A program made the translations under genes and the position numbers. From a virus, in the IMG/VR virus record IMGVR_UViG_3300037258_001195, positions 28,988 through 92,987 of that record: a stretch of DNA of 64,000 bases. The stretch is one strand, 5' to 3'. The notes under the pieces were generated by a model that was not told where the DNA came from, searched no databases, and was given only the letters and a program-made list of their open reading frames with translations. Positions 1 to 64,000 of the stretch are shown piece after piece; positions within the stretch are counted from its first letter, which is position 1, and every line of letters starts with the position of its first letter.

Positions 1-63
1 CATCGGTTAACCGTATTGCCGCCCCGATAAAACCGTTGGGAATGGTATAATTGCTGGTCATAT

Positions 64-603
64 CTACTCTCCCTTCTCTGCTTTCTTGCGGCGCTCAATA
101 ATCTGATCGCCCTCGTCGAAGATATCCTGGAGTTTCTTCGCCAGATCAGAATCAACCGTCATTAGTTCGTCGAGTGGAAATGGCGTGATCGGCAACGCGA
201 GCGCGGCCTTTATACGGACATCGGCGCCCCACACCAGGATATTGTCTATCATATGGCGCAACTTAGAATTTCCCTTCTCACTCAACCTAACCGATTCAAT
301 CAGCTTAGACACATCATCGCGTAAATTCACGATAATCCGCTCATTCCGCTCATCAGACTCAATTCGCCATTGGCGCTGCTTGTCTGCGTCGCGTTGGAGG
401 TTGTCGATGAGCCGTTGCGTGTCTTCCGAAAGCTGTTCGTGCTTAATATTTTCCGCTTCTTGCCTTCCAACGAAAATTCTCTGTAAAACATTCAGACGAC
501 TTAATAACAGAAATATCGCCCCGAACACCAGTGCCCATATCCAGCCGAATTTATCGACCAAACTTCCTAGCGCGTTCCATCCCTGATCTTCCATTTCGGC
601 CAC
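64..603 (-). CDS. Membrane-anchored coiled-coil protein of the lysis module (holin/spanin-like)
   Basis: One N-terminal TM helix (WIWALVFGAIFLLL) followed by coiled coil; lies just downstream of the tail tip. Confidence 0.5.
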   Translation of the reverse strand: MAEMEDQGWNALGSLVDKFGWIWALVFGAIFLLLSRLNVLQRIFVGRQEAENIKHEQLSEDTQRLIDNLQRDADKQRQWRIESDERNERIIVNLRDDVSKLIESVRLSEKGNSKLRHMIDNILVWGADVRIKAALALPITPFPLDELMTVDSDLAKKLQDIFDEGDQIIERRKKAEKGE

Positions 604-606
604 ATC

Positions 607-1026
607 TTAGGACTTGAACATAGACGCAACGTAGAGATTTCCCCCGATCATAAGAACACACGGCCAAGACAGGAGTAATAGTCCCGCCGCCACAACGGAC
701 ACGCCAATGTAAATCCAGACAATTCCCGAAGCAACTGCTGCTAGACGAGCACATGGACGTGCAATCTGAGTAACAAGCGTTGATAGTTGAAATATACCGA
801 CTAGGAGAAGTGACAAGAACCACGTCAATGGAATAGCAATAGCAGCAAAATGGGGAATCTTCAACAAATAATCTCTCATCGCCATCCCTTCGGGAAATAG
901 CAAAAACGTAAATGCCATCCCCAAAGAGCCAACAGTCAAAAGCCACTCAATCGAGCATCGCGACAACGCACACGGACCTAATTTATCTCGTGGCATGATT
1001 GCCTCCCCAATCGCGGTCATATACAT
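607..1026 (-). CDS. Multi-TM membrane protein, holin-like
   Basis: About 4 hydrophobic segments; GAGGAGG RBS; position after the tail tip gene. Confidence 0.5.
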   Translation of the reverse strand: MYMTAIGEAIMPRDKLGPCALSRCSIEWLLTVGSLGMAFTFLLFPEGMAMRDYLLKIPHFAAIAIPLTWFLSLLLVGIFQLSTLVTQIARPCARLAAVASGIVWIYIGVSVVAAGLLLLSWPCVLMIGGNLYVASMFKS

Positions 1027-1037
1027 CCTCCCTCAAC

Positions 1038-3401
1038 TTACGACGTTCCAGCTAAGTTGCCGGTCAAATTTGCCAACGTAGCATCAGTTCGATTCGGGAC
1101 AATCGAAAGAATATCACCGGGAACAAAACTCTCAGCAGTTCCGGTAAAGGTGGCATCTGTATCGGTGGCAAGAATAGTCATGGTGCCGAAATTAGTCCCA
1201 TTCTTATTTATATCAAATGTTGTATCTGCCGTTGCAGCGGTTCCCGCCGTACAGACGCTTCCGGAGAGATTTAAGGGAAAATTGTCCGCTGCCCCGAAAG
1301 TATAATTTAAAATCGGCGTTCCACTATGCGGAATTCCACCGAACGAGAACGGAATATTAACCGGATTGACTCCGCCCGCTCCCGTCAACGTGTACGTGAA
1401 GGCGGTTACTGTTGATAGGTCCTGGGTTGAATTCAAAAACTCATTGAAGCTCTGTAGTTTCACGAAAATTGTTGACCCAACAAGGTTGGAATTATAGTTA
1501 TATTTCACAACGCCAATTGGATCGGTTTGAATTCCAATATAAGCAAATTGCGACCCGCTAGAGTGCGAGCCAGGAGTGGTCCCAAATAGACCCCTATACA
1601 AGGTCGTAATGTCATATTTCGACGTAGCTGTTAAAGTTGCTGTTTCATACGAGAGCAATTCTTCATCGCAATAACACAACGTAACCCCGCTCGCAGCATC
1701 GCTAGACGAGGCAGATGTAATCACCCCGTTGCTTTCAGAGATATCAATTTTCAACGTATGTGTCGTATCAGGATTCGCGCCACTATGCGCTAGGAGCGCT
1801 GCTGTTAGGACTCCCTGCCTGAGCCCTGTATAAAGTGTCCCAATATTAGCATACGTACTGCCATCGGTCGAGACATTAACAATACAGCCACCCCAATCTG
1901 GACCACCTGAAGCACAAATCCACGCTTGGTTCTGCCCCGACGACAGCGGCGCATTAGGCTCAAAGATAATCGGAGAGTTTGTATCCCCCGGGTCGACAAA
2001 CACATTTGGCGTCTGAGAGCTTGGTGGAGACATAGAAAACACCGGCGTACTTGACACAACTGTCGGAATCTCTTCCGCCTCGAAGCTCAACTCTCCATTG
2101 TCGTTTTCACTAATCGACGTAATTCGCACCGGTGTATTAGACAACCCCGCATTGACATCGGTTAATTCAACGATATCCATTGGGTCCAGAAGCGCGAATA
2201 TCCAGCCCAATTGAAACTTATATGTGTTTCGGACGTTTTGTTTTCTTTGCACCTGGATTGTTGCCGACGCAAAAGCCGACACTAAATTCGTCATAGAATG
2301 GGCTTCTTTTGTCGCCTCATTCCTGACTCCCGGCCCACCCGTCTCCGCCGCAACGCTGTCGATGGCCCCTTGATCGAAAAAATTGGTAATATTCGCGTTA
2401 TAGGAGTTACTTGAGTCCAGGTACTCAAGTGCTAACCAATTAGTCGCTAATGTTGGATCACTTCGAGTTGTAATAACCGGATCGCTATCGCCGCCCCAGT
2501 CAATAAAATCCCGATCCGAGAGAGTATATTGAACAGTTAGATTTGGGGTCCAAGATCCTCCAAATCCACTATACGGCGACACAGCATATGGAACAACCTT
2601 TAACAATGCACTGGACCAAAATGGCGCCGCTACTGTAAGATCGCAAATCTCCTCTATCCAACGGGCGGCTGGCTGGCATCGGTCGAGAATCATCGACATT
2701 GCCAACCCGGCGGCCTGACAGTAGTTGCCAAAATCTGCCAGTGTCCCTGCACTATCGACATTCGCCGCTGGAAATCCTGCACCATACCTAGCATTCGTGC
2801 ATAGATCAACTATGATCCCAGACGGTCGGGCGTCGTCGGGAAAACTACTCCCCATCGATCCCGCAAGAGTTCCAGTTATTTCAAAACTAACATTCGGGAG
2901 CGTTGGCGCTTGACCGAGCTGAAGCGGCGTTCCGGTTACGTAGCACGTTCCCGAATATCCAATAACAGGTTGATTGGGATCTTTTGCCACAAATGTCGAA
3001 TCTGCCGCCTGCCCATCTGACCCGCCGTATGCATTTAAGCCAACCGCACCAGGTCCATAGGCAATTCCGTCATTGGCCCAAATTCGATTTTCCCCTCCAA
3101 CTCCATATTGCGCGCCGGTAAAGCCGGCTGGACCTTGACAAATTCCAAACGCAGTGTAGACAGAATACGTCGCCGCCTTTTTCCCACCAGACTTTCCGAT
3201 CGCTCCGCCTTTACCGCCCTTAGACCCGGCGCCGTTGAAGTCCCAAAGTTCAAGAACATTAATTGAAACTCGTTGCGTACCATATACGATTGGAAGGGGT
3301 TGACCCTGTTGGGACGTATTGTATCTGAGGCTGCCAATTGCCGGCTCCGCGAAAGCATTAACAAACGGCGTTGGCGCGCCACCTTTCCCGACCTCAGGCA
3401 T
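1038..3401 (-). CDS. Tail tip / host-specificity protein (Phage-tail_3, GTA megatron-like)
   Basis: GQPLPIVYG N-terminus, PNVSFEI and LDPMDIVELTD motifs; follows NlpC/P60. Confidence 0.85.
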   Translation of the reverse strand: MPEVGKGGAPTPFVNAFAEPAIGSLRYNTSQQGQPLPIVYGTQRVSINVLELWDFNGAGSKGGKGGAIGKSGGKKAATYSVYTAFGICQGPAGFTGAQYGVGGENRIWANDGIAYGPGAVGLNAYGGSDGQAADSTFVAKDPNQPVIGYSGTCYVTGTPLQLGQAPTLPNVSFEITGTLAGSMGSSFPDDARPSGIIVDLCTNARYGAGFPAANVDSAGTLADFGNYCQAAGLAMSMILDRCQPAARWIEEICDLTVAAPFWSSALLKVVPYAVSPYSGFGGSWTPNLTVQYTLSDRDFIDWGGDSDPVITTRSDPTLATNWLALEYLDSSNSYNANITNFFDQGAIDSVAAETGGPGVRNEATKEAHSMTNLVSAFASATIQVQRKQNVRNTYKFQLGWIFALLDPMDIVELTDVNAGLSNTPVRITSISENDNGELSFEAEEIPTVVSSTPVFSMSPPSSQTPNVFVDPGDTNSPIIFEPNAPLSSGQNQAWICASGGPDWGGCIVNVSTDGSTYANIGTLYTGLRQGVLTAALLAHSGANPDTTHTLKIDISESNGVITSASSSDAASGVTLCYCDEELLSYETATLTATSKYDITTLYRGLFGTTPGSHSSGSQFAYIGIQTDPIGVVKYNYNSNLVGSTIFVKLQSFNEFLNSTQDLSTVTAFTYTLTGAGGVNPVNIPFSFGGIPHSGTPILNYTFGAADNFPLNLSGSVCTAGTAATADTTFDINKNGTNFGTMTILATDTDATFTGTAESFVPGDILSIVPNRTDATLANLTGNLAGTS

Positions 3402-3886
3402 CAGGCGTCCTTAAACGGAGAGTAAAACCGCCGCTCTTTCGTCACCAACGCAGCAAGCCTCTCCGCATCGACCTCAAGAACTTGTCTAGCTCCAATCCAC
3501 GCATGGACAATATTCGGCCATTCAGTCACAATTCCCCCATGAGAGAACAATCGGCCGAACTTATATAGGACTATATCCGCCGGCCCTGGCACCTCAACGC
3601 GTTTCGCAAACGTCTCAACAATAGACAAATACCATTCCTCATCGCGATGAATGGCGAAATCGGGAGAGTAGTGTTTTAGTTTATAATCCAATGGCATATA
3701 GCCATGCGCCCCATAGACGGCAATTAGGAGCTGACCACAATCCACGCCGGCCCCAAGGACTCGCGCCTCGTGATGAAAGCTAGTCCCAATCCACTTTCGC
3801 GCCTCAGAGATAATTACCTGCCGTTCAAGGGAAATCATATCTAACCTCGCATTATAAAGCATATTCGGGCGGAGGGACATAATCAA
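3401..3886 (-). CDS. NlpC/P60 tail-associated peptidase
   Basis: ARKWIGTSFHH..GVDC (catalytic Cys), HGGI, HA; true start may be slightly downstream. Confidence 0.9.
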   Translation of the reverse strand: MIMSLRPNMLYNARLDMISLERQVIISEARKWIGTSFHHEARVLGAGVDCGQLLIAVYGAHGYMPLDYKLKHYSPDFAIHRDEEWYLSIVETFAKRVEVPGPADIVLYKFGRLFSHGGIVTEWPNIVHAWIGARQVLEVDAERLAALVTKERRFYSPFKDA

Positions 3887-4826
3887 AGCCGCCGTAAAAA
3901 GCTAGATTATTCAACGTCCCTTGACAAAAGCTCGCCTGATGCGTACAGCCGGGAAGAAGCTGGAACAAGTCCCCCACCATAACCGGATACGGGAAGCCGC
4001 GAAGTAATCCAACTATTGTTGGGATTCCCACGCTTTGAATTCCGCGCGAAATGCCGGTGTTTTGCCCCGAAAGTCCAGTGCAGGTTCCAAGGGCCATGTA
4101 CGATGGAACCCCAATGGCGTTAATAATATCCGTTTGAGACGACCCAGCAACGGCCTCTATATTAAACGCGCCAACTCCGGTCGGTGTCCCGTTGCCATTA
4201 TTTCCCGTCACCCGGTCAAATTTACACATAGCATCCCCGAAGATATGCGTACAGCCGCTTTGAAACAACCTCCGTGGCATCTGCTGTTGTTGGAGCAAAT
4301 TAATATACGACTTAATCTTCATCTTAATCACACTGCGGCTAATATCAATGTCCGCGACTTTGCCATAAAACCAAACAATACAACCGAGGTCGGAAACTAA
4401 AGGTCCCGCGAACCCGTCGCCTCCGGTTGGGATAAAAAATCTATCTACCTCGACCGTTGCCCCGTCAAATCCTCCCGCCTGGGCGAATTGCTGCCAGGTT
4501 AGAGTTCCGACCATATCCGCTGATTCAGCCGTCGTACTACCGGCAGCGTAGACGTCTAAGTCTAATTCTGCGGGCTCAATTCCCACTTTCGTGTTAACTT
4601 TTGTCCGCCCAAATCGCGGTCCGCGTGAGAATATGACATTTCCACTCGCGGCATAATTTAAGGGCGATCCGGGAAAATTCGTGGCTGGAATTGTTAGTGT
4701 CGATAATGGATAATCACATTGACGAAGAACAATCCCTCCCGCAAGCGCAAACGTATATAAGTCACACAACACAACCGTGTCGTTGGAATTGAGATAATTA
4801 ACCAGCGCTGTCAAGGCAGGCTTCAC
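3852..4826 (-). CDS. DUF2163 / BR0599-family tail hub protein
   Basis: GGFDGATVEVDR, C.H.FGD..C, PGC....C, YGGFDYVP; GTG start overlaps the upstream stop. Confidence 0.85.
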   Translation of the reverse strand: MKPALTALVNYLNSNDTVVLCDLYTFALAGGIVLRQCDYPLSTLTIPATNFPGSPLNYAASGNVIFSRGPRFGRTKVNTKVGIEPAELDLDVYAAGSTTAESADMVGTLTWQQFAQAGGFDGATVEVDRFFIPTGGDGFAGPLVSDLGCIVWFYGKVADIDISRSVIKMKIKSYINLLQQQQMPRRLFQSGCTHIFGDAMCKFDRVTGNNGNGTPTGVGAFNIEAVAGSSQTDIINAIGVPSYMALGTCTGLSGQNTGISRGIQSVGIPTIVGLLRGFPYPVMVGDLFQLLPGCTHQASFCQGTLNNLAFYGGFDYVPPPEYAL

Positions 4827-5113
4827 GACACGTCCCCGTCTATAATAGCTCCTGTCCAACCGCAAGGCGGCGGATGTAAGATCCAACCTTTTACGCTTAA
4901 GGTCGAGAAATCATACCCTGATACGGAATATCTGCTTTGGGGAAACGCCAAGGCGTCGAGTCCCTCATACCAAATCACAATCATCCCACCGCATCGCGGA
5001 CAATTGAACGAAAATCCATTCGCCAAAACTGCATCAATGACACGATCATAATGCAGACTATGAGCCTGTCGACGAAATCGAAGAAATTCCGGACGAAATA
5101 ATTCTAATCTCAC
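4823..5113 (-). CDS. Small Cys-containing protein (DUF6527-like) inserted between the distal tail and hub genes
   Basis: FNCPRC ... CGWTGAIIDG; coupled at both ends by GTGA overlaps. Confidence 0.5.
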   Translation of the reverse strand: MRLELFRPEFLRFRRQAHSLHYDRVIDAVLANGFSFNCPRCGGMIVIWYEGLDALAFPQSRYSVSGYDFSTLSVKGWILHPPPCGWTGAIIDGDVS

Positions 5114-5733
5114 AGCAACACCGACTGAAGTTTCAATTCCTGCAACGTCCAAAGTTGCCGCATGAATTGTTCGAAATCCTCCGTATCATCGGCGAATCGA
5201 CAGATAAAGTAGAAACTAAATGTTGCAGTAATAGATGCATTGTTCGGGGGAGCGGTTGTAAACGTGACCACGCCAGTTCCAATGTTCACGGTATAGTCGG
5301 TAACCGCCAACCCATTTACATATATACCCTCAATGACATTTGGAGCCAAAATGGGCTCCGTGAACGACGTTCCTCCATAGTACGTCATAGTCCTGACAAG
5401 TTGAAACGCCGTGAACGTCCCATTTCCCACACCAATCGGCTGCATAGCAATATAATTGTCCGTTTCATCATTAAATAGAAACGGCGACAATGATCCTTGT
5501 TGGGCCATAAACAGGCCCATAAGGACACGTAATTCATCAAATTTATTCTTGTATAATTTTGGCCCCAATCCCCGCAGAAAGTCAAACCGCAATTTAAACA
5601 GCCAAGTTGGAACTGGTTGATATGTCAGCCTAAGCTCCCTACCACTGACACCTTTTTGGGTCTTAGTTTTGAACTGCGGGGATTTTGTTGTACTGTACGT
5701 CAATCCGGGGAGTGTCGGAAATATTACAGCCAC
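5110..5733 (-). CDS. DUF2460 distal tail protein
   Basis: FPTLPGL, SGRELR, IGVGNG..TAFQLVR, CRFADD. Confidence 0.9.
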   Translation of the reverse strand: MAVIFPTLPGLTYSTTKSPQFKTKTQKGVSGRELRLTYQPVPTWLFKLRFDFLRGLGPKLYKNKFDELRVLMGLFMAQQGSLSPFLFNDETDNYIAMQPIGVGNGTFTAFQLVRTMTYYGGTSFTEPILAPNVIEGIYVNGLAVTDYTVNIGTGVVTFTTAPPNNASITATFSFYFICRFADDTEDFEQFMRQLWTLQELKLQSVLL

Positions 5734-5756
5734 GGGCAGAGCCTTTCAGACGTGCG

Positions 5757-6269
5757 TTACTTGGATGTCGGGCTCGGCGCAGTTCCATCGTCGAGTAGCG
5801 GCCCAAGGTCGGCGAGCGTGTCGGCGGGGATCGGGTTGTCCTTCTGAAGCTGATCCGCCGGGAGTCGAAACAGATTCATCATCTCGGCAACTCGCTTCTT
5901 CAACAGCGCCGTAGCGTCGGCCTGCGCCTTCGCGGGATCGAGTTTGGCGACACTCTGGATGTTGCTGAGCGCTGCGTCGGAATCCTCGACCGCCGGTTTC
6001 AGCGCGTTGAGATCATGTGCGATCCACAGCGTCAGGCCAGGACCGAACTTATACGGCTCACTGACGACGTGCTCCTGCCCACCATCCTTCACCGTCCGAT
6101 CCTGCTTGCCGCCGAGCGCCCGGAGTGCCTGGAACGCCGACCGCGCTTCGCCATAGGTCATCGGGATGTTCTGAGCCCCCGACGCAGGTGTGGATGCGGG
6201 TGCTACGTCATTGGCGTAGGCAGTCGTCGCCAGGAACGATAGGGCCGCCGCGAGTATAACCCGGTTCAT
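5757..6269 (-). CDS. Signal-peptide protein, tail-fibre chaperone-like
   Basis: GGAGG RBS; MNRVILAAALSFLATTAYA|N; helical body ending NPIPADTLADLGPLLD. Confidence 0.55.
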   Translation of the reverse strand: MNRVILAAALSFLATTAYANDVAPASTPASGAQNIPMTYGEARSAFQALRALGGKQDRTVKDGGQEHVVSEPYKFGPGLTLWIAHDLNALKPAVEDSDAALSNIQSVAKLDPAKAQADATALLKKRVAEMMNLFRLPADQLQKDNPIPADTLADLGPLLDDGTAPSPTSK

Positions 6270-6643
6270 CACTTCACCTCCAGATGCGTACCGGAAATAA
6301 TGCACTGTCCCTGCCATTCGATGAGACAGCGTTTTCCGTTCCCGACTTTGATTATAGCAACGACAGCGGGACGGTCGGGATGTGGGTCGCTTGTAAGATC
6401 GATGACGAGTCCGTTTGGCGCGATTGCTTGAGCCTCCCCCACCTTTAGCGCAAATGACATCCCCGTATCGAAAGCGCCATTCAGCGGCTTGTCGATCATG
6501 ACTGGTTTATACGCAGGAGTATTGGTGGATTCCGCGCCTACCACATTCGTCCAATCTGGCCAGCTCGGTATCTTATCGATAGATTGCGCGAACGCCAGCA
6601 CCGGCACCGAACAAAGCAAACTCGCCAAGATTAACTTACGCAT
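6269..6643 (-). CDS. Signal-peptide protein of unknown function
   Basis: GAGAGGGG RBS; MRKLILASLLCSVPVLAFA|Q; C-terminal Cys pair. Confidence 0.65.
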   Translation of the reverse strand: MRKLILASLLCSVPVLAFAQSIDKIPSWPDWTNVVGAESTNTPAYKPVMIDKPLNGAFDTGMSFALKVGEAQAIAPNGLVIDLTSDPHPDRPAVVAIIKVGNGKRCLIEWQGQCIISGTHLEVK

Positions 6644-6754
6644 GATTTTCCCCTCTCGTAGGAATGTTTCTCTCGCGCTTTGGATCGGCATGGCGCGACG
6701 CGTCGAGAGTGCCGCGTCTGGGGAATGACCCCTGCCATGCCGACTGGAATTTCA

Positions 6755-9478
6755 TCAACCGCCAACCCATCCCGACGTGTTCCGAAAGGCGAGGCACGCC
6801 ACCGAGCCGCCGCCGGTGAATGTCCCACCGAAACTCGGGCACGATGTAAGTTGGTCGGTGACGTAGGCGATATCGCCAGCAGCTCCCGTGGGAAGCGATG
6901 CTACGGCAAAGCCCTTAAGCCGAGCGAGCGAACCGAAAACAATCTCTCCCGTGCCTTTGCCATTCAGTCCCAAGGCGATATTGGTGTCGCTGCCAACGGC
7001 CTCTATCTCGACCGGACTGCCTGCGTGGGAGGCAACGAATGCGGGATAATTCGCATTGGCAATTCCCCCACCGCCGCCCGCGAATTCCGCGAAATTTCCT
7101 AAACTAGTGGTATTATCTACTGTACTATATGATGTGATAAAAAAGTTGGCACCGTTCGTCACTCCGAGAGTGGCGGTAGAATGGCCCGCGCCGACGCACA
7201 GGTTGTTGCCCTCAAGCATGCAACCACTTATCGTCAGATTACCGCCGGAAGCCAGGTCGATTCCGGTCGCGATTGTGCTGGCACTGGGTACTACAGCAGC
7301 CATTAACGAACTGGTCGTGGTTAAGGGCCATTGCTGATCTGAGCCCCCGACGAGGATTGCCTGGTTAACCGATGCCCCCGACTGGATCGAAGTGATCCAT
7401 ATTCCAGCACATTCGCTGTAAACGTTCGTGCAGCCGACATCGCCGTTCCACAGGGCAAGCGTGAGGCCGACCTTGTGTTGCGAGAAAACGTTCGCTTGCA
7501 GCCCGTAATCAATCTCAAGCCCCTCGACCGAGTGAAGATAAGCGTTGCCGCTGGCTGGAGTTTTCCCAAGCTCTTGAATTCCGAGACCGTAAAAATCCCC
7601 GATCCCATTGCCGCTGCCAGAAGTTCCCCCAAGATTCACCTTGATCGTTTGACTGAAAAGCGCCTCCGGCCAGTAAGCGTTTCCGTTGACTTGCGAGCCG
7701 CCGGCATTATCGATTGTCTGGTTAAGCGCCAAGACTGAACCAGATCCCTCCCACGAGCCACTCAACGTCATATCGATTGACAGGCAATTTACGGCATCAG
7801 GGCTGCTCACGCCGATTGTCGGCGCGCTGACGCTCGACGTACAGCGGATCGCGTTGATGGGCTGCGTGTATCCTTGCGTCAACAGGAGCGCGGTGCTGAT
7901 CGTCGAATCTCCGGCGAGCGACGACACGTCGTAAAAGCCGGTGTTCGCCGCCCCGAACGCGCCCGAGATCGTAATCGCCGGCGCCATCGCAAGATTCGTC
8001 AGCGGCGTCGTCTGGCCGAGCGCCGCGTCGTCGATCGTACCACTGCTGGCCGTAAGGTTCGGCGTTTTAGTGCCAACCCCAGTCATTACCGAGACATTGC
8101 CCGTTGCAGTATTGGTGATGCTAGTCTTACTACTAAGTCCAACAATATTAAGATAGCCCCACGCTCCACCCTGAACAACTACGGCACCGCCGACTTCCAC
8201 ATTCGACACCGAAGCAATAGAATTCACCGCACCATCAACCGTCAACGTCCCTGAAATATACAGATTCGCGAGATTTAGTGCATCGTATTGAACAGCCGGA
8301 AGCGTGAAGGATGAGACGAAAAGGAAATCATCGTGAAAATTATCTTCAGTCATTACCGACGCTCCTATGTCAAACATAGGCAATGTCGGCGCATTTATAG
8401 TCGTATTGGCAACATTAAGCCTGAAAGGCGGCATGGTAGCGTCACTATGAATAATGGCAACGCCATTTCCAAGCGACATATCCACAACACTATCATCGAG
8501 AGTAATAATGCCGTCTATATATGAGGCAACATTGTAATAGTCAATAAAATAATCCGGAGACTGACTTCCCAGATTATATTGGCAATTTGTGCAGATAATT
8601 CCATTCGGATTGGTTCCGGTAATTCCCCAAAATGAAATCGAGGTTGCCTGATCGCCGCTCCCATTCAGTCCAAATCGAGCATTACTGATATATAGCTCTG
8701 GAAAACTATCATCAATAGTATGGCGACCGGTTAGGTTCCAAGTATATAAGTTATTACAATGTGCCGATACTCCATTTTCCCATTCAAATCCATTAACGGC
8801 ATTATAGGCCATGAGATTGTTGCAGTGGGAATTATTTCCCTGAAACGCGATTCCGGTTGCGCTTCCGCTGGGCGTTCCAGCAAAGGAGACAAGCAAGTTT
8901 TCGACATTGCCGCCGGCAGCAGTTGCCCCCGACACCCCGAAAGTTGCACAAACGCCTGTTACTGTATCATCGCAGATAATATGCGGTCCAAGGGGAGTAT
9001 TAGTCGGGGTAATTGCTGATCCCCCGCGCACAATTGCCGACCCAAAAGCAAGTGCAAGACTAGACCGAAATGTAAGAGACGGGATAATAATCGGTGCAAC
9101 ATTCGCAGCAGAATATGCAATAGCCTTGACAATACTCGCGTTCGCGTCCGTGCTTCCGCCTGGTACTGCCCCGAAATCACGAATGTCTATTCCGAGGGGA
9201 TCAGGGTTAGCCTCCCACCGTCCGGTTGCAGGATTAGTTGCCGGCTTTATGCAACTACCTCCATCATCGGTGCACGACGACGCCCCCTTCCAATTAAATT
9301 GAATAGCGGGCGAATCACCCGATGTCGCAAATCCCGTTCGAATTACTTGAGTATATTGTCCTGGAATCAGCGCGCGGAGGGCTGTATTGCTTTGAATTTG
9401 CGGAACTGAAACGGGGTCGGCATGGGCTGCGAACGCAAATAGGCCAGTAAACAAGATGCTTGCGAGTATTTTACGCAT
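6755..9478 (-). CDS. Tailspike-like beta-helix protein (pectate-lyase-like) with an N-terminal signal peptide
   Basis: DIRDFGAVPGG..DANASI..AI motif typical of beta-helix tailspikes; G/S/T/N-rich; MRKILASILFTGLFAFAAHA|D. Confidence 0.75.
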   Translation of the reverse strand: MRKILASILFTGLFAFAAHADPVSVPQIQSNTALRALIPGQYTQVIRTGFATSGDSPAIQFNWKGASSCTDDGGSCIKPATNPATGRWEANPDPLGIDIRDFGAVPGGSTDANASIVKAIAYSAANVAPIIIPSLTFRSSLALAFGSAIVRGGSAITPTNTPLGPHIICDDTVTGVCATFGVSGATAAGGNVENLLVSFAGTPSGSATGIAFQGNNSHCNNLMAYNAVNGFEWENGVSAHCNNLYTWNLTGRHTIDDSFPELYISNARFGLNGSGDQATSISFWGITGTNPNGIICTNCQYNLGSQSPDYFIDYYNVASYIDGIITLDDSVVDMSLGNGVAIIHSDATMPPFRLNVANTTINAPTLPMFDIGASVMTEDNFHDDFLFVSSFTLPAVQYDALNLANLYISGTLTVDGAVNSIASVSNVEVGGAVVVQGGAWGYLNIVGLSSKTSITNTATGNVSVMTGVGTKTPNLTASSGTIDDAALGQTTPLTNLAMAPAITISGAFGAANTGFYDVSSLAGDSTISTALLLTQGYTQPINAIRCTSSVSAPTIGVSSPDAVNCLSIDMTLSGSWEGSGSVLALNQTIDNAGGSQVNGNAYWPEALFSQTIKVNLGGTSGSGNGIGDFYGLGIQELGKTPASGNAYLHSVEGLEIDYGLQANVFSQHKVGLTLALWNGDVGCTNVYSECAGIWITSIQSGASVNQAILVGGSDQQWPLTTTSSLMAAVVPSASTIATGIDLASGGNLTISGCMLEGNNLCVGAGHSTATLGVTNGANFFITSYSTVDNTTSLGNFAEFAGGGGGIANANYPAFVASHAGSPVEIEAVGSDTNIALGLNGKGTGEIVFGSLARLKGFAVASLPTGAAGDIAYVTDQLTSCPSFGGTFTGGGSVACLAFRNTSGWVGG

Positions 9479-9483
9479 TTCAT

Positions 9484-10092
9484 TCACCACCAATTCGTTC
9501 CGTCAAAATTAAACGTCTCTTTTTGCCCGCTAGTTACCAGCGCGAACGAAGCTAGACCGCGAATCGTTCCAGACGATGGAGTTATTGTGCACGGGTAAGT
9601 GCCGAAATTATTTCCTGTGTCGATGAAAGCCACATTACTATTTGTGCTGTAATCAGACTTTAAAGTTACCGTAATCGGCGCTGACGATGTATTATCCACA
9701 TACACAGTCGTATATGGATGGTCAATAGTTTCATTCGTATGAATGGTAGTTGCAAGACCTATTGTGGTTCCGCTGGAGATGGCAACCCAAACCGCGTTGC
9801 CAGGAGTAACTCCCGCGCTTACACAAATATATAAGCTCTCGGTATCTGTATTATACCACAACGACCCCGCGCCGAAAAGCTGCGTGTAGTCGTTATCTGC
9901 GGTTGGACTAGAATCCGAAACGTTATTTCGTTGATTTAAGACATAACAACCGATTGCAATGAGGAACGCGACATCAATTACGTTCGCGTTGTAGATTAAC
10001 TGATATATATCAGAGGCATAGATATTTCCACTGGGGCAGCCTATTGTCTGCTCTGCCGATGGTGTCCAAATGAAAATGGTTGGTCCAGCCAT
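9484..10092 (-). CDS. Virion fibre/adaptor protein with a C-terminal T4 gp9/gp10-like domain
   Basis: PTADND..GSLWYNT repeat and VDNTSSAPITVTL...FDGTNW C-terminus. Confidence 0.55.
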   Translation of the reverse strand: MAGPTIFIWTPSAEQTIGCPSGNIYASDIYQLIYNANVIDVAFLIAIGCYVLNQRNNVSDSSPTADNDYTQLFGAGSLWYNTDTESLYICVSAGVTPGNAVWVAISSGTTIGLATTIHTNETIDHPYTTVYVDNTSSAPITVTLKSDYSTNSNVAFIDTGNNFGTYPCTITPSSGTIRGLASFALVTSGQKETFNFDGTNWW

Positions 10093-13000
10093 CAGAATGA
10101 CCTCGGAGTCAAGGCATTGTTGCGGAATAGACCTTTAATTGCACCAGGATTCGACGCAATCAGGCCGCGAAACCAACGGTCCATCGATGGGGCATCCATC
10201 GCAGCAGCGTGAAGATGAAGGTGATTGTCGCCACCGGACGCACCTCCACCGGCAACCATGTTTCGGACACCTTGGGCTAAATTCGCCGGGAGGACCATTT
10301 CACGGGGATGTAGGATGGACAAGCCACCAGCAATGTCCGCTCCGCCGCCGGCGTATGCGGGGACGTCCCAACCGCCCGAGGCGGCAGCAAGCAACGCCGA
10401 GGCCGCACCGCTAGCACCGGCGGCTGCTCCACCTGCGGCACTGGCACCACCGAACAGCCCCCCGATAAGCGGCAATCCACCGAGGAAACTAAGAAATCCA
10501 CCCGCATTCCCGACCGCGCCTGCTGCCGACCCAGCTCCACTCGCCGCCGAAGATGCCGACATGGTTGCGACAGATCCCGTGAAGGTTGCCACCGCCGAGG
10601 CGAAAGCAGTTACGGACGTAGCGAAAGTAGCTTCGGTCGAGATACTCTTCACGGCGCCGAGGCCGGTTCCGAGAAAGCCCCCCGGAGTTCCGATCCCAAG
10701 CATCTTAGCAATTCCTTGTCCGATGCTTGCCGTGCCTTCACCAAAAAGTGACTTTCCAATTGCCGTCGTAATTGACGAGCCGAGCTGCTTTCCCAAATCT
10801 CCTAGGGCACTCATGCCGAACTGCCCCAAGAGTTGTGTTGTCGGGTTAATCCGATGCGACTCCATCAATGGCTGGCCGTGCGGACCTTGCACACTGGACC
10901 ACCAATACTCCGGTTTCATTGGCTCAAAAGCGGATTTAATTGCTGTTCCGATCGTGCTTTCGAGTTGATCTCCAATGTTGTCAAAAGCGGCGCCCCACTT
11001 CGCAACAACCTCATTAACTGCTTGCGCGTGAGCCTCAACAACTTCCATCAATTTCTGATCGACTTGATTTTGAATTTGCTGATGTTGGATTAGGAATTCC
11101 TTATCAGCGTTGATTTTCTCTTGAATCGCCTCTTTATACAACTTTGGGTCTTGCTTATAGATCTCTTGTGCTTTGGCAATAATGGCGTCGTACGTCGAAT
11201 CAGTCTTCGACTTCAAATCATCTAGAGCCGCAATTTTCTGCACCCCAGCATCGCGAGCGGCAGAATAGTCTTGTTTCGCTCGCTGTTGCGGGGAGATTTC
11301 CTTATCGCCCTGAGAAATTCGCGCGGCGATTCTCGTGTGCTCTACTTGTGCATCTTGTTGTTCCGAAACAAGACGATAATCCTCTTTCAATCCCTGAAGG
11401 CTCTTCCTCAAGGCGTCGATATCGGACGTTGTTTCTTTATTCACTCCGGCGTGGTGCGGCTTTGGCTGATCGAATGGCTTTATTCCTGGCCGAACATCGA
11501 CGGGAGGAAGCTCCATAGGTCCGCCGAATTTGTGATACATATCACTGGTCGGCTTCCATCCCCCGTCAAACCGCGGCGCGCTAGAGAAACCAGGAATTCC
11601 AATTTTATTTAAAAACAGCCCAACCGACGCCTCAGCTTGCATTCCATAACTAAAAACCGTTCCTATTGCGCTAACAACAGACTTAGCTGCCGAGATAAGC
11701 TGGTTCATGAGGTTTAATACCGACTCTAGCGCCGGTATCGCGTTCATCTTAAATGTATCCCAACTCAAGCTAAGGGCATTGGTCTCTTGAGCAAGCTGCC
11801 GACCACCGTCAATATTCTTATCAACTGCATTTGCATAATCTTGTGCCGAGCTAGTAAGTTTCTGGTAATTCTGAACCATAGATGCAAGGGCGGCGTCAGA
11901 TCGACCAAATAACGCCTCTTCCGCCGCGCCTTTCACCGACGATGATTTGAAAGCATTTAACGCCGATGCAACCTTCATAAACATCGCATAGGTGTCATTA
12001 CCATGCGAAATAAGTTCATCTTGACTAACTCCGATGGCGTGAAGTGCTTTCGCCGCTCGTGACGCGGGGTTTGCCATTGCCTGTTCAATATGCATGGCAA
12101 ATTGCCGCAAAGCAGACGTTGCCCCATCCGCCTTAGTACCCGTTAAGATCAACGCCCCCTGGAGGGTTGCAAATTGATGAATGCTTAGTCCAGATGCTTC
12201 CGCCGCCCCGGAAATTTCCTCGCTGAGCTTCCCCATTGCCTGCGCCATATGCAGCGCACCTTCAGCGGCACCTACAACTGCAACGCCCCCCATAAGAGCG
12301 CCAACGCCAACACCGCCCCCCATTCCCGCCGCGCGAAACCCAGCCCCGACAGTCGACATCATCTGCCCACGTTGGCCACGCATTCCTTCGTCGAACAAGG
12401 ACATCCCCGTTCGGCCGCCGCGCATGAAACGAGACCAAAAACCTCGTCCAGCTACTTCGCCCGCCTCACCGGCTGCCCGTCGAATCTTCCCAAACGCCGC
12501 CTCAGCATCATTCACAGCAGTTTGATTATACACCTGACCTTTCGAGACGTAATTAAACCCTTTGTCAATCTCCTGCTGAAGTGACATATGCTGAACCGCT
12601 GCTGCCCCAGCGGCACGAGCAGACATTTGTTGAATTCGTGCTAACTCTTGCGCATTCTTCGAGGCTACCGAAAAATTAACATTGCTCGACGTTGGAGTTG
12701 TTCCGTGCGCGAAACTTTGGTCTAGTTGCTTCTGCCGTTCAGAGTGTTGCGTCGCAATCAATCGCGCATTGTTAAGTCCCGTCGTAGCGGCAATCGCATC
12801 GCGGACGGATTGAGTATAAAGTCTATTTCCACTTGCCCCAGCACGAGTAACGGCATCTAGTGCCGTCATCTCTCGCTCGACACCCTTAACGGCATCTGCT
12901 TGCCCGCGCATGGCAGCGATGGCGCGCGTGCTGAAGGTCGTGATATCGGAGAATGTCGCCATAGAACTGGCGCGAAGCTGAGTTAGTTTCGCCTCAGCGA

Positions 13001-13166
13001 TGGACAGTTCGGCGGCTGTTTTAGCCCCAAAACCGGCAAAGCCAGCGTATTGGCTTTGCCCCAGGTTGCTTAGTTGCTCCCGAAGCGACTTGATACGGGC
13101 TTCAAGTCGCGTAATCTCGCCGTCGCCAGAAACCCCAATGCTGATTCCGAGGCGATTGTCGCTCAT
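10092..13166 (-). CDS. Tape measure protein
   Basis: 1024 aa, Ala/Gly-rich and helical; C-terminal GGWDVP..LHPREMVLP; follows the tail chaperones. Confidence 0.9.
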   Translation of the reverse strand: MSDNRLGISIGVSGDGEITRLEARIKSLREQLSNLGQSQYAGFAGFGAKTAAELSIAEAKLTQLRASSMATFSDITTFSTRAIAAMRGQADAVKGVEREMTALDAVTRAGASGNRLYTQSVRDAIAATTGLNNARLIATQHSERQKQLDQSFAHGTTPTSSNVNFSVASKNAQELARIQQMSARAAGAAAVQHMSLQQEIDKGFNYVSKGQVYNQTAVNDAEAAFGKIRRAAGEAGEVAGRGFWSRFMRGGRTGMSLFDEGMRGQRGQMMSTVGAGFRAAGMGGGVGVGALMGGVAVVGAAEGALHMAQAMGKLSEEISGAAEASGLSIHQFATLQGALILTGTKADGATSALRQFAMHIEQAMANPASRAAKALHAIGVSQDELISHGNDTYAMFMKVASALNAFKSSSVKGAAEEALFGRSDAALASMVQNYQKLTSSAQDYANAVDKNIDGGRQLAQETNALSLSWDTFKMNAIPALESVLNLMNQLISAAKSVVSAIGTVFSYGMQAEASVGLFLNKIGIPGFSSAPRFDGGWKPTSDMYHKFGGPMELPPVDVRPGIKPFDQPKPHHAGVNKETTSDIDALRKSLQGLKEDYRLVSEQQDAQVEHTRIAARISQGDKEISPQQRAKQDYSAARDAGVQKIAALDDLKSKTDSTYDAIIAKAQEIYKQDPKLYKEAIQEKINADKEFLIQHQQIQNQVDQKLMEVVEAHAQAVNEVVAKWGAAFDNIGDQLESTIGTAIKSAFEPMKPEYWWSSVQGPHGQPLMESHRINPTTQLLGQFGMSALGDLGKQLGSSITTAIGKSLFGEGTASIGQGIAKMLGIGTPGGFLGTGLGAVKSISTEATFATSVTAFASAVATFTGSVATMSASSAASGAGSAAGAVGNAGGFLSFLGGLPLIGGLFGGASAAGGAAAGASGAASALLAAASGGWDVPAYAGGGADIAGGLSILHPREMVLPANLAQGVRNMVAGGGASGGDNHLHLHAAAMDAPSMDRWFRGLIASNPGAIKGLFRNNALTPRSF

Positions 13167-13546
13167 GCGAGTCGGAGCCCTTTGCGCTTTTCGTCATTCC
13201 GCAGTCGAAGCTCTTCGAAGTCGAGAATTACCGCTGTTTTGGCCTCTTTAGGATCGGGACCGCGAATTATTGGAATTGCAAGTCCAGCCTGCTTGGCTAG
13301 CTGATTTAGCATTGCGTCGGTAATCTCCTCATCGTCGGCGACTTTTCCGCCGAGCCCCTCAAGGAGCGACTTAACCAGCATTGAAGTCGGCGGATAGTCC
13401 TTCCACCCGCGAAGAAGCGCATTGGCCTCTCCGATGGTGTATTCGTCGACTATTCGCTTGTCCCATCCGTAGCCGGCGGCGAAGGCGGAGTAGAACGGCT
13501 GGACGTCGTAACTCCCGTCTCGGTCTCCGTCGCCGCTGCTTCCCCC
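13163..13546 (-). CDS. Tail assembly chaperone, -1 frameshift extension (gpGT-like)
   Basis: Open -1 frame overlapping the TAC 3' end and running up to the TMP start. Confidence 0.75.
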   Translation of the reverse strand, partial: GGSSGDGDRDGSYDVQPFYSAFAAGYGWDKRIVDEYTIGEANALLRGWKDYPPTSMLVKSLLEGLGGKVADDEEITDAMLNQLAKQAGLAIPIIRGPDPKEAKTAVILDFEELRLRNDEKRKGLRLA

Positions 13547-13839
13547 ACCATGCCGCTCAGACCAAGAACGGCATTCCAAGCAGCATTAACGTTGGCATAG
13601 TCGAGACGATCCCAAAGATCAAAATCAGAAAATTCCACCTCGGAATAATTCCTTCGCAGCGCCGCAATGACAATTTCACCGCGAAGAATCAAAAGCGGCG
13701 TGTAGTTGTTACCCGGTTCTGTGATTAGCTTATCATGCTGAACAAGCTTTTCGCCGAGTCCGTTTCGAAGCATCCCCAGACTAATTGGGGGAACTTCGAA
13801 TTCCTTGTCGCCAAGGGCGATTTTAATGCCGGGAACCAT
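13450..13839 (-). CDS. Tail assembly chaperone (gpG-like)
   Basis: Lies between the major tail and tape measure genes. Confidence 0.8.
   Translation of the reverse strand: MVPGIKIALGDKEFEVPPISLGMLRNGLGEKLVQHDKLITEPGNNYTPLLILRGEIVIAALRRNYSEVEFSDFDLWDRLDYANVNAAWNAVLGLSGMVGEAAATETETGVTTSSRSTPPSPPATDGTSE
13540..13546 (-). other. Programmed -1 frameshift slippery site G GGG GAA
   Basis: GTG GGG GAA in the TAC frame; the -1 frame continues GGGSSGD. Confidence 0.75.
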
Positions 13840-13877
13840 GTTGGGATAGCTCCGAAATTAGAGGAAAGGGGATGAGA

Positions 13878-14642
13878 TTACTCGCTTGTCGACAAGGTTC
13901 CGATCTGATTTCCCGTATTCGAGAACGCCATGTAGTCGAAATCGGGAATACCATAATCGTCAATTCTAGACGGGAAGGTCAGATGGCTACTAACACACTC
14001 AAAAAGTCGCAGCGTAATTTGCCCTGTCGACCCTTGCGTATTTCGCTGCTGGTAAAAGCTAGCTTCGAAGGTCGGCGTGTATCCCATGAAATTATTCGTC
14101 AGGGTAATCGTCTTGCCATTCGAGTCGGTGAAGGTGTAGGAAATTGCGACTGACGCGCCCGAATCCCCAGCACTAAACACATACACGCCGGTCGTGGGAT
14201 TGACATAATACGTCCCGGCGGAACTCGGTGCCGACTCTGCGGTATAGGTAAACCGATTTCCTTCGTTCAATCCGCCACTGTAATAAACCCCTAAATCGGC
14301 CACAAACGCAGTCGCCTGGGCAACAGTGACTGAAAATCCAGCTGTCGGAACCGTATTGACTTCATTCTCCGCCGTGTTGTATTCGCTCGCCGTAGCAAGC
14401 GATGATCCAAAGAATAGATCCGCATACAGGGCGGCGAAAATTCGCGCCATCTTCGCCTTTCCGGTAATCTTGCCCTTCCCGCGAGCAATATCGACCGGAA
14501 ACTGAAGTTGACTATAAAGCTCTTTCAACTCAAAGCTGAAGTCAATCGTATTGTCTTGCAAGATGGCGAACTGATCGGGGCCGATACTAGCCACGTCCGT
14601 TCGCGTGCCCCAGAGCGCGCCGATTCCGAAAATTAGCTGCAT
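13878..14642 (-). CDS. Major tail protein
   Basis: FGIGALWG, KELYSQLQFPVDIARGKGKITGK; position upstream of TAC. Confidence 0.85.
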   Translation of the reverse strand: MQLIFGIGALWGTRTDVASIGPDQFAILQDNTIDFSFELKELYSQLQFPVDIARGKGKITGKAKMARIFAALYADLFFGSSLATASEYNTAENEVNTVPTAGFSVTVAQATAFVADLGVYYSGGLNEGNRFTYTAESAPSSAGTYYVNPTTGVYVFSAGDSGASVAISYTFTDSNGKTITLTNNFMGYTPTFEASFYQQRNTQGSTGQITLRLFECVSSHLTFPSRIDDYGIPDFDYMAFSNTGNQIGTLSTSE

Positions 14643-14644
14643 AA

Positions 14645-14857
14645 CTAGTCTCCTCGAAGGTTCTTCGCCCGCAGGCGATTTCGTTCCCGAAGTTCAATTT
14701 CATTGAAACACGGCGCCGGCAACTCGATGGACTCAGTGAGAATGTCCAAACCTAGGAATTTCCACAATCCCTGACAATCGTCACGAGTAGCCTCAGAGAG
14801 AGTTGCCCTGGGGGTAATAGAGATAATCGGACCAAATAAAATCGATCCGACAATCAT
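14645..14857 (-). CDS. Hypothetical protein
   Basis: ORF coupled to its neighbours. Confidence 0.45.
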   Translation of the reverse strand: MIVGSILFGPIISITPRATLSEATRDDCQGLWKFLGLDILTESIELPAPCFNEIELRERNRLRAKNLRGD

Positions 14858-15084
14858 CGCCGCAACATTTCCTTCAGATGATCCTTACAGACCATGAGGT
14901 GGTTCCAAATCTGAGTGTGCTGCCCGACAACCGATCCCCGAATGTGATTGTCCCACCAATCTTCGACAATCTGGTCAATACTTCGCGGAGGGGCGGCTGT
15001 TTTATCTGCATCGACTCCATAGTCCTTCAATGGAGTCTCGGATTCTGGCTGCTGTACGTCTGTTTTGGTTTCATCGTCGCTCAT
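14854..15084 (-). CDS. Hypothetical protein
   Basis: AAGGA RBS; ORF in the tail operon. Confidence 0.6.
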   Translation of the reverse strand: MSDDETKTDVQQPESETPLKDYGVDADKTAAPPRSIDQIVEDWWDNHIRGSVVGQHTQIWNHLMVCKDHLKEMLRR

Positions 15085-15117
15085 TGTATGTCCTTTACAC
15101 CTTGCGGCTTGTATGCC
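15083..15117. promoter_or_regulatory. Intergenic TTGTATG(T/C)C direct-repeat element, copy 1
   Basis: 29/35 identical to 45633-45667. Confidence 0.55.
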
Positions 15118-15585
15118 CTACGGCATCTCGACAACTAACGGGACTATCAACAACGCCTGATTATCAATATCTCCGGGGTCCTTAAACACGCGACCCTCAA
15201 GGCGGCAGAAATAGACTAAATCCCCCAACGTATTCCCCCCAGTGGAGAAATTCGTTGCGGATTTCATGCCGAACATTTGGTCAAACGCTTCAAGCCAGTC
15301 GTTGATAATCGAGCCACCGACGATCGAGGGATCATCCGTCCGAGCATAGCACCAAATCCTAGGATTCAGCCTACGGCGATTAACGCCCAAGTTCCGATAT
15401 TCGTCATGTTCCTCATGCTCGACCACATACGCCGCCGGCTGCGAGTCGCCGGGAACATCAGACCAAAGCCGTAGCCGCCGCCCTGTTGTGAGCCAGGTTG
15501 TTTGCCCGGCAATGGGAGTCGAAAAGACCATTGCTTGAACAGAAGCCAGAATTGCATTCAGAACTTCTTCGCGTGTCGTGCTCAC
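15118..15585 (-). CDS. Tail terminator-like protein
   Basis: RRLRLWSDV..QPA, TLGDLV..CR.EG...DPGD; synteny. Confidence 0.7.
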   Translation of the reverse strand: MSTTREEVLNAILASVQAMVFSTPIAGQTTWLTTGRRLRLWSDVPGDSQPAAYVVEHEEHDEYRNLGVNRRRLNPRIWCYARTDDPSIVGGSIINDWLEAFDQMFGMKSATNFSTGGNTLGDLVYFCRLEGRVFKDPGDIDNQALLIVPLVVEMP

Positions 15586-16067
15586 AGGGCATCTCTAATT
15601 GCGTCTCGCAAGGCCGCCTCGATCTCGGGCGCCATTTCGGCCAATGCAGAGCGAAGATAACTTCTCTCGGGCATGGGAGGATGATAGACGTATGGAACGA
15701 ATATGATATCGCCGTTTTTCCCGACAAAACGTAGAACTCTTTTATTCACCGGAACGATCTCATACGAGCCCTTCCCACCATACTCGTGTGCCATCGCGTA
15801 GGCTTGGACTTTCTGGTCTGTCGACTCAACGGCCACGAAACCAATTAGTCCGCTTCCAATCTTCTCGACCCCAGAAACAAGCGCCTCGATTAGTGCGCCG
15901 GATTTGGAATTAAGAACTTTCCCGGAGAGATTCTCAACTACCTTTTCCCGAAGCAACGCCACCTGTTCGTCTAGTTTCGCCTCAATCGCGGCGTGGATTT
16001 TCTTTGGAATCGATTCCAGGTTAACCAGAACTTCTTGATCGACAATCTTAACGTTGATGCCAAGCAT
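15582..16067 (-). CDS. Neck/tail completion protein (HK97 gp10-like)
   Basis: YAMAHEYGG, MPERSYLRSAL. Confidence 0.75.
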   Translation of the reverse strand: MLGINVKIVDQEVLVNLESIPKKIHAAIEAKLDEQVALLREKVVENLSGKVLNSKSGALIEALVSGVEKIGSGLIGFVAVESTDQKVQAYAMAHEYGGKGSYEIVPVNKRVLRFVGKNGDIIFVPYVYHPPMPERSYLRSALAEMAPEIEAALRDAIRDAL

Positions 16068-16975
16068 CAGACTGGCGCCCCAATAGACGGGGGAACGACA
16101 TTGACGTATGGCCAAATCATGTCAGAAATCTCTGGGGGAAGACTTGGAAATGCCGATCCACGCATTCCGCCGCGAAGAAAGCGGACTGATTCCTGACCCC
16201 CAAGGGATTTCGATTCTTGTCCAACTCGGCCGCGATATGTCCAACGTTCGGCGACATACTGAATACAGGCTTCCTCCAGATCAGCCGGAACAAACGAGTA
16301 GGAAATTAAAAGGGCCGCCCCGGAATCGGACGACGAAAACGTGTAGAGTCCGGGAGCTGTGTCAGGTGGGGGAATGTACTGTCCAGCTCCGGGACTGCTC
16401 ACAACTGGAACCAGTGCAACTCCCGAATCCGCATAAACAACCCCGTTGTCCCGACACCAAATTCCACTTGGCTGAAGAACTGTCACAACGTATGGGCCAG
16501 GGCTTGATGGAATTATCTGGGCTTCGCTTTGGACCAAATATCCCGCCGTGTAGGAGATTTGGATATTCTGGGCTCCGGGCCACCAGACCCCATTAACAAA
16601 TTCCAGAACTGCCGGCTGCGAGGGTAGCCCACCATCCCAGGGTATGATGCGATAGCCCCATCCGAGGCTGGGCGGCGGGCTAATCCCTGTTTGCGGGTTG
16701 GGCAGCGGCGAAGCCGGAATAATCCCGGCCCCCATCTGAATATTACTAATCGCCGTCACAGGATAATCATGAAGAACGATCTGATACGTTCCCGTCCCGT
16801 CGACGGTTTCGACAAGATTTTTCGAGTAAAGCGTACTGCGATTTAATTTTGACCGAATACTCGCCGAGCATGAGGAGATTAGCTGTTGAAGAATCGTAGA
16901 CGAGTTTGAGTTAGTCCCCTCAAGCCAATTCTCGGCCCGAGCAAGGGTCGTTAGATCGCCAGCCGCGAGGGTCAT
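16067..16975 (-). CDS. Head-tail connector with an inserted beta-rich domain
   Basis: DLTTLA N-terminus, ISYTAGY, VPADLEEACI. Confidence 0.75.
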   Translation of the reverse strand: MTLAAGDLTTLARAENWLEGTNSNSSTILQQLISSCSASIRSKLNRSTLYSKNLVETVDGTGTYQIVLHDYPVTAISNIQMGAGIIPASPLPNPQTGISPPPSLGWGYRIIPWDGGLPSQPAVLEFVNGVWWPGAQNIQISYTAGYLVQSEAQIIPSSPGPYVVTVLQPSGIWCRDNGVVYADSGVALVPVVSSPGAGQYIPPPDTAPGLYTFSSSDSGAALLISYSFVPADLEEACIQYVAERWTYRGRVGQESKSLGGQESVRFLRGGMRGSAFPSLPPEISDMIWPYVNVVPPSIGAPV

Positions 16976-17163
16976 GAGCGGACCGTTAGATCAAAACCTA
17001 GTGGATGCGAAGGGGCAACCCGATACAAAGGTTGACCTAAATGATTATAAAGTCCAATAAATCGGGGTGTGGACTTTTCTTGCTCAATAATCACTTCCCC
17101 GCCCGCAGCGTGCATTTGGCCATAAATGTCAGGAAGTTGAACTATGGCCTTATATTCGCTCAT
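16972..17163 (-). CDS. Hypothetical protein
   Basis: ATGA-coupled ORF. Confidence 0.5.
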   Translation of the reverse strand: MSEYKAIVQLPDIYGQMHAAGGEVIIEQEKSTPRFIGLYNHLGQPLYRVAPSHPLGFDLTVRS

Positions 17164-17627
17164 TTCTTCCCCGCTTTCACGAGCGCGTCGCGAGTGTCCT
17201 GTTCAGACTCAAATTCGTCCAATCTCGCCTTAAGGGTCGCATTTTCGGACTCAAGTCCCTTATTCGCCTGACGAAGAATCGTGCATTCACTCTCGGCTTG
17301 GCGCTGTTGAGACTGAAGTCGCTGAATAGACTCATTGGCAAGTATCAATTCCGCCCGGAGGCTCGAAATCGTCTGGGCTTGCTCACCAATCTGCTGACTG
17401 GCCTGCCCGAAGGTCGGAAGCAAATCGTCAATCTCGCATCCCTCTGGGCGACGTCCGGGAGGAAGACTACCAAATCCAAGATTCATGTCGAGAAGTTTCG
17501 GCGCAAAATGATCCGGCGCCTGAAACCAATCTCGACCCTCGTCGTCCCGGAATTCGCTGGTGAAATTCTGCTGCTCAACCGAGCAACTTTCAGTTCCCTC
17601 AGGAAACATAAACCACATTGTCATCAC
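17160..17627 (-). CDS. Hypothetical head-associated protein with coiled coil
   Basis: GAGGAG RBS; C-terminal coiled coil. Confidence 0.6.
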   Translation of the reverse strand: MMTMWFMFPEGTESCSVEQQNFTSEFRDDEGRDWFQAPDHFAPKLLDMNLGFGSLPPGRRPEGCEIDDLLPTFGQASQQIGEQAQTISSLRAELILANESIQRLQSQQRQAESECTILRQANKGLESENATLKARLDEFESEQDTRDALVKAGKK

Positions 17628-17664
17628 TCCTCAAACGACGAGAGAGTTGGGAATCCCCCGCCAA

Positions 17665-18132
17665 TTATGCCAACAAGAGGTTGGCGAATTCCTCTTCCGT
17701 CCCCACAACAGCCATATCCCCCTTCATGGAGATAAGATGCTTGGAGTCCTGATACACAACAATCTTCCCCCCGCGAGCAAGGGTGCGTTGGATAAAGTCC
17801 TTGACAGGATCTTTTTTCCACGCATCGGGAAAATCGGGATATGGATAGATGTGAATCGTCTCGCGATCGACGCCCCAGGGCCAGCCGATTACGACTTTGG
17901 ACCTCTCGGGAAGCATCGCCGGAGGAAGACGAAAATCTCCCCCACGACGCTCTCCATCAAGAAAAAGACAGACATAATGGCGGCACGCATCTGGCCGCTC
18001 CTCATAGATACGACAACCGGGTCCGGAAGTTGTCGCTCCGAGATGCTTGCACGGCTGGCCGAATTCTTTCTGAACCTCGGGAACAGAAAAAACCCGGCAA
18101 CAACCAGTGCAATCCTGACACAATGCCGCCAT
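17665..18132 (-). CDS. YkgJ / CxxCxxCC cysteine-cluster protein
   Basis: CQDCTGCC...C..L...CRIYEERPDAC..YVC. Confidence 0.8.
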   Translation of the reverse strand: MAALCQDCTGCCRVFSVPEVQKEFGQPCKHLGATTSGPGCRIYEERPDACRHYVCLFLDGERRGGDFRLPPAMLPERSKVVIGWPWGVDRETIHIYPYPDFPDAWKKDPVKDFIQRTLARGGKIVVYQDSKHLISMKGDMAVVGTEEEFANLLLA

Positions 18133-18164
18133 TATATCCTCCGCGTTCTAGAGACCGTTAATAA

Positions 18165-19820
18165 CTAGAAGGCGAAGTTGCCGGTCGTGGGATTAACGTT
18201 ATTGATGACGGCGAAGCCCGGCGTGAAGTAGCACGGAAAGACTTCATCCGCATACACGCCATACTCATATCGCCGCGACCGCCAGGGCCATTGGATCTGA
18301 TAATAATCCTGCCGAACGCGAGCCTCCAATATATTCCCCACGCCGCTCAGCTCATACGGACTCCGATCCGACCAGAACAAGATCGTCCCAGGCGGAATAT
18401 ACGGATGCAGCTCTACGTCGAGCGTATTTCCGAAGAACTTGTTGATATAGGACGTGATCTTATAGCCCGCAACCAACTGCCCCTTTTCGTTGTTCTCGAA
18501 AAAGAGCCGGAAGATATTCGACGTGCCCGACTGACTCATCATCGCGCCGAAGCTGTTCAGCATATCGACCGAGGAGATCAAAATCCGATCAAACCCGATC
18601 TTATACTGGTCATACGCGGCGCGAAGAATTGAGTCGAACTCGTTGATATTGACGCCGTTAATCGTGAGGCCCGTGTTCCCGTTGGGACACGAATACACGA
18701 GCGATCCCGAGGGGCTCAACGTGACATTCGCAGGCAACGTAGCCGCAGTTGCCATCTGAGTCCCAGGCGCCGGCCCTGTGATGTTGCCGAAGACCTGATT
18801 CAGAATGCCATCGGGAGTCAGGAAATTGATTGAATTGTCCTGATAATTCCCGCCGACCTGAAGCGATGTAACCGGCTGCGCAGTTGCGGTATTGGGGAAT
18901 TTCGTAAAGACCGCCTGAGTCGAGGGCGAGATGCCCGCGAGATATTCGGCACCGGAAGCCGACCCAATAAACCATGCGTAGCCCATCGCCCCGACCACGG
19001 AAGCAACCGTAGCGGTTACGATTTGGGTTGAGGACGTGCCGACACTTGCCTCAGCGGAAGGTTGTGCCGAGCCGCCGCCATAGGTATCGGACGAGCCGTC
19101 GGCGTTGATTCGGGTGATCTGCCCAAGAACACCGCCAGTTCCAGTTGCCGCGTTGTATGGAGAATAATTCGCAATCCCCATTCCCGTAAGCGCAACGGCG
19201 CGAACGTAGACAGTTCCGCCCGAGAATGACCCGGTATTTCCGCCGCCAGCGGCTCCCGCGGAGAGCGTCGGAGTCGGCGTAATCCCCAGCGGCAGATTTG
19301 CGTCGCCATTGATGAGAAGCTTTTCCTCATCAATCATCAACGAACGAAGACTCGACTGAACACTGATCCCAAGCGTTTCCGGCGAGAGATTTCGACCCGC
19401 AAGCCGCGCCTCGAACGTGACCGAACTCTCGTAGCCGACCGTCTTAAAGGTCGCCATCTGATCCTGTTCGGAGATCGGAATACGCCCGCCACGATTACCT
19501 TCCGAGACGCCCGAGGACATTCCGTTGGGATTAATCGCAACAATACGTTTCCAATGATAGCTGTTTCCGCCGTCCGCGGCAACGCGAGGAAGCCGAGAAA
19601 TTCGCGGAATCAATTCCCGATACGGATAGAGCATCTGGACAACCGGCGACAGATCGTACCAGAGCAGATTCGTGCTCTGGGAAATCGTATCCGCCTTCGC
19701 TAGAGCATCCGGACCATATTCCGTGTCCAGAAATTTCCTAAAGGTCTCGTTCTGCGTCAGTGCAGAGACGAACTCATTCCCGATCCCGCCAGGGCCGGTG
19801 AAAGGAACATTACCCGACAT
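18165..19820 (-). CDS. Major capsid protein with a large insertion domain
   Basis: Follows protease/scaffold; PRISRLPRV, HPYIPPGTIL, YEYGVYADE; strongly biased codons. Confidence 0.85.
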   Translation of the reverse strand: MSGNVPFTGPGGIGNEFVSALTQNETFRKFLDTEYGPDALAKADTISQSTNLLWYDLSPVVQMLYPYRELIPRISRLPRVAADGGNSYHWKRIVAINPNGMSSGVSEGNRGGRIPISEQDQMATFKTVGYESSVTFEARLAGRNLSPETLGISVQSSLRSLMIDEEKLLINGDANLPLGITPTPTLSAGAAGGGNTGSFSGGTVYVRAVALTGMGIANYSPYNAATGTGGVLGQITRINADGSSDTYGGGSAQPSAEASVGTSSTQIVTATVASVVGAMGYAWFIGSASGAEYLAGISPSTQAVFTKFPNTATAQPVTSLQVGGNYQDNSINFLTPDGILNQVFGNITGPAPGTQMATAATLPANVTLSPSGSLVYSCPNGNTGLTINGVNINEFDSILRAAYDQYKIGFDRILISSVDMLNSFGAMMSQSGTSNIFRLFFENNEKGQLVAGYKITSYINKFFGNTLDVELHPYIPPGTILFWSDRSPYELSGVGNILEARVRQDYYQIQWPWRSRRYEYGVYADEVFPCYFTPGFAVINNVNPTTGNFAF

Positions 19821-19856
19821 CAACGTTCTCCTAATTCAAAATTAATAGGGTGGCAA

Positions 19857-22193
19857 TTACGCCCGCTTACCGGCGGCGGCGCCACGAAAACTCGGATCAA
19901 AGATCGACCGTCCATTCGTGCCGTTGAGGATGTAGGTTCCGGCAACTTTTCGCCGCGCACCTTCATCATTCTCAAGCTGCATCGGAGAAACGCCCGCATC
20001 CTGGATCGCCTTCATAAGCGGGTCGCTACCCGCTCCGTCGGCGCCATTTCCGTTTCCGATGACTTTCGTCATATCAAACGCATACGGTGCACGACTGGAC
20101 GTGCTGCGGGCCAGAAGATTATTCTGGGCTTCGAGCCGCGCGTTTTCGATGAAGAGCTGAGCCGTCGCGGCATCGATTCGGCCATCCTTGCCAACCGCCT
20201 TTGCCAACTTGCCCCAATCCTTGTCAAGCGCCTGGATCGGCGGCTCGCGGCTACCACCTCGCGTCCCGGGTCCAGCAGTTGCAAGATCGCTCGGCGATAG
20301 GTCAGTGACGCCAGGGGGAACTCGATAGAATTCATTCCCGTGCGTTGGCTCCTGTTCCTTCTCACCAGATCGTCCCGCCATCTTTTTCAACTGTTCCCGG
20401 GCAGCCTTGGTAAAGGTGGAGACCTTCGACAGTTCTGAATATGCCTTATTCAGCTTATCCATCGCACCAGCCGAGTCGAATTCACCATCTTCCTCGTCGG
20501 GCTTCGCCTTACCCTTCGCCGCCTTCTCCATCTTGGAGATATAATAGGCTTTGATGAGCTTGGAGCACTCCTCGATCGCACCGGCAGCTTCCTTGCGAGC
20601 CTTCGACGCTTTCTTCATATTATCGCCCGCAGACTTCATCCGCATCGCCCGAGTTGGCTGAGCCGCCCGCTTGATTACGTCGAGAATCGCGTCCTGCAGA
20701 GGATCGCCCCCGCTAGTCTTCCTGAGATCGTCGCTCGTCGCTGCCATTTCGAAATCCTCACCTAAGAATTGCATGAGATATTGGTCATCGATGTCAGAAA
20801 GATCAACTGCCTCCTGACCTTCATGAGTTGCTTTCTGACCGATGACCGAAGCCAGAATCTGCGCCGCGGAACCTAGGTCTTTCGCCAGGCCCTTGTCCTT
20901 CATATCGCCGCCTTCACCCTTCGCCTCACGAAGAAGACTTCGTTGCGCCGAGCGAATCGAGTCGAAACAGAATGCCAACGACCCAGCAACTTCCATTCGC
21001 TTCGAAAGCGGTGCGGCGAAACTATCTTGTCCGCCTTCCTGAGACTGTCCCAACGTCAGCCACGACGGGAGTACGGGAGGCGCCGCTCCGTCGTCCCTCT
21101 CAGCGGCCTTTAGGGTCAGGAAGGACGGCACTACCGCCGAGCCCGAAGACTTAGTAAGAGATTTAAGAATTACTTTCTCATTAGCGAGTTTTGAGATTGC
21201 CGATGCGCGAGCGGCTTTCTTAGCTTCCTTTGCTGCGGCTTTCTTGCCCCATTTCTCGGGCAACATATCAGTCGCCCCGAGCGCGGCAGCGCGAGCTTTG
21301 ATGTGGCTCTTTGCCTTCCCTTTGTCCTTGGCACGGCCAAAAGCCGACACAGCATCCCCGAGAGCTTCTTTGTCGGGAATCGGATAACTCCCATCGGGAA
21401 GGGCAATCCCTTTCCCCGCATATTCCTTTCGTTGATCGGACGAGTACTCCCGTTTCGAAATATCTTCGCCGCATGTCGGACAGCCCGCAACTCCATGAAC
21501 GGAGCAAATTTTCGTATTCGCTGCGTCTAGCGGATTGCTAGTCTGCGCGTCAAACGGCGGCTTTCCATCTGCCTTCGCTGTTTTCTTTGGCTTTATCTTC
21601 TCTTGTACGTCACGAACTAATTCGTCCTGACTCGGGGCCTTGGTGAGAAATTCACTGACCATCGCGAAGCTATTGGCAAGTTTCTGAACACGAGTCTTCT
21701 TGGCCTTCCGAAACGCCACTCCCGGCTCAAACGCCAATGCTCCCGTCTTGTCCATCTTTGCCATATTAAACCGACACTCTGGATTCGCGGGCCGGTCGAC
21801 AATGGAGATCTCGGTCATCGAAAGTCGGGTAATCTTATTCGGATCGTTGGGATCTTTGTCGAGTTTCCGCCCCCCGATCGAAAATCCCTTATAGACCTTA
21901 TCGACAACTTTCTTCCAGGCGTCGTCGTCGGAAATCTTCGCGGTCAACCAAAGTCCCTTTCGGTCAACATGCGCCTCTTCGGCAGTTCCAACGGCTTGGA
22001 GCCGATGCATCTCCCGAATATTACCATACTGCATATAATCCGGGAGAGCTGACTTAATCGCCTCAAGTGCGATCGTTTCTCCATCTGAGTCCTTTGCCTC
22101 GGTCGAAGCGTAGCCTGAGATTGTCCTCTTAGCTTCGTCGACCTTAGTGATCGGCAAAAAGAAATTAAGGTCGCTCATCTTAGTCTCCGACAA
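19857..22193 (-). CDS. HK97-type prohead protease fused to a scaffold (with a DUF6582-like domain)
   Basis: GYASTE..DSDGE, IREMH, YKGFSIGG, EISIVDRPANP; then ALPDGSYPI domain and a Lys-rich region. Confidence 0.85.
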   Translation of the reverse strand: MSETKMSDLNFFLPITKVDEAKRTISGYASTEAKDSDGETIALEAIKSALPDYMQYGNIREMHRLQAVGTAEEAHVDRKGLWLTAKISDDDAWKKVVDKVYKGFSIGGRKLDKDPNDPNKITRLSMTEISIVDRPANPECRFNMAKMDKTGALAFEPGVAFRKAKKTRVQKLANSFAMVSEFLTKAPSQDELVRDVQEKIKPKKTAKADGKPPFDAQTSNPLDAANTKICSVHGVAGCPTCGEDISKREYSSDQRKEYAGKGIALPDGSYPIPDKEALGDAVSAFGRAKDKGKAKSHIKARAAALGATDMLPEKWGKKAAAKEAKKAARASAISKLANEKVILKSLTKSSGSAVVPSFLTLKAAERDDGAAPPVLPSWLTLGQSQEGGQDSFAAPLSKRMEVAGSLAFCFDSIRSAQRSLLREAKGEGGDMKDKGLAKDLGSAAQILASVIGQKATHEGQEAVDLSDIDDQYLMQFLGEDFEMAATSDDLRKTSGGDPLQDAILDVIKRAAQPTRAMRMKSAGDNMKKASKARKEAAGAIEECSKLIKAYYISKMEKAAKGKAKPDEEDGEFDSAGAMDKLNKAYSELSKVSTFTKAAREQLKKMAGRSGEKEQEPTHGNEFYRVPPGVTDLSPSDLATAGPGTRGGSREPPIQALDKDWGKLAKAVGKDGRIDAATAQLFIENARLEAQNNLLARSTSSRAPYAFDMTKVIGNGNGADGAGSDPLMKAIQDAGVSPMQLENDEGARRKVAGTYILNGTNGRSIFDPSFRGAAAGKRA

Positions 22194-22224
22194 ATTAATC
22201 TCAGACTACGCAACGCGCGGCGAC

Positions 22225-22467
22225 CTAATTCGTAAAGCTCGCTTGTGAGCCAACCTGGACATTCGGTCGGAGACCCGTAACAAGCATGGTCATCAAGGTG
22301 TTGAGAAGAATCTGCCCATCCGCGCGAAGCGCCCCCGAGGACGTAAAAGTCAAACCGCCCCCAGCAATTTGCGGGGCCGCAGCGGCGACCGTAAGCGTAT
22401 CGCCCGCCTGATCGGTAATAACATAGGTCGTAACGTTGTTCGAATAGGTCGACGTGATCGCAGCCAT
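22225..22467 (-). CDS. Small putative structural protein
   Basis: GAGGAG RBS; T/A/G-rich. Confidence 0.55.
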   Translation of the reverse strand: MAAITSTYSNNVTTYVITDQAGDTLTVAAAAPQIAGGGLTFTSSGALRADGQILLNTLMTMLVTGLRPNVQVGSQASFTN

Positions 22468-23862
22468 TTAAATTTCTCCTCGATTCAGCCGACTATCGGC
22501 CAGTTTACGAACGTATTTGATAACCCGAGCTACGGAATCAGTCCACGTCAAATCTCGCCCCTGCGTGAAGATCCTAAAATCTTCATACCACGGCGTTCCG
22601 ACGGGTGAATCCCACCATCGCCAGCAACGAGTGTACGGTCCGAGCATTACGACTGGCTTACCCATCGCTCCCGCGAGATGCACCACTGCGCTATCGACAG
22701 AAATAACCAGGTCCAATTCCTGAATAAATCGGGCGGTGTCGTAGAAGTCCTCAATGGCGTGCATAGAGTCGAGCATAAGCGCTTCTGCGCCAAGGGCAAG
22801 GACCTCTTTAGATTCTTCGCCTTTTTGCAGTGAAATGACCTGAACGCCAGGAATTTCCATTAATGGAAGAAACATTGAGAGCGGAATAACTCGACGCCGA
22901 AGGCTCAATGTTTTCCCGTGATCGCCAGAAGACCAGCAAAGACCAATTTTAAATTTACCAGGAATTCGGCGAATAAGGGGCTCTTTTACAGTCAAGTATG
23001 GTTCCGACGAAATATCCTTCGGCATAATTTCCGAATGCCGAATCATACTCAGCATGGGTGTGTGAAAGTCAAAGTTCTTCGCATTCGCCTCAGGTGGAAG
23101 ACTTTCACAATCCCAGACCTGAATATCCGGAAAGTTCTCCGCGAACAAACGGACCAAAGGTGCTGCGGTAGCTAAAACGATGCTCCGGGTCCGCGTAGAG
23201 AGCTTCGCCAAAAATCGAACGAACATCAGACTATCGCCATAGCCTTGTTCGTGATGGACTAAGATGCGTTTTTCGTCTAGATTCTCTCCCTGCCATTCAG
23301 GGATGCCAAGGTTCCAGACGGGATTCTTATACAATTCCTCCCACCGAATCTCATAAAGTGGAAGACCCTGGTCGAGGCGCCCTTGCGACATAATCGTTAA
23401 AGCGTGATCGTTCTTGGTTGCGTAGGCGTCGTAACCCAAAGCTCGCGCGCGCACCATCGCGTCTTCGGCGTCAGCGAACCTATTCTGACGATACAGCAAC
23501 GTCCCGTAAGTATGCCAAATTGCCGGATCACTTGGCTTAAGCCGCCTAGCTTCTCGCAATTGCTCCCGGGCGCCATCAATCCGACCAAGCGCAACCAAAT
23601 TAATCGCCAGGTTGTTCCGCGCTTGAAAGTCCTTTGGATCAATTGCAACGGCGCGCTGCCCGACGGTAATTCCCATCTCATGCTTCTGGAGCTTGTAGAG
23701 GATTCCCGCTAGATTCGACAAAACAACCGAATTATTCGGATCAATAAGAAGTGCTCCCATGTAATGGACGCGAGCGATTTCAAATTCGCCAGCCATTTGA
23801 TGCTGGCTACCTTTGAGATTCAGCCCGTAAATTCGACGAATCGAATTATCATCCAACGGCAT
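22468..23862 (-). CDS. TPR-repeat glycosyltransferase (GT9-like, GT-B fold)
   Basis: N-terminal TPRs; W.GE.L..KRILV..EQGYGD...FVRF; LDLVISVDSAVVHLAGAMG; PWY. Confidence 0.9.
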   Translation of the reverse strand: MPLDDNSIRRIYGLNLKGSQHQMAGEFEIARVHYMGALLIDPNNSVVLSNLAGILYKLQKHEMGITVGQRAVAIDPKDFQARNNLAINLVALGRIDGAREQLREARRLKPSDPAIWHTYGTLLYRQNRFADAEDAMVRARALGYDAYATKNDHALTIMSQGRLDQGLPLYEIRWEELYKNPVWNLGIPEWQGENLDEKRILVHHEQGYGDSLMFVRFLAKLSTRTRSIVLATAAPLVRLFAENFPDIQVWDCESLPPEANAKNFDFHTPMLSMIRHSEIMPKDISSEPYLTVKEPLIRRIPGKFKIGLCWSSGDHGKTLSLRRRVIPLSMFLPLMEIPGVQVISLQKGEESKEVLALGAEALMLDSMHAIEDFYDTARFIQELDLVISVDSAVVHLAGAMGKPVVMLGPYTRCWRWWDSPVGTPWYEDFRIFTQGRDLTWTDSVARVIKYVRKLADSRLNRGEI

Positions 23863-23889
23863 AGGAGCAATTCCCTGCGAGGACTCTTC

Positions 23890-24588
23890 TTACGACCCAG
23901 TCAACGGCGCGTTGAATGAGTACATGAAGCCATAAGTATGGGAGGCGTTCGGCGCACTCGACGGCGTAATGGTTGCCAACGTTACCGCCGATGCGGTGCC
24001 AACCGTTTCATCCCCAGCATTCGTCGTCTCTTTAATAAAGACAACATCTTTTGCACCGGGATTCACTGGAACCGAAATTGCGGCAGTCGAATCGATCTGA
24101 ATGCCCGGCGAGGTGCCACCGACAAGACCTGCAACGGTCGGCGCGGAGAGATGCACGATACCTTTCGAGGTAAACGTCGTTGCGGTCCCGCTTGCCGGAG
24201 CGGCAAGAGAGAACACATCAACTTGGGACGTGCCATCATTGGCGAGATATGGAATCGAGATCGTGCCGCCTGTTACGGCAGACGTCCCCGCAGCAACAAC
24301 AACGGCACCTTGCCGCGGAACGTCTGGTTGCGCCGCAACCGAAAGCGTGCCATTCGCAAGCGATGTCGAGCCGACGAATTTCCCGGCCGCCGCAGCAACA
24401 ACTACGGGAGTCATGCCGTAGTTGAAGACTTGTGCAACGAGAAGTTCCGCCCCAGCAGCTAAGAGCGCAGAAATATCTCGCGAATCAACATTCGCCGTCC
24501 CGTCGGCCCCAGCAACATACGTCCCGTAATTGCCGACAATTTGACCGCCCAAGCTCCCAATAAACATTTTCACAGTCGACGAAGCCAT
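23890..24588 (-). CDS. Putative capsid decoration / structural protein
   Basis: S/T/A/G-rich; QPDVPR; lies in the head module. Confidence 0.55.
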   Translation of the reverse strand: MASSTVKMFIGSLGGQIVGNYGTYVAGADGTANVDSRDISALLAAGAELLVAQVFNYGMTPVVVAAAAGKFVGSTSLANGTLSVAAQPDVPRQGAVVVAAGTSAVTGGTISIPYLANDGTSQVDVFSLAAPASGTATTFTSKGIVHLSAPTVAGLVGGTSPGIQIDSTAAISVPVNPGAKDVVFIKETTNAGDETVGTASAVTLATITPSSAPNASHTYGFMYSFNAPLTGS

Positions 24589-24602
24589 AACGTTCTCCTA
24601 AT

Positions 24603-27086
24603 TCAAGCGTTAAGTTGTAACCAACGGGGGCCGGAAGAAAGCCTCTTCTTAGTCTTCTTCATTCTCTTCTTCCGTTGCGGGCCTAAGTCCCTAGAAACAA
24701 GATTCGTTCCGGTCGAAATGGTATCCATCTTCTGGACCAACGCACCTCGACGTGCAACGATAGTTCCAAAGCCTTGCCTAGCAATCGCATGTTTGTGGTC
24801 GCCAGTCTTGAGCCATCGCTTAAACTCGTCCATCGACATCGCGACCATCGCGCCGAGACGTTCTGGACCAAGTCCATCTCCGTTCGAAGCGAAATAATCG
24901 TCCATCACGGCTTTGGATTTACGATATCCAAGAAAGACCTTGTGTTCGTCGAATAATCCGGTCTGCGCGTCAAACTGATCCACCACGAAGACAAACGGGC
25001 TTTTAGGATGTCGGCCGATGCAGACATCAATCTGATCTCCATCGGCGCCCAAGGTTCCGCGGAGATATCCGTAATCTCCGGCCATTTTAGATGACCATTT
25101 CGTCCCGTCATCTTCATGCCCATGGCGTTTCTTCCCCTTCGGGGTTTCAATCGAAATGCTTAACCCTTGAAGCCAAACATGGGCTTTTTTGTAATTTCCG
25201 GCTTTCTTCTGGTGCTTTGAGGGTTTCTGGACATCTTTGGTCGCGGCGCGCAGGACGGAGTACGCGAGCTTGTGGATTGTGGTTGGAGTTCCTGAAGGCT
25301 CCCCATGAGGCCGTGGCGAGCCGCGCTGCGCGGTGTTCTCACCTTTTGGCTGCGGGCTTCCATCCCCCTTCGGCTTACTACCCGACAATTTCGGCTTACC
25401 GCTCGCGTCGTCGCCTAGACTTCCACTACCCGGCGCGAACTGTTGCCCCTCAACTGCCATGTGAAGAGGGACAATTCCCGCCCCCGTCGTAACAGTTGCA
25501 ATATCCCCATCGTCGGCAAACGGTTCTTCACCAAGCTCGGCGCGAATTTCATTCCGAGTCCGGACTCCTTCGTTGATCTGAATTTGCTGAATCTGAGCTT
25601 GTTTTAGCAAATCAACTTCGGGCCGTGGAAGATAGACAAATTCGACATCGTCATAGCCAAAGGCATTTATGATCGGGTCAATTACGTCGTCTTTCCACCA
25701 AGTCATAAGGGGGTAGAGACCCTCTTCCTCGGCAGTCTGTTGTGCGTTTTGCGCCGTCGAGCGATTGGTCTGTTTGATGAATGGAGTTGGACTAACCGAG
25801 AACGCATAACATGCTAGGCGGATTAGCATTTCATCTCTATTGGACCAGAGACTCTCACCCGAAGCGTTTTTAATGTCGAAAGGTTTCATCCCACCAGGAA
25901 CGAAACGGACCTTCGATTTGAGAGTCAGATTCCCCGAGAGAACTGCATCGAAATGGGCTTGAAAGGATGCAATCTGGCGTGGCGTCCATTGATCTGGAAC
26001 AGTCACGATTAACTCGGGCATCGAGCCATTACGCCAAAATTCAGCCTGATAAAGGGTTTTTCGAATCGCCTCGGTCGTTTCGATAAGCATTTGTTCAATA
26101 GGCGAATAGCCGAACATCGGAAGTTCGGGTCGGGGTCGCATAATCGGATAATGAAGCTCATCTTCCGACAAATTAATCATCGGAAGCCCGTAGATGATCT
26201 GTTGAAAGGCTGGCTGGCGACGGATGTAGGTTAGCCCGTCGGGACCAACTTCAACCGTCGTATCGGGACGCCGGCCCGTGTCGTCGATCAGGGGAAAGAT
26301 CGTCGCGCCATCAAGAACTTGGGCATATTGAACTTGGTCCGTTCGATCGCGACTAATGTAGATACTGGGAGCGTCGATGTCGAAGAGATCGAAAAGCAGC
26401 TTTCGCGACCATTGGGAATAGCTCATCTTCCCGTCGGGCTTGCGAAAAACCTTCTTCATGTGCTCGACGCCAATAGAAGTCTGGCGTGGTTTGTCTTTAC
26501 GTTGAATCGTCCAGGGAATCCGAAGCAACTGGTCCATGCGGGTTGATTCGACCGTCGCCAGAACGCCCCAAGAACTCCGCATCGCGCGAAGCATTCCATA
26601 AAGGGCCATACGCTTGGGGACGTAATTTAGATTATATCCAACCGGAAAGTCCCATTCCCGGGGAACGTTGTAATAGGGCGGACCAAAGGGCCAAACTGGC
26701 TCCATTGGGCTATACCAGACATTCGCCATATCAACGTCGTCAATCCACGGCGGCGGCTGAGATAGACGCTCGTCGGCGTATTTGGATCGACTAGGGTAGT
26801 TCTCATTTCCCCCAGGAACACCGAACTGTTGCGGAAATTGCTTCAGTCCGGTTCCTTGGTTTCCAGACGGGCGATTTCGGGGGCCGGTGGGGGCAAATGA
26901 CGATGTGTTCTGATACGCCCGCCCCACCATTCCAACACCAGGGTTGTAGCCGGGGGAGACGGGAATTCCGCGCGACTTAGCGAAATTGTCTTTATCTTGC
27001 GACCATTCCGAGAAGCTCTGACGCGGACGTGGCGAGAATTGATCTGCCTGAAGGTCGCGGAGCTTCGTTAGGAATTCATCATTCAT
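24603..27086 (-). CDS. Portal protein fused to an inorganic-pyrophosphatase-like (InPase) domain
   Basis: LDGATIFPL, FGYSPIEQ, CYAFSVSP, GVRTRNEIRAELG; C-terminal ETPKG..DYGYL.GT.GADGDQIDV..FDEHKVFLG. Confidence 0.85.
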   Translation of the reverse strand: MNDEFLTKLRDLQADQFSPRPRQSFSEWSQDKDNFAKSRGIPVSPGYNPGVGMVGRAYQNTSSFAPTGPRNRPSGNQGTGLKQFPQQFGVPGGNENYPSRSKYADERLSQPPPWIDDVDMANVWYSPMEPVWPFGPPYYNVPREWDFPVGYNLNYVPKRMALYGMLRAMRSSWGVLATVESTRMDQLLRIPWTIQRKDKPRQTSIGVEHMKKVFRKPDGKMSYSQWSRKLLFDLFDIDAPSIYISRDRTDQVQYAQVLDGATIFPLIDDTGRRPDTTVEVGPDGLTYIRRQPAFQQIIYGLPMINLSEDELHYPIMRPRPELPMFGYSPIEQMLIETTEAIRKTLYQAEFWRNGSMPELIVTVPDQWTPRQIASFQAHFDAVLSGNLTLKSKVRFVPGGMKPFDIKNASGESLWSNRDEMLIRLACYAFSVSPTPFIKQTNRSTAQNAQQTAEEEGLYPLMTWWKDDVIDPIINAFGYDDVEFVYLPRPEVDLLKQAQIQQIQINEGVRTRNEIRAELGEEPFADDGDIATVTTGAGIVPLHMAVEGQQFAPGSGSLGDDASGKPKLSGSKPKGDGSPQPKGENTAQRGSPRPHGEPSGTPTTIHKLAYSVLRAATKDVQKPSKHQKKAGNYKKAHVWLQGLSISIETPKGKKRHGHEDDGTKWSSKMAGDYGYLRGTLGADGDQIDVCIGRHPKSPFVFVVDQFDAQTGLFDEHKVFLGYRKSKAVMDDYFASNGDGLGPERLGAMVAMSMDEFKRWLKTGDHKHAIARQGFGTIVARRGALVQKMDTISTGTNLVSRDLGPQRKKRMKKTKKRLSSGPRWLQLNA

Positions 27087-27219
27087 AGCAGGCCTTGCAC
27101 AACGCCAAGCCATTCTGGACAATTAAGGGTCTTAAAGCATCGTTTCTCAAGTACGTAACACAAGTAACACTTTGGATGAATCCAACCTTTTAATTTTGTA
27201 TTGATTATATATGGAATTT

Positions 27220-27490
27220 GGTCTGGGTGTTGCCCCGCAGTTTGGATTTCTGCGGGGCACCCATCACGTAAATGGTCCAAGCGTTGCTCGCTCTCCACAC
27301 GCGGCCGGCGACGGTTTTGGTCCGCTGCTCGGTGTGAGGCCCCAGGAATCGACAGATGATGGCCAGTCCCAGTCAAGGGAGCCTCCAAGCCTCGTTCAGT
27401 CTTGGAGCGCTACCAAACATCCCGTATCTCCTCGTGGTTAGACCTCGGGGTTGCGTCGTGCTTACGCATCGCAGGCACCCGCAAGCGGGC
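27220..27490 (-). ncRNA. Candidate structured RNA between the TerL-side ORF and the portal
   Basis: Run of hairpins including gCUUGc and GUAA tetraloops and a 10-bp stem (27231-27259). Confidence 0.3.
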
Positions 27491-27721
27491 TCAGTGAAAG
27501 ACAAGATCGCTTCCATTCTCGGGCGAAATCATTTGGTCCGGTTCTGTTTCGCCCCGTTTGGCTTGGATTTTTGCGTAACCGACAATCTCAAGATTCCGCA
27601 ATTTCACGGCGCGGAGCTTGTTCTCGACCGCGATGATTGCCAGGGGCGAACCTTTTCGTCCGGGTGCGTAGCCTACGACCATACCCTCTTCGCCGGACTT
27701 GAGCTTGACCAAGAGCTTCAT
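27491..27721 (-). CDS. Hypothetical protein
   Basis: ATGA-coupled to TerL. Confidence 0.55.
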   Translation of the reverse strand: MKLLVKLKSGEEGMVVGYAPGRKGSPLAIIAVENKLRAVKLRNLEIVGYAKIQAKRGETEPDQMISPENGSDLVFH

Positions 27722-29208
27722 GCCGCGTCCCTCGCATGTCCATAACCAGCGCAGCCTGGATGCCAGACAAATTCCCCGTCCGACACGCGATCCCCGGCCG
27801 AAACTGGGTCACCGCAGCGATGACATGTCCGCTCGCGGCGCGGCGTGAGGGCTTCGACGGTGGATTGATAGATTTTCGTCAGTTCGTTCTCGAAATCGAC
27901 ACCGAGATTCTCATCTTCGTGATTCCACGGGAGCCGCGGCTTCGGATCGTCAGAGACATTCTCGATTGTCCGCTTGGCTTCGCCGGCGTAGTAGGACATA
28001 AGGCTCGCCCCGGGCGCGACTTCGGTCAGCATTTGGCGCGCGAGAGCCAGGGAACACACGCAATCGTCGTTATGTCCCTCTGGGGCAGAATATCTAACGC
28101 CAGTACGGGTGGTCTCGTATTCGAAAATTTCCAATTCTTGGGAAATCGGCCCCTCGGGATAACCGATGTCGTGGCCTTGAATAGAGACGGAAAGCCCCTC
28201 CATCAGACGCTGCTTCGAGAGTTGGGTGAAATTATAGCCTGTGAAATTTCCATGCTCGACCTGGAGTTCTTCCAGTACTGGGTCGCCAACTCCGGTTGAG
28301 TCCACCAGGGCCGGCGTGTCTTCCCCGACAATCGCGTGGATGCGCCGAATTGATTCGGTCCAGGGAACTCCGCGCCACCGCTCGAAAACAGCCGTTTGAC
28401 CATCCTCATCGAGGCCAATGACCACGAGATAGTCTTGTTTTTTCGCGAGGTCGACGCCGAAGGCAACTGCGGGCTTGAGGCTTAGACCGTTTTGGATGCA
28501 CGCGGAGATATGGGCAAAGCCGAATGGGTTTCCGCCGTCGTCACTGGCCGCCGCCTCATACAGCTCCAGGAAGACTTGTTCGGGAAGATTTCGCCGAGCG
28601 TCTTCGATTTCCTCGATGTCCAGGACGCCCGCATCGACCGCGTCGCGCCAAGTGATCCGCTCGAAATGTGCGTTGGGGTCTTTGCCTGCCTCGACTCGGC
28701 GCGCCCACTCGTAGAACCAATTCCTTCGGCCCTTGACGTTGCCGATGATAACCGCCCAGCCGCGCGTTGCGGTCAAGGTTGATCGGACGGCATACCATGC
28801 TTCCGGGCGGGCGCGGCTAGCTTCATCGATAACAGCGCCGAAGACGTCTTCGCCATAGAGACTGTCGGGATTGTCCGCCGACTTAAACCAGAGGACTGCG
28901 CCGGTAATTAAGGTGATTGATGGAGTCGGGCTTTCGCGCGCCGTGAAAGATCCCGCCGTTAGGTTTTGCTTGACGCGGGCGAAGGCGATCCGAGCTTGGT
29001 CGGAAACCGGCGCGACCCACCAGAAGTTCTGGCCGAAAGTCCCATTCAGGCCGGCCTCGATGAGCCGCACGATCGCCCCGACAGTTTTGCCTGATTTGGT
29101 TGAGGCTTCGCAAAGAGCCCAACGTTTGGACGGGAATATGGCGCGTTCTTGCTTTGGATATAAATACGGGCGCTCGTAAACGGTTATGGGTGAACCAGTT
29201 TCGTCCAA
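27718..29208 (-). CDS. terL: Terminase large subunit
   Basis: Walker A ASTKSGKT, Walker B VIDEA, nuclease GVDLAKKQD and HNDDCVCSLAL. Confidence 0.92.
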   Translation of the reverse strand: MDETGSPITVYERPYLYPKQERAIFPSKRWALCEASTKSGKTVGAIVRLIEAGLNGTFGQNFWWVAPVSDQARIAFARVKQNLTAGSFTARESPTPSITLITGAVLWFKSADNPDSLYGEDVFGAVIDEASRARPEAWYAVRSTLTATRGWAVIIGNVKGRRNWFYEWARRVEAGKDPNAHFERITWRDAVDAGVLDIEEIEDARRNLPEQVFLELYEAAASDDGGNPFGFAHISACIQNGLSLKPAVAFGVDLAKKQDYLVVIGLDEDGQTAVFERWRGVPWTESIRRIHAIVGEDTPALVDSTGVGDPVLEELQVEHGNFTGYNFTQLSKQRLMEGLSVSIQGHDIGYPEGPISQELEIFEYETTRTGVRYSAPEGHNDDCVCSLALARQMLTEVAPGASLMSYYAGEAKRTIENVSDDPKPRLPWNHEDENLGVDFENELTKIYQSTVEALTPRRERTCHRCGDPVSAGDRVSDGEFVWHPGCAGYGHARDAA

Positions 29209-29232
29209 AACTTTCGCCCGTCTCCCAGGAGC

Positions 29233-29268
29233 AAAAATGGACCGCTCAACCTCGAAAGGGAGCGGTCC
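29233..29268 (-). terminator. Intrinsic terminator upstream of terL
   Basis: GGACCGCTC/GAGCGGTCC stem followed by ATTTTT on the minus strand. Confidence 0.55.
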
Positions 29269-29419
29269 TAGTTCCTGCCCAAGTCCTCAAAGCTGCCAGC
29301 GCAATGCACCAGCATGATTTATAATGAGTGACTGGGAGGGGGAAACGCAAGCGGAATTTTCGTTAAACTAAGAATTCTTGAGTTGGTATCCTCTAATGAG
29401 CATACAACCATCTTCCATC

Positions 29420-29896
29420 TTACGTCAGCACTTTGGTTGCGAAGTCTCGACGTATCCTATTCGTCACGACCCACGGAGCGGTAGTGCAGATGCGTTCGAT
29501 TCCCCGAGTGTAATATCTCTTAACTTGATACCCACTGGTTTCCAATTCGTCTGCTATTCGGCGCCAATTGTATAATCGCCGCCCAGTTATAGGATGTAGG
29601 AGGGTCCGCTTTCTTACCGTCTTACGCATCCGCCGAGTATAGACTTCATCGGTAACTAGGATGTAATTCGGAAGGAGGAGAATGTCTTCCATTAGTCCGA
29701 TTTCGTTCGGCCCAGGCGCGGCGATACGGAGGCCGATTCTAGCACGAAATTGGACTACTTCGAAAATGTCTTGAGAGAAATCGGGCCACCATCCGGCGCC
29801 CTCAGATGGTCCAACTCTTCGGCCCGGCATCGCGATGAGGCGTTGTCCGGCCCATTCGAGCCAACTTTCCAATTCGCTTGGCTCGACCGTTGCCAT
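29420..29896 (-). CDS. DUF6362-like protein (possible late regulator/antiterminator)
   Basis: WLEWAG..L.AMP, APGP.EI..M, WRRIA..L HTH. Confidence 0.6.
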   Translation of the reverse strand: MATVEPSELESWLEWAGQRLIAMPGRRVGPSEGAGWWPDFSQDIFEVVQFRARIGLRIAAPGPNEIGLMEDILLLPNYILVTDEVYTRRMRKTVRKRTLLHPITGRRLYNWRRIADELETSGYQVKRYYTRGIERICTTAPWVVTNRIRRDFATKVLT

Positions 29897-29897
29897 A

Positions 29898-30098
29898 TCA
29901 ATGCAGCCTCGACTCTTCTAATTCATGAACAGGACAACACGAACCAAATGCAAGGTGCCCCGGCCAAGGTTGAGTTTTTGGGCACGTACATCCTTGCATT
30001 TGGGCTGACTCACTGCCGGGAAACGGATCTGGACGAAATCTCTCATGTCCGGCGGGTAATGTGACTGTTATTATGTCCTGATTATTATCGTTTGCCAT
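29898..30098 (-). CDS. Small Cys-rich protein
   Basis: PGS..A...GCTCP...CPVH. Confidence 0.55.
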   Translation of the reverse strand: MANDNNQDIITVTLPAGHERFRPDPFPGSESAQMQGCTCPKTQPWPGHLAFGSCCPVHELEESRLH

Positions 30099-30099
30099 C

Positions 30100-30768
30100 T
30101 CATCCGTTCCAATCGACGATTCCGGTTCCGGTAAAATGGCCGAGAGATGTCAGATCCATTTTCGGGTGCGCGATGTCCCGCCAAAGATAGATCATATTGG
30201 GCTCGCGTATGTCGTCGAAAATCACAATTGGATTATTGTCGAATTCAGCATTATCCAGAAGTCGTATGAATTTATGTTCTGTTTTTCCATCCTTGGGTCC
30301 GTCAACGAAAATTAGATTTGCTGCTTTGAATACGGGAAGCTTGAATAATGTAGGGTCTATCATATCTCCAGTTAATTGGAGAATTCGACCATTGGCGAAA
30401 TCGGAATCCTCAAACCAATTTTCCTTGTATTTAGTATTATCGACCGTGATGATATTGCAATTTGCAGGAGCACCTTCTGCCAGGGCGATGGTTCCCATTC
30501 CGGTGTAAGTGCAAAATTCCCAGATTATTTTCGGCTGGAATAGCTTTGCGGCACAGGTCAATAGGTTGTAATGTTCTCCAGGCCAATGCTTAAACCAAGG
30601 GTATAAGCCGTCTCGATTTCGATTTGCTAACAAAGGGTGCTCAACGGTCGAGATATGTTCACCAAGGTATTCGACGAAATTCAAGATTCTTCCACTTGGA
30701 CCTGAGCTAGGATCATCGTCGAGAGAGATGAGCCGGCTTGGATAGTCCCAACGGGGTTTTGTGCTCAT
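30100..30768 (-). CDS. Class I SAM-dependent methyltransferase (Methyltransf_24-like)
   Basis: EFCTYTGMG, LIFVDGPK, FDDI. Confidence 0.8.
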   Translation of the reverse strand: MSTKPRWDYPSRLISLDDDPSSGPSGRILNFVEYLGEHISTVEHPLLANRNRDGLYPWFKHWPGEHYNLLTCAAKLFQPKIIWEFCTYTGMGTIALAEGAPANCNIITVDNTKYKENWFEDSDFANGRILQLTGDMIDPTLFKLPVFKAANLIFVDGPKDGKTEHKFIRLLDNAEFDNNPIVIFDDIREPNMIYLWRDIAHPKMDLTSLGHFTGTGIVDWNG

Positions 30769-31352
30769 AATGGTTTCTCCGCTTCAAAGGTCATAGTTTC
30801 GAGTTGGAGGAATCCGGGCGGCATTCGGGAATCGTTCTCAAGGTTCTGGAAGGTTTCATCCTCGCTCTTTCCGATCGCGCACCGTTTGAAGTCTCTAAAT
30901 CCGACTGAATTCATTGTCAGACACAAGGCTTCTTGGGTATATATGAATTGATGTCCCCATGCCCGAACGAAATTATTTACGACGTATGCTACCGAAAAGG
31001 ATGAGTGGCCCTGGGGAAGTCGAAACTCCCGCGCTGCCCAATTTATGTAATTATGTCGTTCTAGGCCAGCGGGGTCGGACAAGAGGGCGGCGAGGAACAT
31101 GAGGTCGGGGGTTGAGATTCGAATGCGCCCGCCGGGCTGGAGGACTCGATAGCATTCCGCGAGCATGTGTAGTCCATCTTTCGCACTTATGTGCTCGATC
31201 ATGTGCTCGGAAAAGATTCTGTCGATCGAATTGTCGTTGAAAGGAAATCGCTTTGTTGCATCAAGGAATGTTGTGTTTTCGCGGCGACAGATGTCGGCAT
31301 TGATCCAGCCGTCTAGCGGATGATCGCCGCAGCCGATGTTGAGCTTCTTCAT
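30765..31352 (-). CDS. Class I SAM-dependent methyltransferase (glycan-cluster type)
   Basis: LNIGCG..GWINAD, EHMIEH, RVLQPGG..RISTPD. Confidence 0.88.
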   Translation of the reverse strand: MKKLNIGCGDHPLDGWINADICRRENTTFLDATKRFPFNDNSIDRIFSEHMIEHISAKDGLHMLAECYRVLQPGGRIRISTPDLMFLAALLSDPAGLERHNYINWAAREFRLPQGHSSFSVAYVVNNFVRAWGHQFIYTQEALCLTMNSVGFRDFKRCAIGKSEDETFQNLENDSRMPPGFLQLETMTFEAEKPL

Positions 31353-31353
31353 C

Positions 31354-32205
31354 TTACGGCCTCGCTAGGACAGAATCGCAAAACTTGTCGAAAACTTCAG
31401 CGCCCGATGGCTCGGTTTCTTCCCATCGCTTCAGGCCGTCGATAATCTCATACAGGGCGTGGAGGATGTCGTTCGTTGCGAGATATTGATCTTTTCCGGG
31501 GCCATGCTGAGCATTTTGCAGTCTCTCGAATGCAAATTCCCAGACGTCTTTCGGTGCCCGCATTCCGCTGCGATCTTTCTGGTCCGTATAGCGATTGGTT
31601 TTTTCGAGCCACGCCGAGATGTCTTCGTGGGAGAGATGGTCGATATAGACGGGAAAATCTGGACCTGATGGTGCAATATTTCCGACAATCTTTGCCCCCG
31701 CATGTACGGTGTCAGTTCGTTGTATTGCACCTTTTCGGTACAACGTTGGGCGATATTCTGGCCAATATCTAGCACGCGGATCATGACGACCGAGAATCCA
31801 ATGTTTGATCGGGATCATTAATACGTCAAAATTGGGGGCGCCTGGTATACTGTCGTTGTTAACAAAGTTTCGCAGGAAATATTCTGCCCCTTCCGAGAGG
31901 ATCTCGTCGTCGTCGAGGCAAATTCTCCAGTCGTGTGTGCAGAGGATGTCAGCAAAAGCGCGAGTTGGCTCGACGGTTGGGGACCAATCTGTTCGCTGAT
32001 ATTTGATATTATATTCACGCAATATATCTACATTCACTAATTTGGGAAATAGGAATGCGCTATCACGTAATATCTGTCGTTTATCAACTAGAATAAGTTC
32101 ATCAACCCAACTAGCAGCTTTAAGGGTTGCGGCCAAAATCTTGTCGCTTCTGGTTCCCGCTGTTATGATGAAGGCGCTGATTGGGGTCTGTTTGATTTTG
32201 CTCAT
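31354..32205 (-). CDS. GT2-family glycosyltransferase
   Basis: WVDELILVD, W...LDDDE (DxD), VH, KTNRYT. Confidence 0.8.
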   Translation of the reverse strand: MSKIKQTPISAFIITAGTRSDKILAATLKAASWVDELILVDKRQILRDSAFLFPKLVNVDILREYNIKYQRTDWSPTVEPTRAFADILCTHDWRICLDDDEILSEGAEYFLRNFVNNDSIPGAPNFDVLMIPIKHWILGRHDPRARYWPEYRPTLYRKGAIQRTDTVHAGAKIVGNIAPSGPDFPVYIDHLSHEDISAWLEKTNRYTDQKDRSGMRAPKDVWEFAFERLQNAQHGPGKDQYLATNDILHALYEIIDGLKRWEETEPSGAEVFDKFCDSVLARP

Positions 32206-32861
32206 GGCTCGATTGCCTCTTGCAGATAGTATTCTCCGGGGACAAACTTCAGTCCCTGATTGACGCTTTTGCCTGCGTGAGTTGGGTCAAACAGGCGAAC
32301 GGGAAGGACTCGAAAATCAAAGCTGACTCGAGTGGTCTTTGTGTCGTTGATCAAGTTTCCATGTCGAACGCGATTAGCGTCGAACATGATTGCTTGGCCG
32401 AAATGCGTGTTAATTGGAATTGCTTTATGGCTTTCATCTTCGATCCAAATCGAATTGGATCTTCGGGCGTCGGTTAGGGGAAGCCAAAAGTTCACCTCTC
32501 CCTCCGGGTGGCCGTACTTGAGGTCCGTGTGAAATTCGCCGACGGCTTTGTTGCCAATTAGGCTAATTCGAAATGTCGGGATTGCCTGAACATAAAAGGG
32601 TTCGGTGATTATAGGGCCTACAAACTCACGTATGAATGCGGTGTAGAGGGTTTTCCAGGTTGAAAACCCGGCATAAAGTTTTTTGTGAAATTCTGTCTGT
32701 TGGTCGTCCTCGCGTTTGCGGACGCTAATTCCATAGCTGTAAAGTTTTGATAAGTCTGCTGTTTCTAGCGTCTTTGCTGTTCGCGTTGCGAAAGGAAATT
32801 CTTCGGTCGAGTATTGAAGGACTCGATATAGCTCGGGAGTGGTCATGGGAGTTCCTTCCAC
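32202..32861 (-). CDS. 2OG-Fe(II) dioxygenase (StrG-like)
   Basis: PTFR, FHTD (HxD), NFWLPLT, HGN..N....RVSFDFR. Confidence 0.8.
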   Translation of the reverse strand: MEGTPMTTPELYRVLQYSTEEFPFATRTAKTLETADLSKLYSYGISVRKREDDQQTEFHKKLYAGFSTWKTLYTAFIREFVGPIITEPFYVQAIPTFRISLIGNKAVGEFHTDLKYGHPEGEVNFWLPLTDARRSNSIWIEDESHKAIPINTHFGQAIMFDANRVRHGNLINDTKTTRVSFDFRVLPVRLFDPTHAGKSVNQGLKFVPGEYYLQEAIEP

Positions 32862-33514
32862 TCGATCTTAGACCGCACATAGTTGTTAGCGAGTGATTTC
32901 CAGTCCAGATATTCGGCCGAGGGGAGGACTTTCGGAACGTTGAAGATTCCGTGGAAGCCGAAAGTCGACCTCGGTGCCTCGCGCTCGAAGGAGAATTCGC
33001 TCGCTACGTCCAATGGTGCCCACTGAAATCCTTCGGCCTCTAGGGCGGGTCGATATTCTCGGCAGAGGGTTTCGTCTTCGGGAATGATTGGGGGAAATTT
33101 AGTTGGGTTGTTGGCAAGAAATCGCATCAACTTCGTTGAGCGGAGGCTGAATCCGCCGTTTCCGACATTATGGCTGGTATGCCACGGCCAGGGTGCTCCG
33201 ATATAGTCGTATTGAATCCAACTGGGATTCCAGCGGGTTCCGTCGAGAACGAAGCCGTCGTATTGGATGTGAAGGACGTGGGAAGCTAGCACCCCAATAC
33301 CTGCTGGAGAACTCCATCTAGCACGTTCGACTTCCTCCATTGATCGAATACAATGATAAAAGTTTGTAGTTTCTCCGGTAAAATTTCTGTCAGAGATGCA
33401 AATAATGTCTGCGGGGGTGATTTCCTCTAGTGTTTTATTGATTGCTAATTGGGTTAGCTCGTGCGCCACGCAATCGATGACGAGGACCGCAACATTGGGA
33501 AGGTTCGTCGGCAT
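32843..33514 (-). CDS. DUF5672 glycosyltransferase-like protein
   Basis: QYDG, YDYIGAPW, VGNGGFSLRS, EDE, FSFE, FGFHG. Confidence 0.85.
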   Translation of the reverse strand: MPTNLPNVAVLVIDCVAHELTQLAINKTLEEITPADIICISDRNFTGETTNFYHCIRSMEEVERARWSSPAGIGVLASHVLHIQYDGFVLDGTRWNPSWIQYDYIGAPWPWHTSHNVGNGGFSLRSTKLMRFLANNPTKFPPIIPEDETLCREYRPALEAEGFQWAPLDVASEFSFEREAPRSTFGFHGIFNVPKVLPSAEYLDWKSLANNYVRSKIEWKELP

Positions 33515-33536
33515 GTTGGGACTCCGACTGAGGTTG

Positions 33537-34007
33537 TTAGAGGATGATTGGACCCTCGCCGCGCCAAACGTAAAGGGGGTCGGCTGCTAGGAGGGCGAAA
33601 CTGAGCCGAAGGTCTGCTTGTGGCGCGCCAGGCCGTAGGTTCTTGGCGATTACAAGGGCTTTGGTCGGGACATTCAGCGCCTTACGCACGACGGGCTCGT
33701 AGAGATTGCGGATCTTGTCTAGGATTGTGGGAATCCAGGTGAGCTTGACATCGACGACGATCGTATAGGCTTCTTCAATGTCGTGGATGAGGATGTCCGG
33801 GCAACAGGTGCGGGGGATTCCGTCGAAACCTTGATACTCGAACCAAGGGTTGTGTTCGATGGTTAGTCCGCTTTTGATTCCGAACAGGGCCTTGACGACC
33901 TTGCGCTCGTACCGAAGACCGTCCAGAGCCGCAATTTGTCCAACAGGGCGGCTGACTGCCCGATTGGGAATTCGAGTTGCGCTCTGGACGATCATTGGTT
34001 GGACCAT
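33537..34007 (-). CDS. PD-(D/E)XK-like nuclease
   Basis: YE...PDIL...VDVK. Confidence 0.55.
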   Translation of the reverse strand: MVQPMIVQSATRIPNRAVSRPVGQIAALDGLRYERKVVKALFGIKSGLTIEHNPWFEYQGFDGIPRTCCPDILIHDIEEAYTIVVDVKLTWIPTILDKIRNLYEPVVRKALNVPTKALVIAKNLRPGAPQADLRLSFALLAADPLYVWRGEGPIIL

Positions 34008-34037
34008 AACTGATTTCCCCCGAAAATAAAATGTCCT

Positions 34038-34229
34038 TTAGGCAGCTAGACGATGAATTGGGTGGGAGCTAGATTTGTCGTCTGTCTCCCGCCCAGCACG
34101 GACTTGGACCACCTTGGGTTGGGGCACCCTAGGGGCTTTGACGATCTTGTCCTCAATTCGCTCCACGAGCCAAACGGTTGGACGCCGTTCGGTTCGGCCC
34201 CAAGGACCAGGAAGTTTAATTTCAGTCAT
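34038..34229 (-). CDS. Hypothetical protein
   Basis: AAGGA RBS; coupled ORF. Confidence 0.45.
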   Translation of the reverse strand: MTEIKLPGPWGRTERRPTVWLVERIEDKIVKAPRVPQPKVVQVRAGRETDDKSSSHPIHRLAA

Positions 34230-34827
34230 CGTCTGGTTCCTTTCTATCTGGGGTTACGTCGATGATTTCCTTCGGGCGAAGGTCCCGAGTTCCAATGTTG
34301 AAGGTGATTTTGGTCGGGATATTCGCGGCGGGCGTTGCGGTTTTCGGCGGCGCGACGGTTCGGTCGAGCGCCATTTGGCTAATCTGGCGCAGCTCTCCTA
34401 GGGGGATTTGCTTTCGCTGTTCGTCATCCTCTAGTCGGTCTCTAATTTCGGCCGACGCGGTTTTTGCGATGTCGATTAGCATGGCGTCGACTTCGACTTT
34501 GGCGTCGATGTTTGCGTCGGCCATCGAGGCTTGGTAGGTGGCTACCAGTTCCGAAAAGGCTGGGTCTTTGCAGAGGTCCGAAACTCGTTGGGGCGTGTAG
34601 CCGGTCAGGAGGGCGACTTCGCGCATCGACTTTCCCGCCGCAACGCCCTGCGCCGCGCGGTGATGTCGACTGTGAAGTCGCTGGATCATCTGGGGTCCGA
34701 TTAATTTTCCGCCGCCGCTCATGGCGAGCGCTGCGAAATCGCCGGGGGTTAGCTCCCGCTCGACCTCCATCATAATCAGACTTCCGGGGCGGCCGCGTTT
34801 GGGAAGGAGATTGGTTGCATTGGACAT
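34222..34827 (-). CDS. HTH protein, terminase small subunit-like
   Basis: HHRAA..AAG....EVA..TGY...RVS.L..DPAF HTH; C-terminal IIDVTP; AAGGAG RBS. Confidence 0.55.
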   Translation of the reverse strand: MSNATNLLPKRGRPGSLIMMEVERELTPGDFAALAMSGGGKLIGPQMIQRLHSRHHRAAQGVAAGKSMREVALLTGYTPQRVSDLCKDPAFSELVATYQASMADANIDAKVEVDAMLIDIAKTASAEIRDRLEDDEQRKQIPLGELRQISQMALDRTVAPPKTATPAANIPTKITFNIGTRDLRPKEIIDVTPDRKEPDDD

Positions 34828-35123
34828 TTTTACTCTCCTTTCTAAATGCGGGATGAGGAGGTCTAGATTTTTCGCCGGAGATTGGTTGCATTTGTCATCT
34901 TCGTTCTCCTTCTCAAAAGGGGTTGGTTGGACCGAAGGAACATAAAAGTTGGGAATTTTCTGTGAACGCCTACTACGTTCTCTCACCGGTCCAGGCTTAG
35001 AGGGGACCCTATGACGGGTAGGGGTCGAGAGGAGGTCGCGTGTGGGTTGTGGGCGTAGTGACACTACCAGACGGAGAGTGTCACTCGACTGTCACCACGC
35101 GAGAGTTGCGGTAGTGACAGTCG

Positions 35124-35154
35124 AAAGAAAGAGTAGGGGATTGCTCCCCTACTC
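35124..35154 (-). terminator. Intrinsic terminator after the 35164-35742 gene
   Basis: GAGTAGGGGA/TCCCCTACTC perfect stem plus T-rich tail on the minus strand. Confidence 0.75.
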
Positions 35155-35163
35155 GCACGAGGG

Positions 35164-35742
35164 TTAGAGGTCCAGCGCGGCTGAGGTATCAGCGCTCTTG
35201 GCAACCCGCTTCTTCTTATCGGAAACGGGGCGGTTCGCGGAGGCCGCGATACCGGCGGTCACGAATTCCATGAACTTCCCGTCGTGGTGCTTGGCGATGG
35301 TGGCATCGATGATGGCTTGGTGGGCTTTCTTCGCAACGTCGTCGGATTTGGGATCGAGCGGGCGACGCTCGTTCACCATGTCCGCAACGGTGCTCGCGTA
35401 GTGGCGCTCAAAGGCGTCATTGCTGTTGGCGCCGGGGATACCCTCGCCAGCGGCCATTGCCTTATCGACCGTGGCCTGGACGTTCCCTTCGCCGTTCTGG
35501 ACGATCCTGTTCTGAACCATCTGGAGAACGCTCTGCGCGACGAAGGGGCGGATCGCCTCCGCGAGCGAACCAAAGCCGACGAGAGCGGGAACCGAGCAGA
35601 GAATACCGTTCGCGCCGACCCAAACCTTGCCGTCGTGGATGCGGTACTTGCGGGCGGAACAAGCGGAAAGCCAAGCGTCGTTGTCGGGATTGGTCTCGGC
35701 CTTGGAAAGCCGCTCGACGTTTTCGTGTGCCGTGTTTGCCAT
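35164..35742 (-). CDS. Monocistronic hypothetical protein ending ...SAALDL
   Basis: GAGG RBS; codon use typical of high expression; own terminator. Confidence 0.75.
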   Translation of the reverse strand: MANTAHENVERLSKAETNPDNDAWLSACSARKYRIHDGKVWVGANGILCSVPALVGFGSLAEAIRPFVAQSVLQMVQNRIVQNGEGNVQATVDKAMAAGEGIPGANSNDAFERHYASTVADMVNERRPLDPKSDDVAKKAHQAIIDATIAKHHDGKFMEFVTAGIAASANRPVSDKKKRVAKSADTSAALDL

Positions 35743-36199
35743 TTGAGTTGCCTCATAGGAGAGTTAGGAAAAGACAAACGCGGAAAGGATTGCCGAGTCC
35801 CGCAAAAGCACGAATGCTAATTGCAAGCTCGGCGTCGGGTTCTGTCCCGCCTATCGATGTTCCGCCCATCGATAGGAAATGTGTTGTTGATCCTTGGCCC
35901 TGGCGCGGCTGGTTACGGCTCCGGGGGCTGCTGGTTGCGTTCTATCCGTGTACGGAAAGCCTACATAGGCCGCTTGCGCGGTAGCGGAATTGAACCGCCG
36001 TAGGGAGAACGCTCCTATTGCTCGCGAGAGGCTTGGGCCTCTCGGTGGCGCAAGCGGTTTAACCAACCGCCTCGTTAACTAACCACAACCCCATAATACA
36101 CGATCCCGCGCGTGGTGCGAGAAAAATCGACCGTGATTTGGAGGAGATTTGTAACAATCTCGACCCTCGCGTAGGCGCGCGTGAAGCGGACTAAAGCGG

Positions 36200-36720
36200 A
36201 GCGAGGTCGGCGGGTTGTATGTCGCAGCCATCGCGAGGGTTGGGCATACAACACGCGCACGTCAACCCTCTCCCGCCCGCGCGCGAGTAATAGCCCGCGA
36301 TTTCCCAAGCAATAGCGCGTGATTTCCGCGTTGCGGACCAAATAATAGCGCGCGGGTTGGACAATAGCGAAAATCGTTACTGTTGCCATTCAAGATATAA
36401 GGTATGATAGCGTATGGAATAACGTATGGGTTACACCCGGTAGGTATATGCATGTACCCTGTAACGTTAACAATGAACATTTGGTCGAGATTATTCATGT
36501 TACAGAATAAAAAGTCCCCCTAGAAAAAATTAGACCCCGAAAAAAATTTTCGGTTGGGGTCTAATTTTCAAGAGGCATACAATAGTAACCTTATCACCGT
36601 TCACCTTACACCATATCTACACCACCTGTAACACATACGCTATCATACACCTTCACCCATACGCCTACCCCAACGCCTACCATAACGCCAACGTTATCAA
36701 TCCAACGCCCCCGCGCGAAT
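36200..36720. promoter_or_regulatory. Divergence region with nested inverted repeats (candidate origin/control region)
   Basis: AAAATTAGACCCC/GGGGTCTAATTTT, TATGATAGCGTATG/CATACGCTATCATA; gene orientation and strand skew switch here. Confidence 0.6.
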
Positions 36721-36771
36721 TTTCAGGTCGAAACACCAAACCCGACAAACCCCAAAACCAAGGAGCCAATC

Positions 36772-37437
36772 ATGCGAAACATCTTAAATCAAGAGCGGGT
36801 GTTAGTCCTAACTTCCGCCGGACTACGAATCCTAGACTCCTACCAACGTATAGAAAGCGCAATACAAGCATTCCGCGCTGCCGATGTCGACAGCGTATCA
36901 ACAGACGAACTATTGCACCTGCTCTCAATATACCGCCCAACCCTCGCGGATTGTCGCGCCCTTGTGAAAGAACACGATCATTTTACAATACACCAGAAAG
37001 CAAATCTGCGCACCCGCAAGGCAATGGCAAAATCTCGCCGCATTGCAAAAGGCATTTACGATTCCGAAGGAGAGCTACTAGAAGACGAAATCAGCGGCTT
37101 CTCAATAACCCTAGACTCACAAGCGAAGGCAATAATGACGGCGCCACTATCACGACAAGCTAAGAAAGAGGAGGAGAAATCCTTAATCCCCGAAACCGAG
37201 GATGGTTGGACCCTACCTCCCGCCGAAACCAGAACCATCGGCGATTATCATGAACTCCTACGCCGAGTCCACGGCGCAATATCAGTCTTCAAAATCACCA
37301 TCCACGAAACCTTCATCGCAAACGACCCGACAATAACCCCCGAGCAAACCCTGGAGGAGATAATCCCTGAGCTAGTCGAACAAGACTATCTCATGAAGAC
37401 GAACTACGAAAGCGCCTTTAGGATTATTGATAGATAA
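36772..37437 (+). CDS. Hypothetical early protein
   Basis: AAGGAG RBS; first ORF of the plus arm. Confidence 0.7.
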   Translation: MRNILNQERVLVLTSAGLRILDSYQRIESAIQAFRAADVDSVSTDELLHLLSIYRPTLADCRALVKEHDHFTIHQKANLRTRKAMAKSRRIAKGIYDSEGELLEDEISGFSITLDSQAKAIMTAPLSRQAKKEEEKSLIPETEDGWTLPPAETRTIGDYHELLRRVHGAISVFKITIHETFIANDPTITPEQTLEEIIPELVEQDYLMKTNYESAFRIIDR

Positions 37438-37438
37438 G

Positions 37439-37747
37439 ATGTCAGGAACCTCCCCAATGACAATCTTCACCTTTCCCTATGGAACAATCCTTGACAAAAC
37501 TCGAAACCAATGTGGAACAATACTAGAATGTCAACTCTACTACACAGACAATTGTCCCCTCTACTACACCCAAGCACATATAACATTCCGACGAATTCGA
37601 GTCCGGGCTGGAATCACAATCCCCAGCACATTTACAGTAGACTTTCTCATTAGAGATGAAAGAAACTTTCGCTTTCATTTCTGTAGACTAGATAAGAAAA
37701 ATGAAATTGTCTGTTTAAACTCAATTCCCGCCTATTGTAGGACATAA
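37439..37747 (+). CDS. Hypothetical protein
   Basis: AT-rich ORF. Confidence 0.4.
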   Translation: MSGTSPMTIFTFPYGTILDKTRNQCGTILECQLYYTDNCPLYYTQAHITFRRIRVRAGITIPSTFTVDFLIRDERNFRFHFCRLDKKNEIVCLNSIPAYCRT

Positions 37748-37890
37748 GGAGTAATTCACACCACAGGGAGTGTGCTATGCACTACACGCATAGCTATACC
37801 CCCATAAAAGCATAGCACCTGGTATGCCGCTTAGCATACAATGGGCTCGCGGAAGTCCGCCTGCACCACGCATCGGACCAAAAGGAAGGA

Positions 37891-38109
37891 ATGGCAATGG
37901 CCGTCAGAGTCGACAAATATAGCCCCAAGAGTCTTGCTGAATATGAAAAATACGGTCCCCAACGTCACGCGCGTTGGGCAGCAATGACACGTCAGCTTTT
38001 AGTACTCGCATGGGTGAATATGTATTACGGTACTGCCGAAGTTGTCTATTTCTTCAACGGCACATCGGCAGTGCGTCCGAAATACGGCAAGGATGGGGAG
38101 AGACTCTAA
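37891..38109 (+). CDS. Hypothetical protein
   Basis: AAGGAAGG RBS. Confidence 0.55.
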   Translation: MAMAVRVDKYSPKSLAEYEKYGPQRHARWAAMTRQLLVLAWVNMYYGTAEVVYFFNGTSAVRPKYGKDGERL

Positions 38110-38711
38110 TGGCCGTCGCCCAGATCATCCTCTTCCTCGATTCCGCCGGCACCATCCGCGCCGAAATGCCCGGACAAAATGGCAATCGGCAAAAAGTCGA
38201 ACTAAACTATGACTTCGCAACGCGAAACCCCGAAATCACGGCGTTGTTGCGGGACGAGCTTGATCGGCAAACCCGTCTCGCGGAAAAGATGGCGGACCTA
38301 AAAGCCCGCAACGCAGAAATTCGCGCAGCCGACGGGGCGATGGACCAAGTTGCATTGCGCCGCGCCCAACTAGCTGAAGACGCGCGCCGATGTCAGGAAT
38401 GGCTAGCATCGCTCGCTCCCGGTCGCAGGAAGATAGAAGAAGACAAACTAGATAAAAAACTCAAAGCGGCGGTCGATCGGGCAAATTCTGTCGCAAAAGG
38501 TCTCTATCACTACGTGGTCGAAAATCATGGCATTACGCTCGCCAAGCGCGTCATCCCTAACGCCGCGCGCCGACCGGGGAAGAAAATCTTAATCTCAACC
38601 ACAAATGGAATGAAAGAATTCTCGCCCCGTAAAGACGAAATCATCGAGACCAAATCCCCACGCGCGAAGCGAGTTGGCCCAATCGACCTTACTCTCGCAA
38701 TCGACCTCTAG
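38109..38711 (+). CDS. Hypothetical protein ending DLTLAIDL
   Basis: GGGGAG RBS; TAATG coupling. Confidence 0.7.
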   Translation: MAVAQIILFLDSAGTIRAEMPGQNGNRQKVELNYDFATRNPEITALLRDELDRQTRLAEKMADLKARNAEIRAADGAMDQVALRRAQLAEDARRCQEWLASLAPGRRKIEEDKLDKKLKAAVDRANSVAKGLYHYVVENHGITLAKRVIPNAARRPGKKILISTTNGMKEFSPRKDEIIETKSPRAKRVGPIDLTLAIDL

Positions 38712-38765
38712 CGAGCCCTTGCGAGGTCGGAATCAATCCCGAATCAGTCAACAGGACATCCCCAA

Positions 38766-39020
38766 ATGGACCCACAATCTTCCGGCGAACTAATCACATT
38801 CGTCGTGGCGCTGTATTTCATCCCCTCGATCATTGCCTTCGTGCGGGACGCAAAGAACAAAGCTGCAATCATTGTCCTAAACATCCTCACCGGCTGGACT
38901 CTTCTCGGCTGGTTAATCGCTCTGATTTGGTCCCTCGCAGCAGAGAAACGTAACGCGATGCGTCAGCTACGATCCGTCCCGAATCACTCATGTCCCACTT
39001 GCGGCGCAAAGCTAGTTTAG
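38766..39020 (+). CDS. Superinfection immunity protein (T4 Imm-like)
   Basis: LYFIPSIIA..R.....I.VLNILTGWTLLGWLIALIW; C-terminal CxxC. Confidence 0.85.
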   Translation: MDPQSSGELITFVVALYFIPSIIAFVRDAKNKAAIIVLNILTGWTLLGWLIALIWSLAAEKRNAMRQLRSVPNHSCPTCGAKLV

Positions 39021-39046
39021 ACCCCTAAAGGGAAGGAACCTGACTT

Positions 39047-39271
39047 ATGACCTTATATCAATTCCTAAACGGCACTCGTATTCTCTGGAACATCGGCGCT
39101 GACGAGTATCTATCTTGCATCAATCAAGAGGACCGAGATTATTTCGGGGATACTAAATTATGGAAAACGTTCCAGCAAGCTCCGCATAGAACATTCTCAG
39201 GTCTTCCTGACCAAGATCAACAACGAATCTTTACTTTAATCGAACGCCGCAACGCAAAAGTTGGACTCTAA
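39047..39271 (+). CDS. Hypothetical protein
   Basis: ORF with RBS. Confidence 0.55.
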   Translation: MTLYQFLNGTRILWNIGADEYLSCINQEDRDYFGDTKLWKTFQQAPHRTFSGLPDQDQQRIFTLIERRNAKVGL

Positions 39272-39289
39272 AAGAACAAGGCCACCCCC

Positions 39290-39514
39290 ATGTCCCAGTT
39301 CTCCCGCACCGATTACCTTTGGCTCGCCGATGCGTGGGCTGAAATAATCGCCAGCGAACCCCTAGCGACGGATCGCGCGGTTCTTGTCGAGGCGGCAGAG
39401 CGGTTCGCGGCTCTGCTGTCTCAGCAATCACCGACCGGATTTAACCCAAACCAATTCCTCGTAAACGTCACAATCGCATCCCGCAAGCGAAACCACTTAC
39501 CGGAAAGGACATAG
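39290..39514 (+). CDS. Hypothetical protein
   Basis: F...L....GFN..QF pattern seen in small phage proteins. Confidence 0.55.
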   Translation: MSQFSRTDYLWLADAWAEIIASEPLATDRAVLVEAAERFAALLSQQSPTGFNPNQFLVNVTIASRKRNHLPERT

Positions 39515-39516
39515 CA

Positions 39517-41007
39517 ATGGCTGGTCTTACAGAAAGCGTCATCGGCGCCAATCTAGAAGAGGAAATCACAGAGGATTTGCGTGTTAGCGGCATATCGCGT
39601 GAACGCTTTAATATAAGTCTTCTAGTTTCCCGACCGACATTTGCTTCCCAAATTATCCCAAAAATTCGCCAGTGGATGATCCTAAAGGGAATTCCAGAAA
39701 ACCGCGCTTGGGACGCCAGCGATTATGTCCTATGCAATGCCTTCTCCGCCGGCGATAGCTACCTGATGAGGATGCTTGAAAGCGACCTCATTAGGAAGCG
39801 AAAAAGAGCCCCGCGTGGTTTCGAGGGAATCGATCTCGACAAGCCAAACCCAATCGACCTCCTGAACAAAAATCTCGACGGCAGCGATCCCGCGCAAGCG
39901 AAAGCTGAAGTTCCCCCAGACAGTCCAAACCCGCTCCCCATCGACCCAAACTCAATCGCACAGGCAGCGGAAAAAGTCCTAAATCGCGCGTTAGAGTCCT
40001 ATCGCCGCGAGGCACAAAGCGCCCTGACCTCCGCTGCAAGCGGAATCCAAGATCGCCTTGGCGCCGCGCTTGACAGGCGTTGGACCGAAGCCCTCGTCAC
40101 ATTTGACGAAAAGACCAAGGACCTAGTCTCTGAGACAAAAACCCTGGTCCTCGAACTTGCGGCGAAACAAATTCCGCATGAAATCAACGTGCGGAAGGAC
40201 AACAAACTAATCACCCGTCTGCCGGCCGAAATTCGTCACGAAAGTTTCTCCCGAATCCTAAAATGGCTCCTAGTCGGCGAAAACGTCTATATCGTTGGCC
40301 CTGCAGGAACCGGAAAGACCCACCTCGCGAAGCAACTCGCAGCGGCTCTTGGCAAGGACCTATTCCTCCCCAGCCAAGCCCTGACGAAATACGACATCTC
40401 AGGCTATAAAGGCCCATCGGGAGAGTATTTTGGAACTTGCGTTCGGGACGCCCTGGAATTCGGCGGCCTGCTATTCGTCGACGAGGGTGATATGTGGGCC
40501 GCTGCCGCGCTCGGCTTCCTAAATGCCCCGCTCGCAAACGGCTGGTGCAGTTTTCCCGACAAAACAATCGCCGTCCACCCAGATTTCCAATGCATAATCG
40601 CGGCGAACACATTTGGACGTGGAGCCACCCAAGAATACATTGGGCGAAATCCCCTCGACGCAGCGAGCATTGACAGATTTGCCTTCGAAATCGTCGAGTA
40701 TGACGAAAACCTGGAAAAACTCCTCTACGGCAACGGTCCTTGGGTTCAGTACTGCCATCGAATTCGGGCTGCCGTCATCGAACTCAAACTTCGCCACATC
40801 ATCTCGATGCGGGCGATCAATCGAGTCCTACAGGGCATTCAGGCCGAACTCTCAGTCGACGAAGTTTGCTTCTCAGCTTTGTGGCGCGGCCTGGACAAAG
40901 ATACCATCACCAAAATCAAATCCATTGCCGGCGAACCCCCGAGGATCTTGCGAGTTGTCGAGGACGACGAGCCGGAAGATGAATTCCTAACTGGAACGGA
41001 CGAGTGA
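39517..41007 (+). CDS. MoxR/CobS-like AAA+ ATPase
   Basis: GPAGTGKT, LLFVDE, HPDF..IAANT.G.G, LDAASIDRF, ISMR. Confidence 0.88.
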   Translation: MAGLTESVIGANLEEEITEDLRVSGISRERFNISLLVSRPTFASQIIPKIRQWMILKGIPENRAWDASDYVLCNAFSAGDSYLMRMLESDLIRKRKRAPRGFEGIDLDKPNPIDLLNKNLDGSDPAQAKAEVPPDSPNPLPIDPNSIAQAAEKVLNRALESYRREAQSALTSAASGIQDRLGAALDRRWTEALVTFDEKTKDLVSETKTLVLELAAKQIPHEINVRKDNKLITRLPAEIRHESFSRILKWLLVGENVYIVGPAGTGKTHLAKQLAAALGKDLFLPSQALTKYDISGYKGPSGEYFGTCVRDALEFGGLLFVDEGDMWAAAALGFLNAPLANGWCSFPDKTIAVHPDFQCIIAANTFGRGATQEYIGRNPLDAASIDRFAFEIVEYDENLEKLLYGNGPWVQYCHRIRAAVIELKLRHIISMRAINRVLQGIQAELSVDEVCFSALWRGLDKDTITKIKSIAGEPPRILRVVEDDEPEDEFLTGTDE

Positions 41008-41008
41008 G

Positions 41009-41218
41009 ATGAGTCGGTATTACACCCCTCCTCGTCGACGTCATCCAGTCGATCGCGGAACCGAATTGCATCGTTGGACAATCCAAGTCCTTCACAGCCT
41101 AAATAACAACCGATCCTGGAAACGACATCCAGCCCCATTTGCAAAGCATCGCGCCGGAGAATTGCGCCGCGCGGGTCGACATCTCATTCTCTCAATCAAA
41201 TTGGGAGACTTCAGATGA
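41009..41218 (+). CDS. Small basic hypothetical protein
   Basis: Coupled between the AAA and vWA-like genes. Confidence 0.4.
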   Translation: MSRYYTPPRRRHPVDRGTELHRWTIQVLHSLNNNRSWKRHPAPFAKHRAGELRRAGRHLILSIKLGDFR

Positions 41219-42357
41219 GACGTTTCGCCAAAACCCGTCCGCCATTCACGTTTCAGAACCCACATCGCCGGCTCAAGAACCTCCTCGGGGAAAGCAACAT
41301 TGGACCGGGTGATCAGCTTTCCGACGAAACCGACGAGCGTCCTTGGGGTGATATTGACGAAAACCAAGAATCCGAAGCCGGCGACGCAAGCAACGAAAGC
41401 GATGAAGCTGACGCCACCGTCCCCGATGATGCGAGCGAAACCTCTGCCGAACTCACAGACACCACGTTGGAGGAATTCGAGTTAGACGAACCTCCAGCCC
41501 ATCTCGCGCGCCTGCCAGGTCTAATTCAAAATGACTCCAACGCAGTTATTCGGGAATTTCATTCTTTCTCCGAATTTGTCGAAACTGCCGCCCGCGATGA
41601 CCTCTATGCGTGGAAATGGGTTAAACTCTCCCACGCCCTAGGCAACGGCGGGGGACACATGGGATCAGGAACAAACTCTTTTGACGAAGCCCTTAAACTT
41701 GCGCGGTTTGGCTGGCCTGAAGGGCGAAAACTAATGTCCGAGAGCCTAGCTCTAATCATCCCCCGTCCAGAACCGTTCCGAAGCCAAATCTACGACGTTG
41801 GTGGCGCATATCCAATAGTCCCGATCGCGATCACCGGCGACCCCGCGTGCATGGTGGATTTCTACAACGCCAACATTGCAACGCAGCCCATCGTGCGAAT
41901 CGATCAAAACATCCGCGCCTCTTGGAACGTCGAGCCGGAAACCATGATGACTCACGGCGCGGCGGTTTTAAGTCTAGTATCCGATCTAGAGGCTCGTGGG
42001 TATTCGGTCGAATTGCGAATTTTCGAGCACAATCATTGCATTGCCAGAGGACCGAACCTAATCTGGTCCGCAATATACAAACGGGCCGGAGAGCTACTGG
42101 ACCTAGATCGCGCCGCTTTCGCCCTGGCGCACCCTGCTGTCCTACGTCGCTTCGGCTTCACAATGCGCGAACAATCTCCGGAGCTTGAGCGAGGATACAG
42201 CGCCGAATATGGGTTTGAGACCAACAAGCCCATCGACCTCAACGTCATAACCATCCCGCCGGTGTCAAAGGGCGAAACTCCCGAACGCGCCCGAGAGATT
42301 GTCCAAAAAGCCGCCGCCGACTTCCTCACCAACTCAAACCTGGAGAACGCAGCATGA
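41215..42357 (+). CDS. vWA-like partner of the AAA+ ATPase
   Basis: Acidic linker, A..GWPEG, GDP.CM, AF.LAHPA.LRR; adjacent to the AAA gene. Confidence 0.6.
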   Translation: MRRFAKTRPPFTFQNPHRRLKNLLGESNIGPGDQLSDETDERPWGDIDENQESEAGDASNESDEADATVPDDASETSAELTDTTLEEFELDEPPAHLARLPGLIQNDSNAVIREFHSFSEFVETAARDDLYAWKWVKLSHALGNGGGHMGSGTNSFDEALKLARFGWPEGRKLMSESLALIIPRPEPFRSQIYDVGGAYPIVPIAITGDPACMVDFYNANIATQPIVRIDQNIRASWNVEPETMMTHGAAVLSLVSDLEARGYSVELRIFEHNHCIARGPNLIWSAIYKRAGELLDLDRAAFALAHPAVLRRFGFTMREQSPELERGYSAEYGFETNKPIDLNVITIPPVSKGETPERAREIVQKAAADFLTNSNLENAA

Positions 42358-42587
42358 CGCGCAGCGAGCTAAATGACAACAAGCGAAAGAAAACCCGCCT
42401 AGTCGACGTCCCAACGAAAGCTGTCGTTGTCGCATTCTCAATACGAGTGCCAACTTCAATGCGCCACGATAAAATCGCCGCCTATATACGAACAGCAGTG
42501 ATGTCGGAAGCTGGAAACTATCCCCCTGGAGAAAACGAATATTACGTCACCATCAACAAAGACAGAATAGAGATATTCATGCCATGA
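42354..42587 (+). CDS. Hypothetical protein
   Basis: ATGA coupling. Confidence 0.5.
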   Translation: MTRSELNDNKRKKTRLVDVPTKAVVVAFSIRVPTSMRHDKIAAYIRTAVMSEAGNYPPGENEYYVTINKDRIEIFMP

Positions 42588-42766
42588 GCAAGTCAAGACT
42601 AGAATGCCCAAAGTGCTCCTGTCCTCGTGTAGAAGTCCAAGTCATTGCCTGGTGGGCATATACCAATGCGATTTCACAGGGACAAGGAGATGATTATATC
42701 GAAATCAAAGATGACGGATACGCGATCTGTCAGGAATGCAGCCATCAATGGCGAACGCAATCATGA
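42584..42766 (+). CDS. Zinc-ribbon protein
   Basis: CPKC...CQEC. Confidence 0.55.
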   Translation: MSKSRLECPKCSCPRVEVQVIAWWAYTNAISQGQGDDYIEIKDDGYAICQECSHQWRTQS

Positions 42767-42948
42767 GCGAATCCCCAACTATTTGGCCGCAACTAGCAAT
42801 GGCAGGTTTATGGACATTAAGCCTCGGCATGTCCATAGCTAAGCATGGTCAACCGAGAGACCCTGAAAACGCATGGATAACACTAACTGCAATCATCCTA
42901 TCCGCAACAATCCTATACTTCGGCAACTTCTGGAGCAATATCCTATGA
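42763..42948 (+). CDS. Small two-TM membrane protein
   Basis: WPQ..HGQPR..LYFGNFW. Confidence 0.55.
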   Translation: MSESPTIWPQLAMAGLWTLSLGMSIAKHGQPRDPENAWITLTAIILSATILYFGNFWSNIL

Positions 42949-43358
42949 GCAAAATCCTCGAACTTCCAATCGTCGGAATCTTCCACCATCCGCCCGCAAT
43001 GGTGCTGGTCAAGATCATTCCCCTCAACGCGAACCTTTGGCTTCGGGGCGAGCCGGAAAATCGCTACGACTCCAACGCAATCGCCGTCGACCTCGACATC
43101 GACCTCCTGAACCTGCTCAATCGCCCGGATCGAAAAAACGAATTCCAACATGCCTTCAACTCCTATCGCGAACGTCATCCCGACGGGCCGGATTTCGCCG
43201 ACGTAATGGCTTGCGGTCGATTTCACCTCGGCTACCTAGCAGCCGTGTATGCTAGTCAAATCGTCGCCGATCCTCGCTGGACTGGAAACGTCCCCGGTAT
43301 CCTTCGGTTCGATGCGAAAGCCAAACCCCTAGTTAAGTTCGAGCTAAAAGGGCTCTAG
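42945..43358 (+). CDS. HIRAN domain protein
   Basis: IVG..H, L..EPEN.YD.NAIAV, LGYL. Confidence 0.8.
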   Translation: MSKILELPIVGIFHHPPAMVLVKIIPLNANLWLRGEPENRYDSNAIAVDLDIDLLNLLNRPDRKNEFQHAFNSYRERHPDGPDFADVMACGRFHLGYLAAVYASQIVADPRWTGNVPGILRFDAKAKPLVKFELKGL

Positions 43359-43515
43359 GCAATGCCAGACTATAAACAGCTCCTAACCGAACTGACAGCA
43401 GCTATAACAGAGGTCATTAATGCCGACGAATTACCAAAGGTAACTATACGTAACATACGATTGTGTGCCATTTTAGCCACAGTTACTACAGTCTTACAAA
43501 AGGAAACTTTATGTA

Positions 43516-43755
43516 ATGAACGATGATCTCGAAATTCACCCCGCGCCGCGAAAATACGACGTCCTTTCGATCTTTCGCTTACCGGCCTTCTGGCGGGGCG
43601 CGCAAACAACCCGACGAGAAATGCACGATTTCCGTCCCATGGGTGACTTAGGAATTCTTGAAAAGAAAACCCTCTTAGGTTTCGACCCAGAAACGCTACC
43701 CGAATTCCACCGCTGGCTTGGCCAAAGCACCAGCCCCAAAGGAACACCATCATGA
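43516..43755 (+). CDS. Hypothetical protein
   Basis: ORF in the early operon. Confidence 0.45.
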   Translation: MNDDLEIHPAPRKYDVLSIFRLPAFWRGAQTTRREMHDFRPMGDLGILEKKTLLGFDPETLPEFHRWLGQSTSPKGTPS

Positions 43756-43908
43756 TCGACGATGATCTGGACCTAGAAGAGCAAGTTGAACTAAATCGGC
43801 TCGGCATCGTCATCCTCCGCAGCGCGCAGATTGCGGGTGCAATTGTCCTATTCCTTGCCGCCACGCTGGCGTGGCACCTAAATAGCATCTGGTAGGGGCG
43901 CAGTCGCA

Positions 43909-44205
43909 ATGACCATACACGAAATCCTAATTGCCGCGAAAGCGCTGATCCCGGACGAGGAACATTGGTGGCGCGGTTCACACATCAGTGGTCCACGTTG
44001 GGACGATTGTTGCTGTCCGGTGATCGCAATGCATGAAGCTAGCGGCGCTGCAACAGACGCGTGGATGCGCGCGTGTGACCTGTTCGATGAGATCATTGGG
44101 GGCCGGGCGGCATCGTGGAATGACGATCCCTCTCGTACCTTTGCCGAAGTTCACGCCGCGTTCGACCGTGCCATCGAGGCAACCCGGCCACGAGCTCAAT
44201 CCTGA
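43909..44205 (+). CDS. DUF6197-like protein
   Basis: WNDDPSRTFAEVHAAFDRAI. Confidence 0.65.
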   Translation: MTIHEILIAAKALIPDEEHWWRGSHISGPRWDDCCCPVIAMHEASGAATDAWMRACDLFDEIIGGRAASWNDDPSRTFAEVHAAFDRAIEATRPRAQS

Positions 44206-44223
44206 CAAAAAGGAACCAAACCA

Positions 44224-44793
44224 ATGACCGAGACCTCTCCAAGTCCTTTCGCCCGCTCTTGCGGCGCCTGTAATGTCTGCTGCACCGCGCTCGGCGTAGA
44301 GGAACTCAAGAAATACCCCGCAACGCGCTGCGACTACTTACGGACTTCCGCAAACCAATCTCATAAATGTTGCGCGATTTACGATACCCGACCAACCGCT
44401 TGCGCGCGATTCCATTGCGCTTGGATCGAAGGACTTGGAAACCCCCTCGTGGGCCGACCCGACCGCAGCGGAATCATGATAGTAGTCTATCCCGGCGAAG
44501 ACAGCCCGGCGCCTTCCGCCGTCGTCACAATCATCGACCCACGCCGTTCCGGTAGCCTTAGCGACCAGAGCAGCCAGCTCTACAGCTTCACAATGCAGTT
44601 GCTGCAATTGGGCTTCATGGACATAAAGATCATCAATCGCGCAATAGGCAGCGTCATTTACATCAAGGATGGTCTCGCCTACACCGGCCACCTAGCCCCA
44701 CAAGAAGGCTACGAAGACCTGAAATTCACAATCCTAGACCCACCAATTGGAAAAATCGAAACCCAAGAGGAACCTTCCAATGTCAACCAGTGA
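44224..44793 (+). CDS. YkgJ / CxxCxxCC cysteine-cluster protein
   Basis: CGACNVCC..C.YL...CAIYDTRPTAC..FHCAW..RPD. Confidence 0.8.
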   Translation: MTETSPSPFARSCGACNVCCTALGVEELKKYPATRCDYLRTSANQSHKCCAIYDTRPTACARFHCAWIEGLGNPLVGRPDRSGIMIVVYPGEDSPAPSAVVTIIDPRRSGSLSDQSSQLYSFTMQLLQLGFMDIKIINRAIGSVIYIKDGLAYTGHLAPQEGYEDLKFTILDPPIGKIETQEEPSNVNQ

Positions 44794-45091
44794 TCACGTT
44801 CTCGAACTCGTCCAGGCAATGAATCGCGCCAAACAACAGCAGGAAACCGACGAGGACAAAGTCGTCTCGGACAAAATCGCCGGCATCTGCCAAAGATATC
44901 TCGACTTGATAAATTCCGAGCTAACCGACGGCGACGAGATAAATGGAATTGTCCATATCCATATGCTTGCCCTAGCGGTTAGCCTCGTCAAGAAGAAAAT
45001 ACCCTACCAGGGGGCAATCACAATTGGACTAGAAATCGGTTCTACCCTTTTGAATAGAATTGACACCGTTTATAGGGAATGTCAGAAATGA
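44780..45091 (+). CDS. Hypothetical protein
   Basis: GAGG RBS. Confidence 0.55.
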   Translation: MSTSDHVLELVQAMNRAKQQQETDEDKVVSDKIAGICQRYLDLINSELTDGDEINGIVHIHMLALAVSLVKKKIPYQGAITIGLEIGSTLLNRIDTVYRECQK

Positions 45092-45429
45092 CCCACGAAG
45101 AATTCCTCGCCCTTCCAGCAATTAACGAAACCCTGATTCGCCAGTATTTCGACCGAGGCGAAATCGACAACCTAATTCGGGTTATGGACTTCTTGTTTCG
45201 CCAGAAATCGCGAGCGGAGATGCTGGCGCGGGCATATTTGGCCCAGAATGAGGTGCTGCGCCAACGGCTTGAGGTGCTGAGAGCGGGGGCGAGTGAGCCC
45301 AGCCTGCCAGCACCACGCCAACGCACCAGCACCACAGCGGCCCCCACGCGCCAGCCAGCCACCCCCAAACAACCCTCCGCGGCGGCGGCGGCGAAAACCC
45401 CCGACCTCTCCTTAGCACTTGACCTTTAG
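45079..45429 (+). CDS. Hypothetical protein ending DLSLALDL
   Basis: ORF; start may be 45088. Confidence 0.65.
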   Translation: MSEMTHEEFLALPAINETLIRQYFDRGEIDNLIRVMDFLFRQKSRAEMLARAYLAQNEVLRQRLEVLRAGASEPSLPAPRQRTSTTAAPTRQPATPKQPSAAAAAKTPDLSLALDL

Positions 45430-45440
45430 GAGAATGTATT

Positions 45441-45629
45441 ATGAAAATAAGTATCGAACTATCAGAAGAAAACATTCGCCAGATATTAGCAGACTATCTA
45501 AATGAAAATTACCACACAAACCTATCAGGAGATTCTATAGTTATAGAAGTCAAATCCAAGCAAAATTATCGTAGCGAATGGGAACGTGCAAGTATTCGAA
45601 TTAAGCAGGAGATTATCCCTCGACAATAA
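45441..45629 (+). CDS. Small AT-rich hypothetical protein
   Basis: AGGAG RBS. Confidence 0.6.
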   Translation: MKISIELSEENIRQILADYLNENYHTNLSGDSIVIEVKSKQNYRSEWERASIRIKQEIIPRQ

Positions 45630-45632
45630 TCT

Positions 45633-45690
45633 ATTGTATGCCCAATACACGCTACGGCTTGTATGCCTAACGTATGCCCTTGTATGCCAA
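45633..45690. promoter_or_regulatory. Intergenic GTATGCC x4 repeat element, copy 2
   Basis: TTGTATGCC at 45634, 45659 and 45680; CGTATGCC at 45671. Confidence 0.6.
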
Positions 45691-45714
45691 CCCAAACAAA
45701 GGTAAACTCCTCAA

Positions 45715-46059
45715 ATGCCCGCAACCCCTCCCGACGAAACCGAGATGCGTCTAGTCCGCAGCGCCTACAACACCGCAGGCGGAATCCTGACAATCCCAAT
45801 GGCCGACGGAAGAATCGCAATCTACACCCGGCAGAGTCACTTTCATTCCATTGTCGAAAGCCTCGAAGAGATAGACCTAATCGCTATCAATTCCGAATGC
45901 AAGAGAATCGACCATTGGAACGGAAAAATTCGCTCCGCCGCGCGGTTCTACGGTGAGCCAGACGATAAGAACCTTGCCCGCGACCTTCGACGAGAACGGG
46001 CGCCAGTGAGAACTCGACTAACCCAAGCCGCTATCGACGACCTCGCAATCGATCTCTAA
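45715..46059 (+). CDS. Hypothetical protein ending DDLAIDL
   Basis: ORF. Confidence 0.65.
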   Translation: MPATPPDETEMRLVRSAYNTAGGILTIPMADGRIAIYTRQSHFHSIVESLEEIDLIAINSECKRIDHWNGKIRSAARFYGEPDDKNLARDLRRERAPVRTRLTQAAIDDLAIDL

Positions 46060-46071
46060 GGAACCCTCTCT

Positions 46072-46365
46072 ATGCCAATCGAAACAATAGAAAAGCCGAT
46101 GACCTTCGACGAATGGGTGATCGCGGAGTCGCGAAAAACCGCATCGGACGTAATTGAGGCCGAGCTCGAAAAGCAAGGTCTCCCACTCCCAAAGGACTCT
46201 GCGCTCGACGCCCACATCGACGCCCTATTGGCGAGCCGGCCCGATATCCTAGACTCAGCACGCGCCCGCGTCGAGGCAAAGAGCGACGCATATTCCGCCG
46301 CCCTTCGAGCAATCGGCATCACGCCAATTTTAATCGAAGCCCTGGACCTAGACATCGATCCATGA
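46072..46365 (+). CDS. Hypothetical protein ending ALDLDIDP
   Basis: AAGGA RBS. Confidence 0.65.
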   Translation: MPIETIEKPMTFDEWVIAESRKTASDVIEAELEKQGLPLPKDSALDAHIDALLASRPDILDSARARVEAKSDAYSAALRAIGITPILIEALDLDIDP

Positions 46366-46378
46366 CGCGCCGCGAGAG

Positions 46379-46654
46379 ATGCTGCGAGAAATGGGGACTA
46401 AAATGAGCCTCCAAAGCGATATCGCGATCCAAATCCTCCGCGCTGCGAGCCAGACCCCCCTCGGCGTCCGTGTGAAGATCACGGCGATTTCTCCCGACGT
46501 AATCATGCCGCCTCTCCGCGCCAAGGGACTTCTCTACGCGGCGAAGAAAATCAATTCCGAGTTCGCGAACCTAACTGTCCGATTTGATCCGATCGACCCC
46601 GAAAACTATCTATGGATCCATCCGATGAAACCGGAAGACGAGATCGACCTATGA
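46379..46654 (+). CDS. Hypothetical protein ending DEIDL
   Basis: ORF; start may be 46403. Confidence 0.6.
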   Translation: MLREMGTKMSLQSDIAIQILRAASQTPLGVRVKITAISPDVIMPPLRAKGLLYAAKKINSEFANLTVRFDPIDPENYLWIHPMKPEDEIDL

Positions 46655-47001
46655 CCGAAATCCTCAACGCAAGAATTAAATCCACCACGCTCGGCGTCGA
46701 AGATCATGGAATTATGACCTTCTTCGTATTCATCGAGTGGCCCGGCGCCGGATGCGGACTAGGTGGCTATGCCCTCGACGCACGGGAAAACGGCAAGCCT
46801 TGCGGCGGATCAGGACATGCCTACCAGGCAATTCGCCAAATTCTCGAAACCGTTGGCGTGGATAAATGGGAAAAATTGCCCGGAACTCTAATTCGCATCG
46901 TGCATCCCGGACTGGGACGAGGCCTGACAAAAATCGGCCACATCCTCGACGACAAATGGTTCGACATTGAGGATTGGATGAAACAAGAGGACCATCCCTA
47001 A
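46651..47001 (+). CDS. Conserved phage hypothetical protein
   Basis: NARI.ST.LG.EDHG..GGY.LD..VGV..WE.L.G..IGH. Confidence 0.65.
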   Translation: MTEILNARIKSTTLGVEDHGIMTFFVFIEWPGAGCGLGGYALDARENGKPCGGSGHAYQAIRQILETVGVDKWEKLPGTLIRIVHPGLGRGLTKIGHILDDKWFDIEDWMKQEDHP

Positions 47002-47243
47002 TGCCTGCAAAATCCGCTGAACCCCTAGTTCGCCTCTGCGTCAGAATTCGAGAAGCAGACGACAATATCCTCGAAGAAATGTGCGCCCTGCAAAAAGTCG
47101 GGAAGAACCGTCTCATCCGGGAGATGATTCGATCTTACGTCGCCCAATCATCCGCGCTCGTCCGACGCAACATCGACCGCATCGAGCCAATGAAACAAGA
47201 GGACCCCGACACAACACAGGTGCGGGAGACAGAGAATGTCTGA
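47001..47243 (+). CDS. Ribbon-helix-helix-like protein
   Basis: VRLCVRI..D...L.....N.LIR..I..YV. Confidence 0.5.
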   Translation: MPAKSAEPLVRLCVRIREADDNILEEMCALQKVGKNRLIREMIRSYVAQSSALVRRNIDRIEPMKQEDPDTTQVRETENV

Positions 47244-47550
47244 CCTCAAAGTCGGCCTCCAGCAAACCCCCGGCGAACAATCGGACCTAGAAGCCGAGTT
47301 AATCGCAACTAGTCCGCTTCGCGCTGTCGATCCAGCCTCGATCGACGAACTCCTCGAACGAGTGAACGAACATCTAATTGCCGGCGTCCCAAACAAACTT
47401 CGCGAAAACGACGACGAGCTTTTGCGAAGACTCGTTGACGGCTTTCGTCGCGAGGCAATCGATTGGGCCACCGCAGAGCGGACCAAAAAGCCACGCGCCC
47501 CCCGAGGGGAGAAGAAAGCAGTCGACCTCAACCTGGCGATGGACCTCTAG
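47236..47550 (+). CDS. Hypothetical protein ending DLNLAMDL
   Basis: GGGAG RBS. Confidence 0.65.
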   Translation: MSDLKVGLQQTPGEQSDLEAELIATSPLRAVDPASIDELLERVNEHLIAGVPNKLRENDDELLRRLVDGFRREAIDWATAERTKKPRAPRGEKKAVDLNLAMDL

Positions 47551-47553
47551 ACG

Positions 47554-48507
47554 ATGCCCGAGACCAACAAAGCCTTCTCAACGAAATTCCCGAAGCTCCA
47601 GACCGCGTGGGACTCAACGAGCTTCAATTGCCTCGATAAATGTCCCCGCTACTATCAACTCTCAATCATCGAAGGTTATTGCGGCTCTGGTCCCCCGAAC
47701 GACAATCTTCTATTCGGCTTTCTCTGGCACGCCGCCGAGGAGACTTATCAACACCAGCGCGCGCAAAACGTCGACCACGAAAGTGCTGTTCGCCACGTCG
47801 TGTATTGCCTTTTAGTAAATACCTGGGACTTTATTCGCGCTCGCCCCTGGATGAGCGGCGAGCCAAACAAGACCCGAGAAACCCTTCTGCGAACAATCAT
47901 CGTCTATCTAGATCATTATGAATTCGATCCACTCAAAACGGCAATCCGCGCAGACGGAATTCCGATGGTCGAGGTTAGCTTTCGCTTCGACCTGACCGAC
48001 ATTGACGAAACCTTCGCCGCCCCCGACGGAACCAGCTATATGCTATGCGGGCATCTGGACAAAGTTGCAGATTGGAACGATGAGTATTGGATCATCGACA
48101 AGAAATCCACCAAATACGAACTTAACGAGGATTACTTCAAGCAATTCCTTCCCGACAATCAAATGTCCATTTACGCCATTGCCGGCCAAGTAGTTTTGTC
48201 CAAGCCGATTCGCGGCGTGATAATCGACGCCGCCCAGATTCTTGTCAATGGAACCCGACTTCGTCGCCGCCCGACACCCCGAGAACCACCGCAGCTCTCT
48301 GAATGGCTAACCGACTTTCAAATGAAACTTCGCGAGAACGAAAGCTACGTCGCCAATGACTATTGGCCCCAACGGCCACAAAGCTGCGGCTATGGTCGAA
48401 TGCAATGTCTCTTCCGACCTGTTTGTTCCGCTGAGCCCGAGGCGCGACAGGAGATGCTAGAGAACTTCTACGGTCGCCGCACTTGGGACCCACTTACTCC
48501 GAGGTGA
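47554..48507 (+). CDS. PD-(D/E)XK exonuclease (RecB/Cas4-like)
   Basis: CPR.Y, G..WH, E, GHLD, IIDKKS, Q...Y, C...C...C. Confidence 0.85.
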   Translation: MPETNKAFSTKFPKLQTAWDSTSFNCLDKCPRYYQLSIIEGYCGSGPPNDNLLFGFLWHAAEETYQHQRAQNVDHESAVRHVVYCLLVNTWDFIRARPWMSGEPNKTRETLLRTIIVYLDHYEFDPLKTAIRADGIPMVEVSFRFDLTDIDETFAAPDGTSYMLCGHLDKVADWNDEYWIIDKKSTKYELNEDYFKQFLPDNQMSIYAIAGQVVLSKPIRGVIIDAAQILVNGTRLRRRPTPREPPQLSEWLTDFQMKLRENESYVANDYWPQRPQSCGYGRMQCLFRPVCSAEPEARQEMLENFYGRRTWDPLTPR

Positions 48508-48509
48508 AA

Positions 48510-48731
48510 ATGTCAGACGTGATTTGCCGACTTCCAAATGGATGCACATTATATAAAGAACGCAACGGGGTAGGAGGACATAGATATTGGTCAGACGAAG
48601 TTGGTGGTGGTGTCATGATATGGGATACTTGTCTAGTTGATCCAACAACATTGCTAACTGCAATAGTCGAAGAACATAAAGCAATGCTAGAGGGAAAACT
48701 AAATCCTACAACCTTTGATCTAAAGGAATAA
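48510..48731 (+). CDS. AT-rich hypothetical protein
   Basis: GAGGTG RBS. Confidence 0.55.
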   Translation: MSDVICRLPNGCTLYKERNGVGGHRYWSDEVGGGVMIWDTCLVDPTTLLTAIVEEHKAMLEGKLNPTTFDLKE

Positions 48732-48737
48732 CAAAAG

Positions 48738-49778
48738 ATGCCCAGCCTCCTAGACCAAACCTCCGAATCTGCCAAAATCCTCTACGTGGGTGATTCCGGA
48801 CATGGAAAAACCGGCTCCAAAGCTGCCTTAGTCGCAATCGGCTATAAGCTTCGCATGGTCGACACTGACAACGGATTTAAAATCCTCCGCAGCCTCTTGA
48901 CCGACGACGAACACTACCCCTATGCAAGCTGGATGAAAAAGGCTGGAATCGACCCGACCGAACCGGGCCGAATCAGCTATATCCCCATCGACGTCCCAAT
49001 CGACGTCCAAGATCGAAACGTGCAACGAAAGTCCGGGAATGTCTCCTATTCCGTCCTCGCCCCTGCCAGCTCGCGAGCCTGGAACACCGTCGTCAATCTC
49101 CTCAACAAAGGTTGGATCGACGACGGCAAAAATCTCGGCCTAATCACGGACTGGGACAACGACACAATCCTAGATTTCGACACCCTTTCGTCGCTTGCCG
49201 AACTCGCCCACTACTGGAACCAAGACATGAACGGCCGCCTTGGCGCCCTAGAGGACGATCATGGTCGCGACGCCGGGGCGGCGCAGGAACTAATCCGCCG
49301 CCTCATGCTCAAACTAACCTCTCCGACCGTCCGATGCAACGTAATCGTCACAACCCACATCACCTGGACCGACGTCTCACGGGGCGCGGCCCTCAGCCCG
49401 CGGCAGTTGATGGAGGACAAAAAGCCGGTCGAACTTCGTGGCTTTCCATCCGTAATTGGTCGCGCCCTCGGGCCGGTCCTCGGAAAGCGGTGGAACGACC
49501 AGTTCATCTGCGCCCGCGACGGAGACGGACGAAACGCCACTCGCCGAATTTATTCCGTCCCAACCAACAACGTCGACGCTAAACACTCGGCCTGGGTAGA
49601 AGACTCATACCCGGTCGAAACTGGCCTGGCGTCGATCTTCTCGGCCCTTCAGTACAAGCCGGTTCCGACAGAATTTCTCGAACACGTTGCTGCGTTCAAC
49701 GCTGCGCGCAGCGACACAAGCCCTACGGAAAGCCCCAGCGGGAGCAAATCAAACCCCTTTGGTGGCTTTGGTAGATAG
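48738..49778 (+). CDS. AAA_24 / Sak4-like ATPase (single-strand annealing)
   Basis: ILYVGDSGHGKT, D.DNG, DTLS, NVIVTTH; lies between the exonuclease and SSB-like genes. Confidence 0.75.
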   Translation: MPSLLDQTSESAKILYVGDSGHGKTGSKAALVAIGYKLRMVDTDNGFKILRSLLTDDEHYPYASWMKKAGIDPTEPGRISYIPIDVPIDVQDRNVQRKSGNVSYSVLAPASSRAWNTVVNLLNKGWIDDGKNLGLITDWDNDTILDFDTLSSLAELAHYWNQDMNGRLGALEDDHGRDAGAAQELIRRLMLKLTSPTVRCNVIVTTHITWTDVSRGAALSPRQLMEDKKPVELRGFPSVIGRALGPVLGKRWNDQFICARDGDGRNATRRIYSVPTNNVDAKHSAWVEDSYPVETGLASIFSALQYKPVPTEFLEHVAAFNAARSDTSPTESPSGSKSNPFGGFGR

Positions 49779-49825
49779 GAAGGGGAATTCTCCCCAGCCT
49801 AGTTTAAACAGAGGACTTTAAAACA

Positions 49826-50320
49826 ATGGCTGACGAACCTGTTGATTTTCGTGACCTGCTCTCGAAGCCCCTCGGCGATTTTCCCGACCGGCCCAACCTT
49901 CCCGGCGCAAAGTCGTTCTACGGGAAGCTCCTATCACTTGGCGCGGGAGTCTCCGCGCAGAAAGGCACGCCGCATTTCCGCTTCACGGTCCGCCTCACCG
50001 ACGGCGGCCAGGATGTAAAGTCGACGGACCTGGAAAAGATCGCTGCGGCGGGATTTTCGCTCGCCGACTATGAGGTCTACTCCGACTTCTGGCTTACCCC
50101 CAATAGTATGCCGATGCTTCGCAGCTTCCTCGTCTCCCTGGGCTTCCCCGAAAACGCGACCTTCAAGGAAGTCCTGAAGCTCAACGACTTCGGCGAGCCA
50201 ACCTCGGACTCACAGGAAGCCATTCGCGGCCTGGACGTTATTGTCCGAACCCAGAATGCCGACGAGAACGGGCGCGTGTACGCGAAGCTCGACCGGATCG
50301 CTGGGAAGAAAAGCAGCTAA
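49826..50320 (+). CDS. SSB-like protein (DUF669-like)
   Basis: RP.LP, S.QKGTP, FWLT..S..ML..FL; follows the Sak4-like gene. Confidence 0.55.
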   Translation: MADEPVDFRDLLSKPLGDFPDRPNLPGAKSFYGKLLSLGAGVSAQKGTPHFRFTVRLTDGGQDVKSTDLEKIAAAGFSLADYEVYSDFWLTPNSMPMLRSFLVSLGFPENATFKEVLKLNDFGEPTSDSQEAIRGLDVIVRTQNADENGRVYAKLDRIAGKKSS

Positions 50321-50408
50321 GAAACCTAAGAGGCGCAGGCGGAAGGAGATCGGAGTTTCAGCTCTAATCTTCCTCCGCCGCGCACAATTCCTACGAGGAC
50401 AAACCCCA

Positions 50409-50678
50409 ATGCCCAAATCCAAAGACATAACCCGACTCGTCCCGCGAAACATAGACCAAGATGAATCCAAGTCTGATCGATTTCGCCGCCTCGCGAACCA
50501 GCGATTTCGAGTCCTAAAGGCCGCCATGACTCGTATGGGGCGCCTCAGCGGACCATCCTACGACGCCTCAACCGAACAGATCGACAAACTCATCGAGGCC
50601 CTAACGAGAGAGTTCGACTTCATGATCGCCCAATTGCATCGGAAGGTGGACAGCGACGCCCCCGACGATCTTTTCTAG
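50409..50678 (+). CDS. Small helical hypothetical protein ending DDLF
   Basis: ESK.DRF.RLA..R pattern; GAGG RBS. Confidence 0.65.
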   Translation: MPKSKDITRLVPRNIDQDESKSDRFRRLANQRFRVLKAAMTRMGRLSGPSYDASTEQIDKLIEALTREFDFMIAQLHRKVDSDAPDDLF

Positions 50679-50702
50679 GAGACAACCCTGAATCTCAACC
50701 TC

Positions 50703-50732
50703 GGCCCGTCAGATTCGCTCTGCGGGCCATTT
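50703..50732 (+). terminator. Possible terminator hairpin
   Basis: GGCCCG(T)CAG/CTGCGGGCC followed by ATTT. Confidence 0.35.
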
Positions 50733-50748
50733 GGGGTAAGAGGCCAAT

Positions 50749-52173
50749 TTGGGGGACGAAGACGTGGTAAAAACAGTTGCGATAGATGATATAATAATTC
50801 GCCCCAACCGGCAAAGAAAGACCACCAAGGACGTCGACCCTCAATTCATCGCAAGCGTTAATCGGCGACTAATCAACCCCATTATCCTTATATCTCAACC
50901 CGACGGCATTGTCCTTTGTGCCGGCGAGCGACGACTAATTGCCCTTCGCGCCGGAAGCGTAACAGACCTAATTGAAAACGTCCATTTCCGCTTCTTCGCT
51001 GACCTCAATTCCGACGAAGCGGAAATTATCGAACTTGAAGAGAACGTGAAACGCGAGGATCTACATTGGCGCGATCATGTTGCCGCTGTAGGACGAATCC
51101 ATGCGATCTTCAAAGCTCGCGATGAAACCTGGACCGACCGAAAAACCGCCCAAGAGATTAATACCTCCCGGACAAGCATTAAAGAACATCTGATGATCTT
51201 TCGAAATCTCGACAACACGGCCCTCCGCGATGCAACTGGGACCAAACAAGCCTATTCTATCCTTCAAGGGATTGCCGAGCGCCGAACGGTCTCAATCGTG
51301 CAGGCGGTGACCAAGGTCGGTAGCGAAATTTTCGACATAAAGGCGCAAAGTAATGACCCGAGCGGGAATAATAGTCCAAGTCCTATTCCTAATTCTAATC
51401 CTAGTCATACTTCCCGGCTTAGCTCTCCTATCCCATCATCTCCTATCCCGCCTGATATCCCGCCTATGCCAGACAAAGAGCCCGAACCATCAATCCTAAA
51501 CACGGATTTTATAAAATGGATCTCAGGCTACTCGGGTGACAAATTCACCTTAATTCACTGTGACTTCCCGTATGACGTCAAATACGATTCCTATGCAAAG
51601 AGTATCTCGTCCGTGACCGACGATTATGACTTCTCTGGCTTCTGGCCCCTGATAGACGCCCTGTGTGGCAATCTCGACAAGATAATGTCCTATTCTGCCC
51701 ACATGATGTTCTGGTTTTCCATGAAATTCTACGAACAAACCAAAGGTCGATTGGAAAAAGCCGGCCTTTATGTCCACGATCATCCTTTTGTCTGGCAAAA
51801 AACCGACAACGCTGGAATTATCCCCGGGCGAGATGGTATTTTCCCGCGCCGCATTTACGAAACTGCATTTCTCTGTTCTCGTGGTCGCCGCCCGCTCGTT
51901 AAGTCCTTAGCAAACTGCTACGGCGCCCCGATGCAGTCGAATTCCATCCATCCCTCCACCAAGCCTGTCCCCGTGCTCAAGCATTTTTTTGCTATGCTCA
52001 TTGACGAAACTACTGATGTTCTAGACCCAACTGCAGGCAGCGGAAACAGCTTAATCGCCGCGGAGGACATGGGCGCGCGAAAGATCCTCGGACTAGAAAT
52101 CAATCCGACCTACGCAACCGCCGCACAAAGCGCGCTAGAGCGGTTTCGGGTTATGAGAAAGATCAGCAAATGA
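50749..52173 (+). CDS. ParB-like domain fused to an N6/N4 DNA methyltransferase
   Basis: LINPI..AGERRL.A..ELEEN..R; DFPY, HPS.KP, VLDPTAGSG. Confidence 0.85.
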   Translation: MGDEDVVKTVAIDDIIIRPNRQRKTTKDVDPQFIASVNRRLINPIILISQPDGIVLCAGERRLIALRAGSVTDLIENVHFRFFADLNSDEAEIIELEENVKREDLHWRDHVAAVGRIHAIFKARDETWTDRKTAQEINTSRTSIKEHLMIFRNLDNTALRDATGTKQAYSILQGIAERRTVSIVQAVTKVGSEIFDIKAQSNDPSGNNSPSPIPNSNPSHTSRLSSPIPSSPIPPDIPPMPDKEPEPSILNTDFIKWISGYSGDKFTLIHCDFPYDVKYDSYAKSISSVTDDYDFSGFWPLIDALCGNLDKIMSYSAHMMFWFSMKFYEQTKGRLEKAGLYVHDHPFVWQKTDNAGIIPGRDGIFPRRIYETAFLCSRGRRPLVKSLANCYGAPMQSNSIHPSTKPVPVLKHFFAMLIDETTDVLDPTAGSGNSLIAAEDMGARKILGLEINPTYATAAQSALERFRVMRKISK

Positions 52174-52379
52174 CCCTAGATCAACTAATCCAAGCTTGTA
52201 TCGCAAAGAAAGTCGGCAATAAAGAGTTCGCCCTATTCTTCATCCCTCCCGATTGGAGTGCTGACATAGGAAATCCGACTTCAGTGGTTATGCTGGGAGA
52301 AGCGCGGGGGGAAATATGTAGTGACGAGCACCCGACAGCAATCGCAGCAGTCGCACAACTATTGGAACGAATTCCATGA
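52170..52379 (+). CDS. Hypothetical protein
   Basis: ATGA-coupled at both ends. Confidence 0.55.
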   Translation: MTLDQLIQACIAKKVGNKEFALFFIPPDWSADIGNPTSVVMLGEARGEICSDEHPTAIAAVAQLLERIP

Positions 52380-52417
52380 AGGTCGTTCTCGTCGCAGAGG
52401 CCTGGGGACGCCGATGA
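52376..52417 (+). pseudogene. Orphaned 5' stub of the UDG-exo gene (MKVVLVAEAWGRR*)
   Basis: 11/13 aa identical to the N-terminus of 52842-54140. Confidence 0.85.
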
Positions 52418-52851
52418 AAGAAATAATATTATCCAATGGGTTAATAGCTCTCGTCGATGACGATGACTATTCTCGACTTAGTAACTTTAGTTGGTTTGCG
52501 ATGCCACGACGTAATACAAATCATGCCGCACGTAAAGATAATAGTGGATGGGGAAAATACAGATACCGTAAGAATATATACATGCATACAGATGTTATGG
52601 GAATAACTCCAGATAATCTAGTATTGGATCATATAGATAGAAATGGGCTAAATAATCAAAAAGCCAATTTGCGATTCGTAACATACAGCCAAAATGCTGT
52701 AAATTCAGAGCGAAATGAAAGGGGACACATAGAGCGTCATGGTCGAAAATGGAGAGTTCGCGTGAAGCGTGAAGGAATTAGAATAGAGATTGGATCATTC
52801 TATACACATGAATCTGCAACCAAAGCTCTAGAGGACTTTCTATGCGAGTAG
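52414..52851 (+). mobile_element. Free-standing HNH homing endonuclease (HNH plus AP2-like domain)
   Basis: ALVDDDDY, YMH, DHIDRNGLNNQKANLR, KWRVRV..IGSF; AT-rich. Confidence 0.88.
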
Positions 52852-54140
52852 TACTTGTTGCGGAAGCATATGGACGCCGCGAAGCCCAGTTTCAACACGC
52901 GCTGGTTGGTCCATCTGGCCGCGAACTAACCCTCGAAATGGCAATCGCCGGCTTCGCGCCCTATATGACCCTCCTATGCCGAAAGTGCAGCAAGACCTCT
53001 CAATTCATCGACGGTTTTTGCGAGCATTGCCGCGAGTACATATGGCCGAATGAATTTGACTTAATCGCCCATTGGAAACGTCTTAAGGAAATTTTAGGCT
53101 TCCACGTCACAAATGTATTTAATTTCCAGCCACCAAGCATCTGCTCGAATTGCGGCGCTCTCGGATCGGCAATTCGCTTCGGCACCGCCCCCAAGTGCAA
53201 AGACTGTGGCTCGAAAGAAATCCGCGAAAACGACCTGTCGAGCCTCTTCGGAACCGAAATCGAAACCCCCCTCGTTGGTTGGCGCGCCCCGAAGCGGACT
53301 GGAAGCCACCTCAAACGAGAGTATTTCTTCCACATTGAACGGCTTTGGAAAGAATTGAAGAGCCTCAACCCAAATCTCGTCGTTGCTCTCGGCAATTGTC
53401 CCTGCTGGGCAATTCTCGACCAACCTGGCATCACCGCGGCACGCGGAACAATCTCGACCTCAGAGCGCCTCGGCTTTAAGGTTCTTCCGACATTTCATCC
53501 CGCTGCCGTCCTCCGGAACACGGCCCTCCGCGCGACCTGTATCGCCGACTTCCAAAAAGCCGCCCGCGAGGCTGAATTTCCCGAAATTCGTCGCCAGGAG
53601 CGCTGGATTGAAATAATCGACCCTACTGAAGAAGGAATTCGTCGTGGATACGAATGGTTTAAAAAGCCTGCCCGAGCCTACGCAAACGATATTGAGACTC
53701 ATAAGCGACAAATTACCATTGTTGGATTCGCACGCTCCGTCGACGATGCGCTTGTCATTCCCCTTAGAGTCGAACCTCCAAGGGCAAAACTTAAAAATTC
53801 TGATGGAAAGCTTGTCGCCAACCCAAATTATGAGGCTGAACTCCTTTCGTTCGAGCCGAACTACTGGCCGACGCCAGAATTAGAAGCCAAAGCCTGGAAG
53901 CTAATTCAACACGGCTTGCAGACTCCTCAGCCGAAGATATTCCAGAACGGACTTTACGACATGAGCTATGAGCTTCTTCTCGGCCTTCAGCCCGTCAATG
54001 CCATCCACGACACGATGCTTTGGCACCATTCTCTGTATCCTGAATTGCCAAAGTCACTTGGCTTCCTCGGGTCCATCTATTGCGCAGAAATTGCATGGAA
54101 GAGTATGAGACGTGGTGAGACATTAAAAAGGGATGAATAA
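52842..54140 (+). CDS. Uracil-DNA-glycosylase-like domain plus the N-terminal part of the DNA polymerase 3'-5' exonuclease
   Basis: EAYG..E, VGPSG, TNV, VVALG, TFHPAAVLR; ExoI DIET, ExoII QNGLYD, HDTML, KSLGFLGS. Confidence 0.85.
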   Translation: MRVVLVAEAYGRREAQFQHALVGPSGRELTLEMAIAGFAPYMTLLCRKCSKTSQFIDGFCEHCREYIWPNEFDLIAHWKRLKEILGFHVTNVFNFQPPSICSNCGALGSAIRFGTAPKCKDCGSKEIRENDLSSLFGTEIETPLVGWRAPKRTGSHLKREYFFHIERLWKELKSLNPNLVVALGNCPCWAILDQPGITAARGTISTSERLGFKVLPTFHPAAVLRNTALRATCIADFQKAAREAEFPEIRRQERWIEIIDPTEEGIRRGYEWFKKPARAYANDIETHKRQITIVGFARSVDDALVIPLRVEPPRAKLKNSDGKLVANPNYEAELLSFEPNYWPTPELEAKAWKLIQHGLQTPQPKIFQNGLYDMSYELLLGLQPVNAIHDTMLWHHSLYPELPKSLGFLGSIYCAEIAWKSMRRGETLKRDE

Positions 54141-54723
54141 AATGCCGAGATATGGATGGCGTAAAAGCTACGCTAAAATTTGCTCTATTGATGGATGTAA
54201 CGATGCCGTAAAATATAAAGGCATGTGCGGAATGCACTATAAACGACAATGGCGTCATGGAGATGTTAATATTTCACTAATTCCACACGAATTTACTGAC
54301 CGACATGTATGTGACGTTGATAGTTGTCAAGAATTACAATATGCTAGTAATTCTCCATATTGTAAGAAGCATTATTTACGTCTGTATAGGTTTGGTAGAT
54401 TGCATAATATAAAAAACGGATATGGCGAAAGTAAAGTTAGACATAAAGCAGCTGGTGGATATTGGGAGATAAACGATGAAGAAGGAAGAAAGATATATGA
54501 GCACGTTTGGTTAGCTGAAAAAGCACTGGGAAAGAAGCTACCATCAGGTGCTATAGTTCATCATATGAATAAAGATCGAGGTGACAATGATACACCATTC
54601 AATCTAATAGTTTGTCCTAATCAAGCATATCATCTACTATTACATAAACGAATGCGAGATTTAGGATATATCGGAGATCTCTTGGAAACAAATGAGACGT
54701 GGCGAGACCCTAAAGCGGGATGA
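54133..54723 (+). mobile_element. Free-standing HNH homing endonuclease with two N-terminal Cys/His repeats
   Basis: C..DGC..C..HY.R x2, EH...AE..LG, VHHMNKDRGDN..NL; AT-rich. Confidence 0.85.
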
Positions 54724-54727
54724 ATAA
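54674..54727 (+). pseudogene. Orphaned 3' end of the UDG-exo gene (EISWKQMRRGETLKRDE*)
   Basis: 15/17 aa identical to 54087-54140. Confidence 0.85.
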
Positions 54728-54956
54728 AATGAAAAATTGGCTAAAATTTGAATATGGTACGTATATAAATGGAATAGAATGGAAGACGGAAGGAATGGTA
54801 TACATAGACCCGGCAGCTATATCTTCAGTTATGGAAATATCACGACACTTTCCAAATGCGACAGGCTGTTGTATATATTTAGGATATTCAGGCAAACAAT
54901 ACGCTGTTCGCGAATCCATCAGCGCTGTTATGGCTGAAATTCAGTCCGCACTTTAG
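54720..54956 (+). CDS. Small hypothetical protein (FlbD-like pattern)
   Basis: VYIDP..ISSV.E...V.ES...V. Confidence 0.5.
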   Translation: MNKMKNWLKFEYGTYINGIEWKTEGMVYIDPAAISSVMEISRHFPNATGCCIYLGYSGKQYAVRESISAVMAEIQSAL

Positions 54957-54976
54957 TTGAGAAAGGACGACCCGAC

Positions 54977-55510
54977 ATGACAATCCTCTCTGCCCAGTCA
55001 ATTCGACTCTTAAGTCGTCTATCAAAGACTGATACATCATATATGTACCTACACACGAGAGGGGGAAAAGTCACATTTAGACCTGGTAAACCTCTCATTA
55101 CTCCCTTTGTCGAGCGCGGCGTGAAGAACGGACGATCTTTCGGCCTTTCTGCCTGCTCCTATGATTGTCGAATTGCTGATGGTCTCGTCATTCCCGTCGG
55201 CCAATCGCGCCTCGCAAGCACAATGGAGCGATTCTGTCTACCCAACAACATCTGCGGCTCAGTGTTGGACAAATCAACCTGGGCCAGAAAGTTCCTCTCG
55301 GCCTTTAATACCCATTTGGACCCCGGCTGGGAAGGCTTCCTAACGGTGGAGTTAACTAACCTTGGTTCCGAAGCCGCATTTTTCGAGCCAGGCGATTCAT
55401 TGGTCCAAATAAAGTTCGAGTGGCTCGATGAACCAACGAACCTTCCATATTCAGGAAAATATCAAGCCCAGGAAGCTGGTCCACAAGGGCCGCGAAGTGA
55501 GCAGACCTGA
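54977..55510 (+). CDS. dcd: dCTP deaminase
   Basis: SFGLS..SYD, DKSTWAR, NT.LDPGWEGFLTVEL, Y.GKYQ.Q. Confidence 0.88.
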   Translation: MTILSAQSIRLLSRLSKTDTSYMYLHTRGGKVTFRPGKPLITPFVERGVKNGRSFGLSACSYDCRIADGLVIPVGQSRLASTMERFCLPNNICGSVLDKSTWARKFLSAFNTHLDPGWEGFLTVELTNLGSEAAFFEPGDSLVQIKFEWLDEPTNLPYSGKYQAQEAGPQGPRSEQT

Positions 55511-57018
55511 TGCCTCTAATTGCCGCCCATGAAACGAACATTTCCGCCGGAACCCAGACCATTTACAACGGTTTCGACTGTGCCCTAACGTTTCAGATCG
55601 ATGAGGTCCGCCAGAACCTTCACGCCAACGACACCCTAATCTATGATTTCGAACGGGCTATGCAGGGTTCCGCACTAGAAATGTCCCTGCGCGGTTTTCG
55701 TGTCGACATCGACGAACGGGAGCGGGCGATCATCTCGACACGTTCCCGCCGCAACGACTACAGCTATGTGTTGCAGAAGATTCTTGAGGCAATTCCCGGT
55801 AATTGGACTGATAAGCTCGCGGGCTCCCCAACTCAACTTCAAGCCCTGTTCTACGACACCATGAACCTTCCACAATTCCCCAAATTCGTCAACGGCGAGC
55901 GCAAGCTCCCAATGAACCGAGAAACGTTGGAGAAAATCCAGCTAACCGACCCCTGGGCCGACGTCCTAATCAACACAATCCTCTGGAGCCGAGACCTCTC
56001 AAAGACGCTCCAGGTCCTTGAAACAGAAATTCGCGCCGACGAAAGCCGGTTTCCCGGCGACTTAAATTGGCGCTGGCACTGTTCCTACAACATCGGGGGA
56101 ACAACAACAGGGAGGTGGAGTTCCAGCAAATCCCCCTTCGGAGACGGAAATAACTTCCAAAATGTCAGTGAGGAACTTCGCCGTGTTTTCATTCCTGACC
56201 CAGGCTTTAAACTCTATGGGATTGACAAAGCGCAAAGCGAAGCCCGAGATGTCGGGTGGTTTTGCGGTCTTGTTTTCGGAGATTGGAGTTACTTGGACGC
56301 CTGTGAGTCTGGCGACCTCCACACAAACGTCACCAAACTCCTTTATCCTGAGTGGTCCTGGACCGGGGACGCTAAACGGGATCGTCAAATTGCCGAACGG
56401 CGATTCTATCGACTATTCACTTACCGTGACGCGTCGAAGCGCCTCGGACATGCCACAAATTACCTGGTTACACCGGCTGAAGCCTCCCGACAAATCAGAA
56501 TTCCATTAAATCTCGTTGAGGAATTCCAGCGCCGATATTTCGCTGCCTTCCCCTGCATTCGGATGATGCATGACTGGGTATCGAGCGAACTCCAAAGGAA
56601 GCGATATCTCGTCAATTCCTTTGGCCGCCGGCGAGATTTTTTCGACCATCCCAAGAGTCGAGAAACTTTAAAGGGCGCAATCGCCTATTTGTTTCAGTCC
56701 GCTACCGGCGACTGCCTCAACCTGGGCCTTTATCGACTTTGGACTCGCATGAAGGGTCGAATTGAAATCCTCTCCCAGCTCCACGACGCGGTCTATTTTC
56801 AGGCCCCGATTTCAAAGAGCGACGCCGAAGAACAGGAACTTCTCCGCGAGTGTATTGATTGCATCGAGGTCGAACAAACTACAACCCGAAACGGGGGGCG
56901 GAAGATGAAAATCCCTGGAGACATCGTTGGGGGTTTTAATTGGGCTCATAGGTTTAGATTTGGCGGTAAAGATGACTGGAATCCAAAAGGTCTTGATGGA
57001 ATAAGGATCGCGGCATGA
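55510..57018 (+). CDS. Family A DNA polymerase (ExoIII plus polymerase domain)
   Basis: YNGFD, SPTQL, TTTGRWSSS, NFQN, motif A DKAQSEAR, GDLH, motif B K...H..NY, motif C HDA. Confidence 0.92.
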   Translation: MPLIAAHETNISAGTQTIYNGFDCALTFQIDEVRQNLHANDTLIYDFERAMQGSALEMSLRGFRVDIDERERAIISTRSRRNDYSYVLQKILEAIPGNWTDKLAGSPTQLQALFYDTMNLPQFPKFVNGERKLPMNRETLEKIQLTDPWADVLINTILWSRDLSKTLQVLETEIRADESRFPGDLNWRWHCSYNIGGTTTGRWSSSKSPFGDGNNFQNVSEELRRVFIPDPGFKLYGIDKAQSEARDVGWFCGLVFGDWSYLDACESGDLHTNVTKLLYPEWSWTGDAKRDRQIAERRFYRLFTYRDASKRLGHATNYLVTPAEASRQIRIPLNLVEEFQRRYFAAFPCIRMMHDWVSSELQRKRYLVNSFGRRRDFFDHPKSRETLKGAIAYLFQSATGDCLNLGLYRLWTRMKGRIEILSQLHDAVYFQAPISKSDAEEQELLRECIDCIEVEQTTTRNGGRKMKIPGDIVGGFNWAHRFRFGGKDDWNPKGLDGIRIAA

Positions 57019-57185
57019 CAATCAACGACATCATAGAAGAGATTGAATATCGGCTTGCAAATGCAAAAGAAGCAATGCGAGACAGTATAAGTGCGGGATA
57101 TAATTCACCCGGATTTAATCAAGACCTTGGAGGCCATGACACACTAACTGAACTTCTGTCTTGGATAAAAGAAGAAAACACGTAA
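57015..57185 (+). CDS. Small AT-rich hypothetical protein (56 aa)
   Basis: ATGA-coupled to pol; read by hand because it is below the ORF-track cutoff. Confidence 0.5.
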   Translation: MTINDIIEEIEYRLANAKEAMRDSISAGYNSPGFNQDLGGHDTLTELLSWIKEENT

Positions 57186-57197
57186 AAGGCCAAACTC

Positions 57198-58400
57198 GTG
57201 TCAAACGACTGGATAGAGACATTCCTCGAATACACGGACTCCATTCGAAGTCCCCGTGTTTTTCGCCTATGGACAGCGATCGGAATGATATCGGCAATCC
57301 TAGAGCGGAAGGTTTGGACCGAAACCGACGTGCGACCCTTATTCCCAAACACCTACATCGTCCTCTCCGGCCATCCCGGCAGTGGAAAGTCTGTCGGGGT
57401 TGGCCTTGCGCGCGAAATGCTAGCTGGACTGGGTGGCGCCGGCGGAATCCATCTCGGCCCCGACAACCCGACCGAAGCCTCGTTCATGGACGCCCTTTAC
57501 GCCAGCGCAAAGCCATCGATCAACGGCTCAGGCGGAATCCTACATTCATGTATGACAGTCCTTTGTCGCGAGTTCGGGGTTTTGATCCCTAAGTATTCCG
57601 AGTCCTTCATGGCGACCCTCGGCGACTTGTGGGACAATCCCCCAATGTTCACCGCGCCCCGAAGACAATCCAAATCTGTCGCAATCGAATGTCCGACATT
57701 GAATCTTCTTGCCGCTGCGACTCCTGCCGCGCTCGGCGACATGCCCGAGAAAGCCTGGAAAGAAGGCTTCGCAAGTCGTGTGATTTTCATCTATGGCGCA
57801 AGTGCTAAAGAATACCGGAATGTTTTCGTGAAACCCAGGCTAGCCGACCTTTCCCGTCTAAAGAAAACCCTCGACGAGTGGTTCCATGAAATCCACGGTG
57901 CGTTCGAATGGTCCGATGCAGCCGCCGACGCCCATCTGAAATGGCTCAACGGTGAGAACCTAGCACCAGTTCCAACTTACGGTCGCCTGGAGCACTATCT
58001 CTCCCGTCGCAACGAACACGCCATGAAGCTGATGATGATTTCATCAGTTTCCGCCGGGAATGGCCTTGTGATTGAATTGTCCGATTTCGAGCGGGGCCGC
58101 CAATGGCTTCTAGACGCGGAGCAAACGATGCCCGACGTTTTCCGCGCGATGAGCCAAAAATCCGACATGCAGATAATGCAAGACGCGCATCATTTCGTCT
58201 ACGCACGGTATTCGCGGGTGGGATTGAAGGACCGGAAGCCGGTTGCCGAGACCCTCGTTGCTCGGTTTTTCGAAAACAAAACGACATCAGAACGCATCAC
58301 GGGATTAATCGAAACGATGGTCCGGACCGGGCGCCTAAAGAGAACCCAATTCGGGGGATACGTTCCTGGCGAATTAGACATTTCCCAAAGCATCGAATAA
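57198..58400 (+). CDS. DUF3987-like P-loop ATPase (putative replicative helicase)
   Basis: SP..F..W, PN.Y..L.GHPGSGKS, EFG, LWD, AATP, GFASR. Confidence 0.75.
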   Translation: MSNDWIETFLEYTDSIRSPRVFRLWTAIGMISAILERKVWTETDVRPLFPNTYIVLSGHPGSGKSVGVGLAREMLAGLGGAGGIHLGPDNPTEASFMDALYASAKPSINGSGGILHSCMTVLCREFGVLIPKYSESFMATLGDLWDNPPMFTAPRRQSKSVAIECPTLNLLAAATPAALGDMPEKAWKEGFASRVIFIYGASAKEYRNVFVKPRLADLSRLKKTLDEWFHEIHGAFEWSDAAADAHLKWLNGENLAPVPTYGRLEHYLSRRNEHAMKLMMISSVSAGNGLVIELSDFERGRQWLLDAEQTMPDVFRAMSQKSDMQIMQDAHHFVYARYSRVGLKDRKPVAETLVARFFENKTTSERITGLIETMVRTGRLKRTQFGGYVPGELDISQSIE

Positions 58401-58411
58401 GGAAATCTCAA

Positions 58412-58633
58412 ATGGCTCGAGTAGACATAGATTATAAAGCGGGAACATTTCATATCGACTGCATAGTGGGTGATATGAAAGTCGCCGCCCTAAAACTCCA
58501 CGCCCTGGATTTGAGCTATAAATACGACCTACGTCCCAGACAGGGCATCTGGGCCAATCAAACCGACCCAAGCGCCCGTAAAGTCGCCGCCCTAGAACTC
58601 CTTCATTGGGCTTTTGTCGGATCATCCGAGTAA
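58412..58633 (+). CDS. Hypothetical protein with an internal KVAAL repeat
   Basis: AAGGA RBS. Confidence 0.5.
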   Translation: MARVDIDYKAGTFHIDCIVGDMKVAALKLHALDLSYKYDLRPRQGIWANQTDPSARKVAALELLHWAFVGSSE

Positions 58634-58639
58634 CAGCCG

Positions 58640-58942
58640 ATGTGGATCTTCGACACAATCCTGCGCGCGATTATCTGGACCATAACGCGCCAATTTATCT
58701 TCAACCTCTTTAGGAGACACTACATGTCTCGTCGAGTTGAATACGATTCTCGTGGCCGAACCAGCCGAGACTTAGAAACGACAGAAATTTCTGGTGAACT
58801 CCATCATGAGACAGAGAAAGCCTATTTGTTCTATGATGGAAAAACTGAAGATTGGGTTCCCAAGAGCCAAGCCTCTTGGGACTCAACAGACCAAATCATG
58901 TCAATGCCATTATGGCTAGCCCAAAAGAAGGGATTTGTCTGA
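58640..58942 (+). CDS. Hypothetical protein (ET.KA..W.PKSQ..MP.WLA family)
   Basis: Likely start 58724 after AGGAG. Confidence 0.6.
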   Translation: MWIFDTILRAIIWTITRQFIFNLFRRHYMSRRVEYDSRGRTSRDLETTEISGELHHETEKAYLFYDGKTEDWVPKSQASWDSTDQIMSMPLWLAQKKGFV

Positions 58943-58943
58943 A

Positions 58944-59270
58944 ATGAAACTCGTAATTCTAGAATCGCCCTATGCTGGCGATATCGACCGAAATGTCCGT
59001 TACGCGCGTCGAGCGTTGTTAGACTGTCTTCGTCGGAACGAAGCCCCGATTGCCAGCCATCTGCTCTTCACCCAACTCGACGTCCTTGACGACTCAATTG
59101 CCCAACAACGCAAGCTCGGAATGCTTGCGGGACACGCATGGTATAGGGTTGCCGACCTCTGCGTTGTGTATGAGGATTATGGAATCAGCGCTGGTATGAT
59201 AGAGGGACTAGAAGTGGCTCAAAGTTGGCAACTCCCAATAGAAGTCCGGAAGATCGGAGAAAACTCATGA
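58944..59270 (+). CDS. DUF7768/DUF4406-like nucleotide-metabolism-associated protein
   Basis: VILESPYAGD..RN..YAR, PIASHL, D.GIS.GM. Confidence 0.7.
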   Translation: MKLVILESPYAGDIDRNVRYARRALLDCLRRNEAPIASHLLFTQLDVLDDSIAQQRKLGMLAGHAWYRVADLCVVYEDYGISAGMIEGLEVAQSWQLPIEVRKIGENS

Positions 59271-59872
59271 CCGGCGTATCCCAAGACATCGCAAATCGAA
59301 AAGAAGAATGGGATATGCGAGACAAGACTCGTTTCATCATCGCCCTTTGCGGCCCGGCAGGGTGCGGCAAAACCACCCTCGCCAATCTCCTAATCGCAAA
59401 GCATGGCTTCATCCGCCTAAGTTTCGCCGCCCCAATCAAAGTCATGATTGGAAGCCTCTTAGACATTCAGGGCACGACGGTTGAAATCAAAAATCGAATG
59501 CTCTTCGGAGACCTAAAGGAAACTCCAACCCCATTCTTGTCCGATCGTTCCCCTCGCTATGCGATGCAGACCCTCGGTTCAGAATGGCGCGATCTCATGG
59601 ACCGCCAATTCTGGAACAACATCTGGAAAGTCGCAGCGACAAGACTTTCCAAAATCATCATCGACGACATGAGATTTGTGCACGAAGAGGAAATCGTTCG
59701 TAGCATGGGCGGAAAGATATTCTTGATTGTACGCCCAGACGTTGGGCCGGGCGATCACATTAGTGAGCAGGAGTATTTGAAAATTAGTCCACATGGAGTT
59801 ATTCAGAACAATTCTGACCCAAAACACATGTTAACGCAACTATTAGATCAAATTATGGAGAATACCCTATAA
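59267..59872 (+). CDS. Deoxynucleoside monophosphate kinase
   Basis: GPAGCGKTT, SFAAPIK, PR..MQTLG.E..R, DD.RF..E, H.SE. Confidence 0.88.
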   Translation: MTGVSQDIANRKEEWDMRDKTRFIIALCGPAGCGKTTLANLLIAKHGFIRLSFAAPIKVMIGSLLDIQGTTVEIKNRMLFGDLKETPTPFLSDRSPRYAMQTLGSEWRDLMDRQFWNNIWKVAATRLSKIIIDDMRFVHEEEIVRSMGGKIFLIVRPDVGPGDHISEQEYLKISPHGVIQNNSDPKHMLTQLLDQIMENTL

Positions 59873-60082
59873 TGTCTCCACAGGCCAAATATAATAGAGA
59901 AATACGAAAATGTCCATTAGTCCGCGCCCTGGAGGCGGAGAGACAACATGACCGAAGAAATACGCCCGAATATAGAAACCGCGCAGCGGCATATTTTCGT
60001 GCATACCGAACACAACGCAGAACGTTGAAGCATAAGTGAAAGTGTCCTATGCTGAATCCATGCAAGCCTCACGGGAGGAATA

Positions 60083-60322
60083 TTGATGAATAATCTTCGC
60101 CGACAGCCTAAATTGCCCCGAAAAGGTCCTCGGCCCATACCAATTCCACAATCTGAAATAGACAAATTCCTTTCCACTGGCAAGGAGATAATCTACGTAA
60201 CTCCCGAAATGGTCGCTGAATACGAGGAATGGAAAATATTGCAATACAATCGAAAGAAACAGTCGGGATTTCGGCCGGGCAACCCCTGGCCGATTAACAA
60301 GGAGATGAAAAATCATGACTAA
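60083..60322 (+). CDS. Hypothetical protein
   Basis: GGAGG RBS. Confidence 0.5.
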   Translation: MMNNLRRQPKLPRKGPRPIPIPQSEIDKFLSTGKEIIYVTPEMVAEYEEWKILQYNRKKQSGFRPGNPWPINKEMKNHD

Positions 60323-62330
60323 AGCGCTTGTGTTGAACATTAAGGACTACGCTCATATAACTCTCCCAACATTATACCAAACACAAACTCATTTGACAAA
60401 ATATAGCAGATGGCTACCAGAACAGAAACGACGTGAGACTTGGCCAGAAACAGTATTTAGATATCTAGACTTTATAATCAATCACGCTGCAACGAACTTC
60501 GGCTATATACTAACTGACACTGAGCAACGTGAAATTGCCGAAGCAATACTTTTACTTAGAAATATGCCTTCCATGCGCGCAATGATGACTGCTGGACTAG
60601 CTCTTGAATTGGACAACGTCGCAGCGTATAACTGTGCCTATGCCCCCATCGCCGATCTTGAAACTCATTCAGAAGCCTTCTATTTATCTATGTGCGCGGT
60701 TGGTTTTGGCTTCTCAGTTGAACGGCAATGGATAAATCAATGCCCCGAACTGCCTAAAGAACTTCAACGATGTGACGCAATTATCGAAGTTCCAGACGAT
60801 CGAATCGGATGGGCTGAGTCATATCGTCGCCTTCTTACACTCCTCTTTACTGGCTTCATACCAAAATGGGATGTGAGCAAAGTGCGTCCTTCTGGGGCTG
60901 CATTAGTAACATTCGGTGGCCGAGCATCTGGACCAGCTCCACTAATTGAATTGTTTCATCATGCCATCACCATAGTTAGTGAAGCTGTTAATAATGGCAT
61001 GACACGACTAAATTCTATCCAGCAACACGACTTAATGACAAAGATGGCTGATGTTGCAGTTAGTGGTGGAGTTCGACGCGCAGCTATGATTTCACTTAGT
61101 AATCCATCAGACGATCGAATGCGTCGAGCGAAAATGGGAAATTGGTTTACTGATAAGTCTCATTTCTCGCTTGCTAATAATTCCGAGGTGTGGACAGATT
61201 CACCCTCATCGGAAGAATTTGCCGAATCTTGGCTTGCACTAATACGGTCGAAAAGCGGGGAACGTGGCGTAATTAACCGCAAGGCATTGATTGATCAATG
61301 TCGTAAAGCCCGCCGTCTTGACGTAGATCGATATGGTCCCGAATATGGACTTAATCCATGCGCCGAAGTTATCTTGAGGCCGTATCAATTCTGTAACTTG
61401 TCGACCAGTATCCTACGTGCCGATGATAGCTTGGATTCAATTCTATCGAAAGTTCGTGTCGCAACAATTCTTGGTACACTTCAATCGACATTAACCAACT
61501 TTCGTTACCTTCGTAACGACTGGCGAAGAAATTGCGAAGAAGAGCGGCTGCTTGGCGTTAGTCTCAATGGTATCTTCGATAATCGATATATGGCTGGACT
61601 AGATTACATTCGTAATGGATCATATCTTACCGAAAACTTTACCTTAGACGGAGTTAAGTGCGAACTTCCTGATGCTCTTGCCGCAATGCGCGATGTAGCA
61701 GTACAGACAAATTCAGAATGGGCAGATCGTCTGGGTATCAATGCTAGCGCAGCTATAACTAGCATAAAGCCAGAAGGAAATAATAGTAATCTAGTCGGAT
61801 GTAGCTCTGGACTTCATGGTGCCCATGCTAAGCCATATTATATCCGAACTAATCGGGCCAACAAGGTAGACAAGCTAGGTCAATTTCTCACAGTCAATGG
61901 TGTCTATACCGAAGATGACGTGCGATCGCCGCATACGACAAGCGTGCTATTCTTCCCGATTAAAGTTCCCGACGAAGCAGTAACGCGTGATGAATATACG
62001 GCAATCGAGCACCTTAATATATGGAAAATCTACGCAATGAATTATTGCGAGCATAAGCCCTCAATAACAGTCTCTATAAAGGACGCTGAATGGATGAGGG
62101 TTGGCGCGTGGGTTTATGACAACTTTGATATCATGTCCGGCACAGCATTCTTGCCATTTAGTGACGCGAATTATCAACAAATGCCATATATGGACTGTAC
62201 GAAAGAAGAATGGGAGAAGTTAAACGCTCGAACACCCAAGGCTATAAATTTCTCAGCCTTTAGCGAAGATGCAGATTATACAGAATCTGCTAAAACATTC
62301 GCTTGCGTTGGTGGAGCATGTGAGTTCTAA
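60315..62330 (+). CDS. nrdJ: Class II (adenosylcobalamin) ribonucleotide reductase, RTPR type
   Basis: RRETW.ETV.R, PSMR, YNC, GGVRRAA, NPCAE, CNL, TSIKPEG, C-terminal ACVGGACE. Confidence 0.93.
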   Translation: MTKALVLNIKDYAHITLPTLYQTQTHLTKYSRWLPEQKRRETWPETVFRYLDFIINHAATNFGYILTDTEQREIAEAILLLRNMPSMRAMMTAGLALELDNVAAYNCAYAPIADLETHSEAFYLSMCAVGFGFSVERQWINQCPELPKELQRCDAIIEVPDDRIGWAESYRRLLTLLFTGFIPKWDVSKVRPSGAALVTFGGRASGPAPLIELFHHAITIVSEAVNNGMTRLNSIQQHDLMTKMADVAVSGGVRRAAMISLSNPSDDRMRRAKMGNWFTDKSHFSLANNSEVWTDSPSSEEFAESWLALIRSKSGERGVINRKALIDQCRKARRLDVDRYGPEYGLNPCAEVILRPYQFCNLSTSILRADDSLDSILSKVRVATILGTLQSTLTNFRYLRNDWRRNCEEERLLGVSLNGIFDNRYMAGLDYIRNGSYLTENFTLDGVKCELPDALAAMRDVAVQTNSEWADRLGINASAAITSIKPEGNNSNLVGCSSGLHGAHAKPYYIRTNRANKVDKLGQFLTVNGVYTEDDVRSPHTTSVLFFPIKVPDEAVTRDEYTAIEHLNIWKIYAMNYCEHKPSITVSIKDAEWMRVGAWVYDNFDIMSGTAFLPFSDANYQQMPYMDCTKEEWEKLNARTPKAINFSAFSEDADYTESAKTFACVGGACEF

Positions 62331-62510
62331 AGAGAACCTTCGAAGTCTAGCCAGCCGCGAGGAACGGACATTTGGTTGGGCCGGTGTACTGAATGAGGCC
62401 GCTGGACTCCCGCGAAGCGGGTCTGGATGTTTTGTTTCTCAGGTTGGGGCTTTAATCGGACGAGATTATTTCGCGCCCGGGAGCAGGAGCCGCTAACTGC
62501 TGCTAAATCT

Positions 62511-62553
62511 AGGGGAGCCCCAAGGCATTTGTTACCTTAGGGCAATTCCCCAT
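62511..62553. terminator. Hairpin at the convergence of the two arms (possible bidirectional terminator)
   Basis: GGGGA-GCCC-AAGG / CCTT-GGGC-TCCCC imperfect stem. Confidence 0.45.
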
Positions 62554-62560
62554 TCAACGT

Positions 62561-63343
62561 TTACCGCAGCGCCGACATCTGCGCCGTGACATCATCGAGC
62601 GACATGCCGAGCGGCGTGCGCCCGGTCTTCTCGACCCAAAGCGAATTGACCAAGGCATAGCACTCATCGACCTGAGCCGCCTCGAAGTCGAGGGTCATAT
62701 AATAGTCACGACCCCATGACATCGTGCGGAGGCTTGGGGTGGCTGTACCGGGTGGGGGGCCATAACCGGCCCATCCGACGCAGTGACCACCTACCGTCCG
62801 GACGTCTGCGCCTGGTGAATTAATCCATACGCCGGGGGGTTCACCCTGTTCCAGCCACGCCGGCACGTTGAACCCGACATCCACCACGCCGCACTCGTAG
62901 ATGGCGCGCTCGATATCATACACGTTGCGCGGATCGACCTCGAAGAAGCCAGTTAGCAAGTTGCGTGAGCCGTCGGGCATCGGGAAACCGACATTCATCC
63001 AGTATTTGAGAACATCCTGGATCACCGCTCCTCGATCACTCGACGAACCCGGAGTGCCATCCCAGCCAGTGGTCTCGCGGTAGAACTGGAGCGCTAACTC
63101 CCGCGGAATGACGATCTCCTCACCGCCTGCGAACCGAGACCAGACTTGGATCGCATGAGCAACGAGAGCTGCCGTGCAGTCCCCCACCGTATCATTTCCC
63201 TCCATGCCCTGATCGGCTGGAAGAGGCGACGTGTAGTCGAGTGCCTGTGGTATCGCAATAGGAGCGACGCTTCGCATCTGAAGCGAACTTAGGTGCGGAA
63301 CACCTGGGTCGAAAATGCGCGGTAGGCGGCCCCAACGAGTCAT
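62561..63343 (-). CDS. Papain-like (C1-type) cysteine peptidase
   Basis: GND..GDCT.A (Cys), GGHCV (His), SWG. Confidence 0.75.
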   Translation of the reverse strand: MTRWGRLPRIFDPGVPHLSSLQMRSVAPIAIPQALDYTSPLPADQGMEGNDTVGDCTAALVAHAIQVWSRFAGGEEIVIPRELALQFYRETTGWDGTPGSSSDRGAVIQDVLKYWMNVGFPMPDGSRNLLTGFFEVDPRNVYDIERAIYECGVVDVGFNVPAWLEQGEPPGVWINSPGADVRTVGGHCVGWAGYGPPPGTATPSLRTMSWGRDYYMTLDFEAAQVDECYALVNSLWVEKTGRTPLGMSLDDVTAQMSALR

Positions 63344-63459
63344 CGCTTATCTCCCATATTACAATGCGCCGGAGTGGCACCGTCAACGAAGAAGCAATCT
63401 ATCTGACCACATCCCACAAGCGCGAGAATTACGACCGTGAGGGCAAAAAATCGTATCAT
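63340..63459 (-). CDS. Small lipoprotein
   Basis: GGAGG RBS; MIRFFALTVVILALVG|C lipobox. Confidence 0.55.
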   Translation of the reverse strand: MIRFFALTVVILALVGCGQIDCFFVDGATPAHCNMGDKR

Positions 63460-63797
63460 TGGATTTCCTCCGACATTTTCGGAATTAGCATATAATGGCT
63501 GGGCCGGTTGATCTCGGCGTCTTCCCAGCCCGTGACGACCCACCGGTCATGCTTGTCGGACCAGCGACCCTTTGCGGCCCACCAGAGGCCGTAGTGCGTT
63601 CCGGGGCCGTCATCGTCACCCTGTAGCCGCGTGCAGCCGTCAGCGCCGATCCACCCATAGCGGATGAGGATAAGCGGCTCGCCGTCTCGTCGGGCATTGA
63701 TTATCGGGAGCATCATTTGGGCACCTGCAGGTGGGCCAGCGCCGTAGCGGACAGCCGGTCGGGTGGGGTCAGCTCGGGAGGCAATGCCGGCTTCCAC
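63456..63797 (-). CDS. Hypothetical protein (DUF551-like pattern)
   Basis: PI..A.RDG..L ... PSHYM.IP; start uncertain. Confidence 0.5.
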   Translation of the reverse strand: MEAGIASRADPTRPAVRYGAGPPAGAQMMLPIINARRDGEPLILIRYGWIGADGCTRLQGDDDGPGTHYGLWWAAKGRWSDKHDRWVVTGWEDAEINRPSHYMLIPKMSEEIQ

Positions 63798-64000
63798 ATC
63801 AGCACCCGTTCGAGCGACACCGGCCCCTTCGTGCTATGGACCGTCGTCGAACCGCGCTCAATCCACGATATCCAGCGGTTCTCGGGAGGCGGATCGTCGC
63901 GCCATCCGAGAGCGATGAGCCGGGCATATCCGTCGTACAGGCACCCGATCGCTTGCCTGTCGTCAGGATAAGCTTCCGCGCGGCGGAGTTCCTGTTGGTC

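Follow-up and report, generated by a model that had tools for sequence, protein, structure and literature searches.

The tailspike-like protein encoded in the tail module of a provirus and two small proteins encoded after it, here termed B and C, bear predicted bacterial export signals, and the three proteins therefore almost certainly mature outside the cytoplasm. Judged from sequence comparison, the spike may be a late-made polysaccharide depolymerase or binder that is exported and stays free, an account that we favour guardedly over a part of the virion or a lysogenic accessory function.

An apparent accessory cassette in the late tail operon

The window analysed (the whole 64-kb stretch of DNA) belongs to an IMG/VR record classed as a provirus. 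The provirus is that of a GTA-like siphovirus, and its block at 5757-10092, which appears to be an accessory cassette within the late tail operon, covers 4.4 kb of the minus strand and consists of leaderless orf202 (9484..10092), the spike gene (6755..9478, stop at 6755-6757), B (6269..6643) and C (5757..6269). The upstream border is the tape measure gene (10092..13166, minus strand; phrog_9570/2276) and the downstream border a DUF2460 distal-tail gene (5110..5733, minus strand; PF09343, E 1.7e-38). Outside the block the tail module is complete, with tape measure, DUF2460 protein, hub, NlpC-like peptidase and its own host-specificity protein of 787 aa with a fibre-like end. A second, sibling tail module in the same record is without the block: its DUF2460 gene lies 6 nt past a tape-measure-like gene, and the DUF2460 proteins of the two modules share 50% identity. 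Searches for related loci with the spike, A1 or A2 as queries returned nothing across viral, genome and metagenome collections, and a related-locus match from query P0015 was discarded as spurious.

The starts and stops of the block genes overlap or nearly abut each other and the late genes; the start of orf202 overlaps the tape-measure stop, the spike ATG at 9478 lies 5 nt past the orf202 stop, and the C start overlaps the B stop. A consensus scan of the block and the sequence next to it, for which the sigma-70 consensus may not fit the host, gave no promoter- or terminator-like match above the level of shuffled sequence. Both the tight packing in a late operon and the lack of such signals count against a free protein. 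The 111-nt spacer between spike and B (6644..6754, minus strand) is predicted to form a hairpin whose stem is 11 bp long (MFE -44.8 kcal/mol, z -2.7), and has neither a T-tract nor a promoter-like match.

Export signals on three consecutive genes

An earlier note on this DNA had reported signal peptides on three consecutive genes, and each string that it quoted was recovered in the translations, complete with n-, h- and c-regions and AXA sites. The predicted signal peptide of the spike spans residues 1-20 (9419..9478, minus strand; cut between AHA and D), and those of B (6587-6643, minus strand; ATG at 6643, cut between AFA and Q) and C (6213-6269, minus strand; ATG at 6269, cut between AYA and N) are 19 residues each. 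All three have a basic n-region (MRK in the spike and B, MNR in C), a hydrophobic core that is 12-15 residues long and free of charges, and small residues at -3/-1, as expected for Sec and signal peptidase I, according to a heuristic score of n/h/c features rather than a trained predictor. None of the leaders contains a lipobox; Cys11 within the B leader has L at -1 and is therefore not part of one, and B was rejected as a lipoprotein. Strong ribosome-binding sites, also claimed previously, stand at exactly the proposed starts of B (RBS GAGAGGGGA) and C (RBS GGAGGTGA), and the spike start has an imperfect GGTGGTG upstream. A frameshift fusion of orf202 and spike was ruled out, because a TGA at 9505-9503 closes the spike frame 8 codons before the ATG.

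In a crude scan of the window (1227 candidate starts, ORFs of at least 60 aa), such leaders were confined to these three consecutive genes; the one other real gene start flagged belongs to a holin-like membrane protein (607-885), and the remaining flags were internal or antisense starts. The spike leader recurs in 3/3 word-index homologs and is retained in relatives down to 40% identity. The note had held that homologs without the leader would count against its reading; all but one of the 20 best helix homologs keep it.

Modular architecture of the spike

The 907-aa spike is ordered as leader, pre-helix module, pectate-lyase-type beta-helix, middle region and fibre-tip domain, and its pre-helix, helix and tip modules are also those of phage tailspikes and fibres. 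The pre-helix module (residues 23-95; 9194..9412, minus strand), which contains Cys69/Cys76 and occurs alone in many matches, is 41% identical to residues 249-341 of the Achromobacter phage Axy04 appendage gp43, where a 248-aa anchor lies ahead of it. The spike is without an N-terminal virion anchor, its leader giving way to the pre-helix module within about 12 residues; its relatives likewise pass straight from leader into this module through variable linkers of 5-15 residues. The leader occupies the exact place of the virion anchor in phage relatives.

The right-handed parallel beta-helix (residues 96-470; 8069..9193, minus strand) contains Cys169/Cys177 and was modelled with an AF2 pLDDT of 75-97, a first AF2 model of the spike from 4 sequences having been discarded as too poor. 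The helix model reached VIA Z scores of 25-30 (maximum 29.8) with phi29 gp12, AlgE4, PfbA, tailspikes and RbmB, and Foldseek matches had E values of 1e-5 to 1e-9. Among exported polysaccharide enzymes, the scores were 29.6 for AlgE4, 25.2 for RbmB and 20.9 for AlgG, and the adhesin PfbA scored level with the enzymes. Virion spikes and exported enzymes score alike, and fold was therefore rejected as a means of telling the two classes apart.

The middle region (residues 471-805; 7064..8068, minus strand) has a pLDDT <50, higher GC3 and three Cys pairs; a leader-bearing homolog (P0007) is 48% identical over residues 451-901. The C-terminal fibre-tip domain (residues 806-907, core 840-907; 6758..7063, minus strand; pLDDT 85-94) contains Cys880/Cys895, is always at the extreme C-terminal end in relatives and is encoded in 185 IMG/VR contigs. 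Its carriers are mostly leaderless phage fibre-like proteins, a distribution that weighs against a free protein. Searches of Pfam and NCBIfam with the spike gave no match; phrog_4250 ('EPS depolymerase') matches residues 29-138 only, and the homolog P0011 matches PF12708 at E 0.001, below the cut-off.

Cysteine pairs associate with the leader

The spike has 16 cysteines in eight sequence-local pairs (69/76, 169/177, 219/241, 296/299, 546/565, 683/690, 753/761 and 880/895), an arrangement expected about 6 times in 100,000 under random placement. B has a single pair (106/114) apart from the cysteine in its leader, and C has none, in agreement with the close pairs previously described for the spike and the one for B. 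Cys169/Cys177 is present in 56/69 leader-bearing relatives versus 3/49 leaderless ones (Fisher 6e-17), and leaderless relatives mostly have Phe at position 169. Tree-based independent contrasts between leader and this pair (n=9) gave five in the same direction and none in the opposite (p about 0.06). The pre-helix pair Cys69/Cys76 follows the same leader-tracking pattern, the residues being Q and V in Axy04 gp43, and the pattern is repeated by the tip-domain pair in the DQLTxCP subfamily (18/21 versus 3/13). As a general mark of leader-bearing carriers the tip-domain pair was ruled out, as it is confined to this subfamily; most viral carriers of the tip domain have 0-1 Cys in it, whether they bear a leader or not. 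Across the aligned relatives, the Cys pairs of three modules co-vary with the leader, and leaderless phage-fibre relatives have other residues in their place. Export of the spike is well supported by this comparison, and the oxidative folding proposed alongside it is supported too, given the conservation of leaders among relatives and their co-variation with the Cys pairs; a Rhizobium relative in a polysaccharide locus adds to the case for export.

The leaderless orf202 and the companions B and C

The first gene of the block, orf202, encodes 202 aa with no signal peptide. Residues 130-199 match an XD1 (T4 gp9/gp10-like) domain, that of CBA120 TSP4-N (PDB 7rfv/7rej), at E 0.0015, and there is a weak match to phrog_31104, making orf202 a candidate virion adaptor. 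Such a resemblance in the gene preceding the spike is unfavourable to a free protein. XD1 has been described as a spacer rather than a docking surface (PMC8825819), and no XD2 or XD3 docking domain was detected. Comparisons with the spike, the product of 23890-24588 and the anchors of leaderless spike relatives showed no similarity, and no relatives of orf202 were found in phages or IMG/VR, nor anything usable in Pfam or NCBIfam.

B (124 aa) and C (170 aa) are orphans. For B, nothing usable was found in Pfam, NCBIfam or the Atlas, and the same was true of C in Pfam and NCBIfam. C is helical, and an Atlas model of its residues 37-170 resembles viral hypothetical clusters of ~130 aa (TM 0.65-0.73). 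A tblastn search with B, C and orf202 across 80 viral loci returned no match.

Possible roles of the exported spike

We favour a free protein because leaders are present on three adjacent genes and kept in spike relatives, with Cys pairs that track them, and because the spike is without an anchor, the genes outside the block already make up a complete tail module and the sibling module does without the block altogether. Two further reasons are that the fold is equally like that of exported polysaccharide enzymes and that a leader-bearing relative in Rhizobium sp. 11515TR lies in a polysaccharide locus, amid glycosyltransferases, methyltransferases and a chain-length/export protein. We also count as precedent WceF, a cell-owned, exported, tailspike-like trimer (PMC7949094). 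In the proposed scheme, the spike would be produced alongside the tail proteins, cross the membrane unfolded via Sec and be cleaved after AHA, and the mature protein, with as many as eight disulfides, would fold in the periplasm. Free rather than pre-assembled, it would bind or cleave host capsule, EPS or LPS polysaccharide. Its targets could be chains still being made in the periplasm or, after lysis has opened the envelope, polysaccharide on the surface and on debris. Material in which progeny are trapped would be stripped away, or dead cells would lose their receptors. B and C would be periplasmic companions, perhaps acquired jointly with the C-terminal half of the spike, as their GC3 suggests.

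The earlier note had asked whether the tailspike is a virion appendage, and had offered two fates, docking on virions at lysis or a secreted depolymerase or receptor-masking complex, either of which may hold. The fold and modules bear out the name tailspike; a place in the virion is less well supported, given the missing N-terminal anchor, the module's own host-specificity protein and the sibling module without a block. Docking is possible but doubtful: orf202 would be built into the tail tip within the cytoplasm, the spike would be exported and disulfide-matured in the periplasm with help from B and/or C, and it would dock as a side spike on orf202 when holin lesions merge the two compartments at lysis. 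Docking would account for the position of the block between tape measure and distal-tail gene, the close spacing of orf202 and spike, the similar GC3 of orf202 and the spike N-terminal half, and the full receptor-binding-protein architecture with a tip domain found in so many viral contigs. P22 tailspikes can be added in vitro to tailless particles, which is also in its favour. The XD1-like domain of orf202 is of a type seen in baseplate anchors of branched tailspike complexes, and secondary receptor-binding proteins can attach by a short conserved peptide in place of a large anchor (PMC13352976).

Moreover, leaders are present in 17/62 distinct viral carriers of the tip domain, and among the neighbours of leader-bearing carriers in 19% versus 5% (p 8e-4). 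In IMG/VR contigs, leader-bearing carriers are located in structural modules and cluster with other leader-bearing genes, one contig (L007) having a run of leader-bearing genes after the capsid gene. A virion role fits this setting at least as well, and the setting speaks against a free protein. Against docking, neither an anchor nor a conserved docking peptide lies between leader and pre-helix module, the linkers of relatives being short and variable; the XD1 match is weak and to a spacer, orf202 is unlike the anchors of leaderless relatives, and the sibling tail module manages without such a block. Our literature search, in addition, found no described precedent in tailed phages.

Less probably still, the block could be a moron, in which case the prophage would express the exported enzyme together with the two small periplasmic proteins, and these would trim or remodel the surface polysaccharide of the lysogen, with superinfection exclusion or a benefit to the host as the outcome. 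Secreted or lipoprotein morons are known beside tail genes (lambda lom/bor, T5 llp, phi80 cor), and the record being a provirus and the Rhizobium relative in a polysaccharide locus are consistent with one here. Deviant composition and absence from a related module, the marks of a moron, were both found: GC3 is 0.74 in C and 0.55-0.75 in the C-terminal half of the spike, near the 66-69% GC of the flank and unlike the 0.44-0.52 of neighbouring tail genes, and the sibling module has no block. However, GC3 in the N-terminal half of the spike is 0.39-0.43, and both this half and orf202, which resembles it, are phage-like in composition; the genes overlap or nearly abut late genes, and the consensus scan, with its sigma-70 proviso, revealed no promoter or terminator of their own.

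Finally, it is very unlikely that the hydrophobic N-termini are chance features, uncleaved membrane anchors or wrong starts on proteins that stay cytoplasmic, even though the start in public gene calls is Met37 for C and residue 182 for one truncated spike copy, because three consecutive leaders have n/h/c regions, AXA sites and good RBSs precisely at these starts, those of spike relatives are conserved and tracked by Cys pairs, and a Met37 start would have no RBS and leave 108 nt encoding a perfect in-frame leader by chance.

Implications for tail assembly

To our knowledge, tailed-phage particles are held to be assembled entirely in the cytoplasm. An export-adapted spike, with a leader for an anchor and disulfide pairs gained, would break this picture, and there are two ways in which it might do so. 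Enzymes that destroy receptors in the periplasm may be a routine phage product assembled from parts of spikes, or else the cytoplasm may not be where all of the host-recognition apparatus matures. A tailed phage that finishes its tail at lysis, with a Sec-exported, periplasm-folded side spike and two helpers docked on cytoplasmic orf202, is the less likely prospect; if true, it would represent an extracytoplasmic branch of tail assembly, maybe common among uncultured phages. The co-variation of Cys pairs and leader implies an exchange of spike modules between virion proteins and exported ones, and offers a marker, readable from sequence alone, that separates exported from cytoplasmic spike relatives. 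Producing such proteins as active depolymerases would require an oxidising compartment.

Comparison with known systems

Phage tailspikes and depolymerases (P22 gp9, Sf6, HK620, CBA120 TSP1-4, phi29 gp12) have the same beta-helix (Z 24-30) and, like the spike, a small module before the helix, distal domains after it and a gene in the tail operon; the spike also has modules in common with leaderless phage fibre proteins. Those tailspikes, however, are synthesised and assembled in the cytoplasm and have an N-terminal anchor, whereas the spike has a Sec leader in its place and added local Cys pairs. In branched complexes (CBA120 TSP4-N, G7C gp66/gp63.1, KP32-type RBP1/RBP2), a small gp9/gp10-like protein is encoded before the spike, as orf202 is here, and secondary spikes may be without a large anchor; the partners there are cytoplasmic, and the likeness of orf202 is its XD1-like match.

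In filamentous phages, the receptor-binding protein g3p has a Sec leader and forms disulfides in the periplasm. The spike resembles it in its leader and probably in its disulfides, but inovirus assembly takes place at the membrane, at no point in the cytoplasm, and we know of no membrane assembly of that kind in tailed phages. Our literature search found no report of signal peptides on tailed-phage spikes.

Exported beta-helix polysaccharide enzymes with a tailspike-like fold, namely Pantoea stewartii WceF and the RbmB, AlgG and AlgE-type enzymes, are like the spike in fold and export. WceF forms a trimer encoded in an EPS cluster (PMC7949094), much as the Rhizobium relative of the spike lies in a polysaccharide locus. 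WceF, encoded by a host gene on the chromosome, is exported by a Tat leader and retains a head domain like that of P22, whereas the spike has a Sec-type leader and lies in a phage tail operon; the likeness is one of fold and export. Bdellovibrio MAT fibres, a family exported by the cell, are mosaic trimers resembling phage fibres, in which a conserved beta-rich domain comes right after the signal peptide and the distal tips are swapped (PMC10769870). By description, they share with the spike a signal peptide directly before a conserved module; they are the predatory bacterium's own and many end in S74 chaperone domains, whereas the spike, in which S74 was not seen, is phage-encoded.

Structural module and gene content of the block

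The provirus record (G000) comprises 92,987 bases, with the window as its 52% GC part and a first 27 kb of 66–69% GC. This high-GC stretch (G000:C1:1-27000, outside the window) contains a second, related GTA-like head-tail module, and its coupling to the 52% GC phage possibly reflects tandem elements, a host GTA beside a prophage, or a chimeric contig. Within the window, the siphovirus structural genes form a complete module: a terminase (27718-29208), an 839-aa portal (24603-27122, - strand), a single 778-aa ORF (19857-22193, - strand) that matches head-maturation-protease and major-head-protein PHROGs and looks like a protease-capsid fusion, a tape measure (13166-10092), and a GTA-like tail tip consisting of DUF2460 (5733-5110), a hub (PF09931 and BR0599), an NlpC-like peptidase, and a host-specificity protein of 787 aa whose end is fibre-like. 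The portal has an additional C-terminal domain of ~160 residues (620-788), whose PHROG matches carry the annotations DarB-like, endolysin, or minor head protein; it may be a fused cargo domain. Two other virion proteins have one domain in common: phrog_8234 matches an entire 254-aa protein (13878-14642, - strand) and residues 160-228 of a 302-aa head-tail adaptor-like protein (16067-16975, - strand).

Four genes separate the tape measure from DUF2460 and, like every gene of this region, are carried on the minus strand: orf202 (10092-9484), whose 202-aa product lacks a Sec-type signal peptide (leader); the gene for a 907-aa tailspike-like protein (the spike, 9478-6755); and genes for two small leader-bearing proteins, B (124 aa, 6643-6269) and C (170 aa, 6269-5757). 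In the sibling module, DUF2460 (G000 9096-9671, locus L002; 50% identity to the window DUF2460) starts 6 nt past the end of its tape-measure-like gene; set against this nearest relative, the four-gene block of 4.4 kb is thus an insertion. The 111-nt stretch separating spike from B (6644-6754, - strand) folds into a hairpin (11-bp stem, -44.8 kcal/mol, z -2.7) that lacks a T-tract; it might have a role in processing or stability, or serve as an attenuator acting between the spike and B and C.

The three leaders, cleavage motifs, ribosome-binding sites, and cysteine strings described in an earlier note were all present as written. When 1227 candidate starts across the 64-kb window were scanned by a crude method, a signal-peptide-like N-terminus was found, among real gene starts, solely in these three genes and a holin-like membrane protein. 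The 16 cysteines of the spike form eight neighbour pairs spaced 3-22 residues apart, a pattern that random placement produces about 6 times in 100,000.

Architecture of the spike and evidence for export

The spike matched no Pfam or NCBIfam family, and an exhaustive HMMER search recovered 729 relatives. The search shows a modular protein, with a pre-helix module (residues ~23-95), a beta-helix (~96-470), a middle part common to few proteins (P0007 at 48% identity), and a C-terminal domain (core residues 840-907) that is the last element in every carrier. AlphaFold2 (149 sequences) gave pLDDT values of 75-97 for the helix and 85-94 for the C-terminal domain, and no model for the middle. The helix resembled exported bacterial polysaccharide enzymes and adhesins (AlgE4, Z 29.6; PfbA, 27.7; RbmB, 25.2; AlgG, 20.9) as closely as phage appendages and tailspikes (phi29 gp12, 29.8; Dettilon, 28.4; CBA120 and HK620, 24-26). 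The predicted fold is thus that of a polysaccharide-binding or -cleaving beta-helix; with both classes matching equally, it does not discriminate between a virion spike and an exported enzyme.

A leader was found in all three word-index homologs of the spike and in 19 of its 20 best helix homologs, and cysteine pairs track the leader among spike relatives. Cys169 and Cys177 were both present in 56/69 leader-bearing versus 3/49 leaderless helix relatives (Fisher 6e-17, inflated by the relatedness of the sequences), position 169 being mostly Phe in the latter. Across nine independent contrasts, counted on a FastTree phylogeny with the two Cys columns masked, five ran in the same direction and none in the opposite (p ~0.06). 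In the pre-helix module, the leaderless appendage of Achromobacter phage Axy04 has Q and V at the positions of spike Cys69 and Cys76, and several leader-bearing relatives retain the CxDDGGSC motif. Within the C-terminal domain, the DQLTxCP...C subfamily bears the leader nearly throughout (18/21 versus 3/13), and the link between Cys pair and leader is absent outside it. The N-termini of leaderless relatives are of the classical phage-fibre type. Moreover, a relative with its own leader on the Rhizobium sp. 11515TR megaplasmid is not part of a prophage; the locus around it encodes an outer-membrane protein and a chain-length/export protein together with glycosyltransferases and methyltransferases. 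This relative (L005:11806-13878, plasmid NZ_CP022999.1; no gene listed there in the PLSDB table) is flanked by genes for Hint-domain proteins and IS66-type transposases.

Taken together, leader conservation, cysteine co-variation, the fibre-like N-termini of leaderless relatives, and the Rhizobium polysaccharide locus indicate that the spike is probably exported. The first two bear out the earlier note's proposal of export with oxidative folding, which is well supported for a study confined to sequence. For B and C, the basis for suggesting export is their leaders.

Mosaic origin of the block

GC3 was 0.39-0.44 across orf202 and spike residues 1-400, 0.55-0.75 from about spike residue 450, 0.58 in B, and 0.74 in C. 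The step inside the spike gene is sharp (0.40 to 0.55-0.75 at ~residue 450-500) and carries on through B and C (6755-8100 and 5757-6643). It falls where the helix ends and the nearest relatives change from P0002-P0004 to P0007, and marks a recombination joint; the distal spike half therefore probably arrived as one unit with B and C. Fibre tips travel along with helper genes, and joint arrival is the one hint that B and C may serve the spike. Both are orphans, with no relatives found, and the predicted structure of mature C resembles ~130-aa viral hypothetical proteins (TM 0.65-0.73).

Free enzyme or virion component

Our leading interpretation, held at a little under an even chance, is that the spike is produced along with the late genes and acts, once exported, as a free depolymerase or binder. 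Docking of the spike onto the virion after export is a real but doubtful possibility. In favour of a virion role, orf202, which lies 5 nt from the spike gene and like it has low GC3, resembles XD1 of CBA120 TSP4-N over its C-terminal 70 residues (E 0.0015). XD1 is a gp9/gp10-like module of baseplate anchors, but its described role is that of a spacer, and its fold is one that also serves in glycan binding (PMC8825819). A virion role is further favoured by the C-terminal domain being a fibre-tip domain, encoded by 185 IMG/VR contigs, with strict leaders in 17 of 62 distinct complete carriers. Leader-bearing neighbours are more frequent beside leader-bearing than leaderless carriers (19% versus 5%, p 8e-4), and in a 49.7-kb podovirus-like contig a run of leader-bearing genes directly follows the capsid gene, alongside a fibre of the classical, leaderless type. 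Leader-bearing genes of this spike-like kind thus recur in the structural modules of phages.

In that contig (L007, IMGVR_UViG_3300036799_000033), the run consists of four or five consecutive genes without PHROG matches (L007:6954-12727), and one more leader-bearing gene lies past the tail fibre (L007:16145-18193). Two mini-proteins, P0118 and P0138 (85 and 87 aa), consist of a signal peptide and the fibre-tip domain and nothing else, and might act as secreted modules that bind or mask receptors.

Other evidence speaks against a pre-assembled virion part: a 248-aa anchor in Axy04 gp43 precedes the module that in the spike comes right after the leader, cleavage site and pre-helix module lie no more than 5-15 variable residues apart in the spike as in its relatives with a leader, and the tail module is already complete without the block. 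That the block is a conversion cassette expressed from the prophage seems improbable, and absence of export is very hard to credit given the conserved leaders.

Among the papers searched, none was found to describe a Sec leader on the tailspike of a tailed phage. The nearest published parallels are the leaders on Porphyromonas phage genes, interpreted as envelope modifiers (PMC10367356), WceF (PMC7949094), and the MAT fibres of Bdellovibrio (PMC10769870).

What the first reader, a model, noticed from the sequence alone, without database searches (positions are those of the whole stretch)
24680..24735. The portal C-terminus contains a copy of the capsid protein's N-terminal peptide
Seen: portal KMDTISTGTNLVSRDLGP versus MCP KADTISQSTNLLWYDLSP (about 19645-19698), 11/18 identical with diverged synonymous codons, followed in the portal by a very basic tail. 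Inference: mimicry of the MCP N-arm that lets the portal nucleate or join the shell, or be recognised by the scaffold/protease; in effect a head-targeting tag. I do not know of this being described.
Basis: partly seen in the sequence, partly recalled or inferred. Interest (0 to 1): 0.7.

Follow-up and report, generated by a model that had tools for sequence, protein, structure and literature searches.

The report
Capsid-junction peptide copied onto portal tail
A phage portal protein that carries an enzyme cargo ends in a disordered tail holding a conserved copy of the short peptide where the major capsid protein is probably trimmed during head maturation, most likely so that the same head protease processes both proteins.

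Summary
Portal residues 798-815 and capsid protein (MCP) residues 43-60 share 11 of 18 residues. Inside the window alone this is marginal (E about 0.015). Across relatives it is not chance. All 28 database portal-InPase fusions and every complete portal tail in the fetched loci carry the peptide, as do 119 of 120 related MCPs. A profile built only from portal peptides finds the cognate MCPs at E 5e-10 to 4e-8 and no other protein.

The peptide lies in a predicted disordered tail after the InPase cargo domain. A polybasic run and an invariant G-P-R-W end follow it.

The copy spans both sides of a hydrophobic-x-Lys position that precedes the N-arm in MCPs down to 24% identity. This recalls the HK97 K103/S104 cleavage site. 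A similar Lys island sits just before InPase and at the end of the S78 protease domain.

The same module also occurs in three non-portal proteins, one of them a NUDIX-ChaB-protease-scaffold fusion.

Best reading (about 0.5): a portable copy of the MCP maturation junction, read and probably cut by the scaffold-borne prohead protease. Rival (about 0.3): a docking or targeting mimic. No cleavage or binding was shown. I found no description of this in the papers searched.

The parts
24603..27122 (-). Portal-InPase fusion gene (839 aa)
   Evidence: Pfam Phage_portal at residues 202-531 (E 2.6e-15) and InPase PF18823 at 637-772 (E 1.4e-43). PHROG portal phrog_2662.
25269..25442 (-). Disordered P/G/S/K-rich linker between portal core and InPase (residues 561-618). 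It ends in a conserved hydrophobic-x-Lys island (TTIHK, residues 614-618, 25269-25283).
   Evidence: AF2 pLDDT below 50 for 561-618. The island is aligned and present in about 22 of 24 portals within an otherwise variable linker. Coordinates checked.
24744..25262 (-). Folded InPase cargo domain (residues 621-793)
   Evidence: AF2 pLDDT 72-91 with an OB-like beta core. Pfam InPase. The same domain occurs in phage polyvalent proteins (PMC5512222).
24678..24737 (-). MCP-junction-like peptide in the portal tail (residues 796-815: hydrophobic-x-K, then D-T-I-S..T-N-L..D-L)
   Evidence: Conserved in 50 unique portal tails: D0 47/50, T1 50/50, S3 44/50, T6 48/50, L8 43/50, Y11 41/50, K-2 39/50 and hydrophobic -4 41/50. 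K is invariant once a 1-residue gap is allowed. The region is predicted disordered, pLDDT 31-47.
24642..24677 (-). Polybasic run (residues 816-827)
   Evidence: Sequence. A K/R run is present in all portal tails.
24612..24632 (-). Conserved extreme C-terminal motif G-P-R-W-L-x-L (residues 831-837)
   Evidence: G831, W834 and L837 are invariant and P832 and R833 nearly so in 24 portals. More distant ~500-aa portals without InPase end in a polybasic run plus G-P-R-Y.
18165..19823 (-). Major capsid protein gene (552 aa, HK97-type fold)
   Evidence: tblastn matches annotated MCPs of Arthrobacter phages Sonali and Mufasa8 and proteins of two Brevundimonas phages. The AF2 model has weak HK97-fold capsid matches.
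19644..19703 (-). MCP junction: L41-A-K43 followed by the start of the N-arm (residues 44-60)
   Evidence: Invariant in 77 unique MCPs of the clade. The hydrophobic-x-K just before the S/T-rich N-arm start is kept in MCP relatives down to 24% identity. Disordered in the monomer model.
19695..19823 (-). Putative MCP N-terminal propeptide (residues 1-43, two predicted helices at 16-36)
   Evidence: AF2 secondary structure. Length and sequence of this part vary between MCP sub-families, whereas homology starts at the junction. Its removal is inferred, not shown.
19857..22193 (-). Prohead protease (S78)-scaffold fusion (778 aa). The protease domain is about residues 1-146 and ends in F-N-M-A-K146 (21756-21770).
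   Evidence: Pfam Peptidase_S78 at 17-146. H63, S105 and K146 are invariant in 11 homologs. The architecture resembles P2 gpO (PMC7552001).

Best explanation
The portal peptide is a portable copy of the MCP's maturation junction. That junction is the hydrophobic-x-Lys position at the end of the MCP's short N-terminal propeptide plus the first ~15 residues of the N-arm. It sits as a short linear motif in a disordered tail. It is most likely read by the same machinery that reads it in the MCP: the S78 prohead protease fused to the scaffold.

During head maturation the protease would cut after (or next to) Lys798. This would separate the InPase cargo from the polybasic, G-P-R-W-ended tail. A second conserved Lys island at residue 618 would separate InPase from the portal core. 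Together the two cuts would free a ~20 kDa InPase inside the head, in step with MCP trimming.

Shown: the mimicry, its conservation, its disordered context, its portability and the recurrent Lys islands.
For: (1) Every one of the 28 database portal-InPase fusions, and every fetched locus with a complete portal tail, carries the module. 119 of 120 clade MCPs carry it too. Profile searches in both directions link only these two sites.
(2) The copy spans both sides of the junction: G-x-hydrophobic-x-K upstream and D-T-[IV]-S-x-x-T-[GN]-L downstream. The downstream W-Y-D-L half, invariant in MCPs, has decayed in several portals, including the window's own.
(3) Hydrophobic-x-Lys immediately precedes the N-arm in all 25 aligned MCP relatives down to 24% identity. 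The type S78 enzyme of HK97 cuts its MCP at K103/S104, at the start of the N-arm (PMC10275583).
(4) The window encodes an S78 protease with invariant His63 and Ser105, fused to a scaffold. P2 gpO has the same architecture; there the MCP, the portal and gpO itself are all cleaved, presumably by gpO (PMC7552001).
(5) Aligned hydrophobic-x-Lys islands also occur in the linker just before InPase (about 22 of 24 portals), at the end of the protease domain (K146 invariant), and in the linkers or tails of related portals with other cargo.
(6) The tail is predicted disordered and so accessible, while InPase is folded.
(7) The module moves. In L060 it lies between the portal core and InPase. In P0192 it lies between a NUDIX domain and ChaB-protease-scaffold. 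In P0190 and P0189 it lies in other proteins. It is always preceded by hydrophobic-x-Lys and always in inter-domain positions.
(8) Precedents exist for head proteins sharing a protease site: SPN3US gp245 cuts MCP, portal and ejection proteins at A-X-E (PMC10052503), and 80alpha CP, SP and L27 share the Prp site (PMC5744158).
Against: There are no experimental data on cleavage in this phage group, for the MCP or the portal. The strongest conservation in the portal copy is on the P' side (D0, T1, T6), not on the Lys (39/50 at the exact position). A simple cleavage site would not need about 15 conserved P' residues, and the linker island before InPase has none of them. This points to binding by something in addition to, or instead of, an active site. 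Cutting at residue 798 alone frees only the basic tail, not InPase. Hydrophobic-x-Lys is a short pattern expected about once per 60-residue linker by chance, so only its aligned conservation carries weight. The BcepF1 portal-InPase fusion, from another portal family, has no MCP-like peptide. All occurrences come from one phage clade, so the co-occurrence with InPase counts as few independent events.
Confidence: 0.5

Rival explanations
1. Docking or targeting mimic. The peptide acts by binding, not by being cut. As a surrogate MCP N-arm it would occupy the site that a real N-arm occupies. That site could be on neighbouring MCP subunits, for instance the acceptor sites left empty around the portal where the penton is missing, or on the scaffold in the procapsid. 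It would thereby strap the portal and cargo to the shell, or carry non-portal proteins into the head as a capsid-targeting tag.
For: The best-conserved positions lie in the part corresponding to the N-arm proper. The motif covers about 18 residues, longer than usual protease sites. It occurs on proteins that are not themselves head building blocks (P0190, P0189), where a targeting role would make sense. In the P74-26 portal vertex, arms of accessory proteins (PVP, Dec) replace contacts lost with the missing penton (PMC12407722). Scaffold domains bind near the N-arm in P22 and T7 (PMC10275583).
Against: Residues upstream of the putative mature N-terminus (hydrophobic-x-K) are copied too. The hydrophobic L-L-W-Y-D-L half, which would be expected to be the main anchor, is the least conserved part in portals and is degenerate in the window's own copy. 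Sister portals without InPase lack the peptide although their MCP has it (L039). There is no co-variation between the two peptides.
Confidence: 0.3
2. Glycosylation sequon. The Ser/Thr-rich core (D-T-I-S-x-S-T) would be the acceptor recognised by the TPR-GT9-like transferase encoded between portal and protease (22468-23862). That enzyme would modify both MCP and portal tail.
For: The invariant shared residues include Thr1 and Thr6. A TPR plus GT9-like gene is present in every locus of the InPase-portal clade with enough downstream sequence, including L060.
Against: The MCP motif predates the transferase: L039 has it and has no such gene between portal and protease. Both peptides are expected on the inside of the head. 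The Ala/Thr/Gly-rich 232-aa neighbour is a more obvious substrate. The co-occurrence amounts to one clade-level event.
Confidence: 0.05
3. No shared function. The resemblance would be chance, a neutral relic of an old recombination, or the peptide would simply be a structural strand of the InPase domain.
For: The within-window statistics alone are marginal (E about 0.015).
Against: Profile E-values are down to 5e-10 in both directions. The motif is conserved across portals only about 50-60% identical overall. It is absent from all non-portal InPase proteins found. It changes position relative to InPase in L060. It is predicted disordered.
Confidence: 0.04

Closest known systems
Common cleavage motifs of prohead-protease substrates (HK97 gp4 on gp5 at K103/S104; SPN3US gp245 at A-X-E in MCP, portal and ejection proteins; P2 gpO on gpN, gpQ and gpO)
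   Same: One head protease trims MCP, portal and internal proteins at sites that share a motif. The protease is fused to the scaffold as in P2. Lys lies next to the start of the N-arm as in HK97.
   Different: Known motifs cover 3-4 residues on the P side. Here about 20 residues spanning both sides of the MCP junction are copied, at the C-terminal side of a cargo domain. Cleavage itself is untested.
Shared N-terminal Prp-site peptide of 80alpha capsid protein, scaffolding protein and ribosomal protein L27
   Same: An extended peptide (13-14 residues) is shared by non-homologous proteins because one protease reads it. It also occurs on other phage proteins.
   Different: There the protease is a host enzyme, the peptide is N-terminal and is the part removed, and the portal is not involved.
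Capsid-targeting or cargo-loading peptides (T4 internal-protein CTS, HK97 protease C-terminal signal, encapsulin cargo-loading peptides), recalled from general knowledge and not tested here
   Same: A short portable peptide on unrelated cargo proteins, linked to head interior localisation. In T4 it is removed by the head protease.
   Different: Those tags do not resemble the capsid protein's own N-arm. Here most carriers (portal, protease-scaffold) need no tag to enter the head.
Accessory arms that replace missing penton contacts at the portal vertex (P74-26 PVP and Dec N-arms)
   Same: Extended arms from non-MCP proteins join MCP beta-sheets around the portal aperture.
   Different: Those arms come from separate decoration proteins and do not copy the MCP sequence. 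No structural evidence exists for the present peptide.
Portal-InPase fusions of phage polyvalent-protein systems (Iyer et al. 2017)
   Same: The same InPase domain is fused to a portal and is proposed to be packaged and injected.
   Different: In the passages I searched (terms InPase and portal), that paper does not mention a C-terminal tail or any MCP-like peptide. The cited example, BcepF1 gp124, lacks it.

Membership tests
Substrate of an S78 (HK97-type) prohead protease | A cognate S78 protease with catalytic His and Ser is encoded in the head module | tested here: met
   Pfam Peptidase_S78, E 1.1e-7. His63 and Ser105 are invariant in 11 homologs.
Substrate of an S78 (HK97-type) prohead protease | The site shares a motif with the protease's other substrates, above all the MCP maturation site | tested here: inconclusive
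   The portal site copies the putative MCP junction. Hydrophobic-x-Lys recurs at four domain boundaries. However, the MCP cleavage site itself is inferred by analogy with HK97 K103/S104.
Substrate of an S78 (HK97-type) prohead protease | The site lies in an accessible, unstructured region inside the head | tested here: met
   Tail 794-839 and linker 561-618 have pLDDT below 50 while InPase is folded. The portal C-terminus faces the head interior (general knowledge of portal structure).
Substrate of an S78 (HK97-type) prohead protease | Protease-dependent cleavage is observed | not testable with these tools
   Needs proteomics or in vitro cleavage.
Capsid-targeting / cargo-loading peptide | The same short peptide occurs on several unrelated proteins destined for the head interior | tested here: met
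   The module is found in portal-InPase, NUDIX-ChaB-protease-scaffold (P0192), P0190 and P0189. The genomic context of the last three could not be fetched.
Capsid-targeting / cargo-loading peptide | The peptide binds shell or scaffold and is sufficient for encapsidation | not testable with these tools
   This needs a reporter-fusion encapsidation experiment or a solved portal-vertex structure; no tool here can show binding.
MCP N-arm (HK97 fold) | The segment lies between the propeptide or scaffold domain and the P-domain, and is disordered in the isolated subunit | tested here: met
   MCP residues 39-90 have pLDDT below 50 after helices 16-36. Homology among MCPs starts at this segment.
Polyvalent-protein InPase domain (PF18823) | Full-length match to the InPase profile above the gathering score | tested here: met
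   148.4 bits against a cut-off of 26.8, profile positions 2-135 of 135.

The most novel reading that the evidence does not exclude
The module is a true structural surrogate of the MCP N-arm. After, or without, cleavage, its D-T-I-S...Y-D segment would insert into the N-arm acceptor sites of the hexons around the portal, which the missing penton leaves empty. In other carriers it would insert elsewhere in the shell. That would give a sequence-encoded way to bridge the 12-fold portal and the 5-fold vertex. It would also act as a general tag that fixes cargo enzymes (InPase, NUDIX, ParB-like) to the inner capsid wall.
Probability: 0.2. Interest if true: 0.8.

Novelty: new variant of a known kind. 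Interest (0 to 1): 0.6.

Why it matters
Two open questions meet here: how cargo enzymes fused to portals are freed for injection, and how a 12-fold portal is matched to a 5-fold capsid vertex. This clade is abundant in metagenomes (425 MCP relatives at E<=1e-10, the best 120 at 67% identity or more). It offers a defined ~20-residue peptide shared by MCP, portal cargo tail and at least three other proteins.

If the peptide is a cleavage module, it gives the first extended recognition element for an HK97-type prohead protease. It would also be a rule for predicting which head-protein fusions are released as free effectors. If it is a docking mimic, it would be a new principle of portal-shell coupling and a natural tag for loading proteins into capsids. 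Either way the predictions can be tested with simple co-expression and mass spectrometry.

Tried and rejected
(1) Complex prediction with four chains (MCP 62-552, protease 1-165, scaffold C-terminus 660-778 and portal tail 780-839 as partner) scored 0.00. That is no verdict and counts neither for nor against binding.

(2) Co-variation of the two peptides in 11 genomes gave mean identity 9.73 within genomes against 9.55 between genomes (permutation p=0.29). The test is uninformative because the MCP peptide is nearly invariant.

(3) BLAST had suggested homology extending upstream into the InPase C-terminal helix and the MCP propeptide. Profiles do not support this; their alignments stop at the junction.

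(4) The idea that the peptide is part of the InPase fold was rejected. It is predicted disordered, is absent from non-portal InPase proteins and is relocated in L060.

(5) No solved structure is related to the MCP by sequence. Foldseek gave only weak HK97-fold capsid matches, so the N-arm could not be mapped onto a known lattice.

(6) No isolate in the phage collection carries the tail. The Achromobacter hit is a 2685-aa polyvalent protein. BcepF1 portal-InPase has no MCP-like peptide.

Scans of viral contigs and metagenome contigs returned only ordinary clade loci or a portal-tail fragment. Genome contigs found no relative of the portal.

(8) Papers on Mu-like phages held nothing on portal C-terminal processing.
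Full report
WHAT IS THERE. All genes of the head module lie on the minus strand:
- large terminase, 27718-29208;
- an 839-aa portal, 24603-27122;
- a 232-aa Ala/Thr/Gly-rich protein;
- a TPR plus GT9-like transferase, 22468-23862;
- an 80-aa protein;
- a 778-aa S78 protease-scaffold fusion, 19857-22193;
- a 552-aa MCP, 18165-19823.
The portal is a fusion of a Phage_portal core (residues 202-531) and an InPase domain (637-772). This kind of fusion has already been described for polyvalent-protein systems (PMC5512222).

Portal residues 798-815 and MCP residues 43-60 share 11 of 18 residues. At the DNA level 31 of 54 bases agree, so this is not a recent DNA copy. Inside the window the match is only marginally significant: E=0.014 for the pair, and E=0.016 against all 497 ORFs with the next hit at 0.79.

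CONSERVATION SETTLES THE QUESTION OF CHANCE. A search with the portal C-terminus found 28 portal-InPase fusions. All end in the same tail: hydrophobic-x-K-x-D-T-[IV]-S-x-[SA]-T-[GN]-L-x-x-Y-D-Q, then a Lys/Arg run, then G-P-R-W-L-x-L. Twenty-two non-portal InPase proteins lack it.

I fetched 80 related viral contigs. Ten of them, plus the window, hold both a tailed portal and the MCP, and in every one both peptides are present. Among 120 MCPs of the clade, 119 carry the junction. In 77 unique sequences it is essentially invariant from L-4 to Y+23. An HMM built only from portal peptides retrieves the cognate MCP N-arms at E 5e-10 to 4e-8 among 7638 ORFs and nothing else. The reciprocal MCP profile hits 28 of 29 portal tails, aligned only over about 19-23 residues.

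Co-variation could not be tested, because the MCP peptide hardly varies (p=0.29).

ANATOMY. AF2 models show a folded InPase (621-793, pLDDT 72-91) between a disordered linker (561-618) and a disordered tail (794-839). The MCP has two N-terminal helices (16-36), then a disordered N-arm that contains the motif. The portal peptide is therefore a short linear motif, not part of a fold.

Its position can change. In L060 it lies between the portal core and InPase, and there is no C-terminal tail. More distant ~500-aa portals without InPase end in a polybasic run plus G-P-R-Y but lack the MCP-like peptide. So the basic end is older than the InPase-plus-peptide insert. L039, the nearest outgroup, has the MCP motif, a short portal without the peptide, and a separate MuF gene.

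WHY I FAVOUR A JUNCTION READ BY THE PROTEASE.
- In all 25 aligned MCP relatives, down to 24% identity, a hydrophobic-x-Lys immediately precedes the Ser/Thr-rich start of the N-arm, while the segment before it varies in length and sequence. In HK97, the type S78 system, the MCP is cut at K103/S104, exactly at the start of the N-arm (PMC10275583).
- The window's protease has the invariant His and Ser, and it is fused to a scaffold. P2 gpO has the same layout; there gpN, gpQ (the portal) and gpO itself are all cleaved, presumably by gpO (PMC7552001).
- The portal copy includes the residues upstream of the putative scissile bond. Hydrophobic at -4 is seen in 41 of 50 tails. Lys at -2 is seen in 39 of 50, and Lys is invariant once a one-residue gap is allowed. 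Meanwhile the W-Y-D-L half has decayed in several portals.
- Further aligned hydrophobic-x-Lys islands mark the linker-InPase boundary (about 22 of 24 portals) and the end of the protease domain (K146 invariant). They also occur in the linkers or tails of related portals with MuF or no cargo. In Brevundimonas phage Polewnik, for example, the portal linker and the protease end both read hydrophobic-x-K-A-D-G.
- Two cuts, at Lys618 and Lys798, would free InPase as a ~20 kDa protein inside the head. That fits the proposal that such domains are injected.

THE MODULE IS PORTABLE. A profile of 20 tails was searched against 1.84 billion representative proteins and gave only 19 hits. Most are portal-InPase proteins or fragments of them. 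Three are not:
- P0192 has a NUDIX domain, then the motif (residues 421-440, 85-89% identical to clade MCP junctions), then ChaB, S78 protease and scaffold.
- P0190 has a weak ParB-like N-terminus, the motif in mid-protein, and a hydrophobic C-terminal half.
- P0189 has the motif at residues 21-48.
In all three the motif follows hydrophobic-x-Lys and lies between domains. This is what a processing module would look like.

WHAT ARGUES AGAINST A PURE CLEAVAGE SITE. The best-conserved portal positions are on the P' side (D0, T1, T6). About 15 conserved P' residues is far more than known head-protease motifs need (A-X-E in SPN3US). The linker island has none of them. So something probably binds this segment. 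Candidates are an exosite of the protease-scaffold, the scaffold itself, or the MCP lattice.

The docking reading has a structural precedent. In P74-26, arms of PVP and Dec replace contacts lost with the missing penton (PMC12407722). I give this rival 0.3. The two readings are not exclusive: the T4 capsid-targeting sequences both target and are cut off (general knowledge). A four-chain complex prediction gave no verdict and is not used as evidence.

MINOR RIVALS. The TPR-GT9 gene co-occurs with the clade in every locus with enough sequence. That suggests a glycosylation sequon, but the MCP motif exists without that gene in L039 and both peptides should be internal, so I give it 0.05. Chance, a neutral relic, or a strand of the InPase fold are disfavoured by the profile statistics, the disorder and the relocation in L060 (0.04).

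COMPARISON AND NOVELTY. Head proteins that share a protease site are known (HK97, P2, SPN3US; 80alpha with host Prp). Portal-InPase fusions are known too. I found no description of the following combination in six literature searches: a ~20-residue copy of the MCP junction and N-arm start, conserved in a disordered portal tail and reused on other cargo-bearing head proteins. I class it as a new variant of a known kind. The mechanism remains inferred, and proteomics of procapsids with active and inactive protease would decide it.

Noticed in passing
window 22468-23862 (-), with 23890-24588 and 22225-22467: A TPR plus GT9-like (heptosyltransferase family) gene, a 232-aa Ala/Thr/Gly-rich protein and an 80-aa protein lie between portal and protease. 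Homologs of the transferase are present in every InPase-portal locus with enough downstream sequence, including L060, and absent from L039 and more distant relatives. This may be a virion glycosylation system, with the 232-aa protein as a plausible substrate.
   Followed up: partly
own record G000:C1:6000-24000 (L086), upstream of the window: The 92,987-bp provirus record holds a second head module. It has a 515-aa portal homolog (35% identity, no InPase, no peptide), an S78 protease and an MCP whose N-arm start (I-A-K-T-I-S-T-G-T-G-L-V) resembles the window's portal tail even more closely in its T-I-S-T-G-T core. This suggests two tandem prophages or a composite element.
   Followed up: partly
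P0190, P0192, L062 portal (residue ~785), L079 ORFs at 10086 and 11647: A second short motif, [YF]-D-P-x-Q-P-R-D-x-x-G-R-[WF], recurs in cargo-bearing head proteins of related phages. Like the first, it is preceded by hydrophobic-x-Lys. It may be another portable junction or processing element.
   Followed up: partly
P0006, P0183 (portal-InPase proteins of 1174 and 1577 aa): Some portals of the clade are interrupted by LAGLIDADG-type intein-like inserts (PF14528), which explains their extra length.
   Followed up: no
L021, L031, L033 (ORF upstream of and in frame with the protease); P0192: In several relatives a ChaB domain is fused in frame to the N-terminus of the protease-scaffold. In P0192 a NUDIX domain is added as well. 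So the protease-scaffold, like the portal, serves as a carrier for cargo domains.
   Followed up: partly
L013 (1312-aa open frame), P0186 (1026 aa): In two relatives the portal frame runs on past the G-P-R-W end into a signal-peptide-like segment and a beta-rich protein. This is either a lost stop codon or merged gene calls.
   Followed up: no
window 18165-19823: The MCP open frame starts at TTG 19823, but the database copy (P0056, 551 aa) starts at the ATG one codon later. Residue numbers in this report use the 552-aa frame.
   Followed up: yes

Follow-up and report, generated by a model that had tools for sequence, protein, structure and literature searches.

Why do otherwise unrelated proteins of one phage end in the same few residues? 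The window analysed here, a 64,000-nucleotide stretch of the viral record IMGVR_UViG_3300037258_001195, comes from a prophage in which the same short C-terminal peptide is found on seven otherwise unrelated small proteins. An earlier note on this DNA had listed eight such endings, three of them as weaker cases, and had proposed that they form a docking code. All eight endings were located, and their coordinates are given below. We searched the literature for this tail and found no description of it.

A C-terminal peptide on small proteins of one prophage

The carrier of family A (35164..35742, minus strand, 192 aa) is encoded by the first gene of the leftward packaging/late operon and ends KKKRVAKSADTSAALDL, that is, in a basic tract followed by AALDL. 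The other carriers are encoded on the plus strand. Family B (37974..38711) ends KRVGPIDLTLAIDL and probably starts at the ATG at 38109, which gives 200 aa and has GGAG 9 nt before it. Families C (45079..45429, 116 aa) and D (45715..46059, 114 aa) end AKTPDLSLALDL and AAIDDLAIDL, respectively, and family E (47236..47550, 104 aa) ends KKAVDLNLAMDL, with its stop codon 3 nt upstream of a PD-(D/E)XK nuclease gene.

Two of the weaker cases proved to be true members of the set, because their orthologues elsewhere bear canonical tails. Family F (46072..46365, 97 aa) has the variant tail EALDLDIDP with a terminal proline; its orthologues have ...ALRAIGI... in common and end PIDIDL, QVLDI, AMDLDL, AVDIDL or AIEITL. 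Family G (46379..46654, 91 aa) ends EDEIDL after a linker that is acidic instead of basic, and its orthologues end IIPIDL, EVEIDL or QVIDITL, the one in G003 having no tail. The membership of the third weaker case, an ORF ending APDDLF (50241..50678, plus strand), is uncertain: it had no relatives among 81 related loci, and its ending resembles the EDLF/EDIF version of L094.

The version of the tail in the window is x-L-A-[ILM]-D-L, often doubled to D-L-x-L-A-x-D-L. Across the 92,987-bp record (~29,650 positions, 139 called genes), five of the seven occurrences of A-[ILM]-D-L are exact gene ends, against 0.009 expected at C-termini (Poisson P = 6e-13, for a motif defined post hoc). At the DNA level, the pattern encoding D-L-x-L-A-x-D-L-stop was found 3 times, and never in 100 shuffles. 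With the tails removed, the carrier bodies have no pairwise similarity (best BLASTP E = 1.3) and no Pfam or PHROG family match, and the tails use different synonymous codons and all three stop codons within one version. The claims of the earlier note that the bodies are unrelated and that selection acts on the peptide are thus borne out, the tails also being kept in orthologues.

In general terms, the motif is hydrophobic-[D/E]-hydrophobic-x-[L/I/F], at or near the C-terminus and usually after a flexible K/R-rich linker. It has 1-3 acidic residues and, in the window, an aliphatic end; position 1 of the hexapeptide is D, A, S, N, P or G in the window and relatives. Lysine and arginine at positions -26 to -7 average 4.3 in 44 tail carriers and 2.5 in 434 other genes (P = 2e-9). 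The basic tract described in the earlier note is therefore enriched in the carriers, but is absent from the families at 46072 (F) and 46379 (G).

Genome-specific versions in related phages

Each related genome has its own version of the tail on 4-10 proteins (AIDIDL, LDLDL, [VI]LDI/[VI]LEI or IDITL), and orthologues bear the version of whichever genome holds them. Family A orthologues end AVMEL (G003), VEIEL (L114/L116) or IAITL (L112), and those of family B end VVLEI (G003) or AIEIDL (the L023 contig). Family C has AAIDIDL in G001, QVLDI in G003 and VIDIDL in G010; family D has QAIDIDL, QVLDI and VIDITL in the same three genomes. In G010 a threonine often replaces the last acid (IDITL), and the G003 version, [VI][LM][DE]I, has its hydrophobic residues in another register. 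Whether the last residue is L, I or F depends on the lineage, and more distant relatives have ends of the type ...D-L-N-F or ...DFDF and L-S-L-D-D-L cores.

Enrichment at C-termini, which the earlier note had proposed to examine in related phages, is far above the chance level in each of five genomes (P = 3e-7 to 4e-38). Among 467 genes of relatives that have no multi-protein tail set (six complete genomes and seven further related loci), 1 has the tail. Identity over the last five residues is 0.63 between different families of the same genome, 0.36 between members of the same family in different genomes, and 0.35 when neither is shared. The tail thus tracks the genome and not the protein family (permutation P < 1e-4). 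Conservation among orthologues, on which the earlier note had staked its proposal, holds, in genome-specific versions.

Family E has hydrophobic-D/E-hydrophobic within the last 16 residues in 48 of 53 representatives, in a sequence that is otherwise widely variable, and 50 of its ORFs in related loci keep the basic linker and the acidic-hydrophobic ending. Five complete genomes without AAA_5 are among these loci. Endings in the family also include M-V-E-L-E-F and A-V-D-L-E-F. Some copies of the motif are not strictly terminal, such as AIDIGDLFQ and VLDLDDLDFDAPASEQ in family E of G001 and G002, respectively, and AIDIDLDSLL in family D of L021/L023. Because conserved internal and sub-terminal copies exist, a free C-terminus is not required.

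The local version is also found on four homing endonucleases, i.e., on mobile nucleases: an HNH protein in G001 (AIDIDL), another in G004 (ILDLDL), and a LAGLIDADG (IVLDI) and an EndoVII/HNH-like (SVLEI) protein in G003. Each has acquired the version of its resident genome. The window homologue of the G001 HNH protein (54133-54723) has no tail.

The MoxR-type ATPase and its VWA-like partner

A further copy of the tag lies inside a MoxR-type AAA+ ATPase (AAA_5, CobS-like; 39517..41007, plus strand; Pfam AAA_5 4.4e-6, phrog_249 1.4e-43). In its AF2 model (pLDDT 88.7 overall, 37-58 in the linker), a helical N-domain (residues 1-93) is followed by a disordered linker, then by a long helix and the AAA+ core. 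The copy, RKRKRAPRGFEGIDLDKPNPIDLL (39793..39864, plus strand; residues 93-116), is in the linker after a basic tract, and in the model it is not docked in cis. Version-matched linker copies were found in G001, G003, G010, L021/L023, L094 and ~25 further cluster representatives; the basic tract with the matching motif is present in 8 lineages and in most of the ~30 cluster representatives.

The adjacent partner (41215..42357, plus strand; Pfam DUF7192 1.4e-27; AF2 pLDDT 79.8) is predicted to combine a VWA-like fold with a disordered, acidic N-terminus, so that the window has the AAA_5 ATPase and neighboring VWA-like protein of a MoxR AAA+/VWA pair. The best structural matches of the model are the Rea1 MIDAS domain (Z 7.2, rmsd 5.4, 172 aligned) and the NorD VWA domain (Z 6.6), and all top matches are VWA domains, with moderate Z values. 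The canonical MIDAS pattern DxSxS...T...D is not conserved across 56 DUF7192 sequences, in which D230 is 68% conserved with no SxS after it; the invariant residues are GWPEG, K289, D296, D298, R299, R311 and R312. In G001 the partner is a CobT_C VWA protein (4e-51) with an intact DNSGS MIDAS start at 249. Both the ATPase core (CbbQ/CobS-like) and the partner have been replaced there, and the N-domain and motif retained, which fits a role of the N-terminal piece as a recruiting module.

Large tail sets were detected only in genomes whose ATPase has the N-terminal extension. Multi-protein sets accompany an N-extended AAA_5 and a VWA or VWA-like partner in G000-G003, in G010 and in the L021, L023 and L116 contigs, and L094 and L079 have 2 tails each. 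The 8 complete or near-complete genomes of relatives without AAA_5 have no such ATPase gene to accompany. AAA_5 loci without the N-extension (28 viral loci and two cultured phages, the DUF7192 partner being confirmed only in the latter) have no such tails.

What may read the tail

Comparison between genomes strongly supports the proposal of a docking code linking unrelated proteins to one hub, because the tails are retained in orthologues, uniform within a genome, different between genomes, taken up by homing endonucleases and copied in the AAA+ protein. We consider it quite likely that the tail serves as some form of docking tag. Candidates for the reader are a conserved replication protein of the phage, the sliding clamp of the host and the MoxR/VWA pair.

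That the peptide has no function, and that the likeness comes from chance, from 3' ends of common descent or from a signal in DNA or RNA that overlaps the gene ends (ribosome-binding site, terminator or recombination site), is largely refuted and can be given next to no weight. GACCTCTAR does occur 3 times against 0.5 expected, and a DNA-level cause would explain the KAKEAKP ending common to the L161 proteins, if this is read as a ribosome-binding site with an ATGA overlap. However, codons, stop codons and the spacing to the following gene are not constant, D/E and I/L/M replace one another conservatively in the protein, and versions that have no DNA in common still preserve the motif. Elsewhere in IMG/VR, the exact DNA pattern occurs only as 15 scattered singletons. 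It is also very improbable that one assembly or condensate forms simply because the tails pair with each other or with the basic linkers. An alternating hydrophobic-D-hydrophobic-D-L sequence would suit an amphipathic beta-strand, the basic tract adjoins the acidic motif, and homotypic pairing would likewise give uniformity within a genome; yet the motif is just 4-6 residues long, its positional preferences are sharp (e.g., terminal L, I or F by lineage), and families F and G have no basic tract. The tail could also be a tag for degradation or stability that a protease or adaptor, of the host or the phage, reads so as to keep early proteins and toxic nucleases short-lived. This would make sense for the early proteins and homing endonucleases among the carriers, on which the tag is terminal and exposed after a flexible linker. 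Such a tag is nonetheless improbable. ClpX signals of the LAA and RRKKAI types have no likeness to the tail, which ends D-L, D-I or E-I, versions differ between close relatives, and an essential-looking ATPase is unlikely to bear its own degron. The suggestion in the earlier note of a protease as hub is further weakened by the functional-looking, conserved internal and sub-terminal copies (the ATPase linker, family E of G001 and G002, and L021/L023). As a possible PDZ ligand, the tail fits the class II pattern hydrophobic-x-hydrophobic-COOH by sequence; five tail genomes were searched for PDZ domains and had none, and the internal copies speak against a requirement for a free carboxylate.

The host beta sliding clamp is a rather unlikely candidate. 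The tail would then be a clamp-binding peptide without the usual Gln, and would either bring the MoxR ATPase, the small proteins and the phage nucleases to clamps loaded on DNA or keep the host's own clients off the clamp. In phage T4, the C-termini of gp43, gp33 and gp55, like the RB69 polymerase tail, bind the gp45 clamp, and clamp motifs elsewhere include QLVLGL in Pol IV, QLSLPL in Hda and QVELEF in Pol III alpha. The analogy with gp45 is that unrelated phage proteins there share a short hydrophobic/acidic C-terminal peptide for one docking hub; here, no clamp is encoded, the carriers are many more and mostly small, versions are genome-specific, a basic linker precedes the tag, and a MoxR ATPase has an internal copy. 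Like the bacterial motifs (QL[SD]LF, QLxLxL), the tail is a hydrophobic-x-hydrophobic-x-[LF] segment in disordered regions, terminal or internal, on nucleases and DNA enzymes. Its hydrophobics at positions 2, 4 and 6 (or 5) in x-L-A-[ILM]-D-L, A-I-D-I-D-L, L-D-L-D-L and family E fit Q-L-x-L-x-[LF], as do the L-S-L-D-D-L cores of the more distant relatives, and internal copies are normal for clamp motifs. No phage-encoded clamp was found in the tail genomes, and a universal host hub would account for the family E tail across the whole phage group. However, the defining Gln is missing, the G003 version [VI]-[LM]-[DE]-I is in the other register, and T7-type polymerases need no clamp. The clamp pocket is also highly conserved in bacteria, so versions that switch jointly by genome would not be expected unless the hosts differ widely.

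The third candidate, the MoxR AAA+/VWA machine of the phage, is a doubtful reader. On this view, tailed proteins would be caught by their tails at the VWA-like partner or the ATPase ring and remodeled by the ATPase, which is consistent with the confinement of multi-protein tail sets to genomes with an N-extended AAA_5 and a VWA or VWA-like partner, with the VWA/MIDAS-type fold predicted for DUF7192, and with the intact MIDAS start of the CobT-type partner in G001. The long poly-acidic N-terminal regions of the partners could attract the basic linkers. The hydrophobic-acidic-hydrophobic core beside the pair recalls MIDAS ligands (integrin LDV/RGD-type, and Rsa4/Ytm1 for the Rea1 MIDAS), and its sequence is compatible with an LDV-type core; in G010, T often stands in place of the last acid. 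VWA (MIDAS) sites take an acidic ligand from the target, and the NorD C-terminus docks on the postS1 loops of the NorQ MoxR ring (PMC13036017). Against this, DUF7192 has no conserved DxSxS, family E is tailed in genomes without any AAA_5, and AAA_5 loci without the N-extension have no such tails. In addition, G001 has a non-orthologous core and partner and yet almost the version of L021/L023, similar DUF7192 proteins accompany different versions, and the ATPase's own motif is undocked in the model. The AAA+/vWA hub named in the earlier note is thus linked to the tail system, but the ATPase is probably a tagged client and not the reader.

We tentatively favor a short linear docking motif that binds one phage-encoded, lineage-varying third-party receptor, with the ATPase as a tagged client, a composite reading that is possible rather than probable as a whole. 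The receptor would most likely be a third party present throughout the phage group, because family E keeps its linker and tail in relatives without the MoxR/VWA pair. It may be a conserved phage protein of replication or recombination: the PD-(D/E)XK nuclease, the AAA_24 ATPase, a 164-aa possible SSB or the split family-A polymerase, the polymerase present in this phage. Co-occurrence singled out no receptor among the conserved replication proteins, each of which occurs with and without large tail sets. The core replication proteins have no such tail, and have conserved endings of their own (KRDE in the UDG/Exo protein, GFG[KR] in AAA_24). A comparable case is that of the acidic C-terminal tails of T7 gp2.5 and gp4 on the gp5 polymerase, which share with this system a family-A polymerase module and a terminal hydrophobic residue beside acidic ones, with F as the last residue in some more distant relatives. 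Here, by contrast, there are 1-3 acidic residues, an aliphatic last residue and a basic run before the motif, and the carriers are accessory proteins, neither helicase nor confirmed SSB. The K/R-rich linker beside the motif would be poorly suited to a basic docking patch like that of T7, and counts against the reading we favor.

On this third-party receptor reading, the motif would tie a changeable set of proteins to one common receptor that differs between phage lineages. Besides small early proteins and resident homing endonucleases, the set would include the product of the first late-operon gene and, via its internal copy, the MoxR AAA+ ATPase. Bearing the same tag, the MoxR/VWA pair would be brought to the same receptor, where it may remodel or exchange the bound clients.

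Shared tails on unrelated small proteins

The window covers the last 64 kb, on the right, of a provirus record of 92,987 bp, the provirus lying in a contig of 220 kb, and every C-terminus quoted in the earlier note was found at its place. The ending A-[ILM]-D-L is shared by five ORFs, those of families A (35164-35742, minus strand), B (37974-38711), C (45079-45429), D (45715-46059) and E (47236-47550, adjoining a PD-(D/E)XK nuclease gene), and three of them have the full D-L-x-L-A-x-D-L; an example of the tail in this phage is KKAVDLNLAMDL. Across ~29,650 positions in 139 called genes, A-[ILM]-D-L (a motif chosen after the fact) occurred seven times, and five of these were exact C-termini against 0.009 expected (P = 6e-13). 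The carriers were described as unrelated, and once the tails were removed no pairwise similarity was left among them (best E = 1.3), nor did their bodies match any Pfam or PHROG family. The codons and stop codons likewise differ between tails, and the basic tract ahead of the motif is real (4.3 vs 2.5 K/R residues, P = 2e-9). Among the three weaker cases proposed, those ending at 46365 (family F, 46072-46365) and 46654 (family G, 46379-46654) are true members, as their orthologues elsewhere carry the local version of the tail. The APDDLF ORF (50241-50678) is an uncertain member, with no relatives found among the related loci. The start of the family B gene is most likely the ATG at 38109 and not the TTG at 37974, with a GGAG 9 nt upstream and the orthologue alignment starting there.

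The tails occur where the early and replication genes of the phage lie, around a divergent region between a leftward packaging operon (minus strand; family A, a TerS-like gene and TerL) and a rightward early operon. The latter begins with a MoxR-type AAA_5 ATPase (39517-41007) and a DUF7192 protein (41215-42357), followed by the small tailed genes, the PD-(D/E)XK nuclease and an AAA_24 ATPase, a conserved 164-aa protein, and then a ParB-methylase, HNH genes, a UDG/Exo protein, a dCTP-deaminase-like protein, PolA, DUF3987, a dNMP kinase and a class II RNR. From its gene position only, the 164-aa protein after AAA_24 may be an SSB; profile searches of it against PDB and Pfam gave DUF669 as the sole match (E = 0.06, one member). 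In this stretch (49826-50678) the 164-aa protein ends in a basic KKSS without an acidic tail, and the overlapping ORF next downstream ends in DSDAPDDLF, which resembles an SSB tip. The record also has two structural gene sets (5081-19657 of the full record and 1038-29208 of the window), both similar to the single set of a related complete genome (G003). For example, a protein 54-60% identical to that at 53614-54936 of G003 is present in two copies, and there are two portal-like genes, so that the record may contain two tandem prophages or a large duplication.

Tail versions in related phages

A locus search with the nuclease as a single protein gave no match, and a nuclease profile retrieved 80 related viral loci. 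Four of the closest relatives were taken in full (G001, G002 and G003 are complete genomes and G004 is ~55% complete), and each has its own tail version on several small proteins. The version is AIDIDL in G001 (five carriers), LDLDL in G002 and G004 (four carriers) and [VIA][LVM][DE][IL] in G003 (10 carriers; e.g., ...GEIMDI). Further versions were found in another related genome, G010 (I-[DEA]-I-[TD]-L, 5-7 carriers), and in the contigs L021, L023 and L116 ([IV]-[DE]-I-[DE]-L, 6-7 carriers). Motif enrichment at C-termini across related phages, a check named by the earlier note, is extreme in each genome (P between 3e-7 and 4e-38). By contrast, the generic pattern ends one of 467 genes in 13 related loci that have no tail sets, six of these being complete genomes. 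A scan of IMG/VR with a DNA pattern for D-L-x-L-A-x-D-L-stop returned 15 unclustered singletons, which is the chance level. Scanning genome contigs gave a single contig, from a Saccharibacteria MAG, and no indication of the host.

By BLAST and tblastn orthology, all of families A to G have counterparts in the relatives, always with the local version, so the tails are kept in orthologues. Family C, for example, ends in LALDL in the window, AAIDIDL in G001, QVLDI in G003 and VIDIDL in G010. For 28 family-by-genome tails, the identity of the last five residues was 0.63 between different families of the same genome, 0.36 within the same family in different genomes and 0.35 when neither was shared (permutation P < 1e-4). 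On this sequence comparison the tail tracks the genome, not the protein.

Tails of one and the same version differ in synonymous codons and use all three stop codons, and therefore the uniformity resides in the peptide and not in the DNA, which agrees with the selection on the peptide that had been proposed. A ribosome-binding site or translational coupling was rejected, as the tails have no consistent Shine-Dalgarno and the distance to the following gene ranges from a next start 3 nt away up to a terminator. Gene conversion between 3' ends is unlikely given the synonymous differences over ~15 nt. A virion-packaging signal is disfavored in two ways: G001 and G002 have the system, yet share only TerL and a small neighboring protein with the structural genes of the window, and the full record and G003 share structural genes, yet differ in version.

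The local version also ends four homing endonucleases in three genomes, namely an HNH enzyme in G001 (AIDIDL), an HNH enzyme in G004 (ILDLDL), and a LAGLIDADG enzyme (IVLDI) and an EndoVII/HNH-like enzyme (SVLEI) in G003. The homologue of the G001 enzyme in the window (54133-54723) has no tail. That elements moving between genomes took up the local tag speaks for a benefit of carrying it there.

Other shared endings were seen among the compared loci. About ten small same-strand ORFs at L161:13349-19824 (IMGVR_UViG_3300027956_000020), and also in L162 and L163, end in ...K-A-K-E-A-K-P. Our guess is that these endings encode a Shine-Dalgarno plus an ATGA stop/start overlap; if so, they would be a shared "tail" of DNA origin, contrasting with the peptide tails of the window. 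In Tunturiibacter phage Tunturi_4 (PP885687.1), at least eight of ~60 annotated proteins near a CobS-like/DUF7192 pair end in -AA (e.g., EESAAA, LEEAA, LRTAA and KFAA), which could be another terminal signal or a mere composition effect. In the more distant loci L024-L095, the PD-(D/E)XK nuclease ends in V-R-G-D-[IV], an ending lost in the clade of the window (PLTPR). The UDG/Exo protein ([KR]-[KR]-D-[DE]) and AAA_24 (GFG[KR]) have conserved endings in the same loci, and one protein of 137-201 aa ends in LFDDPDFDF.

The MoxR ATPase and its VWA-like partner

In an alignment of the AAA_5 proteins, a conserved N-terminal domain is followed by a K/R tract and then by a motif matched to the local tail version. 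The linker motif is RKRKRAPRGFEGIDLDKPNPIDLL in the window (tails x-L-A-[ILM]-D-L), RRRTSAAIDIGD in G001 (AAIDIDL and QAIDIGDLFQ), ...GRNDVLDLDS in G003 (QVLDI), ...GRPIDIDLDLL in G010 (VIDIDL and IIDITL), ...KSQDINIDLDD in L021 and L023 ([IV]-[DE]-I-[DE]-L) and ETDIFSTDD in the related locus L094 (EDIF and EDLF). This arrangement is present in most of the ~30 cluster representatives with the N-terminal domain. The observation as a whole is confirmed and extended to relatives, homing endonucleases and the ATPase linker. Many of the linkers have a GFG element ahead of the motif.

In the AF2 model of the ATPase, the N-terminal domain (residues 1-93) is a confident helical bundle, and the motif lies in a disordered linker (pLDDT 37-58) followed by a long helix and the AAA+ core. 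This monomer shows no docking of the internal motif in cis, at low confidence, which does not discriminate the receptor. An Atlas search with the N-terminal domain gave no usable match.

The structural matches of the DUF7192 model (pLDDT 79.8) are exclusively VWA/MIDAS domains, the best being the Rea1 MIDAS domain (Z 7.2) and the NorD VWA domain (Z 6.6), both moderate values. The canonical DxSxS motif is not conserved, the DUF7192 profile found no relative among PDB sequences, and no literature on DUF7192 was found. DUF7192 is recorded in phages of Staphylococcus (187 records), Mycobacterium (63 records, including Faith1 and Rumpelstiltskin), Rhizobium, Clostridium and Tunturiibacter, and a CobS-like ATPase adjoins it in both phages inspected (Tunturi_4 and Rhizobium phage RHph_X2_24). 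The family, present in Staphylococcus and Mycobacterium phages, now has a model-based fold assignment as VWA-like.

In G001 (L016:688-3725), the place of the AAA_5/DUF7192 pair is taken by an ATPase with a CbbQ/CobS-like core and by a CobT_C VWA partner whose MIDAS start is intact. Despite its other core, the ATPase has retained the N-terminal helical domain and the linker motif, suggesting that modules were swapped behind a conserved piece that serves recruitment. The VWA and VWA-like partners have long poly-acidic N-terminal regions. In published MoxR/VWA machines, the target supplies the acidic ligand of MIDAS sites, and NorD docks with its C-terminus on the postS1 loops of NorQ (PMC13036017; bioRxiv 10.64898/2026.10.09.757910).

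Every genome that has a multi-protein tail set also has AAA_5, which is missing from eight complete or near-complete relatives. No such tails were found in 28 viral loci with an AAA_5 lacking the N-terminal extension, or in Tunturi_4 and RHph_X2_24, two cultured phages with AAA_5 and DUF7192. The tail sets are therefore associated with an ATPase that has the N-terminal extension and its motif, and not with the MoxR/VWA pair as such.

Candidate readers of the tag

The tail is probably a docking tag of some kind, judging from the comparison of sequences. The docking code proposed in the earlier note is well supported in that versions track the genome and tags sit on unrelated proteins, with one hub as the predicted partner. 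A body-only profile of family E found 50 ORFs in more distant loci, including five complete genomes without AAA_5. These ORFs lie just upstream of the nuclease and again have a basic linker and an acidic-hydrophobic motif at the end (e.g., ...KGPILSADDLLKDIDLNF, ...PGLSLDDLGL and ...ISADELLSDILGD). Hydrophobic-[D/E]-hydrophobic is present in the last 16 residues of 48 of the 53 family E representatives, whose endings range from IIDITL to AVDLEF and MVELEF. At least for the family E tail, the reader must therefore occur in genomes that lack the MoxR/VWA pair, and this downgrades the VWA partner as reader, leaving it improbable that the pair itself reads the tag. At its N-terminus the ATPase is also built like a client, with the motif following a basic linker behind a small helical domain. 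Together with the family E tails and the swap in G001, this makes it more probable that the ATPase is a tagged client than that it reads the tag.

The reader would then have to be shared by all of this phage group, which leaves a conserved replication/recombination protein of the phage or a hub in the host. The former, with the ATPase as its client, is the reading to which we lean, tentatively, and the genome-wise versions favor a fast-evolving, phage-encoded receptor. The host sliding clamp is a less probable candidate: the x-L-x-L-x-[LF] shape of the tail speaks for it, but the tail lacks the Gln that defines clamp motifs, and in G003 the version does not keep the register. Neither a clamp nor a PDZ domain was found in the tail genomes. 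The remaining odds fall jointly to a degron, self-association or an artefact; internal and sub-terminal copies of the motif speak against a degron needing a free C-terminus, and codon variation and the variable spacing to the next gene against a signal in the DNA.

In T4 and T7, short docking peptides gather several phage proteins on one hub, but to our knowledge this concerns just a few proteins at the core of replication and transcription. The principle is the same here, but a whole set of small proteins is tagged, the version changes genome-wide, and it is copied by selfish homing endonucleases. In the literature that we searched on DUF7192, phage MoxR/VWA proteins and C-terminal motifs shared by phage proteins, the tail system was not described. 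We consider it conceivable, though rather unlikely, that this is a genome-wide address-tag system, in which a fast-evolving peptide is carried by unrelated proteins, including homing endonucleases obliged to adopt the local version, and a same-tagged MoxR/VWA machine, recruited to the same receptor or reading the tag, would load, exchange or remove the tagged proteins.

The tail provides an experimental handle on many phage genes otherwise without any, as the common partner should be reachable via the tail peptide, and its uptake by homing endonucleases suggests how mobile elements adapt to a resident genome. Viral CobS/CobT-like (MoxR/VWA) pairs are widespread in phages and, as far as we know, their purpose is unexplained. 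The tail system ties these genes to a concrete set of candidate partners, and an address-tag system with a MoxR/VWA machine, if true, would be a new functional role for them.

Follow-up and report, generated by a model that had tools for sequence, protein, structure and literature searches.

The gene at the centre of this locus encodes a UDG-like (family 4) protein with an exonuclease region and is the target of two endonuclease cassettes, one at each of its ends, within a 64-kb window (the whole stretch of DNA analysed here; Table 1). At the 5' end, we confirmed each of the features that a preliminary description had read at 52376-52890. A stub of 13 codons (ATG AAG GTC GTT CTC GTC GCA GAG GCC TGG GGA CGC CGA, closed by TGA) shares its ATG with the TGA of an upstream 69-aa ORF, up69, and its TGA with the ATG of the HNH gene HNH1, both overlaps taking the form ATGA. 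The gene then restarts as ATG CGA GTA GTA CTT GTT GCG GAA GCA TAT GGA CGC CGC, the new ATG (52842) lying 10 nt ahead of the HNH1 stop. Stub, HNH1 and UDG-like gene occupy three different frames with stops between them. The TGGGGA of the stub is a possible Shine-Dalgarno-like element for HNH1, and the AGAGGA near the end of HNH1 would be a ribosome-binding-like site delivered with the cassette. Two contigs from other soil samples, X3 (52339-53019) and X4 (52288-52482), span the arrangement with zero differences, so it is not an artefact of a single assembly. Contigs from four other soil runs, whose coverage of 51200-55600 is low and patchy, carry identical sequence and contain no joint that skips either endonuclease gene.

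Table 1. Features of the locus, with positions in the 64-kb window
Feature	Position	Strand	Description	Basis or composition
up69	52170..52379	+	Lineage-specific 69-aa ORF between the ParB-methyltransferase gene and the stub	
Stub	52376..52417	+	13 original resident-gene codons, MKVVLVAEAWGRR; TGA supplied by the HNH1 start (ATGA)	
TGGGGA	52403..52408	+	W-G codons of the stub, 5 nt 5' of the HNH1 ATG	Sequence reading
HNH1	52414..52851	+	Free-standing HNH_3 (HNN-type) homing endonuclease gene (predicted), 145 aa, intact	Pfam HNH_3
AGAGGA	52830..52835	+	Within the HNH1 3' end, 6 nt 5' of the new ATG	Sequence reading
Replacement 5' end	52842..52880	+	MRVVLVAEAYGRR, in frame with the remaining gene	
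UDG-like gene	52842..54140	+	UDG-like (family 4) plus exonuclease region, 432 aa, intact	Pfam UDG, PHROG_17
Repeat copy A	54087..54144	+	Functional gene 3' end EIAWKSMRRGETLKRDE and stop, plus ATGAATAAAATG	Repeat search; GC3 0.28
HNH2	54133..54723	+	Second, different HNH_3 endonuclease gene, Cys-rich N-terminal region	GC 0.37
Repeat copy B	54674..54731	+	Displaced gene 3' end EISWKQMRRGETLKRDE and stop, plus ATGAATAAAATG; leads into orf78	

HNH1 is a putative free-standing homing endonuclease with predicted nuclease activity. It matches Pfam HNH_3 above the cut-off (E 3.4e-7), its PHROG matches are HNH endonuclease families, and its motif DH.D.NGLNN...NLR.VT...N aligns weakly (E 0.12) to that of I-HmuI (1U3E). 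Pfam AP2 is not reported in HNH1, even at E <= 5; PF00847 occurs in several relatives that are 38-41% identical. HNH1 has a GC content of 0.38 against 0.52 for the window. Its cassette, in which no RNA family, promoter, terminator or unusual fold was detected, counts among the two most AT-rich islands of the 93-kb record. The nearest relatives of HNH1 are 36-46% identical, and neither HNH1 nor the new 5' end turned up in exact form in any donor genome. Genes like HNH1 or HNH2 are present in 10 of the 79 surveyed loci, at varying sites, and HNH1 is missing from most relatives that share the order methyltransferase, UDG-like gene, polA. The phylogeny of the HNH proteins, which is poorly resolved, shows no site-specific clade and gives the sequence from locus L028 as a weakly supported nearest neighbour of HNH1.

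The UDG-like protein matches family 4 UDG structures as well as PHROG_17 (DNA polymerase region) and has 1301 homologues. It aligns to its relatives over the full length, the closest (P0014-P0016) being 69-72% identical; searching IMG/VR and JGI metagenomes with P0014 did not bring up the contig that encodes it. In HNH-less relatives the methyltransferase gene runs directly into an uninterrupted UDG-like gene; up69, which has no Pfam or PHROG match, is absent from all relatives. Across the junction, the reading frame of each HNH-less relative continues unbroken as M..V.VGEAWGR.E.., as the preliminary description had predicted. In 10 of 12 such relatives, all of them distant, the allele is closer in DNA to the stub than to the new copy, the other two being tied, and at the position of the TAT codon of the new copy all have TGG or TTT. 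Because these alleles lie nearer to the stub, the pattern named beforehand as contrary evidence, empty alleles that match the downstream copy, is not seen among these relatives. Both AEAWG and GEAYG/AEAYG are natural variants within the family, and the stub looks native in its family-typical W, its host-like GC3 and its closeness to most relatives. The empty site itself is reconstructed from relatives at most 58% identical (among DNA-accessible loci), no close HNH-less sibling phage having been recovered, and the phage GenBank collection gave no DNA match. A search of genome contigs with P0037 returned nothing. With the family alignment, most of the matches were distantly related UDGs of cellular origin; the best lay on MAG contigs of Holophagaceae and Acidobacteria, no more than a hint of the host.

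Two starts of one gene

The stub and the new start agree at 11 of 13 residues and 26 of 39 bases, and both end in GGACGCCG, an identical 8-mer; eight of the 11 codons for identical residues differ at the third position. When every ORF start in the window was scanned against its upstream 2.5 kb, this pair was the sole match at 10/13, beside one background match at 8/13, and its similarity far exceeds chance. The more AT-rich codons ascribed to the new start by the preliminary description are borne out: its GC3 is 0.31 (stub, 0.69), like that of the HNH1 gene (0.29), with 0.55 for the remainder of the UDG-like gene. The best GC3 change point within the gene falls at codon 11, a compositional signal that rests on 13 codons, about 10% of the 13-codon windows in the gene having an equally low GC3.

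In each of the repeats of the window, 5' and 3', 13 base differences produce only two residue differences, and eight of the 10 differing codons are synonymous. By permutation, the probability of two or fewer residue changes given 13 random substitutions was 0 in 20,000 trials, and still 0.05 and 0.02 if only half of the differences were taken as random. Differences that are so nearly all synonymous fit orthologous gene starts from two phages rather than a copy that was recoded or that diverged in situ. The word 'recoded', as used in the preliminary description, implies design and is better replaced by two orthologous starts from different phage lineages. Its 'conserved coding site' is not supported at DNA level either, as the 5' junction lies at the 46th percentile of 8-codon windows for DNA conservation. 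The other junction lies at the 54th, and this location outside the most conserved stretches of DNA also counts against the explanation that we favour below.

Terminus duplications at other endonuclease genes

Duplication of a gene terminus around an endonuclease gene recurs in three more places, the first being the 3' end of the same UDG-like gene. Here HNH2 is flanked, in mirror image of the 5' end, by two 58-nt repeats that are 78% identical and spaced by 587 nt, and copy B, in another frame, supplies its final ~16 codons. Copy A is probably donor-derived, relatives giving a mixed answer as to which copy is native. Between orf78 and the ORF that follows the UDG-like gene in the relative L029 no relationship was detectable.

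The second case is found in L057, a distant relative, again at the 5' end of the UDG-like gene, with a 9-codon stub (MKILLVGEA and a stop), an HNH1-like gene and a restart as VKILLCGEAWG. The third is a DUF3987 gene in the relative L006, where the GC3 of a 47-codon stub is host-like (0.67) and that of the new start HEG-like (0.35). No remnant was seen beside the endonuclease genes of L052, L118 and L049, and a scan of 79 extra loci for terminal duplications of at least 9/13 found none, the short stub of L057 having been spotted by eye only.

An arrangement of the donor type exists in the relative L028 (40% GC), where an HNH1-like gene, without a stub, occupies exactly the interval from the methyltransferase stop to the UDG-like start. 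Stubs are present where the outer flank is lineage-specific (up69, ORF90, orf78) and absent where a conserved neighbour abuts (L028, L049, L118). That their presence tracks the flank in this way fits break repair with homology on one side.

Origin of the stub and the new start

We consider it very probable that HNH1 was imported together with a foreign gene start, most likely by one-sided break repair, and that the resident start was left behind as the stub. HNH1 would have arrived with adjoining DNA of a related, more AT-rich phage, in whose genome the endonuclease gene would simply have lain between the upstream gene and the UDG-like gene. The imported piece would comprise the ribosome-binding-like site, the start codon and about the first 10-13 codons of the donor UDG-like gene. 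It would have been joined to the resident gene at codon 13/14, stranding the first 13 resident codons upstream, and the UDG-like gene would be expressed from the imported start with no need for splicing. As to the events themselves, the endonuclease may have cut the resident gene near codon 13. The side of the gene body would then have been repaired by homology on the donor, copying the donor gene start and the endonuclease gene, and the outer side joined illegitimately because the lineage-specific ORF there had no homology in the donor. HNH2 would have done the mirror image at the 3' end.

Given the overlaps of the stub stop with the HNH1 start and of the HNH1 end with the new start, stub, HNH1 and UDG-like gene are probably translated as a coupled chain. 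From the same overlapping stop and start codons, both translational coupling through the stub and a predicted resistance of the new copy to cleavage appear plausible.

In another explanation, close to that of the preliminary description, the stub was not made here but is a functional part of the element. The whole unit of stub, endonuclease and replacement start would be a mobile cassette that spreads by two-sided homing after one founding illegitimate event elsewhere, with the stub and upstream DNA as its left homology arm, the gene body as its right arm, and the altered start guarding against re-cutting. Five base differences between stub and new copy in the 20 nt left of the junction, the neat stop/start overlaps and the recurrence of the layout all speak for such a unit, as does the left junction, which in the window and in L057 alike is 0-4 nt from the ATG of the endonuclease gene, both genes beginning ATGAAAGAAATA. 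However, the unequal lengths of the stubs (13, 9 and 47 codons) argue that the junctions arose separately, and the stub is host-like in composition and overlaps a lineage-specific upstream ORF. A related endonuclease occurs in L028 without any stub, and a second genome with the same cassette was not found. On balance we regard this explanation as unlikely, although it is the strongest of the alternatives to one-sided repair. A left junction so near the endonuclease ATG is, for its part, not predicted by a random illegitimate join and counts against the explanation that we favour; its position may stem from a cassette inherited in common or from selection on expression.

Direct repeats that flank the endonuclease gene and end in the same 8-mer could also come from a tandem duplication of the gene start within this genome, or from an insertion that made a long target-site duplication, followed by divergence in place, but we find this improbable. 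A drifting dead copy should gain residue-changing differences, contrary to the synonymous bias of both window repeats and to the L006 copies, whose 49 base and 13 residue differences comprise 22 synonymous and 13 non-synonymous changes. The two copies are moreover opposite in base composition, matching host and endonuclease respectively, and in L006 the AT-rich tract extends ~33 codons past the repeat.

HNH endonucleases often reside in group I introns, and the relative L029 has an intein-like insert in its polymerase gene; yet a self-splicing intron, intein or translational bypass that joins the stub, as the true start, to codon 14 is highly improbable here, since a search of 51800-55600 finds no Rfam family at E <= 1, shuffled sequence folds at least as well (z-scores 0.84 and 0.97), the three frames are separated by stops and there would be no need for a second, complete start with an ATG of its own. 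The first three of these speak against an endonuclease borne by a group I intron or intein; the preliminary description, too, had inferred an intron-less element. We likewise reject a bypass of the T4 MobA / gene 60 type, as the gene has an ATG and a ribosome-binding-like site of its own from which to restart, and the 428-nt gap holds a full ORF; we know of no ribosomal hop that approaches this length. What stands of the overall interpretation first given is a splice-free insertion with a replacement terminus, without the recoding or the conserved site.

Beyond the one-sided repair that we favour for this locus, we offer as a tentative and somewhat doubtful generalisation that HNH endonucleases of soil phages routinely colonise coding sequence as 'portable terminus' cassettes, without introns or inteins. 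After a founding one-sided repair, the stub, endonuclease and foreign terminus would have homology arms on both sides, and any empty allele could then be invaded by the unit in the way that introns home. The synonymously different foreign terminus would double as an immunity determinant and the stub as a translational on-ramp for the endonuclease, and two such elements could cap a single essential gene at both ends.

Relation to known homing systems

In fungal mitochondria, mobile endonuclease ORFs (mORFs) create 'gene hybrids', as in atp6 of Allomyces macrogynus and atp6, atp9, cox2 and nad3 of Glomus sp. (PMC3630166). There, as proposed here, two copies of a gene terminus, diverged strongly in DNA and little in protein, lie on either side of an endonuclease ORF; the gene-contiguous copy is foreign and arrived with the endonuclease, and the native one has been moved to the far side of the ORF. 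The HNH2 case, with core, inserted C-terminus, endonuclease and native C*-terminus, would have exactly the mORF layout, and at the 5' and 3' ends alike the inner copy is in frame and the outer one displaced. By this analogy, the locus is the phage and 5'-end counterpart of the mitochondrial gene hybrids. The host, however, is a phage rather than an organelle, the enzymes are HNH_3 rather than LAGLIDADG or GIY-YIG, and the HNH1 case is a mirror image at the 5' end, where the cassette must therefore supply a ribosome site and a start codon too. Unlike in mORFs, the leftover stub is an independent mini-ORF that overlaps the endonuclease start, to which it is proposed to be coupled, and one gene has been hit at both ends by two different endonucleases. 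We found no explicit description of a 5'-end version in phages in the literature, which is not proof of absence.

The free-standing Seg and Mob endonucleases of T4 perform intronless homing with co-conversion of flanking markers (PMC2988022). They share with our locus a free-standing endonuclease gene that adjoins a conserved gene, a cut (here proposed) that falls in this neighbour, some way off from the endonuclease gene, co-inheritance of the donor flank and sporadic presence among syntenic relatives. In the T4 cases on record, homologous recombination takes place at both flanks and leaves no duplicated stub (PMC2988022), whereas here one junction would be non-homologous and the resident terminus survives. 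A possible mechanism for such a junction comes from T4 intron homing, in which break repair is known to be illegitimate, at microhomologies, when homology is one-sided (PMC2988022). Strong homology on one side of the break and little or none at the other junction would be common to both, although that account concerns a laboratory result with an intron, and natural free-standing cassettes that keep their target gene intact are at issue here. Gene-splitting insertions, such as mobE in nrdA of Aeh1 and mobA in gene 39/60 of T4 (PMC2988022), also place an HNH gene inside a conserved gene of replication or nucleotide metabolism, which works without RNA or protein splicing. Those insertions split the gene into two polypeptides, with ribosomal bypass added in gene 60; the target gene here stays whole because a short end of it is replaced and not expressed as a product of its own.

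This kind of arrangement is already known, its mitochondrial counterpart having been published. Within one gene family, the locus provides three or four independent junctions of natural origin, with which cleavage sites might be mapped and one-sided break repair examined as a source of such cassettes, and it would mark precisely where phage lineages have exchanged DNA. It would also explain 'duplicated gene starts' and short orphan mini-ORFs, both confusing to phage annotation. A selfish nuclease gene can sit inside an essential phage replication or repair gene at no cost to the host and with no splicing machinery. An insertion can be tolerated where a gene end is close by and the cassette carries a spare one, and such portable ends would widen the range of sites open to homing endonucleases.

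Arrangement of the locus

The stub, a 13-codon leftover gene start, matches the present start of the UDG-like gene at 11 of 13 residues but at only 26 of 39 bases, with eight codons differing only synonymously and both copies ending in GGACGCCG. Comparing all of the window's ORF starts, each with its own upstream 2.5 kb, yielded no comparable pair, and the identical arrangement is present on contigs from other soil samples; the succession of stub, HNH gene and gene restart put forward in the preliminary description thus stands. Gene junctions around the stub, HNH1 and HNH2 take the form of stop/start overlaps. The upstream ORF up69 is ATGA-coupled on both sides, between the methyltransferase gene and the stub.

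Features of the locus and their positions in the window
Feature	Coordinates	Strand
ParB-like/N6_N4 methyltransferase gene	50749-52173	+
up69, 69-aa ORF (unmatched in Pfam and PHROG; no relative carries a counterpart)	52170-52379	+
Stub, 13 codons	52376-52417	+
HNH1, HNH_3 gene	52414-52851	+
UDG-like gene, 432 aa (N-terminal half family 4 UDG-like, C-terminal half polymerase-exonuclease-like)	52842-54140	+
Direct repeat, inner copy	54087-54144	
HNH2, second HNH_3 gene	54133-54723	+
Direct repeat, outer copy	54674-54731	
orf78, 78-aa ORF	54720-54956	+
dCTP-deaminase-like gene	54977-55510	+
Family A polymerase gene	55510-57018	+

HNH2, at the 3′ terminus of the UDG-like gene, lies between the two copies of a diverged direct repeat of 58 nt (78% identity), the inner of which forms the end of the gene, EIAWKSMRRGETLKRDE*. 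The outer copy is still readable as EISWKQMRRGETLKRDE* and, in another frame, supplies the last ~16 codons of HNH2. The two copies differ at 13 bases and two residues, the inner copy being the AT-richer. The sequence ATGAATAAAATG is itself repeated, forming the beginning of both HNH2 and orf78.

The proposal that HNH1 is an insertion free of any intron and of splicing is supported, with no intron or any other RNA family found in Rfam at E <= 1 and junction regions that fold no better than shuffled sequence. Likewise, the HNH1 cassette (52376-52880) contains no promoter-like or terminator-like site on the + strand. An intein is excluded at HNH1 because the stub, HNH1 and the gene lie in three different frames with stops between them, and a ribosomal hop over the 428 nt from stub to gene is not credible, the gene having its own ATG 6 nt after an AGAGGA within the 3′ end of HNH1.

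The right-hand 64 kb of a 'provirus' record of 93 kb in IMG/VR make up the window. GC content is 0.564 in the whole record versus 0.519 in the window, so that the part before it (record 1-28987) is markedly GC-richer and may be host DNA or a different element. Among cellular genome bins the best matches are contigs of Holophagaceae and Acidobacteria MAGs, a weak hint at Acidobacteriota as hosts of this soil phage group. The phage family is a large one, numbering at least 575 loci in IMG/VR and 1301 proteins (E <= 1e-3), and its members naturally have the family A polymerase divided between two genes, one carrying the UDG-like and exonuclease regions and the other the polymerase domain.

Probable native and imported gene ends

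As expected of HNH-less relatives, the methyltransferase gene runs directly into an uninterrupted UDG-like gene that starts M[KR]xV.VGEAWGR. at about 20 distinct loci related to this one (proteins 50-58% identical), and the three closest proteins (69-72%) have a beginning of the same type. The stub carries the W codon of the family and has a GC3 of 0.69. Compared with the new copy, its DNA is the nearer one for 10 of 12 relatives, with ties for the other two, so that no empty allele matching the downstream copy was seen among them. The new copy has Y in place of W and a GC3 of 0.31, close to that of HNH1 (0.29) as against 0.55 in the rest of the gene, for which codon 11 is the best GC3 change point. 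The record contains no HNH_3 genes other than HNH1 and HNH2, which are also its two most AT-rich islands. Taken together, these sequence comparisons point to the stub as the native copy and the new start as the imported one. Both AEAWG and G/AEAYG are natural variants within the family, and neither copy is therefore aberrant.

The preliminary description held the new terminus to be recoded; it is better read as an orthologous gene start from another genome. For each of the two window repeats (stub/new start and the repeat around HNH2), 13 random substitutions were made and residue changes counted in 20,000 trials. None of the 20,000 gave two or fewer changes for either repeat, and the probabilities are 0.05 and 0.02 if only half of the differences were random. 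A copy drifting as dead DNA, which would change residues at most differences, is thereby made unlikely. So few residue changes argue that both copies were under protein-level selection as they diverged, and hence that they would have served as functional gene ends in two separate genomes.

A donor-type genome is seen in outline in L028, a relative of 40% GC in which the methyltransferase stop and the UDG-like start directly flank an HNH1-like gene (L028:115-577), with no stub. This gene is 46% identical to HNH1 over the nuclease and DNA-binding part and is, with weak support, the nearest neighbour of HNH1 in a poorly resolved tree. It is frameshifted and split over two frames, reflecting either decay of the endonuclease or an error in sequencing.

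Recurrence in related phages

The 5′ end is again affected in L057 (IMGVR_UViG_3300045284_000107, L057:2523-3040), whose UDG-like protein is only 33% identical. Here a 9-codon stub, MKILLVGEA*, has its ATG overlapped by the TGA of the upstream ORF and is followed by an HNH1-like gene that starts ATGAAAGAAATA, like HNH1; the UDG-like gene then begins anew with GTG-KILLCGEAWG, at a GTGA overlap. In L006 (IMGVR_UViG_3300027867_000003, L006:7244-8090), the DUF3987 (primase/helicase-like) gene that follows polA has an HNH2-like gene 47 codons inside it, with a stub ORF of 59 aa and an AT-rich substitute start. The L006 stub is matched by the N-termini of many orthologues and differs from the new start at 49 bases and 13 residues over 46 codons. 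Its GC3 (0.67) resembles that of the gene body (0.62), and that of the new start (0.35) resembles the endonuclease (0.34); the AT-rich tract reaches about codon 80, past the repeat.

HNH1- or HNH2-like genes occur in 10 of 79 further loci surveyed, several of them lying next to one end or the other of the UDG-like gene with no remnant. Elsewhere, the polA ORF of L029 is continuous but has about 300 aa inserted in frame (about 4490-5380); this insert starts with Cys after ..SPLGTG, ends ..TGN before SNFQN and looks like an intein at the conserved polymerase motif. The polA of L118 has an interruption of ~800 nt.

Proposed origin and relation to known systems

We propose that the HNH1 and HNH2 layouts are probably products of one-sided break repair. 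The endonuclease would cut the resident gene near its end, and the gene-body side of the break would invade the donor's homologous gene, copying the donor terminus together with the endonuclease gene. The outer side, lacking donor homology, would be joined illegitimately, thus preserving the resident's terminal fragment. One-sided, microhomology-joined events are documented in T4 intron homing (PMC2988022). Such repair predicts stubs only where the outer flank is lineage-specific; in this small sample, stubs occur beside up69 in the window, ORF90 in L057 and orf78 at HNH2, and none beside a conserved neighbour (the methyltransferase gene in L028, polA in L049 and L118). One-sided repair does not explain well why the join lies 0-4 nt from the endonuclease ATG in both the window and L057; possible reasons are selection for putative coupled translation and common descent of the two cassettes. 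A less likely alternative is that the unit as a whole has come to home in the manner of an intron, in which case its foreign terminus would confer immunity.

Among described systems, the mORF 'gene hybrids' of fungal mitochondria (Allomyces atp6; Glomus atp6, atp9, cox2 and nad3) come closest: the endonuclease ORF brings along a foreign C-terminus and has the native one downstream of it (PMC3630166). HNH2 has the same layout in a phage, whereas HNH1 is its 5′-end mirror image and also has to import a ribosome site and a start codon. Co-conversion and a free-standing endonuclease are likewise features of the intronless homing of T4 Seg and Mob enzymes, but there no stub remains, and in the mobE/nrdA and mobA/gene 60 insertions the target gene is split (PMC2988022). 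No description of a phage 5′-end version was found in the literature searched. What the present locus chiefly adds is a single gene capped at both ends in mirror image, together with independent recurrences of the layout in one phage family.
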